Positions 1 to 48,551 of a stretch of DNA of 48,551 bases are shown piece by piece. Source of the stretch: Thiomicrorhabdus sp. (GTDB lineage: Bacteria; Pseudomonadota; Gammaproteobacteria; Thiomicrospirales; Thiomicrospiraceae); NCBI GenBank assembly GCA_027068835.1, contig JAMOLY010000035.1, positions 1 through 48,551 of the forward strand, given 5' to 3'. The notes beneath the pieces are model-generated. The model saw only the letters and a list, made by a program, of their open reading frames with translations. It did no database searches and had not been told where the DNA came from. The stretch's first letter is position 1; each line of letters starts with the position of its first letter. The position numbers and the translations under genes are program-made.

Positions 1-1146
1 TGTCTGTGTTTTTTGAATAATGTGATGAATGCGGTCTTTAGCCATATTAGCTTCTGTCCCAAGTTTAATCAGGTGCTCAACGGTTGGATTACGTCCTTCC
101 CCCATGACCATGGTACTTTGTTCTCCACGCGGCCCCGATGAAAAGGTTAAATCATAGGCGGGTGATAGTTTCCACTCGCCAGTATTATCCATCAAAAAGC
201 TAAAATTCTTAGCATGGTCATCACGATTATGTACCAACACATTAAACACCGCCAACCGATACATTTTTTCAACCTCTCGCACATCACGCGTTAACATGCT
301 CGTAAGTGCCATTAAATCTTCATAATCAAGTGATGGCGTACGAAAATCCGAATGCAGTAATCCACACGCTGTATGCATATGATAGCGCTTGTTATTCTCT
401 CGATCAAAACGCTTAACCGCAAAATAGCCCGCGCCTTTTTGTGCTGCAAACAGATGAACATCTGGCATGTGAATACCCGCTTCAATCGCCATCAGAGCAT
501 ATACATACTCTATCGCTCCCGCATCTAAACCGTCTTGGCTATTGGCAAATTTAACCATCCACGGAGCATATCCATCAAGCCATTTATTGACACCATGCAC
601 AATATGTTCACGCGTTTGATCAACACCAATAAGCGCCTTAGGACGCGCACCTGCTGAAGAACCATTTAAAGTAAGCAGCGCTTGTAACACTTCATCAGAT
701 GTACCGTCTAATACATCTTTTGCTTGCTCTGCAAGATGCTCTAAGTTTAGCGCTTCTTGTCTCTCATCAACACTGTAATCAGGTTCAAAAACCAGTGCGC
801 CCATGCCCTGTAATCCAATATACGCCAAACGATCTAAAGGCGTAACCTCCGCTGGCATAATGCCTTGTGTGCGAGCAAAACGATCAAACAACAAGCGCCC
901 CCAGCCATCCGGTAAGCTGTCATTAAACACACCAGGCAATCCCTCAAATAAATTAAAATCAAAACGAAAAACACCTGATTGTAAGGGTAAATTTAAAGGC
1001 GATATTTCCATTCCATAATCAATAAATGCACGATCGTATTCAAAGTAAATGGTTCGCTCACGTATCGCCAATCGTCCAACGGGCATGGTACTACCACCAA
1101 AATTGATTCCAACTTTCACCTCTCTTACCGATGACATCTGGCTCAT
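1..1146 (-). CDS. hipA: HipA-family Ser/Thr kinase toxin (type II TA), 3' end beyond window
   Basis: Manual translation of the minus strand from ATG 1146 (ATGA overlap with the antitoxin stop) is open to position 1. It reads MSQMSSVREVKVG...DSLPDGWGR...GSSAGARPKA...FAVKRFDR...HNRDDHAKNFS...LSPAYD, which are HipA N-domain and kinase motifs. Confidence 0.93.
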   Translation of the reverse strand, partial: MSQMSSVREVKVGINFGGSTMPVGRLAIRERTIYFEYDRAFIDYGMEISPLNLPLQSGVFRFDFNLFEGLPGVFNDSLPDGWGRLLFDRFARTQGIMPAEVTPLDRLAYIGLQGMGALVFEPDYSVDERQEALNLEHLAEQAKDVLDGTSDEVLQALLTLNGSSAGARPKALIGVDQTREHIVHGVNKWLDGYAPWMVKFANSQDGLDAGAIEYVYALMAIEAGIHMPDVHLFAAQKGAGYFAVKRFDRENNKRYHMHTACGLLHSDFRTPSLDYEDLMALTSMLTRDVREVEKMYRLAVFNVLVHNRDDHAKNFSFLMDNTGEWKLSPAYDLTFSSGPRGEQSTMVMGEGRNPTVEHLIKLGTEANMAKDRIHHIIQKTQT

Positions 1147-1451
1147 TTTCGCTTGCCTCTTTTACGCGTGATTGTATCGCTACTTTCAAGAACGTCATCA
1201 ATGGAAAAAAAATCTGTTTTTTGGATTTCTGTTGCCTTTAAAATCTTTTCTAGCCCGCCAAGTACCATTTGAAGCTTTAGATAGGACTCAAGCGAGATGA
1301 CCCCTTTTTGCTCAAACTTACGAAGCGTCGGCAATGCAACGCCTGAGCGTTCCGCCAAGCCCACTTGCGTTAGCTCCATCTGCAATCGGCGCATACGGAC
1401 GTTTTCAGCCAATCTATCCTGAGCTTTGGACGGTGTTACAAGTGATACCAT
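1143..1451 (-). CDS. hipB: HipB-like XRE HTH antitoxin
   Basis: XRE HTH (LTQVGLAERSGVALPTLRKFEQKG) directly upstream of and overlapping hipA. Confidence 0.85.
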   Translation of the reverse strand: MVSLVTPSKAQDRLAENVRMRRLQMELTQVGLAERSGVALPTLRKFEQKGVISLESYLKLQMVLGGLEKILKATEIQKTDFFSIDDVLESSDTITRKRGKRK

Positions 1452-1553
1452 AGTGACACCAAACCTAAATTAATTCAATTAATTAATATTATAGTATCAT
1501 TTAATACAAAGATAAAGTAAGTATAGAAGCTTCTCTGATAAGGGAGGGGGATT

Positions 1554-1937
1554 TTAAGCTCTACTTTCTGCAACAACAAACGCCACGGTGTGATGCTTTT
1601 CGTCGCTGACGCTGATCGCCCAATCGGTGATGCCTAGCTCATTGGCTTTTTTGAGGGTTGCGCCCTCTAACAGAAGTATCGGTTGCCCTGTTGGTTTATG
1701 ACCTATGGTCATCTCTTTAAAGCATACACCTTGCGCCATTCCCGTTCCCAATGCTTTGGAAACGGCTTCTTTCAGCGCCCAGCGTTTGGCTAAAAATCGT
1801 TCTGGGTAGTGCTGTTGCGCCAGCTCCAACTGCTCGCTTTGAGAGAGCACCCGTTTTACAAATGCCTCCCCTTGCCTGTCGTACACCTTGGCAATGCGCT
1901 CTACGTCTACAATGTCCGTTCCTACACCTACAATCAC
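1554..1937 (-). CDS. acpS: holo-ACP synthase
   Basis: GVGTDIV, AKRWALKEAVSKALGTG and SVSDE motifs; follows pdxJ. Confidence 0.97.
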   Translation of the reverse strand: MIVGVGTDIVDVERIAKVYDRQGEAFVKRVLSQSEQLELAQQHYPERFLAKRWALKEAVSKALGTGMAQGVCFKEMTIGHKPTGQPILLLEGATLKKANELGITDWAISVSDEKHHTVAFVVAESRA

Positions 1938-1950
1938 CGTTATGCCGATT

Positions 1951-2697
1951 CTAATCTAGGTACGCTTGCTGACGCGCTTCGACCATTAAGCGTTTCATTT
2001 CTCGTGTGGCTTCTGGCAGGCCTGAAAAAATAGCTTGTGCGATAATGGCATGGCCAATGTTCAGCTCTTCAATCCCTTTAATGGCGGCAATGGCTTGCAC
2101 ATTATGATAGTGCAAACCGTGCCCTGCGTTTACCACCAACCCTAAACGAGTTGCGTATTCGGTGGCGTGGCGAATGCGGTCTAATTCGGCCTCTACCTCT
2201 GCGGGCTTGGTCAGCTCGGCATAGGTTCCCGTGTGCAATTCAATCACGGGCGCCCCCACCTCTTTTGCAGACTCAATTTGCTTTTCGTCAGGATCAATAA
2301 ACAACGACACTCGACACTCAGCTTGTGCTAATCGAGCACACACTTCAGTTAAGTAAGGCATTTGCCCTGCCACATCCAATCCGCCTTCGGTGGTTAACTC
2401 TTCGCGTTTTTCAGGCACTAGACAAACGTCTTCAGGTTTATAAGCACACGCGATTTGCACCATCTCTTCAGTGGCCGCCATCTCTAAGTTTACTTTGGTT
2501 TGGCGCACCGCCATAATGCGTGCAACGTCTTCGTCTTGAATGTGACGACGATCTTCACGCAAATGAAGCGTAATGCTGTCTGCCCCAGCCATTTCTGCGT
2601 CTAGCGCGGCTTTAATAGGATCTGGGTAGCGTGTACCACGCGCTTGTCTTAAGGTGGCGACGTGGTCGATGTTTAGCCCTAAATAAATGGGATTCAT
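1951..2697 (-). CDS. pdxJ: pyridoxine 5'-phosphate synthase
   Basis: [37 protein letters not shown]. Confidence 0.98.
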
Positions 2698-2715
2698 AAA
2701 TGCGTTTCCTTTTTA

Positions 2716-2742
2716 ATCCCCTCTTTGTAGAAGGGGGGGGAT
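2716..2742. repeat. degenerate C-run/G8 inverted pair between recO and pdxJ
   Basis: ATCCCCTCT-TTGT-AGAAGGGGGGGGAT; G8 at 2733-2740. Confidence 0.6.
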
Positions 2743-2749
2743 ATTTTTT

Positions 2750-3484
2750 TTAATTGCGTTTAAAGCGCCCAAATAACTGTCGAGTCATCATGGGTTTTGT
2801 GCCTAAATAGGGGGTTAATACCGCTCTTAACAGCTGTTTTAATTGCGGCAAAGACGCTTCACAGTAACGCTGTTCTGCCAATGCCAATAAGCTCCGTCCG
2901 CTAATCAAAACTCCTGTTGCCAAACCATCTTGTTCAACACTCACCGCCCCGCTTTCAGGGTAAAAGTAGTAGTTGATCTCTGGGTTAATTGGCTGTTGTG
3001 CCATATCTTCATCGCACACCACGCCCTGCCCAAGTTCATTTAACAAATGGTATTCAAACAGCCGTAGCGCCCACGCTTGTTCATTGCGCGTTTTGGCCGC
3101 CAATAACTGGTATAAGGTTTGTTGATACTGTTCAAACAACGGTTCGGCCGCCACGTGTGAAAACAACAAACGGTACAGCAGTTCATTCAAATATAAGCCA
3201 CAAATACTTGCCTCTCCCGCTAAAGGAAAGTAAAGGCTGGCACGTTCAAATTGATGAATTGAGACAAGATCAGACGCTTTATTGGCTCGTTCTCGCCACT
3301 GCAATGTCAGCAGTTGAAACGGTTGCAGTAACGCAGATTTTTGTGAGGCAGTTTTTCTCCCCCCCCTTACACCACGAATAATGCCGTTAAATTTACCATA
3401 ATGGGGTGAAAAAAAGGTCACTAACGCACTGGTTTCTCGGTAAGCTCTGCTGTGCAACACAAAGGCGGGTTGCTCAATCTCCAT
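2750..3484 (-). CDS. recO: DNA repair protein RecO
   Basis: AFVLHSRAYRETS, LQPFQ, GLYLNELL, LRLFEYHLLNELG; era-recO-pdxJ synteny. Confidence 0.96.
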   Translation of the reverse strand: MEIEQPAFVLHSRAYRETSALVTFFSPHYGKFNGIIRGVRGGRKTASQKSALLQPFQLLTLQWRERANKASDLVSIHQFERASLYFPLAGEASICGLYLNELLYRLLFSHVAAEPLFEQYQQTLYQLLAAKTRNEQAWALRLFEYHLLNELGQGVVCDEDMAQQPINPEINYYFYPESGAVSVEQDGLATGVLISGRSLLALAEQRYCEASLPQLKQLLRAVLTPYLGTKPMMTRQLFGRFKRN

Positions 3485-3495
3485 CGTACTGGCGA

Positions 3496-4467
3496 TTAAC
3501 TGCTGTAGTTATCGTCATAGCCTAAGCTGGCTAAGGCACGTGCATCATCCGACCAGTTGGCTTTGACTTTTACCCACAGTTCCAAATGCACACGACCATC
3601 CAGTAAGGTAATCAAATCTTTACGCGCTTGCGTGCCCATCTCTTTAATGAGTGCGCCTTTTTTGCCAATGACAATTTGCTTTTGCCCTTTGCGTTCGACC
3701 AAAATAAGCGCGTTAATAAACCAACGCCCTTCCGCTTCGTCAAACTTAAACTGTTCAATTTCAACCGTTGCGCCATAAGGAACTTCTTCGCCCAAAGTTC
3801 TCATGAGTTTTTCGCGAATGATTTCGGAGGTTAAAAAACGTTGTGAACGATCCGTTATGTACTCTTCCGGAAAAATTTTCTCTTGGCGGGGTAGGTATTT
3901 AAGCACCTCTTTTTTAATCAAGTCCAAGCCACTTTTTTTATAGGCGGAGATGGGAATGAGCGTATCCATTTGGACGTTTTCACCCACGATTTGCAAAAAC
4001 GGAAACAGGTCTTCTTTATTTTTGTAGTTGTCGATTTTATTCATTAACACCACCACTGGGGTTTCAATGCCTTCCAGCTTTTTGGCGACGGCTTCGTCTT
4101 CTCTATTCCAACGCCCTGCTTCGACCACAAACAGAATCACATCCACATCGGCAAACGCACTGTTGGCGGTTCGGTTCATGTAATCGTTAATGGATTTCTC
4201 CCCCCCTAGGTGCATTCCGGGGGTGTCTACGTAAATAATTTGATGCTGATCGGTGGTGTAAATTCCGTGAATACGGTGGCGTGTGGTTTGAGGTTTGTGC
4301 GAGGTAATGCTGAGTTTTTGCCCCAACAACTCGTTCATAATGGTGGATTTACCCACATTTGGACGACCAATGACCGCGGCAAAACCCGTTTGATAGTCGG
4401 TTTTTGGCTCAGAAGCGGAATCATTGCCGCCCGCTAAAATGGCTTCTAAATCTAATTTCTTACTCAC
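3496..4467 (-). CDS. era: GTPase Era
   Basis: GRPNVGKST, DTPG, NKID, KH domain (VIGKKG), LELWVKVK. Confidence 0.98.
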   Translation of the reverse strand: MSKKLDLEAILAGGNDSASEPKTDYQTGFAAVIGRPNVGKSTIMNELLGQKLSITSHKPQTTRHRIHGIYTTDQHQIIYVDTPGMHLGGEKSINDYMNRTANSAFADVDVILFVVEAGRWNREDEAVAKKLEGIETPVVVLMNKIDNYKNKEDLFPFLQIVGENVQMDTLIPISAYKKSGLDLIKKEVLKYLPRQEKIFPEEYITDRSQRFLTSEIIREKLMRTLGEEVPYGATVEIEQFKFDEAEGRWFINALILVERKGQKQIVIGKKGALIKEMGTQARKDLITLLDGRVHLELWVKVKANWSDDARALASLGYDDNYSS

Positions 4468-4521
4468 GGTAATTCCTTTTATCTCTTAAACAGAAGTGTA
4501 ACCACACAGCTAGCTTAGTGG

Positions 4522-5232
4522 TTACACTTCGCCAAGTGCTTTAAGCGCCAACTCGGCGGCTTTCTGTTCTGCTTTTCTGCGATTAGATGCCGTAGCTTCA
4601 AACTTAGTATTAAGCTTTTCAACAAAACACGATACCGTAAACGACTGTGCATGTGCCGCGCCATTAACCGTAATAATGCTGTACTCAGGCAAGGGTTCAT
4701 TCCGAGATTGCAGCCACTCTTGCAGTCGTGTTTTTGGGTCTTTACCAATGTTTTTAGGGTCAAGCACTTCCAGACGTTTGTGGTACAAACGTGTCACTAA
4801 TGCTCGGCACGCATCTAAGCCCGCATCTTCGTAAACCGATGCAATAATGGCTTCAACCGCATCGGCAATGATAGAGTCTCGTCGAAAGCCACCACTTTTT
4901 AATTCGCCGGGCCCTAATACAAGGTAATCACTTAAGTTATATTCACGCCCAATCAATGCCAAGGTATCGCCTTTTACTAAGTGTGCGCGTACTCGGCTCA
5001 TGTCGCCTTCTGGCAGGTTGTTAAACTGGTGAAACAATACATCGGCAATCATAAAATTAACCAAGCTATCCCCTAAAAACTCCAACCGTTCATTGTTTTT
5101 AGCACCCATACTACGGTGCGTTAACGCATGTTGTAACAGACTAATGGATTGGTATTGATGCCCTAATTTTTTAGACAACAACCCCAATTTAGCCAAGCGT
5201 TCAACAGAGAGTTTTCCTGGTTTTTTAGCCAT
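4522..5232 (-). CDS. rnc: ribonuclease III
   Basis: NERLEFLGDS signature and C-terminal dsRBD (DPKTRLQE). Start placed at ATG 5232, just after the lepB stop. Confidence 0.97.
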   Translation of the reverse strand: MAKKPGKLSVERLAKLGLLSKKLGHQYQSISLLQHALTHRSMGAKNNERLEFLGDSLVNFMIADVLFHQFNNLPEGDMSRVRAHLVKGDTLALIGREYNLSDYLVLGPGELKSGGFRRDSIIADAVEAIIASVYEDAGLDACRALVTRLYHKRLEVLDPKNIGKDPKTRLQEWLQSRNEPLPEYSIITVNGAAHAQSFTVSCFVEKLNTKFEATASNRRKAEQKAAELALKALGEV

Positions 5233-5233
5233 G

Positions 5234-6004
5234 TTACTCAATACCTTTTCCGATACGGTTAAAATGAACGCCATTATCCCAGTTCATCCAAATACCAAAC
5301 GCTTGACCTTTTAAGTTCTTCTCTGGCACAAAGCCCCAAAAACGACTGTCGTTACTGTGATCTCGATTATCACCCATTACAAAATAGTGGCCTTCGGGAA
5401 CGGTAACGGTAGGCATGTTTATGGCTCTTTTATCCGTATCTAATAAAATCTGATGCCAACGATCTTTCGTAAAAGACTCTTTTAGCATTGAAGCTCCGTT
5501 CATCACACTGCCAGAATCGGTACCTAAATATTTACCGATTAACTCTGTTTTAACTCTTTCACCGTTAATAAATAAGGTGCGATCAATGTAGGTAATTTCA
5601 TCGCCCGGAATTCCTACCACACGCTTAATGTAGTCTATTTTAGGGTCATCAGGAAATTTAAACACCACCACATCACCACGCTCAGGCGTACTGACTGGAA
5701 TAATCGTGGTTTGAATTACGGGCAGTTTTACACCATAAGCAAACTTATTGACTACAATAAAATCGCCGATTTGCAGCGTTGGATACATGGAAGCCGAAGG
5801 AATTTTAAACGGTTCAATAATAAAAGAACGCAACACCAAGACAATCAAAAAGATTGGAAATAATGAGCGGGCATACTCAACAATAATCGGCTCTTTGGTC
5901 GCCACCACCGCTTTTAAACGTTTAGGGCGCCAAATAATTCGATCCACATACGCGATTACGCCACTTACCGCAGTCACAATAACTAAAATCAACTCAAAAC
6001 TCAT
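5234..6004 (-). CDS. lepB: signal peptidase I
   Basis: PSASMYPTL (catalytic Ser), DYIKRVVG (Lys), GDNRDHSNDSRFWG. Confidence 0.98.
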   Translation of the reverse strand: MSFELILVIVTAVSGVIAYVDRIIWRPKRLKAVVATKEPIIVEYARSLFPIFLIVLVLRSFIIEPFKIPSASMYPTLQIGDFIVVNKFAYGVKLPVIQTTIIPVSTPERGDVVVFKFPDDPKIDYIKRVVGIPGDEITYIDRTLFINGERVKTELIGKYLGTDSGSVMNGASMLKESFTKDRWHQILLDTDKRAINMPTVTVPEGHYFVMGDNRDHSNDSRFWGFVPEKNLKGQAFGIWMNWDNGVHFNRIGKGIE

Positions 6005-6006
6005 GA

Positions 6007-7809
6007 CTACTCTCCCGTATCCAAAATCGCCAAAAAGGCTTCTTGTGGCAGCTCAACATTCCCGACGGATTTCATACGTTTCTTCCCTTCTTTTTGCTTT
6101 TGCAATAATTTTTTCTTACGTGATACATCGCCACCATAACACTTAGCGGTTACATTTTTACGCAATGCTTTTATATTAGAACGTCCAATAATCTTGGCAC
6201 CAATCGCCGCTTGAATCGCCACATCAAACATCTGACGAGGAATGACCTCTTTTAATTTCTCAACGATGACCTTACCGCGCTGTGCCGCAAAATCACGATG
6301 CACAATCACGCCCAGTGCATCCACTTTTTCGCCATTGATTAAAAAGTCCATGCGCACCAAGTTATCCGTTTGAAAACGTCTAAATTCATAATCCATCGAG
6401 GCATAACCACGGCTACAGGATTTTAAGCGATCAAAGAAATCCAACACCACCTCATTTAAAGGCAGTTCATACTGAATGGTGACTTGCCCCCCCGAGTACT
6501 GCATGTCTTTTTGCACACCGCGTTTTTCAATACACAGCTTCATCACCGACCCTACATATTCATTAGGCACTAAAATACTGGCATGAATAATCGGTTCTCT
6601 AATCTCTTCCACCAAGCCCATATCAGGCAGTTCGGATGGGTTATCAATGGTTAAAAGTTCCCCCCCCTTGGTTAGCACCTCGTAAATAACCGTGGGCGCG
6701 GTCACAATTAAATCAATATTGTATTCGCGCTCTAAACGCTCTTGCACAATCTCCATATGCAACATACCCAAAAAACCACACCTAAAACCAAAGCCTAACG
6801 CCTCAGAGCTTTCTGGCTCAAAATGCAACGCCGCATCGTTTAAACGCAGTTTACGCAACGATTCGCGTAACTCTTCATACTGCACTGAAGAGATGGGAAA
6901 CAACCCTGCAAAAACACGAGGTTGCACCGCACTAAACCCAGGCAATGCCTCCACATCTTCTCTGGAGGCATCCACCAATGTATCACCAACGGGGGCGCCG
7001 TCAATGTCTTTAATACCTGAGATCACATACCCCACTTCACCCGCGTTTAAAGAGTCAGTTGGTGTACGTTTAGGAGTAAATATGCCGACTTCATCCACCG
7101 CATAGACTTCTTTAGTGGACATAACTTTCATTTTGGTTTTTTTAGCAATGCGACCGTCCACCACTCTTACCAACGAGACCACACCTAAATAATTATCAAA
7201 CCAAGAGTCAATAATTAAAGCTTTTAAAGGCGCTTCGGGATCTCCACTAGGGGGGGGGATTTTTGCGACAATTTCTTCTAAGGTCTCTTTAATACCAATT
7301 CCTGCTTTGGCACTAGCTCTAACCGCATCTACCGCCTCAACCCCAATAATTTCCTCTATCTCTTCAATCACTCTTTCTGGTTCTGCCGCAGGTAAATCAA
7401 TTTTATTAAGCACCACCAGCACTTCAAGCCCTTGCTCAATTGCGGTGTAACAGTTGGCAACGGTTTGTGCTTCCACGCCTTGAGAGGCATCCACCACCAA
7501 CAACGCGCCTTCACACGCGGCAAGCGAGCGAGACACTTCGTACGAAAAATCCACGTGACCGGGAGTATCAATAAAGTTCAACTGATAGGTATGACCGTCA
7601 TCCGCCTTATAATCTAACGTAACACTTTGCGCCTTAATGGTAATACCGCGCTCTTTTTCAATGTCCATCGTATCCAGCACTTGCGCTTCCATCTCACGAT
7701 CCGATAACCCGCCACATAAGTGAATAAAGCGATCTGCAATGGTGGATTTACCATGGTCAATATGGGCAATGATAGAGAAATTACGAATAAATTTTAAATT
7801 GTCTGACAC
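6007..7809 (-). CDS. lepA: translation factor EF-4 (LepA)
   Basis: [52 protein letters not shown]. Probable GTG start at 7809 with a GGAG RBS. Confidence 0.98.
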
Positions 7810-7824
7810 TGAATGCTCCAAATA

Positions 7825-7875
7825 TTTCCCCCCCCCCCCTCTTTAAATTATTAAATTAGATAGGGGGGGGTAAAA
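7825..7875. repeat. C12/G8 inverted pair upstream of lepA
   Basis: TTT-C12 (7828-7839)-TCT...AGATA-G8 (7863-7870)-TAAAAA. Confidence 0.75.
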
Positions 7876-7892
7876 AATACAATCTATAAAAA

Positions 7893-7912
7893 AAGGGGGC
7901 TATTGCCCCCTT
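7893..7912. terminator. GC hairpin, terminator-like on the minus strand
   Basis: AAGGGGGC-TATT-GCCCCCTT; the A-run at 7888-7894 gives a U-tract on the minus strand. Confidence 0.55.
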
Positions 7913-8119
7913 ATCCTTACCCTATTTATCGAGACTTTTAAAAATCGCGATACAGAGTAAGGTTTGGTTTAAATTTAATGTCGCATATTTTACGCTAATT
8001 TCATTCATTTCGCATGGATTAATACCTGATGCACTCGGTAGAAATGGTTAGCCTTAAGAATCAACGCAATATCTGTCTAAACTCACTTACCTTTTTTTAT
8101 TTTTCACGCTAAAAAATAT

Positions 8120-8149
8120 AAAAAAGCCTGCTATTTAACGGGCTGTTTT
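8120..8149 (-). terminator. probable intrinsic terminator of lysC
   Basis: Minus strand AGCCCGTTAAATAGCAGGCT followed by TTTTT, just after the lysC stop. Confidence 0.5.
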
Positions 8150-8168
8150 ATGAAAAGAAAATGAATTT

Positions 8169-9395
8169 TTATTTATCCAATCCAAACGCTTCGTGCAACG
8201 TTTGTACAGCCACTTCAAGGTGCTCTTCGCCGATGACGACCGAAATTTTAATCTCGGTCGTCCCAATCATTTGTATATTAATTTCATTGTCTGCCAAGGT
8301 TTTAAACATGGTGCTGGCGATGCCTGCATGGGATTTCATGCCTACTCCTACCATGGAAATTTTAACGATTTCATCGTCCATTAACACTTCACGCGCGCCT
8401 AGATGATTGGCGGTGCTTTGTAAAACCGCTTTGGCGGCTTCGGCATCCAAGCGACTCATGGTAAAGGTAAAGTCGGTGGTGCCGTCCACGCCTTGGTTTT
8501 GGATAATCATGTCAATATCAATATTGGCATCGGAGATAGGGCCTAAAATTTGATAGGCAACACCAGGCTTGTCTGGCACGCCTAAAATCATCAGTTTGGC
8601 TTCATCTCGACTGAATGCAATGCCTGAAATTAATGGTTTTTCCATCTCACTTTCCTTAAAATTTTCTTCCGATGTAATTAATGTCCCCCCCCCCTCTTTT
8701 AATGAGGAGAGTACACGCAACGGTACTTTGTATTTACTGGCAAATTCAACCGAACGAATTTGCAACACTTTTGCGCCCAAACTGGCGAGTTCGAGCATTT
8801 CATCATAGGTAATTTGATCTAAACGTTTGGCTTGAGGTACTACACGAGGATCAGTGGTATACACGCCGTCCACATCGGTGTAAATTTGACACTCGTCGGC
8901 ATTCAATGCCGCCGCCAATGCAACCGCGGTGGTATCCGAACCACCACGCCCTAAGGTGCTAATGTCACCTTCGGGGTTCATGCCTTGAAAACCAGCCACA
9001 ATGACAACTTTTCCCTGTCCCAGTTGGTCAAGTATTTTGGTGCCATCAATGTGTTCAATTCGAGCTTTGGAGTGTACTTTATCGGTCTGGATTGGCACTT
9101 GCCAACCCGTGTAAGAGATAGCGGGGTAGCCTTTGGCTTGCAATGCCATGCTTAACAAGGCAATGGTGACTTGTTCGCCTGTGGTTAACAGCACGTCCAT
9201 TTCACGTTTACAGGGCTGCGCTTGCATCTCATTTGCCATGGCGGTTAACCGGTTGGTTTCACCGCTCATGGCAGACACCGTAACTACGACTTGGTGTCCG
9301 TCGTCCACAAATTTGGCCACTTTATTGGCTACATTTTGAATACGCTCGACACTGCCGACCGATGTTCCACCGTATTTTTGAAAAATTAATGCCAT
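8169..9395 (-). CDS. lysC: aspartate kinase
   Basis: QKYGGTSVG, TLGRGGSDTTAVALA, YTDVDGVYTTDPR, two ACT domains. Confidence 0.97.
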   Translation of the reverse strand: MALIFQKYGGTSVGSVERIQNVANKVAKFVDDGHQVVVTVSAMSGETNRLTAMANEMQAQPCKREMDVLLTTGEQVTIALLSMALQAKGYPAISYTGWQVPIQTDKVHSKARIEHIDGTKILDQLGQGKVVIVAGFQGMNPEGDISTLGRGGSDTTAVALAAALNADECQIYTDVDGVYTTDPRVVPQAKRLDQITYDEMLELASLGAKVLQIRSVEFASKYKVPLRVLSSLKEGGGTLITSEENFKESEMEKPLISGIAFSRDEAKLMILGVPDKPGVAYQILGPISDANIDIDMIIQNQGVDGTTDFTFTMSRLDAEAAKAVLQSTANHLGAREVLMDDEIVKISMVGVGMKSHAGIASTMFKTLADNEINIQMIGTTEIKISVVIGEEHLEVAVQTLHEAFGLDK

Positions 9396-9438
9396 AATTT
9401 TAAATACTTTTTATACGTTATTTAGAGTAATTCAATAT

Positions 9439-9493
9439 TTCTCCCCCCCCCCTATTTAAACTTAATACATTTAAACATAGGGGGGGGGGAGAA
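9439..9493. repeat. perfect 17-bp inverted repeat built from C10/G10
   Basis: TTCT-C10-TAT (9439-9455) and ATA-G10-AGAA (9477-9493), between alaS and lysC. Confidence 0.85.
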
Positions 9494-9522
9494 TTTTTTT
9501 GAACATATTTTATCTTTGCCTG

Positions 9523-12114
9523 TTACTTAGACTCAACCCAAGCCACCACCGACTCCAATGCCGCCGCCAATTTGCTGGGATCGTTTCCACCCGCTTGCGC
9601 TAAATCGGGACGGCCGCCGCCTTTGCCACCCACTTGAGTGGCAACGTGATTCACAAGTTCGCCCGCTTTGTACTGCTTTGTTGCCGATTTACTAACCCCT
9701 GCCACAATGCTAATTTTATCGCCATCTACCGCAGACAAGACAATCACCGCAGGTTCCAGTTTATCTTTAAGTTTATCCATGGTATCACGTAACACACCGC
9801 TGTCGGCACCCTCCATCTTGACGGCTAAGACATTTACCTCGCCCACTTTCACCGCTTGACTGGCCATGTCGTTGCCTTGCGATACCGCCAGTTTGGATTG
9901 CAGTTGTTTCAGCTCTTTTTCAAGCGTTTTGTAATCGCTCACCATTTGGGTGATTTTGCTCTCAATTTGGCTTTTGTCTGTTTTAATCGTTTGTGCAACC
10001 AAAGCGAGCGTGTCGTCACTTTGGTAGATGGCATTCCACGCATCCAATCCTGTGACCGCTTCAATTCGACGCACACCTGAGGCGATGCCACTTTCCGATA
10101 CAATACGGAACGGGCCAATTTCACCCAGTGCATTCACGTGAGTTCCACCGCACAGCTCAATGGAAAAATCGCCCATATCGACCACTCGAACGGTGTCGCC
10201 GTATTTTTCGCCAAACAGTGCCATCGCGCCTTTGTCTTTGGCGGTTTCAATGTCCATCTCCGCCATGCCCACTTTGGCATTGGCTAAAATGTGTTGATTC
10301 ACTAACTGTTCAACTTGACGTAACTGCTCGGTCGAAATCGGTTCAAAATGTGAAAAATCAAAACGTAAACGATCCGACTTAACCAGTGACCCTTTTTGCC
10401 CCACATGCGCCCCCAAAATATCACGCAATGCAGCGTGTAAAAGATGGGTGGCGGAATGATTGCGTTCACAGGCACGGCGATTTTCAACATTCACCTTGGC
10501 ATGAAGCACTTGGTTTACGTTCATCGCCCCCGCCGAGACTACGCCTTGATGCAAAAAGAGCGACCCTTGTTTTTGGGTATCATTTACATGAAAGCTGTTC
10601 ATGCCTTCGGTTAAACTGCCGCTGTCACCCGCTTGTCCACCCGATTCTGCATAGAATGGGGTGCTGTCTAAAATAATGATGGCTTCTTTACCCTGCTCAA
10701 CTGATTGCACTGACGCGCCTTCCACAAAAATCGCCAGTATTTTCGCGTCGGCTTCGTCATTGTCGTACCCTACAAACTGCGTTTCAGCATCAAAGGCGAT
10801 GCGCGCTTGACTGCTTGAGCCAAAATTACTGGCCGAACGTGCGCGTTCACGCTGTGCTTCCATCGCTTGTGCAAAGCCTGATTCGTCAATCGACAATCCT
10901 TTTTCACGCGCCACATCGGCGGTTAAATCCAGCGGAAAACCGTAGGTGTCGTACAATTTAAAAGCAACGTCACCATCCACAACTGTTCCATCCATGTCGG
11001 CAATGTACGCTTCCAACAGTTTCATGCCGTTCTCTAAGGTCTCAGCAAAACGCTCCTCTTCCAGCTTTAATACACGTTCAACATTGGCTTGTTCTGAGGC
11101 CAGTTCAGGATAAGCTTCGCCCATCTGTTCCACTAAGGTGGCAACCAAATTGTAAAAGAATGGATTGGTTTGTCCCAACTTGTAGCCATGACGAATCGCA
11201 CGGCGAATGATGCGACGCAATACATAGCCTCGCCCTTCATTTGAGGGCAATACGCCATCGGCAATGGTAAAGGCACACGAACGAATGTGATCGGAAATCA
11301 CGCGTAGGGAGTTGTTGCTCAGGTCTTGCTCACCCGTTAAGTGTGAGGCCTTTTTAATTAAGGCTTGAAACAGATCAATATCATAGTTGTTATGCACGCC
11401 CTGCATCACCGCAGCCAAACGCTCTAAGCCCATGCCCGTGTCCACGGAAGGCTTAGGCAAAGGCGTTAAGGTGCCGTCACTGGAACGATCAAACTGCATG
11501 AAAACGAGGTTCCAAATTTCAATGTAGCGATCGCCGTCCTCTTCGGGGGTACCCGGTGGGCCGCCTGCAACGTCTTCGCCGTGGTCGTAAAAAATTTCAG
11601 AGCATGGGCCACAAGGCCCTGTATCGCCCATCGACCAAAAGTTGTCTTTGGCGCCACAGCGTGAAAAACGTTCAGAGCTGACCTTCATCTCTTTTAGCCA
11701 GATATCCGCGGCTTCGTCGTCCTCTTCAAAAACAGTGACCCATAACTTGTCTTCAGGCAAGTTTAAGGTTTTGGTTAAAAACTCCCACGCAAACTCAATC
11801 GCTTCTTTTTTAAAGTAATCGCCAAAGCTAAAGTTACCGAGCATTTCAAAAAAAGTGTGGTGACGAGCCGTATACCCTACGTTCTCTAAATCGTTGTGTT
11901 TTCCACCCGCGCGAATACAGCGTTGCACACTGGTTGCACGCGTGTAAGCACGAGGTTCTTGGCCTAGAAATGTCTCTTTAAACGGCACCATTCCTGCATT
12001 GGTAAACAATAACGTGGGATCATTGGCTGGCACCACAGGACTGGAATGCACGACGGTATGATTTTTTTGAATGTAAAAATCAAGAAATGCTTGTCTGAGT
12101 TCTGAGCTCGTCAT
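9523..12114 (-). CDS. alaS: alanine--tRNA ligase
   Basis: [60 protein letters not shown]. Confidence 0.99.
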
Positions 12115-12135
12115 AATGTTAATAACCTTAAAAAT

Positions 12136-12723
12136 TTATTTCCGAAATGCTTTCCAGATAATTTCTGAAGAAAACCCTCGGCTTTGTAAAAATCGCATAC
12201 GTTTTGCTTGTTCTTTTTTTTCGGTTGGGTGCTGAACATCCCCGTATTTTTTAAGTAATACGTCTTGCGCTAATGCCAGCCATTCACTGTCGTCCCAATC
12301 TAAATACGTCGCAATCAAATCACTTCGATCCGATGCCACGGTTAACTTTTGGCGTATTTTAATGGGGCCACTGCCTTTTGCCGCCCAGTTACGAACCGAT
12401 TGTTCAATGTAACGCTCGTCACTTTGCCAGTTATTGGCTTGGCAATGCTGCAATACATCGTCCACTACCAAAGCAACAAACCCCGACACTTCTTGATACT
12501 CTGCCAACAACTCAGGCGTTTCAGGAAACTTAGTCAACAGTTTAGACTTTAGCTCTTTCGCACCGTGCTCTCGAATGCCCAATAGGTAAACCGCGCGCGA
12601 TTCAATTTGTTTCTGTAATTTAAATTTATCCCCCCCCTCTTCAAGCAAGGGGGGGGATAAATTTTCAAGCTCATCTGAGACAGAAAACCCGATCTCTTTT
12701 AAAAAGTCTTCGGCTTGTTTCAA
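12136..12723 (-). CDS. recX: regulatory protein RecX
   Basis: LLGIREHGAKEL, QSDERY, GPIKIRQKL, KRMRFLQSRGF; directly after recA. Start (TTG) uncertain. Confidence 0.9.
   Translation of the reverse strand: MKQAEDFLKEIGFSVSDELENLSPPLLEEGGDKFKLQKQIESRAVYLLGIREHGAKELKSKLLTKFPETPELLAEYQEVSGFVALVVDDVLQHCQANNWQSDERYIEQSVRNWAAKGSGPIKIRQKLTVASDRSDLIATYLDWDDSEWLALAQDVLLKKYGDVQHPTEKKEQAKRMRFLQSRGFSSEIIWKAFRK
12622..12664. repeat. perfect 17-bp C8/G8 inverted repeat inside recX
   Basis: AAATTTAT-C8-T (12622-12638), 9-nt loop, A-G8-ATAAATTT (12648-12664). Confidence 0.85.
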
Positions 12724-12726
12724 GGC

Positions 12727-13776
12727 TTACTTGGTCTTTGCAGAGGTTTCTTTATCGGCAGCAGACTTGTCGGCTTTTTCAGCTTTAGCTGGCATTAAAA
12801 CGGCTTTGATTTTATCCATCACCTCTTCGGCAACGTCTGGGTTATCCAACAAATATTGGCGCACATTGTCTTTACCTTGCCCAATCTTTTTACCGTCATA
12901 AGCGTACCAAGAACCCGACTTTTCAATAAAGCCCTCTTTTACACCTAAATCAATGATTTCACCTTCACGTGAAATGCCTTGACCATACAAAATATCAAAC
13001 TGAACTTGTTTAAAAGGTGGTGCAACTTTGTTTTTAACCACTTTCACGCGGGTCTCATTCCCCAAGATTTCGTCGCCTTTTTTAATGGCACCAATACGAC
13101 GAATATCCAAACGCACGGAGGCATAAAACTTAAGTGCATTTCCGCCCGTGGTGGTTTCTGGGTTTCCAAACATCACCCCAATTTTCATACGCAATTGGTT
13201 GATAAAAATCACCAACGTATTGGTGCGTTTAATATTAGAAGTTAATTTACGCAACGCCTGCGACATTAATCGCGCTTGAAGTCCCATATGAGAGTCGCCC
13301 ATATCGCCTTCAATTTCCGCTTTAGGCGTTAAGGCCGCCACCGAATCAATGACCACAATATCCACCGCACCTGAACGTACTAATGAGTCGGTAATTTCCA
13401 ACGCTTGCTCACCCGTATCGGGCTGAGAAACCAGTAAATTATCGACATCCACACCCAACTTTTCAGCATACAGAGGATCCAACGCGTGCTCCGCATCAAT
13501 AAACGCTGCCGTACCGCCCAGTTTTTGCATTTCGGCAATTACATGCAAGGTTAAGGTGGTTTTACCCGACGACTCAGGGCCATAAATTTCAACCACACGC
13601 CCTTTCGGTAAACCGCCAATGCCAAGCGCTAGATCTAACCCTAATGATCCCGTTGAAACATATTCAATATCACGAGAAACGTTGCTGTCCCCCATACGCA
13701 TAATAGACCCTTTACCAAATTGTTTTTCAATTTGACCTAAGGCAGCCGCCAGTGCTTTTTTCTTATTGTCGTCCAT
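12727..13776 (-). CDS. recA: recombinase RecA
   Basis: [33 protein letters not shown]. Start at ATG 13776 with an AAGGA RBS. Confidence 0.99.
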
Positions 13777-13888
13777 TGTATGCGTTTCCTTTTTGAGTGC
13801 GCGTTTATCCAAGGTATCCGTTCAGTGCGATTCATTTGCAAGCGCGGGATTATCCCATAATTTTGGTTTAAATCCTACCGAGAATTTT

Positions 13889-14380
13889 CTAATAACTTTT
13901 CTTTAATAACTTTAAAATGCCTTGCAGAGCTGCTTCAGTCGTTTTCTCACGTACCGCTTGACGATCGCCCGAAAATAAAAAGCACTCCGATACCACCGAG
14001 TCTTGCCCCTGAATCGCCCACGCAATCCAAACCGTTCCGACAGGTTTATCAAGCGACGCCCCCGTTGGCCCCGCAATGCCACTGCATGAAACACTGACCT
14101 TGGCATGAGATTGTTGCAACGCTCCCAACGCCATCTCTTCAACACACTGCTGACTCACCGCCCCTTTTTTTTGAATGGTCATTTCCGCAACGCCCAGCAT
14201 CTCTTTTTTAGACTCGTAACTGTAGGTAATATACGCCCGATCAAACCAAGCTGTACTGCCCCCAATAGAGGTTAACGCCTCGGCAATCATGCCCCCCGTA
14301 CACGATTCTGCGGTAACCACCATGGATTGGTGTTCTGTTAATGCTTGGCCTACTTGGCCTACTAGTTTTTCAAAATTCAT
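13889..14380 (-). CDS. pncC: CinA/PncC-family NMN deamidase
   Basis: TAESCTGG, GAVS, SGIAGPTG, KPVGTVW; standard position upstream of recA. Confidence 0.9.
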   Translation of the reverse strand: MNFEKLVGQVGQALTEHQSMVVTAESCTGGMIAEALTSIGGSTAWFDRAYITYSYESKKEMLGVAEMTIQKKGAVSQQCVEEMALGALQQSHAKVSVSCSGIAGPTGASLDKPVGTVWIAWAIQGQDSVVSECFLFSGDRQAVREKTTEAALQGILKLLKKSY

Positions 14381-14565
14381 AATTTAAAACCCTTTAACTA
14401 CTAAACTAATTTCAAAGCCTGCCGTTACCCAATTTACACACGATCAAACTAAAACTAAAAACCATAACAATAAAATGATAAACTCATCAAATGAATCGAT
14501 ATCAAAATGTACAAAAAATTGACTCCCCTTGTCGCAATTAAAACAATAGTAAAGGAATAAGCCTC

Positions 14566-16296
14566 ATGTTTGGTTCTTCAAAAAAAATAATTAACCTTGA
14601 GACAGAAAATCAAGCCCATAAAAATTTAATGAACGCCTTAAATCATTCGTTAGCGATTATTGAGTTTGACCCTTCAGGCTATATTTTGACGGCAAACGAA
14701 AATTTTTTAAACACCGTAGGCTACACTTTGTCAGAAATTCAAGGCAAACACCACCGTTTATTTGTCTCTAAAACGGAACAAGATGGCTTGGCTTATCAAT
14801 CCTTTTGGAACAAGCTTGCCAGCGGCGAAGCATTCAGTGGTCAATTTTCACGTATCGGAAAAAATGATAAACAAGTTTGGATCGAAGCCTCTTACAATCC
14901 AATAAAAGACCCCAGTGGTCAAGTATATAAAATTATTAAACTGGCTTCAGACATTACTGAAAAAATGCAACAAGACATTGAAGCAGAAGCCAAGCTTACC
15001 GCCATTAATGACAGCTACGCCGTTATTGAATTTGATGTCACAGGAAAAATATTAACGGCAAACACAAATTTTTGCAGTACCGTTGGCTACTCGCTTGATG
15101 AAATAATCGGCCAGCATCACCGTATATTTGTAGATCCAGAAGAAGTCTCACAACCCGCTTACCAAGAATTTTGGCAAAACCTTGCACAAGGCAAAGAGCA
15201 AACAGGCACGTTTAAACGCATTAGTAAACAGGGTAAGGACGTTTGGATACACGCCGCCTATATTCCTGTTGCATTTGAAGGTAAAGAACCGCATAAAGTC
15301 ATTAAAATCGCATCCGACATTACCACTCAAAAACTTAATGAGATTGAGCTGGCTAAAATGGTTTCCGAAGCCAGCACCGTATTGCAAAACATGTCTAAAG
15401 GCGTGCTTACCTACAACATCAATGGCGACTATTCCGGCGAGTTAGAGAACTTAAAACAAGACATTAACCACAGCGTAAACAATCAAGCTCAAGCACTGGG
15501 CAGCATTACAGAGGCCACAAGCTCGGTATTAAACTCGGCTAATGAAGTCACCATTGCGTCACAAGGACTGTCTCAACGAACACAAGAAATTGTACTGTCT
15601 GTCGAACAAACCAGTGCCAAAATGGACACGATTTTAAATCAAGTACAGAGCACTCACTCAAAAATAAACGACGCGAAAGAGAGCACGACAGAACAACAAG
15701 GCTTGATTCAGTCGGGTACCGATTTAATGAATACGTCACTCGAAGCGATGGAAAAAATTAAAAACTCTTCAGAAGAGATTACCAGTATTGTTACGTTAAT
15801 TGACACCATTGCCTTTCAAACCAACTTACTTGCATTGAATGCCGCGGTTGAAGCGGCAAGAGCGGGCGAACATGGACGTGGCTTTGCGGTTGTGGCAGGC
15901 GAAGTAAGAAGTTTGGCGCAAAAATCAGCCGAAGCTTCTAAAAATATTAAGCAACTCATTGAGCAGTCGGTAAAGCAATCCCAAGATGGTGTGAACATTG
16001 TATTACAACTGTCTGAAAAGCTAGAAAGTATTAAAGAAAAATCAAGCGAAGTTTCAAGTTTTATTGAAAGCGTAGGAATTTTGGCACAAGAGCAAACCTT
16101 AAGCATTGATGCAGTAAACCAAGAAATATCCAATATCGATGCTTCAACACAAGAAAACGCAGCCTTTGTTGAACAAGCCTCTGCCACCGCTGAAAACCTT
16201 TCTGAAAGATCGCAGGATGTTCAAAACATTTTAAGTCAGTTTGAACTCCCTTCGAGTACATCAACACAGCTAAACTCTGCGCTTAGGCTTAAATAG
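14566..16296 (+). CDS. soluble methyl-accepting chemotaxis protein with two PAS/PAC domains (BdlA-like)
   Basis: Two repeats of AIIEFD..G.ILTAN.NF...VGY..EI.G.HHR.FV, plus the MCP hairpin [27 protein letters not shown]. No transmembrane segment seen. Confidence 0.93.
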
Positions 16297-16321
16297 TTTC
16301 TACTTATCTAAAGACAATACA

Positions 16322-16348
16322 GGTTAAATCCTTTTAAAGGATTTAACC
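16322..16348. promoter_or_regulatory. 13-bp-arm palindrome between MCP and mutS (terminator or operator)
   Basis: GGTTAAATCCTTT-T-AAAGGATTTAACC. Confidence 0.5.
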
Positions 16349-16405
16349 AAAAGCACTCAAATCATGTATCCTATTTCAAACTTAATTTTATATTGAAATA
16401 TTTCC

Positions 16406-19024
16406 ATGACAAAAGCAAAGACACAATCCTCTTCTACACCCACTCACACACCCATGATGCAACAGTACCTTGCCATCAAATCTGAACACCCAGACCATCT
16501 ACTGTTTTACCGAATGGGTGATTTTTATGAGTTATTTCATGATGACGCTAAAAAAGCCTCTGAACTATTGGAAATTACCTTAACCGCGCGAGGAAAATCG
16601 GGCGGCAATGCGATTCCGATGGCGGGTATTCCACATCATTCGGCTGAAGGATATTTGGCTAAATTGGTTAAGCTTGGGGTGTCAGTTGCAATTTGTGAAC
16701 AAGTGGGCGACGTGGCCACCAGCAAAGGGCCAGTGGAACGCAAAGTGGTTCGAGTCATTACACCAGGTACCTTGGTTGAGGATGCATTACTCGAAGATAA
16801 ATCCGAAAACTTATTGGCCGCTATCACACAACAAGGCGAATTTTATGGACTGGCGTATCTGGACGTTGCCAGTGGACGATTTGAAACCGCTGAACTCGAA
16901 ACACTCGCCCATCTGTACGCCGAAATTGAACGCATTAAACCTTCAGAACTTCTCTTGCCCGATGACGATCTTTTTAGACAATCTCTCGACGAATCGCTGT
17001 TAAAACGCGCGGGCGTTGTGCGTTATCCTAGTTGGCACTTTGAAGCCAAAAGCTGTTTTAAACGACTCACCGATCACTTTGGTACCAAAGATTTAATCGC
17101 TTTTGGTTGCAACCAAAAACTTGCGGCCATCAGTGCAGCGGGCAGTATTTTGCACTATGCGCAAAGCATGTTACAAAATACTTTGGGGCATATCCATACC
17201 CTGCAAACCTATTCAACCGAAGACAGCTTGGTACTGGATGCTATCAGCCGCCGAAATCTTGAAATTGACACCAATTTAAGTGGTGGCATAAATAATACTT
17301 TAGCGGCCATTTTAGACCAAACCGCCACGGCGATGGGGGGGAGACTTTTAAAACGCTGGTTAAATCAACCGCTTCGTAACCACGATGTTATTAACGGACG
17401 TTTAGATGCCATTAGCGCAATACTTGAACAACAAAGTGACGAAGACTTTCGCCAACCACTCAAAAAAATTGGTGACTTAGAACGTATTTTAAGCCGCGTG
17501 GCACTGATGTCTGCCCGCCCAAGAGACCTATTACATTTAGGGCGGTCACTCAATACCTTACCTGAATTACAAGCGCTACTGACACAACATTCGGTGCCAA
17601 AATTTCAAGCACTCGCTCAAAAAATCAATACCTTTCCCAAACTGGCAAAACTACTCGATGATGCCATTATTGAAAACCCGCCCATATTAATTCGAGATGG
17701 TGAAGTCATTGCCGAAGGCTACGACGCAGAGCTGGATACGTTAAGAAACCTCAAAAACGAGGCAGGAGGCTATCTCTTAGATTTAGAACAACGCGAACGT
17801 GAACGTACGGGCATTAATACACTTAAAGTCGGTTACAACCGTGTGCACGGTTACTACATTGAAATCAGTAAACTGCACATCGCACAAGTGCCAGCGGAGT
17901 ACATTCGCCGTCAAACCCTAAAAGCACAAGAACGCTACATTATTCCAGAACTGAAAACCTTTGAAGACAAAGTGTTAAGTGCGGGGGAAAAATCGCTTGC
18001 GCGTGAAAAGTGGCTCTATCAGCAACTGTTGGAAACGCTGAATAAATCATTGCAACCGTTACAAACCAGCGCCGCCGCCTTGGCCGAGCTGGACGTACTG
18101 GTCAACTTAGCATTGCAAGCAAAAGCACTCAATCTAACCCGCCCCGTCTTAACCGAACAAACGGGCATTAACATTGTACAAGGCCGCCACTTGACCGTCG
18201 AAGCGCTCTCAAGCGAACCGTTTATCCCTAACGACACGCTCTTTACCACAGAGCGACAACTGCAAATTATTACAGGGCCGAATATGGGAGGTAAATCCAC
18301 CTATATGCGCCAAACTGCGTTAATTACCTTAATGGCGTTTATGGGCAGTTTTGTGCCCGCAGAGTCCGCAACGCTTGGCCCCGTGGATCGCATCTTCACC
18401 CGAATTGGTGCATCCGACGATTTAACCTCAGGTCGCTCTACCTTTATGGTTGAGATGACGGAAACCGCCAATATTTTGTATCACGCCACTCACAATTCAC
18501 TGATTTTAATGGATGAAGTAGGACGTGGAACCTCTACCTTTGACGGATTAGCACTGGCTTGGGCAATTGCCGAACACATGGCGTTAAAAACCAAAGGATT
18601 GTGTCTGTTTGCCACGCACTACTTTGAACTGACGACCTTGGCAGAACAGTTTAACAACACTATTAACGTTCACTTAGATGCCATTGAGCACCAAGACAGC
18701 ATTGTCTTTTTACATCAAGTGCAAGAGGGGGCAGCCTCACAAAGTTATGGTTTACAGGTCGCCGCTTTAGCAGGCATCCCACAACCTGTAATTCAAAAAG
18801 CCAAAGAGGTGCTGTATCGCCTTGAGAACCAAAATGTGCAACAGAGCACATTAACACTGCCATTAGAACAAGCATCCGTACAGCAGTTTGATCTGTTTGC
18901 CGCACAAGTTGATCCAACGCTAGAGCAACTGAAAACTAAGCTACAAACCATTCAACCCGATGAAATGACACCTAAAATGGCGCTAGAAGTCCTTTATGAG
19001 TTAAAAGAGATCGTATTGCCCTGA
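16406..19024 (+). CDS. mutS: DNA mismatch repair protein MutS
   Basis: [46 protein letters not shown]. Confidence 0.99.
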
Positions 19025-19092
19025 GATACTGATGCCCCAGCGATTAGGCGTTTGTAAAGTAAGCGAGCCATTGTCTCGTAAGAAACGGGGGT

Positions 19093-20853
19093 TCACTCAT
19101 TAAAACAACACGCTTTATTTTTTCCTGAACGTTTGGCTTGATACAGTGCAATATCGGTTTTTTTAATCAGTTCATCAATGCTAATATCGGTTTGATAAGT
19201 GGCAACACCTAAGCTGACCGTTACATTTTTTACCACTTCAAAAGGGTGGTTTTCGATCGCTAAACACAATCTTTTCGCCGTTAGAAACGCTGCATTGTGC
19301 TCTGTTTTGGGTAAAACAATCATAAATTCTTCACCCCCAAATCGACACAGCGTATCAACCTCTCTTAAAAATTGACAGGCTACTTTGGCCAATTCAATTA
19401 AGACTAAATCTCCTACATCATGACCGTACTGGTCATTAATAGATTTGAAATTATCGACATCTAATAATACCAATGAAAAAACATCTTTAAATCGCTTACT
19501 GCGCCTAACCTCCCCTTCCACTATTTTCATAAATGAAAAGCGATTATCAACACCTGTTAAGCAATCCGTTCGCGCAAGAATTTCAAGTTCATCATTTATA
19601 TCAGACAACGCTTCCGTTCTCTTTAATACCTTTTTTTCCAGCTGGTCATTCCAGTCGAGTAACTCGTTATTTTTTCTTTCAACTTCTAATCGATAACGCC
19701 ATAACAAACGATAGACAGCGAAAGACAGCAATATAGCGACTCCGATGGAAATGATAAAACTCAAAAAAGCGATTTTTAACAGTTGATCTAATTTCTTTTG
19801 ATTCAGCTTAACGCTTTCAATAGTATTCGGTGTTAACCCTCTCACAATGTCATCTGGGTAAAACCCACTGCCAACAATCCAGTCCGAATTAGGAACCGCT
19901 TTAACATAAGACAGCTTAAGCTCAACCTTATTTTGATTTGGGTTCATCCATTGATATTCAATAAATGTCGAATCAGAAGGATGTTGAGCCGCTTGTAATA
20001 TTTTTTTATACAATGTTTTAAACGCACTCGTCAGCTCAGCCGTTGCACCGTCTTTATAACTTAAGCCAACCCATTCAGAACGCGCACTGTTTAATAAAAT
20101 AGCACCCGTTAAGTCCATTACAAAAAAATAGTGCTGACTGCTTTCACTTAACTGACTAATTTCAAATAATAATTTGTTATTTGCTAACGTTGTTGCAATA
20201 TCCAAATATTCTGCCGACCCCATGTACCAATCATAAAATCCTAGGCTTTTTACAAAAGCCAATTGCTCAAATTGTGTATCCGTTCCAGTACTCGGGCGAG
20301 TAAAGGTATCCCATAAAAATCCTTCTCCTCCGTTACGAGTAAGCGCAATTTCTTCCTTAATCACTTCTCGTCCTGTTGCATCCTTAAAATCAATAATGGA
20401 TGTCCCCTCTAAATGCCGTAAATATTCAGGCGCTAATTGAAAATTTCCTTCAAAATCCAACATCCAAATAAAGCTTTCTCCTTTGTTCCAAACTAAGGGG
20501 CGCAATGCTTCAATAATTAAAGACTTCACTTCTTGTTCCGATTTAGTTGAAGCATAACGTTCATGCAAAGCGACTGCTATCCTGTAAGCATCATCTACGC
20601 GGAGCTGGATTCTGTCATGTAATTCATCTTTAATGACAGACTTTTGATAGGCTGCTAAATCCACAATACTATTAACTTTAGACTGAATAGATGCCTTCAC
20701 ACTATCTAGAGTGTTTTTTTCCATCATAGACACGCTGCTTTCCAGCTTTTCAGTCTCTGCTTGAATCATAATGTAAGAAAGCAGTGCCATCATCAATGGA
20801 ATAATCAGCATTGGGCCAATCGCTAATAATGTAATCCAATTTCTATGCTTCAT
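19093..20853 (-). CDS. membrane diguanylate cyclase with periplasmic Cache domains
   Basis: N-terminal TM, two Cache-like segments (KLSYVK...WIVGSGFY), second TM, DVDNFKSINDQYGHDVGD, RxxD I-site (REVD) and GGEEF. Confidence 0.92.
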   Translation of the reverse strand: MKHRNWITLLAIGPMLIIPLMMALLSYIMIQAETEKLESSVSMMEKNTLDSVKASIQSKVNSIVDLAAYQKSVIKDELHDRIQLRVDDAYRIAVALHERYASTKSEQEVKSLIIEALRPLVWNKGESFIWMLDFEGNFQLAPEYLRHLEGTSIIDFKDATGREVIKEEIALTRNGGEGFLWDTFTRPSTGTDTQFEQLAFVKSLGFYDWYMGSAEYLDIATTLANNKLLFEISQLSESSQHYFFVMDLTGAILLNSARSEWVGLSYKDGATAELTSAFKTLYKKILQAAQHPSDSTFIEYQWMNPNQNKVELKLSYVKAVPNSDWIVGSGFYPDDIVRGLTPNTIESVKLNQKKLDQLLKIAFLSFIISIGVAILLSFAVYRLLWRYRLEVERKNNELLDWNDQLEKKVLKRTEALSDINDELEILARTDCLTGVDNRFSFMKIVEGEVRRSKRFKDVFSLVLLDVDNFKSINDQYGHDVGDLVLIELAKVACQFLREVDTLCRFGGEEFMIVLPKTEHNAAFLTAKRLCLAIENHPFEVVKNVTVSLGVATYQTDISIDELIKKTDIALYQAKRSGKNKACCFNE

Positions 20854-20964
20854 AAAATGATAATCCAACCTAAGTTTATGACAAATCTAGCGTTAAAAGG
20901 ATATAAGGTTTGGAATAGACTATTTTGGCTACTGTTTAAGGCTATTTAAAACAAGGATGTTAAT

Positions 20965-20996
20965 AAAAAAAAAGCCCTGCATTGCAGGGCTTTTTT
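20965..20996 (-). terminator. intrinsic terminator of rpsO
   Basis: A9-GCCCTGCA-T-TGCAGGGC-T6. Confidence 0.85.
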
Positions 20997-21012
20997 AAAC
21001 GAATATAGAGGA

Positions 21013-21279
21013 TTACTTACGTAAACCAAGACGTTTAATAATAGAGAGGTATCTTTCACCATCTTTCTTGTGGATATAATCCAAAAGTTTACGACGACGA
21101 CTCACCAAACGTAATAAACCAGTACGAGAGTGGTTATCTTGTTTGTGAATTTTAAAATGCTCTGTTAAGTACTTAATACGCGCAGTTAAAAGTGCGATTT
21201 GAACTTCTGGTGAACCAGTGTCACCTTCTTTTGTTGCGTACTCTGCAACGATTTTTGCTTTAACTTCTGCGTTAAACAT
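21013..21279 (-). CDS. rpsO: 30S ribosomal protein S15
   Basis: [37 protein letters not shown]. Start at ATG 21279 with a GGAG RBS. Confidence 0.98.
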
Positions 21280-21378
21280 ACTTTTTTCTCCAGTATCGGT
21301 TTTAATAATATTGTCCATCTCCACAACCGATGATAGAAACGAACCCAAGTATTATACTAACTTACGTTTTTTACACAA
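21280..21378 (-). promoter_or_regulatory. rpsO promoter and structured leader (candidate S15 autoregulatory RNA)
   Basis: Minus-strand TATAAT at 21351-21356 and TTGTGT at 21373-21378. The leader pairing ATCGGTT/AACCGAT lies next to the RBS. Confidence 0.5.
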
Positions 21379-21397
21379 GGCAAGGCGTGTAAAATAG

Positions 21398-21886
21398 TTA
21401 TCGCTTACCAAAACCGTGTACATAATGGCCTAATGCTGAAATATCATCGCCCATATGTCGAACCAAATCATCCAGACTCACAATCGCATTTTCTAAAATA
21501 TTTACAGCAATAAATGATTCCTCCACTTTTAAGCGGTCGTACATTGGGCGTGTTAGCATAAAAATTTGTACCCCCTTTTTTCCTGCCGCCATTCTTAAGT
21601 TACGAGGCTTGCGATCAAAAAAGGACATCTCTCCAACCAGAGTGCCAGCGCCTTGCTTGCCTACATTGGTATGCTTAGCATCGGCACTGCAAAAAACCAC
21701 CTTACCTTTTGCAATAAAGCCAAGCGATTCACCGATTTCACCTGCGTCTGAAATCACTTCGTCCGCTTCGTATTTTTTATCTTGTAGATAATGAATTAAA
21801 CGACCAACTTCCTTCCTCGTTAATGACTCACAAATAAGGTGCTTTTGAAAAAAACTGAATAATTCATCCGTTGATATATTTAACAT
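21398..21886 (-). CDS. stand-alone cyclic-nucleotide-binding domain protein (no HTH)
   Basis: GEIGESLGFIAKGKV...GTLVGEMSFFDRKPR cNMP cassette; 162 aa. Confidence 0.85.
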   Translation of the reverse strand: MLNISTDELFSFFQKHLICESLTRKEVGRLIHYLQDKKYEADEVISDAGEIGESLGFIAKGKVVFCSADAKHTNVGKQGAGTLVGEMSFFDRKPRNLRMAAGKKGVQIFMLTRPMYDRLKVEESFIAVNILENAIVSLDDLVRHMGDDISALGHYVHGFGKR

Positions 21887-21895
21887 ACAATCTCC

Positions 21896-22747
21896 TTACA
21901 AAGGTTTTTGGGCAATGAAAGAGGCCACTGGACGACCGTCTTCTAATTTATCTATTCTATCAACAATAATTTGATAATCTGAAAAAACTTTACGCAATTC
22001 ATCATGTGCCAAAATAAAATTAGGGTTTTTAGGCGAACCAAATGCTTCTGCCCCTTCTGCAAAGGTTTGATAAATAAGATAACCTGAAGGGGCAAGTGCC
22101 GCATCTATTTGAGCAAACAGGTCTCTGTTTAAATAGCGCACAACGGTAATTACATCAAAAATCGACTTTGGAAAACAGCCGTCTTTCTTTAGATCACAGC
22201 ATTTAAACTTAACCGAAGCACCGGTTCGGTTGGCCAGTTGCTTAGCTCTTTTTAACACCCGTATTTCTTGATCAATGCCCAATACTTGAATGCCATGTTT
22301 GGCTAAAAAGACCGCATCTCGTCCACCACCACACCCTATGTCTAACGCGGTTAAACGGGGTTTGAACGCTTTAGGATTTATCCCCCTCTGTACCTCCAAC
22401 AAGTTCAACCACTCTTTTAGCAGAGGAGTTGGCGACCATAATTGTTTTGATTCTCGTCCTGAAACGACTTGATTGGGCAGTTTTTCTGCCCATTTTTGCA
22501 TCACTTGATCGTCTTCAATGACTAAAGAACCATTGACTTTATAACCTTTTAAATCTAAAAAAACACTGACCGTTTCAATCGAGGGCTTGCTACCGACTAA
22601 AAAAAGGCTCGCGGGTGCGGCGGGTAGCTCATTTAAGCTGTCGGGTAATATATCCCAAGGTAACCATGTTGCGTCTTTAAGATGCCCTGCTTGATATTCT
22701 GCACTCGTTCTTAAATCTAAAATACCATCCGCTTGTTTAAAAAACAC
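21896..22747 (-). CDS. rhodanese-like domain fused to a class I SAM methyltransferase (TehB-like)
   Basis: N-terminal ILDLRTSAEYQAGHLKDA; C-terminal ALDIGCGGGRDAVFLA, FDVITVVRYL, LAPSGYLIYQTF. Confidence 0.8.
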   Translation of the reverse strand: MFFKQADGILDLRTSAEYQAGHLKDATWLPWDILPDSLNELPAAPASLFLVGSKPSIETVSVFLDLKGYKVNGSLVIEDDQVMQKWAEKLPNQVVSGRESKQLWSPTPLLKEWLNLLEVQRGINPKAFKPRLTALDIGCGGGRDAVFLAKHGIQVLGIDQEIRVLKRAKQLANRTGASVKFKCCDLKKDGCFPKSIFDVITVVRYLNRDLFAQIDAALAPSGYLIYQTFAEGAEAFGSPKNPNFILAHDELRKVFSDYQIIVDRIDKLEDGRPVASFIAQKPL

Positions 22748-23676
22748 TACTCTGCCACCAGTGCACGTTCATCTTTGGCTAAATGCAAATTAAACACTCT
22801 TTTGGGCTTTAACATCTGTTTTTTATCCGACCACTCGCCTACTGCAAAACACTCTCCCTCATCATAAAGCCGAACAAACTCGGTTTCTGGCTTTAGATAA
22901 GGCAACATTTGACCATGTTGAATCAAATCCACCTCTTCTTTGGACAAATCCAAACGTTGTAAATGCGTTAACGCAATGTCGATAGGTTGAATGGCGGATC
23001 TTTGTTGTGTTTCAATCTCTTCCAACGTCAACATATTTTCACCCCTCAGCTCACCCGTTTGAGTGCGATGCAGTGCGGTTAAATGACCCGTTGAACCAAG
23101 GGCTTGGGAAATATCTTCACCAAGGGTGCGTACATAGGTGCCTTTCGTACACAACACATCAAACACCAAGATGTTATTTTCAAACGAAATAAAATCAAGC
23201 TGCTTAATCACAATACTGCGCGCAGGGCGCTCTATTTCAATGCCTTGACGCGCGTAATAATACAAGGGCTTGCCCTGATGCTTGAGTGCCGAATACATGG
23301 GAGGGACTTGCTCAATGGCTCCGGTAAATTGCTCCAATACCGTCAAAATATCCGCCTCTGTTAAAGCTGGAACAGGCAATGTGTTGATGACATTGCCCTC
23401 TTTATCGCCTGTATCGGTTTGCTCACCCAACTTAAGGGTGGCGGTATAGCGTTTATCTGAATCCAGAAGAAGTCCGGATACCTTTGTGGCCTCACCCAAA
23501 CAAATGGGCAATAACCCCGTTGCAAAAGGGTCTAATGCACCCGTATGCCCTCCTTTTTTAGCATTAAATAAGCGCATAACGGTTTGCAAAACACCGTTTG
23601 AAGAGGGGCCTACAGGTTTATTGAGTAAAATAATGCCATCAATATGCTTTTTGGGGGGACGTTTAAATTGAGCCAT
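22747..23676 (-). CDS. truB: tRNA pseudouridine(55) synthase
   Basis: GHTGALDPFATGLL, PPMYSALK, CTKGTYVRTL. Confidence 0.98.
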   Translation of the reverse strand: MAQFKRPPKKHIDGIILLNKPVGPSSNGVLQTVMRLFNAKKGGHTGALDPFATGLLPICLGEATKVSGLLLDSDKRYTATLKLGEQTDTGDKEGNVINTLPVPALTEADILTVLEQFTGAIEQVPPMYSALKHQGKPLYYYARQGIEIERPARSIVIKQLDFISFENNILVFDVLCTKGTYVRTLGEDISQALGSTGHLTALHRTQTGELRGENMLTLEEIETQQRSAIQPIDIALTHLQRLDLSKEEVDLIQHGQMLPYLKPETEFVRLYDEGECFAVGEWSDKKQMLKPKRVFNLHLAKDERALVAE

Positions 23677-24042
23677 TTATGAATTAAGCGCCTTATTAAT
23701 GAGGTCTTCCATGTGCTGAACATGTTCAGGTACATTGTCATAAAAAAAACGTATATTGGGCACAATACGCAAGCGCAGCTTTTTGCCTAGTTCGGTTCTA
23801 AAAAAACCGGTGGCTTTTTCGAGTGCATCCAAAGTTTCTTGAATTTCAGGATCGCCTTCATTATGTCCAATTAAGGCAAAATGGACTCGAACCACACTCA
23901 AATCCTTGCTGATTTTGCAGTCGGTAATGGTCATCTTTTGAAAACGAGGGTCTTTCGCTTCTCGCAATAACATTTGCGATAAGGTACGTCGAACCTCTTG
24001 CGCCACACGTGCAGGGCGACTAACGGGTTTATTACTCATCAT
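23677..24042 (-). CDS. rbfA: ribosome-binding factor A
   Basis: RPARVAQE, KDPR, ISKDLS, GFFR...LRLRIVPNIRFFYD. Confidence 0.95.
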   Translation of the reverse strand: MMSNKPVSRPARVAQEVRRTLSQMLLREAKDPRFQKMTITDCKISKDLSVVRVHFALIGHNEGDPEIQETLDALEKATGFFRTELGKKLRLRIVPNIRFFYDNVPEHVQHMEDLINKALNS

Positions 24043-24061
24043 TTTTTCTCTTATAAAAACA

Positions 24062-24082
24062 AAATGCCCCAACGGGGCATTT
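24062..24082 (-). terminator. hairpin between infB and rbfA
   Basis: AAATGCCCC-AAC-GGGGCATTT, followed on the minus strand by TGTTTTT. Confidence 0.6.
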
Positions 24083-24084
24083 AC

Positions 24085-24125
24085 TTTTTTACCCCCCCCC
24101 CTATCAAAAGGGGGGGGGTAAAAAA
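24085..24125. repeat. C10/G9 inverted pair downstream of infB
   Basis: TTTTTTA-C10-TATCAAAA-G9-TAAAAAA. Confidence 0.85.
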
Positions 24126-24148
24126 CTAACCATATTAACGCGCTCTAT

Positions 24149-26650
24149 TTAAGCAAGCGTACGCTTCACTTCAATACGTTCGTAGCACTCAATTTGATCG
24201 CCTACTTGTACATCATTGTAGTCTTTAACGCCGATCCCACATTCCATGCCTTTATTCACTTCTTGTGCATCGTCTTTAAAGCGACGTAACGATTCGAGCG
24301 TACCTTCGTAAATCACCACATTTTCACGCAATACACGAATTGGGTTATTACGCTTCACAACGCCTTCAGTTACCATACAACCCGCAATTAAGCCGATTTT
24401 AGGTGCTTTAAAGACTTCACGAACGTCGGCCACACCCAAGATATTCTCTTGAATTTCAGGCGCTAACTTGCCTTCTACCGCACGTTTAACTTCGTCTACG
24501 ATCTCATAAATAATGCTGTAGTATTTTAGCCCAATGCCTTCAACATCAATTACGCGTTTTGCAGCCACATCGGCACGTACGTTAAACCCAAAAATCAATG
24601 CTTCAGAGGCAATGGCTAAGTTAGCATCGGTTTCATTGATTCCACCCACACCTGAAGAGATGACATTCACTTTAATTTCATCATTAGACAGTTTAACCAG
24701 TGCATCGGTAATGGCTTGAATAGAGCCTTGTACATCGGCTTTTAAAATGATATTCACATTTTGAATATCACCCTCTTCCATTCGGTTAAACATGTTTTCA
24801 AGTTTAGATTTTTGCTGACGTGCAATTTTAAGCTCTTTGAACTTACCTTGACGGAAGGTCGCGGCTTCACGTGCTTTACGCTCGTTATCCACTGTAATCA
24901 TCTCATCACCTGCAACGGGCATGCCAGATAAACCAAGTAACTCAACAGGAATAGAGGGACCCGCTTCTAAAATGGTCTCACCTGAATCACTGATAAGGGA
25001 GCGAACACGCCCGTATACCATGCCACAAAGCACAATATCGCCTTTTCTTAAGGTTCCTGACTGAACCAGAACCGTTGCAACCGTTCCACGCCCTTTTTCT
25101 AAACGAGACTCAACCACAACCCCTTTTGCATGACCTTCTGTAGGGGCTTCTAACTCAAGCATTTCTGATTGTAATGAAATTGCGTCGAGTAACTCGTCAA
25201 TGCCTAAGCCCGTTTTAGCTGAAACGGGAACAAACTGAACATCACCACCCCATGCTTCGGGTACGACTTCTTCGGTTGCCATCTCTTGCATAACACGATC
25301 AATATTAGCGTCTTCTTTATCCATTTTGTTCACAGCAACCACAATGCCCACACCGGATGCTTTGGCATGTTGAATCGCTTCGCGCGTTTGAGGCATAACC
25401 CCATCGTCTCCCGCAACCACGATGACTACCACATCGGTAATTTCTGCACCACGTGCTCGCATGGCGGTAAAGGCCGCGTGACCAGGAGTATCAATAAACG
25501 TGACCCCCCCTTTGTCTGTATCAACGTGGTATGCACCGATGTGTTGAGTAATTCCACCTGCTTCACCGTGCGCCACTTTGGCTTTACGAATGTAATCAAG
25601 TAAAGAAGTTTTACCGTGATCTACGTGACCCATAATAGTCACAACGGGTGAACGGGTAACCGTTGCACCATGGTACTCCTGGTTCACAACTTCGTCTTCA
25701 ACCGTCACTTCATTAAAGGCTATGGCGTTATGCCCCATCTCTTCAACAATCAACATTGCGGTCTCTTGATCAAGGATTTGGTTAATCGTTGCCATCGTTC
25801 CCAGCTCCATCATCATAAATTTGATGACTTCACCCGTTTTAATGGACATTTGTTCCGCCAGCGCTGACAAGCTAATGCTTTCTGGTACTTTAACGTCCTT
25901 AATAACAGGCGCGGTAGGTTGTTGAAACCCATGTTCATTGTCCATTTGCAACGGTGCACGACGCTTAGGCATTTTTCTGCCCCCACGCTGTGGACGACGG
26001 TTTCCGCCACCACGATTATTTGGTTTTTTATTTCCGCCCCCTTTAGGGCCATCATTGCCATCATTTACTTTACGTGTTTCATGATGCTTTTGATCTTTGA
26101 CTTTTTTAGCGGCCTTAGAGTGATCTTCTTTTGCTGGAGGCGGTGCCACAACACGCAACCCAACAGCTTTCTCACGAACAAATTTTTCTGGTTTTGAATC
26201 GCTTGGTTTTGTTAATTTATTTGACTCTTTTTGAGACTCTGAAACAGGTTTAGATGTTGTTTCGTGTTCAGCAGCCTTATCTTGTGTTGTTGGTTCAACA
26301 GAAGGTTTTTCTTTAGTTTGTTCAGGCGCTGGAGTGGTTTCAGTCGCCTCCTCTTTTTTAATGTACGTTCGCTTCTTACGCACTTCAACCTTCACATTGC
26401 GTTTATCCCGACCCGCACCCGATGACAAGTTAAGCGTTTGCTTACGACGCAAAGTCACTTTTTTAGGCGACTCTTCCGAGTGATCGCCATGAAGGGCTTT
26501 TAAATAGCCTAATAACTTAACCTTTTCATCATCATTAATGACATCACCAGACTTTTTACCTTTAATACCTGATGCATCAAGCTGTGCCAACAATTTTTCT
26601 TCCGAAAGGTTGAGTGTTTTTGAAAATTCTTTTACCGATATCTCTGACAT
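24149..26650 (-). CDS. infB: translation initiation factor IF-2
   Basis: [40 protein letters not shown]. Confidence 0.99.
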
Positions 26651-26664
26651 GTATTACTCTCCCT

Positions 26665-28155
26665 TTACTCTTCAAACCATGGCGCACGTGCTTTCAGAAT
26701 TAACTCTCCAGCAGCCGCTTCATCCATTTCGACAAACTCTAATAGTTCATCCGTACTTAATTCTGCCAAATCTTCTTGTGTAATGATGCCATTACCTGCT
26801 AATTTTTTAGCCATATCAGGCGTCATACCTTCAAGGCTTACTAAATCTTCTGCTGGCTCAGCTAAGGCCAGCTTTTCTTCTTCGGCAATTGCATGTGTTA
26901 ATAGCGCATCTTTTGCGCGTTGTTTTAACTCCGCAACAATGTCCTCGTCAAAACCATCAACTTCTAACATCTCAGCGGCGGGTACATAAGCCACCTCTTC
27001 AAGCGTTGAAAAGCCTTCTTCGGCAAGCACTTCCGCCATCTCTTCATCAATGTCTAAGGCTTCTACAAACAGATCAATTTGTGCTCGGGATTCCACATCA
27101 TGCTTTTCAGCCATGTCTGTTTGGCTCATGACATTCAACTCCCAGCCCGTTAACTCGCTAGCAAGTCGAATGTTTTGACCATTTTTACCAATCGCTTGCG
27201 ATAATTGTTCGTCTTCCACCGCAAGATCCATGGTGTGTTTGTCTTCATCGACCATAATGGAGGTGACTTCAGCAGGTGCCATCGCATTAATAACAAACTG
27301 TGCGTCGTTCACATCCCATTGAATAATATCAATCCGTTCACCGTTCAGCTCATTGGTAACGGATTGAACGCGCGAACCACGCATTCCCACGCAAGCTCCA
27401 ATTGGATCTAAGCGTGGGTCATTGCCACGCACCGCTACTTTGGCTCTAAAACCAACGTCACGAGCAACGCTCATCACGTCAATCAGATCATCACCAATTT
27501 CAGGCACTTCAATTTTGAACAGTTCCATTAACATTTCATTGCACGAACGGGACATGTTTAACAATGGGCCTCTTGGACGAAACTCAACCGTTTGTAAATA
27601 ACCACGAACACGATCACCCATTCTAAAATTTTCACGCGCAACCAGTTGATTGCGTGGAATAATCGCTTCGACATTGTCACCTAAGTCTAAAATTACATCG
27701 CCACGGTCAACACGTTTAACTTGACCTGTTAAGATTTCACCCACACGCTTGCTGTACTCTTCAACCACTTTTTTGCGTTCAGCTTCACGTATTTTTTGAA
27801 CAATCACTTGTTTTGCCGCTTGTGCGCCAATACGACCAAAATCAATGGATTCCATTGGCTCTTCAATAAACCCACCAATTTCAATATTTGGGTCTTCATC
27901 AACTGCATCCATTTCACGAATGTACCAACCCACATTGTCTTCAATGGCGGTTGCATCATCAATCACCTCCCAACAACGAAACGTTTCATACTCTCCAGTG
28001 TCACGATCAATAGAGACTCGGACGTTAATTTCGTCTCCTTCACTTTTTCGTGTTGCCGTTGCCAGAGCGGTTTCAATCGCGTCAAAAATAATTTCTTGAT
28101 CAACGCCCTTCTCATTTGCCATGATTTCAACAACGGCTAATATCTCTTTACCCAT
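26665..28155 (-). CDS. nusA: transcription termination factor NusA
   Basis: [14 protein letters not shown]1/KH domains ([19 protein letters not shown]), acidic C-terminal repeats. Confidence 0.99.
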
Positions 28156-28229
28156 TATATTTTTATCCTAAGTCTTTTAATTAATTTTGTTAAAAATTCG
28201 TTGTTTTTTTCTATCTAGAAACAACGAAA

Positions 28230-28685
28230 CTAAAATTCTGCAACCAAATTCGCTTTTTCAATGATGTCGTAGTCAATTTCATACAGCTCTCCATCTACTT
28301 CTATTTCAATCATTGTGTCGTTAACTTGTACCATTGCCCCTTTAAAGCGTCTGCGCCCCAAAACACCTATCGCAGTTCTCACCTGAACTGTTTTGCCTTG
28401 GTAACGTTTAAAGTGACTCGGTTTTAGCAGCAAACGCTCCATTCCAGGAGAAGAAACCTCAAGCATGTACGCACTGCTAATAGGGTCTTCAACGTCCATA
28501 ATGGCACTTATTTGTCGGCTAATGGTGGCGCAATCGTCAACGGTTACGCCGTTCTCTTCTTGATCGATAAACACTCTTAAAACAGAGTGACGACCTGCGG
28601 GTAGATATTCAAACCCCCAAAGCTCAAACCCCATCGATTCAATTGTGGGCTTTAACAACCCTTCTAGTTTATCTTCTAAACGCAC
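28230..28685 (-). CDS. rimP: ribosome maturation factor RimP
   Basis: LRVFID, DDCATISRQIS, YMLEVSSPG. Confidence 0.97.
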   Translation of the reverse strand: MRLEDKLEGLLKPTIESMGFELWGFEYLPAGRHSVLRVFIDQEENGVTVDDCATISRQISAIMDVEDPISSAYMLEVSSPGMERLLLKPSHFKRYQGKTVQVRTAIGVLGRRRFKGAMVQVNDTMIEIEVDGELYEIDYDIIEKANLVAEF

Positions 28686-28775
28686 TCAATATTTCCGTCA
28701 ATTAAAGAGACCTTTATATGAAAGGATGCACGAATGAATACTTGCATAAAAAGCCTTTTCTTAAATTCAAATAAC

Positions 28776-28803
28776 AAAAAACCCCGTAAGAACGGGGTTT
28801 TTT
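28776..28803 (-). terminator. intrinsic terminator in the rimP leader
   Basis: AAAAAACCCCGT-AAGA-ACGGGGTTTTTT. Confidence 0.75.
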
Positions 28804-28874
28804 AAAAGTTAAGCCGCTGTTCCATCCACTCTCCGAAACAACGCTTAATATTTTTTTTAAAAAATCTATACAGA

Positions 28875-28902
28875 ACTATACAGCAAAAGCTTAGACTGTC
28901 AA
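28875..28902 (-). promoter_or_regulatory. sigma70 promoter facing rimP
   Basis: Minus strand TTGACA-N16-TATAGT. Confidence 0.7.
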
Positions 28903-28918
28903 GCCAAAATCCTGATTT

Positions 28919-30895
28919 TTAAAGGGTCTTAGGCTTTTTAAACTGCTCCAATACCGACGGGTCTTCTAAGGTTGACGTATCCTGCAAAATTTCCTCCCCC
29001 CTTGCCAAGGCTTTCAACAAACGTCGCATGATTTTTCCAGAGCGTGTTTTAGGTAAATTTGTACCAAAACGAATGTCATCAGGCTTGGCAATCGCACCAA
29101 TCTCTTTTGCCACCCACGCTCTAAGCTCCTGTACCAAAGCCTTTTGCTCAGCTCCTTCAATCGAAGTTTCTGTATTCAATACCACAAATGCAGAAATGGC
29201 TTCTCCTTTAATCTCATCAGGACGACTCACCACCGCCGCTTCAGCCACTTGAGGGTGTGAAACCAGCGCAGATTCGATCTCCATTGTTCCTAAACGATGC
29301 CCCGACACATTTAGAACATCATCCACTCGACCTAAAATCCAAAAATAGCCATCTTTGTCTTGGTAAGCGCTGTCACCCACCACATACAACGACTCACCGC
29401 CCGCCACACTGTCTTTTAAAGGAAAATACGCTTCTTGGTAACGCGCTTCATCGCCCCAAACGTTACGAATCATTGAAGGCCATGGCTTTTTAATCACCAA
29501 CAACCCGCCTTCACCCGTGTCTAAAGCGTTACCTGCCTCATCCAAGATAACGGCATCAATTCCAGGCAGTGCCTTAGCGCACGAACCTGGCTTAAGCGGA
29601 GTAATGGGAAAAGGTGCAATCATATGTGCGCCTGTTTCCGTTTGCCACCACGTATCAATCACAGGGCAACACCCTCCCCCAATCTCATTGTAGTACCAAA
29701 CCCAAGCTTCTGGATTAATCGGTTCACCCACTGTACCTAAAATCCTTAATTTGGATAGATCGTACTGACTAGGAAGCTCTGCACCAAATTTCATTAAGGC
29801 TCGAATTGCCGTAGGTGCGGTATAAAAAACCGTAACACCATGATCTTGACACATTTTCCAAAAGCGCCCTGCATCGGGATACGTTGGCACGCCTTCAAAC
29901 ATTAAAATGGTTGCACCAACGGATAACGGGCCATACGCCACATAAGTATGCCCCGTAATCCAACCGACATCTGCCGTACACCAAAAGACATCGTTATTGT
30001 TTAAATCAAACATCCACTCATTGGTCACATGGGCGTTTAATAAGTACCCCCCCGTGCTGTGCTGAACGCCCTTTGGCTTTCCCGTTGAGCCAGATGTATA
30101 CAACAGAAAAAGTGGGTGTTCAGAATTAACCATTACAGGGTCGTGATAATTACTCATGCCCGCTTCGGCTTCATACCAATCAATGTCTCGCCCTGCTTTC
30201 ATCGGCACGTCGTCATCGGTACGTTTAAAAACAATCACTTTTCTAACATGATCACCGCCTTTTTCCAGCGCCTCATCTACGGCTTGCTTAAGTGGAATCG
30301 TTTTGCCGCCTCGACGACCTGCGTTGGCGGTAATGACCAGTTTAGCCCCTGCATTTTCAATGCGATCACGCAATGATTCTGCCGAAAACCCACCAAACAC
30401 CACCGAATGAATTGCACCGATACGTGCGCACGCTTGCATCGCAATAACCGCTTGCGGAATCATGGGCATGTAAATCACAATACGGTCGCCTTTTTGAATA
30501 CCTTGCGACACCAGTGTATTTGCAAAACGGCACACTTGGTCGTGCAACTCTTTATAGGTATAACGATCAATTGAGCCGTCATCGGCTTCAAAAATAATCG
30601 CTAACTTATCGCTTTTCGTCTCCAAATGTCGGTCAATGCAATTATAAGACGCATTGAGTTCGCCATCGCTAAACCATTTAAAGTGAGGGGCGTTTGAGTC
30701 GTCCAAACCAACCGTAAAAGGCGTTGACCAAGCCAGCTTTTCTTGTGCTAGATTTGACCAAAAGCCAACATGATCTGCTGAAGCTTTTTCATACAATTGA
30801 GCAATCAACGTTGCGTTTAACGCCACCTGTTTTTGCGTTTGCTCTGATGCTTCAAACACTCGTGATTCCGTTAAAATTGACTCGATCTTAGACAT
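28919..30895 (-). CDS. acs: acetyl-CoA synthetase
   Basis: [48 protein letters not shown]. Start at ATG 30895 after GAGGTG. Confidence 0.97.
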
Positions 30896-30945
30896 ACTCA
30901 CCTCGCTCACCATGGGTTTATCGTTGGCTTATCATTTTGGTAGAA

Positions 30946-33571
<2,626 letters not shown>

Positions 33572-33691
33572 TTATGTTATTTGCAAAACAGAAGGAAAAA
33601 ATAACTATTTACACCTGTAAACAATAATTCTTTAGAACAGAAAGGGTTAGAGAGTCTCAGGGGCAGAAAAAACCGTTACAAAAACACCAAA

Positions 33692-34729
33692 CTATAACGG
33701 TTCAGATTCATACTTCACGGCTTTATCTCGCATGACTTGCAAATCAGACTCTTTAAGCAGCTGACGATCCATATTATAAAGCCGCCCTTGCAAACGTTGC
33801 GAAATCTTACGCGCCATCATAATTAAATCATGCATGGCCGCAGGTGCCTTTACGGTACAGGGTAATTCTAAAATCATCGCCACACCACAGGTTGTATAAT
33901 TTTGTAACTCATCTGCTGGAAAAGTCCCAGGCTCCATCAAGTTAGCTACTTTAATAATCGTATTATTCATGTTATCGCACTTTACATAAATCTGACTTTC
34001 ATTAAAAGACAATCCAACACCCAACAAAGCGTGGTTCATCTCCTGCATCGAAAACTCTTGCCCCGTGCTCATGACTAAAATAACAAATACTTGAGGTTCT
34101 TTTTTCTCTGCACGGCTTTCAACTTCAGTACTAGGCTCCTCTTCGGGAATACCAAAAGAGGGCTTTTCATGTTCGGGTGCAACGTATTGATACTTCCCTC
34201 CCGTCATCCCAAGATCTTCCACCTCCAGCACGTGATGGTGTCCACCGAGTGGATTTTTATTTACCGTATTTTCTGTCTCTTCACTTTCTGCTCTATCATT
34301 TAAAGGCTCGGATACATGCATTTTTGGCGCTACATCTTCTTGTCTTAAACTGCCTTGAACAGCCTCTTTTTCAATATTTTTACCCCCCCCCTCTTCAGAC
34401 GAAGATACAACAGAAATTTCAGCCTGATTAAACTCTTCACCAAAGGGTAGAACCGCTTGATTTTTGTTTACTTCTGGGACATCCAAATCGTTATCCTGTT
34501 TTGCAATACGCGTTTCAGTATTTTTTGAGACAGGAATATGTGGTTCGCCTAACTCATTTAAAGCTTGAGACGCTTTTTGATAAGAGACTTCTGATTCGGC
34601 TCTTTTTTGTACGTTTTTTTGTTTATCCGCCTCTTTTTTAAGCGCTGTTTGTCGGCTACGACTCAAAAAATAAAGACCAATGACTACGACAATGGCAAAA
34701 ATAAGTAAAACCTGCTGTAACTCGTTCAT
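33692..34729 (-). CDS. zipA: cell division protein ZipA
   Basis: N-terminal TM anchor, disordered linker, C-terminal FtsZ-binding domain (VANLMEPGTF); upstream of ligA. Confidence 0.85.
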   Translation of the reverse strand: MNELQQVLLIFAIVVVIGLYFLSRSRQTALKKEADKQKNVQKRAESEVSYQKASQALNELGEPHIPVSKNTETRIAKQDNDLDVPEVNKNQAVLPFGEEFNQAEISVVSSSEEGGGKNIEKEAVQGSLRQEDVAPKMHVSEPLNDRAESEETENTVNKNPLGGHHHVLEVEDLGMTGGKYQYVAPEHEKPSFGIPEEEPSTEVESRAEKKEPQVFVILVMSTGQEFSMQEMNHALLGVGLSFNESQIYVKCDNMNNTIIKVANLMEPGTFPADELQNYTTCGVAMILELPCTVKAPAAMHDLIMMARKISQRLQGRLYNMDRQLLKESDLQVMRDKAVKYESEPL

Positions 34730-34962
34730 GTATTCTTCGACTCCAAAACACGAATTTTTAAAAGATGACTTCGCTCAAATGATTACTCAGAAAGTTCTCA
34801 AGCAATATCCGAATAATTGTACCTTTTATCCCCCCCCTATTTCCAGCAAATTACGTAAATCGACCATCTATTTTAAACATTTTATTCACGGTTCAAAGTC
34901 ACGCATTATAATGAACACACAATAATAACCACAAAAACTCGGGTACATAGGAACCAGCAAAC

Positions 34963-36390
34963 ATGCCAGTAGCTCCCCTTCAAAAAACAGCATCCACATT
35001 TATACTCGGAATTGATATGGGAACCTCAGGCATTCGAGGTGCCATTGTTGAAAAAGACGATTTACTCAATGATAAAATTTGGCACACAGAGTCCGTCTCT
35101 TTCAGTACCTTAGCCACCTCACACCTTACATCAAGCAATTACAATACAGCCTCTCAGTCTCCAAAAACATGGATAACACTGCTTGATATACTTTTAAAAA
35201 AACTCTCTCAGAGCTTTGATTTGATTAAAATTAACCATTTAATCATGGACGCAACATCCTCCACGGTACTGCTATGCTCTCCTCAAGGCAACGCGCTCAC
35301 CGATGCGCTCATGTACAACCATCAACAAGCCACACAAGAGGCAAAACAGATTCAAAACGCCAAAGGATTTGACGCTAAAACCACAGCACAAGGTGCATCC
35401 AGCACCCTTGCAAAAGTCCTGTTTTTACTAAAAAACAACTTAAAAAATAATTTTTCTTCCCCCCCTATCATCTGCCATCAAATTGATTTTTTAAACCATT
35501 ATCTATGCGACTGCCTCAATATTACCGATGAAAATAACGCACTCAAGCTGGGCTATAACTCTAACACTCAACAGTGGCCAAATTGGATTACACAATTGCT
35601 TACCCCCTTAACCCTGCCTAAAGTGGTTGCCCCAGGAACCGTGCTAGGAAACATCACCACTCAACGAGCAAGTCAATACGGATTCTCTCCCACACTCAAA
35701 ATTCATGCTGGCACCACTGACAGCATTGCAGGTTTTTTAGCATCGGGTGCATCTCAAGTGGGCGATACTGTGATCTCACTTGGCTCCACCCTTGCAATAA
35801 AAATGATTACCCCCTCCCCTCTATTTAATACTCAATACGGTATTTACAGCCACAAACTTAAAAATAACTGGCTCGTGGGTGGGGCATCAAACTCAGGTGG
35901 CGCAGTTTTATTAAATGCCTATACATTGCCTGAAATAGAGCATTTAATGAACAGCCTCAACGACCTAACTCAAAACGATCTTAAAGTGAGTAACCAATAC
36001 TACCCCCTTAACTCAATGGGAGAGCGTTTTCCCATTTCTGACCCTTTTTTTAAACCTAAAATGCCACCCAAGCCTAAGCAAGAGTTAATACTTAACCCTA
36101 CATCACTAACCGATCGTGCAATCCTTAACGCTCACCAAACCTACTTTTTAAATCTCATTAAAGGCTTGGTATACATCGAAGATTTAGCATATAAAAAACT
36201 ATTTCAAAAAACTCAACAAGCCATCAACAATTTATACTGCGTAGGAGGGGGAGATAAAAATTTACTTTGGCAACAGTGCCGAACAGCACACTTTAGCAAC
36301 GCCAAAACATTTGACTTTCCCCTCCCCACCTTAAAACAGGCACACTCCCTAGATGCCGCTTACGGTGTTACCAAACTTATAAACTTTTAA
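34963..36390 (+). CDS. FGGY-family carbohydrate kinase (D-ribulokinase/XK-1-like)
   Basis: GIDMGTSGIR, DATSST, GTTDSIA, SLGSTL, GGASNSGG, YYPL...GERFP, VGGG. Confidence 0.85.
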   Translation: MPVAPLQKTASTFILGIDMGTSGIRGAIVEKDDLLNDKIWHTESVSFSTLATSHLTSSNYNTASQSPKTWITLLDILLKKLSQSFDLIKINHLIMDATSSTVLLCSPQGNALTDALMYNHQQATQEAKQIQNAKGFDAKTTAQGASSTLAKVLFLLKNNLKNNFSSPPIICHQIDFLNHYLCDCLNITDENNALKLGYNSNTQQWPNWITQLLTPLTLPKVVAPGTVLGNITTQRASQYGFSPTLKIHAGTTDSIAGFLASGASQVGDTVISLGSTLAIKMITPSPLFNTQYGIYSHKLKNNWLVGGASNSGGAVLLNAYTLPEIEHLMNSLNDLTQNDLKVSNQYYPLNSMGERFPISDPFFKPKMPPKPKQELILNPTSLTDRAILNAHQTYFLNLIKGLVYIEDLAYKKLFQKTQQAINNLYCVGGGDKNLLWQQCRTAHFSNAKTFDFPLPTLKQAHSLDAAYGVTKLINF

Positions 36391-36403
36391 AAAAGGAAAA
36401 TAG

Positions 36404-36769
36404 ATGACTCATGAAAACCCAGTAGACCAGCTTATTCAACAACTCAACCAAACACCCGTTGATTTTAAAAAAGTCATGGAAGTGATTGAAAACGGTTATG
36501 ATTTTAGCCCAACCGAGTTTAAAAATGGCAAGCTAACCAATACAGAAAACAGCAATAACGGCTCTTGCAAAATATTTGCCTTTGGGCAACTCAATCAACT
36601 GTCTGAACAAGCGACACTGAATGCCTTTGGTGAGTTTTACACAAAAGACGTATTAGAAAACCCCAATGGAGACGATCATCAAAACATTCGTAACTTCATG
36701 CAATTTGGCTGGCAAGGCATTACGTTTAAAAAATCTGCGTTAACAAAATCAGAACCAATAAATGAATAA
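36404..36769 (+). CDS. HopJ-family protein
   Basis: F.PTEFKNG, NNGSCKIFAF, FGEFY..DVLENPNGDDHQNIRNFMQFGW. Confidence 0.88.
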   Translation: MTHENPVDQLIQQLNQTPVDFKKVMEVIENGYDFSPTEFKNGKLTNTENSNNGSCKIFAFGQLNQLSEQATLNAFGEFYTKDVLENPNGDDHQNIRNFMQFGWQGITFKKSALTKSEPINE

Positions 36770-36849
36770 CATTAGAAAAAAAAAGGGGGGGGGGGAATTT
36801 TTTTAAACTAAACCGTGTATAAAAGATCGCTCTCGACAAAAATACTAAA

Positions 36850-36910
36850 AATAAAAAAGCCCACGATCAAAAGAGGCATTAATACTCTTTTAGTCGCGGG
36901 CTTTTTTATT
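36850..36910. terminator. long bidirectional terminator between convergent HopJ and mcdB
   Basis: 26-nt arms AATAAAAAAGCCCACGATCAAAAGAG / CTCTTTTAGTCGCGGGCTTTTTTATT with 3 mismatches. Confidence 0.8.
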
Positions 36911-36928
36911 AAAATACGAGCCTAGTCT

Positions 36929-37165
36929 CTAGTCTGGCCAAACACGCTCTGAAGAAGCGATTGGCTCTACTTTATTCGATGTAGTAGTAGCCACTGCTTT
37001 TGTTTTTTTAGCAGCAGGCGTTGTTACAGGCTTATCCGCTGCCTTTTTATTGGTGGTCGTCTTTTTTGCTACTGGCTTATTGGCTGTGGTTTTTTGAGTT
37101 TTGGCACGACGTAAACTTTGCGTCAATTTTGAATCTGTTTGGGTGGTACTTTTCGAATTAGTCAT
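36929..37165 (-). CDS. mcdB: McdB-like alpha-carboxysome adaptor (disordered, C-terminal RVWPD)
   Basis: 78 aa, K/T/A-rich low complexity, short N-terminal helix (SKLTQSLRRAK), ends ERVWPD; overlaps the parA-like stop. Confidence 0.75.
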   Translation of the reverse strand: MTNSKSTTQTDSKLTQSLRRAKTQKTTANKPVAKKTTTNKKAADKPVTTPAAKKTKAVATTTSNKVEPIASSERVWPD

Positions 37166-37794
37166 AAAACTTCCTTAATAATTTCATCAATTTCTTGGGC
37201 AGCTGCCTCGCCACGTTTACCCATACAATAAACACTGGCTCCCTCTACGGCTGCATTACGATAAATCGCTCGGCGACGAATGCCTTCTTTCAACGATGGA
37301 ATATCAAACTCTTCTAACGCTTGCTTCATCGCCTTTGAAAGCGCACTTCGAGGTTCAAGCTGGTTCACAACAATGTAAGGCTTTAACTTACGGTTATGTA
37401 TTTTGGCTTGTTCGATCGCATCCGTCAAACGAATACTTGCCCACAAGTCAACCGGAGAAGGCAATACTGGAATAAGAATCACATCCGATATCTTCATCGC
37501 CAACGACATCGTATCCGTTTCTAACGTGGGCGGGCAATCAATTACCAAAAAATCATAATCTTGACTAAACCGAGTCGCCTCACGAGCCAAATTACCCCCT
37601 ATCGAAATCACTGACACAGGAAACGGTCGATGATCGGGAGATAAACAACTCCACTGACCTGCGGAACCTTGAGGGTCGGCATCAATCACCAGCACCTTAC
37701 CGTGCCGAGACAAGCCCGCGGCAAAGTTCATACTCAGCGTTGTTTTACCTGTACCACCCTTCTGATTCGCAATTGAAAAAATACGTGCTGACAT
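37162..37794 (-). CDS. mcdA: ParA-family ATPase, McdA-like
   Basis: Deviant Walker A KGGTGKTT, DADPQGS, IDCPP; 210 aa; partner is McdB-like rather than ParB. Confidence 0.75.
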   Translation of the reverse strand: MSARIFSIANQKGGTGKTTLSMNFAAGLSRHGKVLVIDADPQGSAGQWSCLSPDHRPFPVSVISIGGNLAREATRFSQDYDFLVIDCPPTLETDTMSLAMKISDVILIPVLPSPVDLWASIRLTDAIEQAKIHNRKLKPYIVVNQLEPRSALSKAMKQALEEFDIPSLKEGIRRRAIYRNAAVEGASVYCMGKRGEAAAQEIDEIIKEVL

Positions 37795-37933
37795 AAAAAA
37801 AGTCCAATAATGTTAAATTAAAACCAAATGTGTTCATTTGAACCGTAAATAATACCCTAATTTCCAGATAGAAGCACCTATCTACCCAAATCCTCAGATA
37901 GAAATATCACGGCTTTCGCGCTCGGGTAGCCTC

Positions 37934-38197
37934 CTAAATCATATTACCCATATGATCGTTCCAGAAACTACCAAAAATTAAGCTAAAGAAAAGCCCTGTT
38001 CCGCAAACCACATACCAATAACGACGTTTTTTAATGTCCTCTTCGGTTTCATTTTCGGCTCGGTCTTTAAAAAACACAAGCAACAAAGCGATCGCGCCTA
38101 TAAAACCTGCCACATTTGCAAGGTGATGGATTCCCGACAACATTGAGGAAACGCCTAACGCTAGAATGATCGTATAAGTAATGAGTAGTGTTCGCAT
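37934..38197 (-). CDS. small hypothetical membrane protein (about 3 TM)
   Basis: 87 aa, three hydrophobic stretches, AAGGA RBS. Confidence 0.75.
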   Translation of the reverse strand: MRTLLITYTIILALGVSSMLSGIHHLANVAGFIGAIALLLVFFKDRAENETEEDIKKRRYWYVVCGTGLFFSLIFGSFWNDHMGNMI

Positions 38198-38429
38198 AAT
38201 CTAGTACTTTCCTTAAAATCAAATTTGGTTTTGCTTATTGTATGGAATTAAAAAAACATTACCTATTTTTTTTGGCTATTCTCATGAAATCTATTGATAA
38301 TATAATATCTGTACCGTCTCCGTACTGTTTGAGTGTTGTATAATCTTGTGCTTAAATGGCGGGATTAGTTTTAGCACTTAAGAGTGAGACCTACTTGACT
38401 GCTCGTTACAATTAATTAAGGAATTTGAT

Positions 38430-39596
38430 ATGGGATTTTTCAGTAATTTATTTTGTTCCAAACCAAGCAATGATGTACAACACAAAATTGAACAGATCAT
38501 CAGTGGTTATAACAACCCACTTGATGACACGCTTGAAGACATCAGCAAAGACACAAACGATGCCAGTAGCCCTAGTTTTTTATCCGCTAAATCACTCTCT
38601 GATCTAACACTTAAAAGAAAAAACTTAACGTTTACACTGGCTCTGCCCTACCCATGTAAAAGTTTATGGCCAAGCATTGAACAGTCGTTAGCGCATGAAC
38701 TCACGCAACTGGAAGCGATTCAATCAGTCTCTATTGCCTTTAAAACCGTTATTGTAGCCCATGATGCACAAAAAGACATCTCCCCCCTACCGGAAATTAA
38801 AAACATCATTGCCATCGCATCAGGAAAAGGGGGGGTTGGTAAATCAACCACCAGCGTAAACCTAGCACTTGCCTTACAACAAGAGGGCGCAAAGGTTGGT
38901 ATTTTAGACGCAGACATTTATGGCCCCAGCATTCCAAATATGTTAAACATTACAGGAAAACCAGACTCTCAAGATGGAAAAAGTATGCAGCCTCTGTCTG
39001 CTTATGGATTACAAGTAATGTCAATCGGAGTATTGATTGAAGAGGACTCGCCCATGATTTGGCGTGGCCCCATTGTCACGCAAACCTTAACGCAACTGCT
39101 TAAAGAGACACAATGGAAAGAGTTGGATTATCTAATTATTGACCTCCCCCCAGGCACAGGCGATGTTCAGCTTACCCTGTCGCAACAAATTCCTGTCACG
39201 GGCGCTGTGATCGTGACTACGCCGCAACCCATCTCGCTCATTGATGCCAAAAAAGGCTTAAAAATGTTTGAAAAAGTCGAGATACCTATTTTGGGTATTA
39301 TTGAAAACATGGCCACCCACATTTGCAGCCAGTGCAACCATGAAGAAGCGATTTTTGGTGCCAACGGTGGGCAAGAGATGGCCAAGCAATATTCGGTTGA
39401 TTTTTTAGGAAGTTTGCCGCTAGACAAGCGTATTCGAGAAGATGTAGACCAAGGACAACCCACCGTAACCGCACAACCTGACAGTGAAGTGGCGCAAAAA
39501 TACCGCCATATGGCGCATCAAATTAGCTATAAGATTGGAACACAAAAACGCAACTACGCCAATGTATTTCCAAAAATTGAAGTGTTAAACAGTTAA
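38430..39596 (+). CDS. apbC: iron-sulfur cluster carrier ApbC/Mrp
   Basis: ASGKGGVGKST, DADIYGPS, WRGP, DLPPGTGD, ENMATHICSQC. Confidence 0.95.
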   Translation: MGFFSNLFCSKPSNDVQHKIEQIISGYNNPLDDTLEDISKDTNDASSPSFLSAKSLSDLTLKRKNLTFTLALPYPCKSLWPSIEQSLAHELTQLEAIQSVSIAFKTVIVAHDAQKDISPLPEIKNIIAIASGKGGVGKSTTSVNLALALQQEGAKVGILDADIYGPSIPNMLNITGKPDSQDGKSMQPLSAYGLQVMSIGVLIEEDSPMIWRGPIVTQTLTQLLKETQWKELDYLIIDLPPGTGDVQLTLSQQIPVTGAVIVTTPQPISLIDAKKGLKMFEKVEIPILGIIENMATHICSQCNHEEAIFGANGGQEMAKQYSVDFLGSLPLDKRIREDVDQGQPTVTAQPDSEVAQKYRHMAHQISYKIGTQKRNYANVFPKIEVLNS

Positions 39597-39651
39597 AATT
39601 CAGATTTAAAACAAGTCATGAGCCAAGAATAAAGCGTTAATAAAGTTAAGC

Positions 39652-39963
39652 TTACGCTTTAGGCTCAATCACAAACAGTTGATTAAATTGGGCAATCTCC
39701 AAAATACTTTGAACATCTTCTCCAACATTAATTAAGCGCACACGCGTTTTATCGCCTAACGTTTTCTCTCTTAGCAACAACAACATACCCAAAGCCGAAC
39801 TGTCCATATAGGTCGCCTTCTCTAAATCGACAATAAAAACATTTGAATCGGTTAAATATTTTTCGCAATTTTCTTTAAATTCCTCATAAGCACTGACATC
39901 AAAGCTTCCAGTAACAAAGATGGTCACTCCGCCATCTTCATTCACTACCGTTTTTATACCCAT
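39652..39963 (-). CDS. STAS domain protein (anti-sigma antagonist-like)
   Basis: IVDLEKATYMDSSALGMLL. Confidence 0.9.
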   Translation of the reverse strand: MGIKTVVNEDGGVTIFVTGSFDVSAYEEFKENCEKYLTDSNVFIVDLEKATYMDSSALGMLLLLREKTLGDKTRVRLINVGEDVQSILEIAQFNQLFVIEPKA

Positions 39964-40142
39964 AAAATTTTTGCCTGTCCTAAGAAATTTTTTATTGTCC
40001 GCTATCATAATGCAGTATGTAAACTATCTCAACCGAGAAATCATCCAATTAGACTTTTAATCCAATAAAGCTCAAAACTGAACCTTGAATATCGCTATAA
40101 TATTCGGTTATCTTTTAAAGGACAGGTTGGGAAAAAAATCAC

Positions 40143-42227
40143 ATGTCAGACTCTGCACAACACCCTAGAAAAATCCTCATTACTAGCGCTCTGCCTTACG
40201 CCAATGGTCCAATTCATTTAGGCCATTTAGTGGAATACATTCAAACCGATATTTGGTCACGTTTTCAAAAGATGCGTGGGCATACCTGTACCTATGTATG
40301 TGCCGATGACGCACATGGCACGCCCATTATGCTCCGTGCACAAGCCGAAGGCATTACACCAGAGGCCTTAATTGCCAAATCATCCGAAGATCATCAAACC
40401 GATTTTTCTGGTTTTAATGTACAGTTTGACCACTATGACAGCACAAACTCACCTGAAAACAAAGCCTTTGCAGAGCAAGTGTACCTTGCCTTAAAAGAGA
40501 AAGGCTTTATTTCTCGTAAAACCATCTCTCAATACTACGATCCCGAAAAGAAGATGTTTTTGCCCGATCGCTTTGTCAAAGGTACCTGTCCAAAATGTAA
40601 AACAGAGGATCAATATGGCGATAACTGTGAAGCCTGTGGCGCAACCTACAGCCCAACCGATTTAATAAACCCTAGCTCGGCGGTATCGGGCGCAACGCCC
40701 ATTGAAAAAGAGACCGATCACCTATTTTTTGAGTTAAATCAATTTGAAGAGATGCTTAAATCTTGGACACGAGAGGGGCATTTGCAAACGCAAATTGCCA
40801 ACAAATTGGACGAGTGGCTCGAAAGTGGCCTACGTGCATGGGATATCTCACGTGATGCCCCCTACTTTGGGTTTGAAATTCCGGGTGAAAAAGACAAATA
40901 TTTTTACGTTTGGTTGGACGCGCCCATTGGCTACATGTCCAGTTTTAAAAATTATTGCAGCCAATCTGGCTTAGATTTTGATGAATACTGGAAAGAGGAT
41001 TCTAGCACCGAACTGTATCACTTTATTGGCAAAGACATCATCAATTTTCACGCCCTATTTTGGCCAGCCATGCTCTCTGGCGCAGGGTTTAGAACGCCAA
41101 GTGCCATTTTTGCACACGGATTTTTAACCGTTGACGGCCAAAAAATGTCTAAATCTCGTGGCACTTTTATTATGGCCAAAACCTATTTAGAATTTTTAAA
41201 CCCCGAATACCTTCGATACTACTACGCCGCCAAGCTAACCAGTCGCATTGACGACATTGACCTTAACCTTGAAGACTTTGCACAACGCGTTAACTCCGAC
41301 CTTGTCGGAAAAGTGGTTAATATTGCCAGCCGTTGCGCGGGCTTTGTGGTTAAAAAGTTTGATGGCAAACTCAGTGCCGCTTGGTCACCCGAAGCCACCG
41401 CTTTATATCAAACTTTTATCGACAAATCTGAAGAGATTGCCGACCTTTATGAAAGCAGAGATTACGGTCACGCCATGCGTGAAATCATGGCATTGGCAGA
41501 TAAAGCCAATGAGTACATTGCCGAAACCGCCCCTTGGGTGCTCGCTAAAGAGGAAGGCAAAGAAGCACAACTGCACGAATCGGTTAGCCTAGGTATTAAC
41601 CTATTCCGCGTACTCATCAGCTACTTAACGCCCGTGCTTCCTGTCACTGCAGAGAGAGCCAATGCCTTTTTAAAGCTTGACAATGTACAGTGGAATGACA
41701 TTAAAAACCCACTGTTAGACCATAAAATTACTAAATTTAAACCACTATTAACCCGTTTAGAAATGACTGATATTCAAAAAATGGTTGAAGCCTCATCACA
41801 AACACTCAACACAACCAAAACGATTGTGGATGGAAAAAAAGGCGACTCAAACAAGAAAAAAACCAAAGCACCCAACACGTCTGCCTTCGAACCCATTGCC
41901 AAAGAGATTAGCATTGAAGACTTTGCAAAGATTGATCTACGCATTGCGAAAATCATCCACGCCGAAGCCGTGCCCGAAGCCAAAAAACTGCTTAAACTTA
42001 CTTTAGATATTGGCAATGAGCAACGTCAAGTGTTTGCAGGCATCAAATCAGCCTACGACCCTGAGCAATTAATTGGTAAACACACCGTGATGGTAGCCAA
42101 CTTAGCCCCCCGTAAAATGCGATTTGGGCTGTCCGAAGGGATGGTACTCGCCGCAGGTTCAGGAGGCAGTGATCTTTATATATTATCGCCCGATGAAGGG
42201 GCAACGCCAGGAATGCGAGTTAAATAA
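40143..42227 (+). CDS. metG: methionine--tRNA ligase
   Basis: [11 protein letters not shown], zinc knuckle, KMSKS, C-terminal tRNA-binding domain. Confidence 0.99.
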
Positions 42228-42266
42228 CACCTTTCAATCTACGTTGTAGTAAGGATACCGCCCATC

Positions 42267-42845
42267 ATGCAAGAGTACGTTTTAATTTTAATCAGTACCG
42301 TACTGGTTAACAATTTCGTATTGGTTAAGTTTTTAGGACTTTGCCCCTTTATGGGTGTGTCTAAAAAAACCGATGCTGCACTGGGCATGGGCTTGGCAAC
42401 TACCTTTGTGTTAACCCTGTCCTCGGTATTAAGTTACATCATTTTCAACTATCTACTGCAACCTTTTGGACTGGAATATCTGCAAACCATCGCCTTTATT
42501 CTTGCTATTGCGGCGGTAGTAGGCTTTACTGAGATGGCCGTTCATAAAACCAGCCCTACGCTGTATCAAGTATTGGGCATTTACCTCCCCCTAATTACCA
42601 CCAACTGTGCGGTACTAGGGGTGGCGTTGTTAAATGTTACAGAGAACAACAACTTTTTAGAGTCAGCGTTTTTTGGTTTTGGTGCCGCCGTTGGCTTTAC
42701 CTTAGTGATGGTACTATTTGCCTCATTGCGAGAGCGCATTGATGCCTCCGATGTGCCCGCCCCTTTTAAAGGCGCACCCATCGCATTAATTACCGCAGGG
42801 TTGATGTCTATGGCCTTTATGGGATTTGGAGGAATGGTTCATTAG
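42267..42845 (+). CDS. rnfA: Rnf/Rsx complex subunit A
   Basis: [31 protein letters not shown]. Confidence 0.96.
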
Positions 42846-43401
42846 TATTACCGCCGCCATTCTTATTTTTGTTGGGCTTGCCATCGTATTTGGCTTATTA
42901 CTCGGATATGCCGCCGTTCGCTTTAAAGTGGAAGGCAACCCGATGGCTGAACAGATTGATAAAATTTTGCCTCAAACCCAATGTGGTCAGTGTACCTTCC
43001 CCGGTTGCAAACCTTACGCCGAAGCACTCGCCAAAGGTGAAACCGAAGTTAACCTCTGTATCCCTGGTGGCACCGATACGATGATACTCATCTCTGAAAT
43101 AACAGGGCTTGAACCTAAAGAGGTGGAAGTCACCGAAGCCGAGCATAAACCCAAAGAGACCGCTTTTATTGATGAAGACGTTTGCATTGGCTGTGTTTTG
43201 TGCATTAAAGCCTGCCCCGTTGATGCCATTTTAGGCGCGACCAAGCTCATGCACACCGTCATTCAATCCGAGTGTACTGGGTGTGATAAATGCGCTCCCG
43301 TCTGCCCTGTAGACTGTATTGATATGCGCGCCCCACCAGTCTCCCTTGAAAACTGGCAGTGGCCGGAACCCACAATAAAATCAGAAGGAGAGGCAAAATG
43401 A
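42826..43401 (+). CDS. rnfB: Rnf/Rsx complex subunit B
   Basis: [13 protein letters not shown] and two CxxCxxCxxxCP motifs. Start uncertain. Confidence 0.95.
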
Positions 43402-45365
43402 GTTCGATATTTATGCAAGCGTTCGTTCGCCCCCTCTCCATTATCTACCCCATGGCAAAACGTTGGTTACACCGTTTTCATGGTGGAGTGTTTCCTAAAA
43501 CGTACAAATCACTCTCTTTAAAACACCCAATTCGATCCACAGTCATTCCAGAGAAGTTAATTTTGCCCGTTAAACAACTCACAGGGCAAAAAATAGCATG
43601 GCACGTCGCCATTGGCGATACAGTACAAAAAAACCAATGCTTAATCAGTGCGGCAAAAGAGAATAAAAAAGGCATTATTGTCCCGATTCACGCCCCCACA
43701 TCGGGGGTAATTCACGCCATTGAAATGATGTCTTTGCCGCATCCGTCTGGGTTAAGTGCCTTGTCAATTATTATCAAACCCGATTTGAAAGACACCGCAC
43801 TTAACAATGTACTTAATGTCAGTGGAAAAGTTCCCGAAACCCCGCAACAGCTTAAGGACATTTTGCTTAATGCAGGCATTGTCGGATTAGGTGGCGCAGG
43901 GTTTCCAACCTTTGCCAAACTGCCCAATCAAACAGGCATAATTAACACCCTCATTATTAACGGAGCCGAGTGCGAACCTTTTATTACCTGCGATAATTTA
44001 TTGATGCAAACACAAGCACAAGATATTCTAAACGGCGCAATCATGGTAGCTCAAACACTGGGCATACCGTCCATTATTTGTGGTATTGAAGAAAACAAAC
44101 CCACCGCGATTCAAGCGATGAATGCCGCAGCGGCAACCCTCTTAAAAAACACACCTAACCTTAGCATTACCATCCAAACCTTACCAGCCGTCTACCCCAT
44201 GGGGGGGGAAAAACAACTGATTAAAGAGCTAACGGGCATTGAAGTTCCCGCAAAAACACACGCCATTGACAGCGGATTGCTGGTTTTTAACGTTGCCACC
44301 TTTGCCGCTATTTTTAAAGCCATCACGCTTGGAGAGCCTCTCACACAACGTTTGGTGACCATTGCTGGCTTAGGCTTAAAACATTCTTACAATACCAACG
44401 CCCTGATTGGCACGCCTTTTCTCACCTTAGCCAAGGCGGGAGAGCCGATCCATCCCATACAAACCCCACTGATTATGGGCGGCCCCATGATGGGATTTCA
44501 AGTGGCCGACAATCAAGTGCCCGTCATTAAAACCACCAACTGCATTTTGGTGCAACCGCCCGAACCCGCCACAGAAACCATCGTCATGCCCTGCATTCGC
44601 TGTGGTGAGTGCATGGACGCTTGCCCCGTTAACTTACTCCCACAGCAGATGTTTTGGCACAGTCAAGCCCATGAGTTTGAAAAGGTTGAAAAACTCAATG
44701 TTTTTGACTGTATTGAGTGTGGCTGTTGCAGTTACGTCTGCCCCAGTCACATACCACTGGTGCAGTTTTACCGTCATGCCAAGTCTGAAATCAAACACAT
44801 TCATGCCGAACAACAAGCGGCCGAGTTAGCCAAACAGCGCCATGAATTTCGATTGGCGCGTATTGAGCGCGAAAAACAAGAACGTGAAGCACGTATTAAA
44901 GCGAAAAAAGCCGCTGTTAAAAAACAAGCCTCAGAAGCGGAAAAACCCAGTGGCGCATCTTCGGCCAAATCTGCCGCCATAAAAGCCGCCGCAGCACGAG
45001 CGGCCGCAAAACGCGCAACTCAGCAGGGTTCGGAACAAAATGTAAACGAAATTTCTCCCCCCCCCCTATCCGCACGCCAAAAAGCCATTGAAACGGCTAA
45101 AAAACAAGCGGCGGCTAAAGTAGGTTCTAAAGTTGCCCCCAATAAAGACCCCAGAACCTCAGCCAAGCAAGCGGCCAAAAAAGCCGCTGCCATGGCCGCG
45201 GCAAAACGCCGTACCCAAACAAACCACGAGAACAATTCCGACGCAACGTCCAAAATAGATTCAAAACAAGCGATGAATGATAAACGCAAACAAGCCATGG
45301 AAACCGCTAAAAAACGTGCCGCTGAACGAAAAGCGCGTAAAGCAGAACAGGAGCCCCCTAAATGA
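43398..45365 (+). CDS. rnfC: Rnf/Rsx complex subunit C
   Basis: FHGG, HAPTSG, GLGGAGFP, NGAECEP, CIRCGEC, CIECGCCSYVCPS, Ala/Lys-rich tail. Confidence 0.96.
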   Translation: MSSIFMQAFVRPLSIIYPMAKRWLHRFHGGVFPKTYKSLSLKHPIRSTVIPEKLILPVKQLTGQKIAWHVAIGDTVQKNQCLISAAKENKKGIIVPIHAPTSGVIHAIEMMSLPHPSGLSALSIIIKPDLKDTALNNVLNVSGKVPETPQQLKDILLNAGIVGLGGAGFPTFAKLPNQTGIINTLIINGAECEPFITCDNLLMQTQAQDILNGAIMVAQTLGIPSIICGIEENKPTAIQAMNAAAATLLKNTPNLSITIQTLPAVYPMGGEKQLIKELTGIEVPAKTHAIDSGLLVFNVATFAAIFKAITLGEPLTQRLVTIAGLGLKHSYNTNALIGTPFLTLAKAGEPIHPIQTPLIMGGPMMGFQVADNQVPVIKTTNCILVQPPEPATETIVMPCIRCGECMDACPVNLLPQQMFWHSQAHEFEKVEKLNVFDCIECGCCSYVCPSHIPLVQFYRHAKSEIKHIHAEQQAAELAKQRHEFRLARIEREKQEREARIKAKKAAVKKQASEAEKPSGASSAKSAAIKAAAARAAAKRATQQGSEQNVNEISPPPLSARQKAIETAKKQAAAKVGSKVAPNKDPRTSAKQAAKKAAAMAAAKRRTQTNHENNSDATSKIDSKQAMNDKRKQAMETAKKRAAERKARKAEQEPPK

Positions 45366-46486
45366 GTTCACTCACTCCACAGTCTTCACCACTTTCTTCC
45401 CCGTTTGCGCATAACAATCAATCAGTTCGTCGCCTTATGGTTAGGGTTCAATTGGCGGTCATCCCTGCCTTATTGGTTCACATCTACCTATTTGGCTTTG
45501 GCATTGTCATTCAGTGGCTATTGGCGTTTGCTACCTTAATGGTGGTTGAGTTCACGATGCTTAAACTCCGTAATCGACCCATTCGCCCTTTTATTACCGA
45601 CATGAGTGCCATGATTACCGCCACCGTTTTGGTCTTTTGCATCCCCGCAGGCGCACCTTGGTGGATTATTGTAAGCGGAACGGCCTTTGCTCTTATTTTT
45701 GGTAAACACATTTACGGTGGTTTAGGCTACAACCCCTTTAACCCCGCCATGTTGGGCTACGCTTTTTTATTGCTCTCCTTCCCGGTGCAAATGACACAAT
45801 GGACTGCCCCCACCGAAATCCTCGATTATGCCGTGAGCTTCAACAACAGCCTGCACTTAATCTTCACAGGCAGCCTGCCACAAGCGGCATTAGAAGCCAA
45901 CTTAACAGCCAACCTAGATATGGTCAGCGCCGCCACGCCATTAAGCCAGTTACAAACAGGGCTTACCCAAGGGCAAGGAGTCACTGAAAGCTTAACTCCC
46001 ATTGCATTAGAAGCCCAAACGCATTACCAAAATGGTTCCTTTATAAATGGCTTTTTTTACAACACCGCACAATTCTTTAGCTTAAACAGTTGGGCTTGGG
46101 TCAATGTCGCTTTTTTAATCGGCGGGCTCTGGTTACTTGCCGTCAGAGCCATTCGCTGGCAATACCCCGTTGGCTTTTTAGGCAGCTTAACCCTGATTAG
46201 CTTTATTTTTTACAGCATAGATCCCAATACCTACCCACCCGTAGATTTTATGCTGTTATCAGGCGGTACCATGCTGGCGGCCTTTTTTATTATTACCGAC
46301 CCCATCACCTCCAGCACTACCCCAAAAGGACGCTTTATTTTTGCCTGCGGTATTGGGGTTTTAGTTTACGTAATTCGTACGTGGGGTATTTTTCCAGACG
46401 GCATTACCTTTGCGGTGTTGCTCATGAACATCGCCGTGCCACTCATCGACCAGTACACACAACCCCGTGTGTATGGTCATAAATAG
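45362..46486 (+). CDS. rnfD: Rnf/Rsx complex subunit D
   Basis: GGLGYNPFNPA, ATPL (FMN-Thr), AFFIITDP, YTQPRVYG. Confidence 0.96.
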   Translation: MSSLTPQSSPLSSPFAHNNQSVRRLMVRVQLAVIPALLVHIYLFGFGIVIQWLLAFATLMVVEFTMLKLRNRPIRPFITDMSAMITATVLVFCIPAGAPWWIIVSGTAFALIFGKHIYGGLGYNPFNPAMLGYAFLLLSFPVQMTQWTAPTEILDYAVSFNNSLHLIFTGSLPQAALEANLTANLDMVSAATPLSQLQTGLTQGQGVTESLTPIALEAQTHYQNGSFINGFFYNTAQFFSLNSWAWVNVAFLIGGLWLLAVRAIRWQYPVGFLGSLTLISFIFYSIDPNTYPPVDFMLLSGGTMLAAFFIITDPITSSTTPKGRFIFACGIGVLVYVIRTWGIFPDGITFAVLLMNIAVPLIDQYTQPRVYGHK

Positions 46487-46608
46487 GATAAAAAAAGGAA
46501 GGAGATGCTGTTAAATATTTAACCCCGAAATTTTATGGCCTTGACCTCTGCTCAAAAAGCCGTATAGATAGACGCAATACCGTATACACATTCTGTTAGA
46601 ATTCCTTC

Positions 46609-48372
46609 ATGATTAAAATACCTAAAATACAACAACGCCCCGTAAACCCTAGTGTTTTTGAAGCGGCAACACAGCTTGGTCTAACGCCATTACAAGCAAA
46701 ACTCGTTGCCAGTCGAATGGATGATACCACGCATTTAGAAAAAATCATTTTCCCCAAACTCAAACACATTCAACACCCCAATGATTTAAAAAATGCCACA
46801 CAAGCCGCACAACTCATCGTGCAAGCCATTCAAAGCAACGGCGTGATTGTCCTCGCTACCGATTATGACACCGATGGTGTTACCTCTGCATGGGTCGCCA
46901 AAACCGCACTAGTCAACTATTTTGGTGTCCCCAATGATCGAGTGGTTCATATTATTGGTGAACGCAAACAGGGCTATGGCATTACCGATGAAGTGGTCGA
47001 TCGCATTTTAGACATCCCTAAACCCATTTCACTCGTTATTTCCGCCGATCAAGGTTCCAGTGATGAACCCCGTATTGCCCGATTAAAAGAGTCAGGAATT
47101 AACGTTTGCATTACCGACCATCACCAACTGCCACAAGAGGGGGTTCCATCCAGTGCCGCCTGCACCGTCAACCCACAGCAAGCGGGCTGTAAATACGACA
47201 AAACCGTTGCGGGCTGTTATGTCATATTTATTGTTATGACACAGGTTAGACAAGCACTCATTGAAGCAAGTCATCTCCCCAAAGAGTCCCCTACCCTAAA
47301 AGCGCTAAGCATGAACGTAGCTCTCGGAACGGTTGCCGATAGCGTCAGCCTAAAAAGTCCAAATAATCGTGCTATTGTGCAAGCAGGGTTGCATTTTATT
47401 AATCAATTTAAATCCCCCGCTTGGCAAGCGATGCAACAACTAAACGACAACAACAAACAGCCGTACGACGCTGAGTTCTTAGGTTTTCAAGTTGCCACCC
47501 GTATCAATGCCGCCAGCCGAGTCAGTGATGTTACCACGGCTTTTAACTTTTTAACCGCCGCCAGCCCACAACAAGCTCAACAGCACTTAGAACAACTCGA
47601 TGCCGACAACTTAAATCGTCGCAGCCAACAAGACGGTATGCTAACCCAAGCCAAGGCCATTGCAGAACAACGCTATCACCCTAATAAATACACCCTAACC
47701 GTTCGAATGCAAGGCAATGCGGGCATTCAAGGCATTATTGCTTCTCGTATTGGCGAACAGTATGGCCTACCCACTATTGCCATGACCGACTTAGAAGATG
47801 GCTTTATTGCTGGCAGTGGCCGTGGCATTGTGCCTAGTATTGATCTACGCGAAGCGTTTCAATGGATGGCCGATCAACACCCAAACCTATTTGTTTCCAT
47901 GGGCGGCCATGCGGGAGCGGCAGGCTGCATGATTCCCGAACAACATTTTGACACTTTTGAAGCACTTTTTGAACAAGCCATTCAAAACCAAATTGGTGAC
48001 GAACCCCCTACTCCCATTATAGAAACCGATGGCAGCTTAAGTGCTGAAGAGCTGTGCCCACAACTCATTGACGAAATCAACCTATTAGAACCCTACGGCA
48101 GAGAGTGGCCTAAACCTTTGTTTTCAGGTAACTTTACCATTAAAGAAATCCGAGCCGTTGGGCAAACCAAAACCCATCTTTCATTTAAACTACAAGGCGA
48201 ACAGCAACAAATACTTTCTGCCATTTACTTTAATGCTAAACCCTCCAAGGAAAGCCCCGATCCATTTCAAAAAGGCGACAATATTCACTGTGTTTACCAA
48301 CCCAATCTCAACACTTATTATGGGCGAACCACCTTGCAACTTCGATTGGTTACGGCACAAAAAGTTTTATAA
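46609..48372 (+). CDS. recJ: single-stranded DNA exonuclease RecJ
   Basis: DYDTDG, TDHH, LGTVAD, RINAASR, GGHAGAAG, LEPYG. Confidence 0.92.
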   Translation: MIKIPKIQQRPVNPSVFEAATQLGLTPLQAKLVASRMDDTTHLEKIIFPKLKHIQHPNDLKNATQAAQLIVQAIQSNGVIVLATDYDTDGVTSAWVAKTALVNYFGVPNDRVVHIIGERKQGYGITDEVVDRILDIPKPISLVISADQGSSDEPRIARLKESGINVCITDHHQLPQEGVPSSAACTVNPQQAGCKYDKTVAGCYVIFIVMTQVRQALIEASHLPKESPTLKALSMNVALGTVADSVSLKSPNNRAIVQAGLHFINQFKSPAWQAMQQLNDNNKQPYDAEFLGFQVATRINAASRVSDVTTAFNFLTAASPQQAQQHLEQLDADNLNRRSQQDGMLTQAKAIAEQRYHPNKYTLTVRMQGNAGIQGIIASRIGEQYGLPTIAMTDLEDGFIAGSGRGIVPSIDLREAFQWMADQHPNLFVSMGGHAGAAGCMIPEQHFDTFEALFEQAIQNQIGDEPPTPIIETDGSLSAEELCPQLIDEINLLEPYGREWPKPLFSGNFTIKEIRAVGQTKTHLSFKLQGEQQQILSAIYFNAKPSKESPDPFQKGDNIHCVYQPNLNTYYGRTTLQLRLVTAQKVL

Positions 48373-48460
48373 TTTCTCATCCTGCTAGATAACGATACCA
48401 ATTATAGAGTAAGGTGGTAGAATTTAACTCAATTTTAGAATTTCAAAGACTTTAATAAAA

Positions 48461-48551
48461 ATGATGAAACACAGACTCGCTGTGGCAGCCAATATTTTAA
48501 ACCAAGTAAACTTACCTAGCATTTCAACCGAAGTGGCACGACTGCAAGATG
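48461..48551 (+). CDS. 5' fragment of a probable HDOD-domain protein (runs off window)
   Basis: MMKHRLAVAANILNQVNLPSISTEVARLQD; the LP..S..V..L pattern resembles an HDOD start. Confidence 0.45.
   Translation, partial: MMKHRLAVAANILNQVNLPSISTEVARLQD

What the first reader, a model, noticed from the sequence alone, without database searches (positions are those of the whole stretch)
2733..45066. Dispersed asymmetric motif A-G(8-12)-AT-rich tail, distributed like an undescribed DNA uptake or protein-recognition sequence
Seen: 18 G/C runs of >=8 nt by eye. G on + at 2733, 7250, 7863, 9480, 12649, 24110, 36785, 44201; C on + at 3359, 6660, 7828, 8685, 9443, 12630, 24092, 34383, 34830, 45057. There are also seven 7-mers (4200, 6487, 17335, 25504, 30047, 35459, 38829). 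A rough random expectation with G and C each near 0.21 is about 0.3 runs of >=8. Read on the G strand, 17/18 are preceded by A and all 18 are followed by an AT-rich tail (AGAAA, ATAAA, TAAAA; A at +3 in 15/18), so this is a motif rather than bare slippage. Nine copies lie in frame in recO, lepA (x2), lysC, recX (x2), zipA and rnfC (x2) as GGG-GGG or CCC-CCC codons. There is no clear strand bias. Established: Neisseria DUS and Pasteurellaceae USS are dense, two-stranded, tolerated in coding sequence and paired as intergenic inverted repeats, and USS has AT-rich flanks. Inference: a novel uptake-type signal, or a site for a nucleoid or other DNA-binding protein.
Basis: partly seen in the sequence, partly recalled or inferred. 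Interest (0 to 1): 0.85.

Follow-up and report, generated by a model that had tools for sequence, protein, structure and literature searches.

The report
Poly-G dialect of family-wide DNA tag
This vent sulfur bacterium carries about 630 copies of a run of 8-12 Gs with an AT-rich tail, written even into its proteins, while most relatives carry the palindrome CCAGGCCTGG or intermediate spellings instead; this is likely a species-specific "self" tag for DNA uptake like those of Neisseria and Haemophilus, but uptake is untested and the protein that reads it is unknown.

Summary
Confirmed and genome-wide: 633 G/C runs of 8 or more in 2.15 Mb (about 12 expected; A/T runs are not long), consensus A-G(8-12)-W-[AGT]-AAWTT, in all six frames, five times denser between genes, no polarity beyond GC skew. 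In genes, runs are ten times a protein-preserving shuffle, the tail is favoured at silent sites, and most runs arose by substitution, often changing amino acids. Contigs from three studies hold the stretch. The organism is Thiomicrorhabdus-like. Of 99 family genomes, 44 carry 236-1,193 copies of CAGGCCTG, 12 carry G-run forms, 6 asymmetric intermediates and 1 another palindrome; none carries two. One recX site reads PGLV, PSLV, PNLV or PPLV according to the genome's word. G-run forms arose at least twice. Competence genes are present; no methyltransferase tracks the word; RecC was not found. Best reading: a lineage-specific DNA-uptake signal spread by molecular drive (about 50%). Against it: no receptor found (the pilins are acidic and also occur in motif-less genomes), and this genome's runs lie mostly away from old palindrome sites, so its link to the palindrome is inferred.

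The parts
2733..2740 (+). G8 site, intergenic recO-pdxJ; one base longer in two other runs
3359..3366 (-). G8 site in recO (AGG GGG GGG AGA); synonymous change against L001 (AGA GGG GGG CGA)
6660..6667 (-). G8 site in lepA (AAG GGG GGG GAA, KGGE; KNGE in L001)
7250..7258 (+). G9 site in lepA, read as ATC CCC CCC CCT (IPPP; ATC CCA CCG CCA in L001)
7828..7870 (.). inverted pair C12 ... G8, tails outward, lysC-lepA spacer
8685..8694 (-). G10 site in lysC (GAG GGG GGG GGG; GAG GGT GGC GGT or similar in relatives, same EGGG)
9443..9489 (.). inverted pair C10 ... G10 in the alaS-lysC spacer, kept as C8 ... G8 in sister G067
12630..12656 (.). inverted pair C8 ... G8 inside recX (SPPLLEEGGD), shared with G067 and G068
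24092..24118 (.). inverted pair C10 ... G9 between infB and rbfA (inside an operon, no U-tract)
34383..34391 (-). G9 site in zipA
34830..34837 (-). G8 site, intergenic upstream of zipA
36785..36795 (+). G11 site, intergenic
44201..44208 (+). G8 site in rnfC (the one preceded by T)
45057..45066 (-). G10 site in rnfC
12136..12723 (-). recX: holds the orthologous site where relatives read PGLV / PSLV / PNLV / PPLV by dialect (decayed to SGFV here)
16406..19024 (+). intact mutS: holds the orthologous site CCA GGC CTG GT (palindrome genomes), CCC AGC CTG (G015), CCC AAC CTG (G022), GCA GGG GGG GTA (G072); decayed here

Best explanation
The motif A-G(8-12)-W-[AGT]-AAWTT is this lineage's spelling of a family-wide highly iterated DNA word, and it likely acts as an uptake or transformation signal that spreads by molecular drive. 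Shown: about 630 copies, both strands, all frames, built mostly by point substitutions that also change amino acids, and mutually exclusive with the family's palindrome AAAnTnAC-CAGGCCTG-GTnAnTTT and with intermediates (CCAGGCTGGG, CCAGGTTGGG, CCAGGGGTGG, CCA-G7-T, GAGCA-G7). Inferred: a sequence-reading protein of the type IV pilus / ComEA / ComEC route favours DNA carrying the word, homologous recombination then fixes mutations toward it, and changes in that protein shifted the preferred word. All spellings but one contain A-GG-nnn-GG, the outer GG being only a strong preference in some palindrome genomes, and the full palindrome is that element on both strands, so relaxing symmetry would free the middle bases to become GGG. 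Once a run exists, slippage likely spreads its length (indels were seen at intergenic runs).
For: Excess and flanks: (362 CDS runs against a mean of 36 in 20 synonymous shuffles; AT bias at silent sites at -1, +1 and +3..+8, z 3.8-7.2; internal mismatches to the G8 core almost absent; tail asymmetry only from G7 up). Substitution origin: (42 coding sites with orthologues: 12 same amino acids, 23 changed without gap, 7 near a gap); tripeptides shifted (PPP 12 vs 2, EGG 28 vs 17, PGL 13 vs 33, QAW 4 vs 16 in 67,965 aligned residues). Distribution: 371 of 633 in CDS, 0.99 vs 0.20 per kb non-coding vs coding, 48 opposite-strand vs 11 same-strand neighbours within 100 nt, no extra polarity, Poisson-like spacing. 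Dialects; in-place conversion at recX and mutS sites following the tree. Family-specific: ACCAGGCCTGGT at most 5 times in any of the 397 sampled Gammaproteobacteria outside the family. Machinery: comEC, comEA, dprA, pilB/pilT/pilU, secretin and pilins in G000.
Against: No uptake data; a literature search listed no paper showing natural transformation in the family. No receptor: the minor pilins are net acidic (to -61), hypervariable, do not follow the dialect and are also in motif-less genomes; ComEA does not track dialect; comEC, dprA, pilB/T are present with or without a word. Known DUS/USS are not palindromes (PMC1939737 passage), whereas the family's ancestral word is. G000's runs overlap only 1 of 82 orthologous palindrome positions (0.64 expected), so for this clade descent from the palindrome rests on mutual exclusion, the shared tail and the parallel series in genus g3. 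Depletion in restriction-modification islands is weak (4 vs 6.6 expected, p 0.22).
Confidence: 0.5

Rival explanations
1. Drive acting after entry or during repair. An intracellular enzyme (AddAB as with Chi, or a nicking or mismatch-repair partner as in Elhai's ratchet for HIP1) favours the strand or fragment carrying the word, so it accumulates without surface selectivity.
For: AddAB-type genes present and RecC not found in the 5 genomes tested each. It gives the same genomic signature as uptake drive. Elhai proposes such a ratchet for HIPs (PMC4390886 passages).
Against: No polarity beyond skew, while Chi is typically polarised (PMC8022716 passages). 22 of 44 palindrome-rich genomes have neither a C5 (PF00145) nor an N4/N6 (PF01555) methyltransferase, and a methylase site cannot pass through CCTGG, TTGGG and GGGGG. 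AT tracts 5-12 bp from the core suggest shape read-out.
Confidence: 0.25
2. Binding site of an abundant chromosome-organising or regulatory protein. A homodimer binds the 24-bp palindrome and its variants bind the asymmetric forms; sites are kept by ordinary selection.
For: The ancestral word is a long spaced palindrome like a dimer site. Five-fold intergenic enrichment and inverted pairs with outward tails.
Against: No ori/ter gradient (23 stretches of 20 kb round G049: mean 5.0, variance 6.3) and no regular spacing. The word is repeatedly lost in close sisters (G077 vs G049, G074 vs G047). Hundreds of sites override amino acids in mutS and recX. A G-run cannot be read symmetrically.
Confidence: 0.15
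3. Mutational artefact of replication: slippage or dislocation mutagenesis purifies and lengthens G runs after loss of repair.
For: Run lengths vary from 7 to 22, intergenic runs show indels between populations, and 7 of 42 coding sites lie near in-frame gaps.
Against: mutS is intact and mutL present. A/T runs are not long in G000. Flanks are asymmetric, favoured at silent sites and differ by lineage. G-runs replace, never accompany, the palindrome. Other G-run-rich Pseudomonadota show geometric decay without flanks.
Confidence: 0.06
4. Sequencing or assembly artefact (two-colour poly-G) or footprint of a small mobile element.
For: G000 is a fragmented metagenome bin; 15 of 633 runs lie within 20 nt of contig ends.
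Against: Reading frames are intact, orthologous runs are shared with sister genomes, contigs from three studies cover the stretch, and 35 of 42 coding sites align without gaps.
Confidence: 0.01

Closest known systems
USS of Pasteurellaceae (H. influenzae AAGTGCGGT plus T-tracts)
   Same: GC-rich core with AT tract; 59% vs 65% in ORFs; about 11% vs about 10% in inverted pairs; intergenic excess; no orientation bias; encoded tripeptides raised (PMC1939737 passages, PMC2817400 abstract and outline, PMC3458573 passages).
DUS dialects of Neisseriaceae (ComP receptor)
   Same: Lineage-specific dialects that follow the phylogeny and alter encoded amino acids (PMC3630211 passages).
   Different: No ComP-like basic pilin seen; DUS has 3 copies here; the dialects here go from palindrome to asymmetric word to homopolymer, and the word is often lost altogether.
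HIP1 and alternate HIPs of cyanobacteria, including CAGGCCTG of Synechococcus PCC 6312
   Same: The family's main word has the same octamer at a similar density (0.2-0.5 per kb vs 0.37; PMC5861425 passages); in genes and spacers; HIP1 raises transformation and is proposed as an uptake signal (PMC13756078 passages).
   Different: Gammaproteobacteria; extended AT flanks; no tracking methyltransferase; no even spacing seen; G000's own form is not a palindrome.
Chi and KOPS
   Same: G-rich, dispersed, core-genome words.
   Different: No polarity beyond GC skew, no ori-ter gradient for the palindrome, RecC not found, about 50-fold excess.
Phase-variable poly-G tracts (Campylobacter, Neisseria contingency loci; recalled)
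   Same: G8-G12 homopolymers that slip.
   Different: Hundreds of copies, in frame in housekeeping genes (lepA, lysC, recO), fixed flanks, mismatch-repair genes present.

Membership tests
DNA uptake sequences (DUS/USS) | Hundreds to thousands of copies, far above composition and codon nulls | tested here: met
   633 vs about 12; 362 vs 36 in CDS
DNA uptake sequences (DUS/USS) | Both strands, no replication polarity, spread over the chromosome | tested here: met
DNA uptake sequences (DUS/USS) | Accumulates in coding DNA by point mutation and shifts peptide frequencies | tested here: met
DNA uptake sequences (DUS/USS) | Intergenic excess with about 10% in inverted pairs | tested here: met
   (48 pairs among 884 runs of 7 or more); most pairs lie between co-directional genes and were not shown to be terminators
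DNA uptake sequences (DUS/USS) | Lineage-specific dialects | tested here: met
DNA uptake sequences (DUS/USS) | Competence machinery encoded | tested here: met
DNA uptake sequences (DUS/USS) | Absent from recently acquired genes | tested here: inconclusive
   4 vs 6.6 expected in 33 kb of restriction-modification islands
DNA uptake sequences (DUS/USS) | Sequence-specific surface receptor | tested here: inconclusive
   pilins and ComEA compared in 14 and 10 genomes, no candidate; whole proteomes of relatives not compared
DNA uptake sequences (DUS/USS) | Motif raises DNA uptake | not testable with these tools
   needs an uptake assay
Highly iterated palindromes (HIP1 type) | Palindromic octamer at 0.2 per kb or more | tested here: not met
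   not met for G000 (CAGGCCTG 5 copies; its motif is asymmetric), met for 44 of 99 relatives at 236-1,193 copies
Highly iterated palindromes (HIP1 type) | Cognate methyltransferase | tested here: not met
   22 of 44 palindrome-rich genomes have neither PF00145 nor PF01555; other methylase families not searched
Highly iterated palindromes (HIP1 type) | Quasi-periodic spacing | tested here: not met
   pair distances match random placement in G000 contigs and in 23 stretches of G049; short contigs limit power
Chi / KOPS | Strong leading-strand polarity | tested here: not met
   61-69% vs 67-72% background
Chi / KOPS | RecBCD present | tested here: not met
   recC 0 of 5; AddAB-type genes 5 of 5
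Phase-variable homopolymer tracts | Few tracts, in surface or contingency genes, switching frame | tested here: not met
   371 in-frame coding copies incl. housekeeping genes; no coding indel among the 12 of 19 indel rows shown

The most novel reading that the evidence does not exclude
A third bacterial family with a true DNA-uptake signal, in free-living vent and marine sulfur oxidisers. Its ancestral form is a HIP-like palindrome and its receptor has repeatedly changed specificity, ending at least twice in a poly-G word. This would join HIPs and uptake sequences into one mechanism and provide a natural series (palindrome, asymmetric, homopolymer, loss) in which to find a new kind of DNA receptor.
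Probability: 0.4. Interest if true: 0.92.

Novelty: new variant of a known kind. Interest (0 to 1): 0.8.

Why it matters
Proven sequence-specific uptake signals are known from Neisseriaceae and Pasteurellaceae, and the function of HIP1 has been open for decades (PMC5861425 abstract; PMC13756078 passages). Here one family shows a HIP-type palindrome turning stepwise into asymmetric uptake-sequence-like words and into a homopolymer, rewriting the same codons in recX and mutS as it goes, and being lost in close sisters. That makes two questions directly testable: whether palindromic and asymmetric iterated words share one drive mechanism, and what protein reads them (sister pairs with and without the word; dialect swaps). 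Practically, adding the cognate word might improve transformation of these carbon-fixing bacteria, and the words are species-level binning markers.

Tried and rejected
Classical USS/DUS words: not enriched. 16S for identification: not assembled. Loss of mismatch repair: mutS intact, mutL present. KOPS/Chi polarity: none. Methyltransferase link: none. Receptor by presence/absence: comEC 92 of 98, dprA 98 of 98, pilin-like cluster 88 of 98, comEA and pilB/T in all 5 of each tested set; G077's missing pilin cluster also lacks miaB, so it is probably an assembly gap. Minor pilins and ComEA do not co-vary with dialect; a list of basic exported G000 proteins gave no clear candidate. Same-strand kilobase spacing, as noted for another genome in this scan: not seen. 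In-place descent of G000 runs from palindromes: not supported (1 of 82). G-rich Pseudomonadota outside the class with many AG8 (up to 298): 10 genomes sampled, geometric length decay and no flanks, so a different phenomenon. Viral contigs: 7 and 5 loci for the two extended patterns, no link to G000 proteins, uninformative. Restriction avoidance (CCGG 0.22-0.38, GGCC 0.34-0.75 in G-run genomes vs 0.88 and 0.76 in palindrome genomes) may have favoured leaving the palindrome, but asymmetric and motif-less genomes also avoid GGCC and CCWGG, so it stays a lead. No structure or complex prediction was run, as there was no candidate reader.
Full report
1. Observation. The window is G000:C35 of a 2.15-Mb, 317-contig, 42% GC bin. 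It holds housekeeping genes: recO, era, lepA, lysC, alaS, recX, recA, mutS, infB, ligA, zipA, rnf and recJ. Genome-wide there are 633 G/C runs of 8 or more against about 12 expected, with a bump at 7-10 rather than geometric decay; A/T runs of 10 or more number 8. On the G strand 84% are preceded by A and followed by W-[AGT]-A-A-W-T-T-T; coding and non-coding copies give the same logo.

2. Not an artefact. Only 15 of 633 runs are within 20 nt of a contig end. Contigs of four runs from three studies cover window 2000-13000; one run may be the source. Among the 12 of 19 indel rows shown, those at runs fall on the intergenic ones (2733, and the 7828-7870 pair) and none is in a gene. Sister genomes share orthologous runs.

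3. Selection or drive on the DNA itself. With my own gene calls (2,059 genes, 88% coding), 371 of 633 runs are in CDS, in all six frames, at 0.20 per kb against 0.99 per kb outside. In 1,741 well-scored genes there are 362 runs against a mean of 36 in 20 protein-preserving codon shuffles; GGG-GGG is 471 vs 118 expected and CCC-CCC 252 vs 65. At silent positions the flank is AT-biased at -1, +1 and +3 to +8 (z 3.8-7.2; also -3, z 3.0) and not beyond +8. Internal mismatches in the G8 core are almost absent, and the tail is asymmetric only from G7 up. Of 42 coding runs with an orthologue in palindrome-type relatives, 12 keep the amino acids, 23 change them without a gap and 7 lie near a gap. Neighbours within 100 nt are on opposite strands 48 times and the same strand 11 times (p 1e-6); other distances match random placement. 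Runs lie 61-69% on the G-rich strand, like G4-G6 runs (67-72%).

4. Organism and relatives. The best named LepA match is a Thiomicrorhabdus MAG at 89% (NCBI lineage; the GTDB family name Thiomicrospiraceae is recalled, and the coded genera were not named by any search). AGGGGGGGG is abundant in 12 of 99 family genomes (33-528) and at most 26 in the rest. Flanks differ by lineage: A-G8-12-WRAAWTT (G000, G061-63, G067, G068), TTTSAGCA-G7-10 (G072), AAAATCACCA-G7-T (G028), AAAAAnGCCA-G7-T (G027), TTTTAGA-G8-22-TAAAAA (G030) (20-158 kb per genome).

5. The family word. Genomes without G-runs mostly carry a palindrome instead. CAGGCCTG occurs 236-1,193 times in 44 of 99 genomes and at most 31 times in each of the 12 G-run genomes (a note in my notebook says 46, the recount is 44). 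In G049 its logo is AAAnTnAC-CAGGCCTG-GTnAnTTT; 66 of 115 copies lie in long ORFs and it is uniform round the chromosome. Six more genomes carry asymmetric forms (CCAGGBKKGG 124-429 copies; CCAGGCTGGG, CCAGGTTGGG and CCAGGGGTGG seen in G015, G016/G022 and G032), and G050 carries ACCGGCCGGT (28 in 60 kb). So 63 of 99 genomes have one word, none has two, and 22 of 23 in genus g3 have one. Of the other 36, 15 were sampled (14-63 kb each) without finding such a word; 21 were tested only with the three patterns. ACCAGGCCTGGT occurs at most 5 times in the 397 sampled Gammaproteobacteria outside the family. AG8 reached at most 38 in the same-class genomes of a 400-genome phylum sample; GC-rich genomes of other classes with many G-runs lack the bump and the flanks (10 genomes).

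6. Evolution. A FastTree of AlaS+LysC+RecA+MutS for 43 of the 99 genomes, rooted on genus g6, makes the palindrome ancestral. In g3 it runs palindrome (G013, G014, G020), CCAGGCTGGG (G015), CCAGGTTGGG (G016, G022), CCAGGGGTGG (G032), CCA-G7 (G028, G031), bare G-run (G019, G030). In g1 the G000 clade (support 1.0) sits beside palindrome genomes, and G072's place is unstable (0.63-0.65). G-runs therefore arose at least twice (no topology test run), and the word was lost several times (G053, G077, G074, G046/G060, G029, a larger g1 group). One recX site reads CCA GGC CTG GT (PGLV), CCC AGC CTG GT (PSLV), CCC AAC CTG GT (PNLV) or CCC CCC CTG GT (PPLV) by dialect; one mutS site reads PGLV, PSLV, PNLV or, in G072, GCA GGG GGG GTA (AGGV). 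Against a simple story: in G000 these old sites have decayed, and its runs overlap only 1 of 82 orthologous palindrome positions (0.64 expected); 4 of 20 G072 runs overlap a G000 run (0.15 expected). G000's sites arose anew at Gly-Gly and Pro-Pro positions. Its tail (W-n-A-A-W-T-T-T) resembles the palindrome's right arm (T-n-A-n-T-T-T); this link is inferred.

7. Mechanism. A word that rewrites hundreds of codons, switches spelling by lineage and decays when apparently no longer read needs a sequence-reading protein and a drive. G000 encodes ComEC, ComEA, DprA, PilB/PilC/secretin, PilT/PilU and a pilin cluster, and its distribution matches USS point by point (PMC1939737 passages; PMC2817400 abstract and outline; PMC3458573 passages). 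I therefore favour uptake-biased molecular drive (0.5). The receptor was not found. The minor pilins are acidic, hypervariable and present in motif-less genomes (output cut, 13 of the 14 loci seen in full); ComEA does not track dialect; whole proteomes of relatives were not compared. Methylation-linked models fit poorly: 22 of 44 palindrome-rich genomes lack both PF00145 and PF01555. RecC was not found and AddAB-type genes are present, so a post-entry or repair drive remains (0.25). A nucleoid protein (0.15) fits the long palindrome but not the even spread, the repeated loss or the homopolymer. Slippage alone (0.06) fails on intact mutS, present mutL, short A/T runs and lineage-specific flanks, though it likely sets run length.

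8. What is known. CAGGCCTG is reported as an alternate HIP in Synechococcus PCC 6312 (PMC5861425 and PMC13756078, passages). DUS dialects are described in PMC3630211 (passages), the HIP ratchet in PMC4390886 (passages), Chi polarity in PMC8022716 (passages), DUES statistics in bioRxiv 10.1101/2025.10.24.684340 (passages), and ComN as predicted USS receptor in PMC12616744 (listing only). Searches listed no paper that reports an iterated palindrome, poly-G word or uptake sequence in Thiomicrospira, Thiomicrorhabdus or Hydrogenovibrio. The library lacks most subscription papers, and supplements were not read; the octamer list in the supplement of PMC8022716 could bear on this. Unchecked notes from this scan describe iterated words in other lineages, so such words may be commoner than published; none concerns this family.

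9. Verdict. Real, family-specific and apparently undescribed. It works like an uptake sequence by every genomic test I could run, but cannot be filed as a DUS/USS until uptake is shown; G000's form is not a HIP. New variant of a known kind; interest 0.8.

Noticed in passing
G000:C306 and G000:C120: C306 carries pilins of a different type and no G-run; C120 carries a second mutL. Both may be contaminant contigs in the bin.
   Followed up: no
G000:C171, C189: Ribosomal-protein and pheST/thrS contigs have no run of 8 or more (2.5 and 2.3 expected); the most codon-adapted fifth of genes has the lowest density, 0.13 per kb.
   Followed up: partly
G000:C212: 28-kb contig with genes that look like formate dehydrogenase and periplasmic nitrate reductase clusters (by eye) has 1 run against 8.2 expected; perhaps recently acquired.
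   Followed up: no
L101 (G030:C32): ComEA of G030 has a 45-residue Lys/Ser-rich, histone-like C-terminal tail absent from nine relatives; genus g1 ComEAs carry a Cys pair in the helix-hairpin-helix region.
   Followed up: no
L126:9721-16909 (G000:C235): Pilin cluster between miaB and a porin: major pilin, two-component pair and 3-4 large acidic Cys-rich pilin-like proteins that vary in number and length between species (30-60% identity); duplicated in G053, G084 and G050.
   Followed up: partly
G000 whole genome: Strong avoidance of CCGG (0.22), GGWCC (0.24), CCWGG (0.38) and many 6-bp palindromes, stronger in G-run genomes than in palindrome genomes.
   Followed up: partly
window 36404-36769 +: 121-aa ORF matching Pfam HopJ (PF08888, E 8e-46) in a free-living vent bacterium.
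   Followed up: no
L146-L157 (G099, G164, G168, G498 and kin): A cluster of Pseudomonadota families outside Gammaproteobacteria has 50-300 AG8 per genome without flanks, i.e. little of the usual avoidance of G/C runs.
   Followed up: partly
L240 (IMG/VR contig): A viral contig holds 6 CAGGCCTG in 10 kb, above the host-like density; host not examined.
   Followed up: no
L097 (G052:C10): A repeated unit of about 30 or more bases occurs about 7 times near recA/alaS (tandem or CRISPR-like).
   Followed up: no
G078: No comEC match in a 99%-complete genome that also lacks the word.
   Followed up: no
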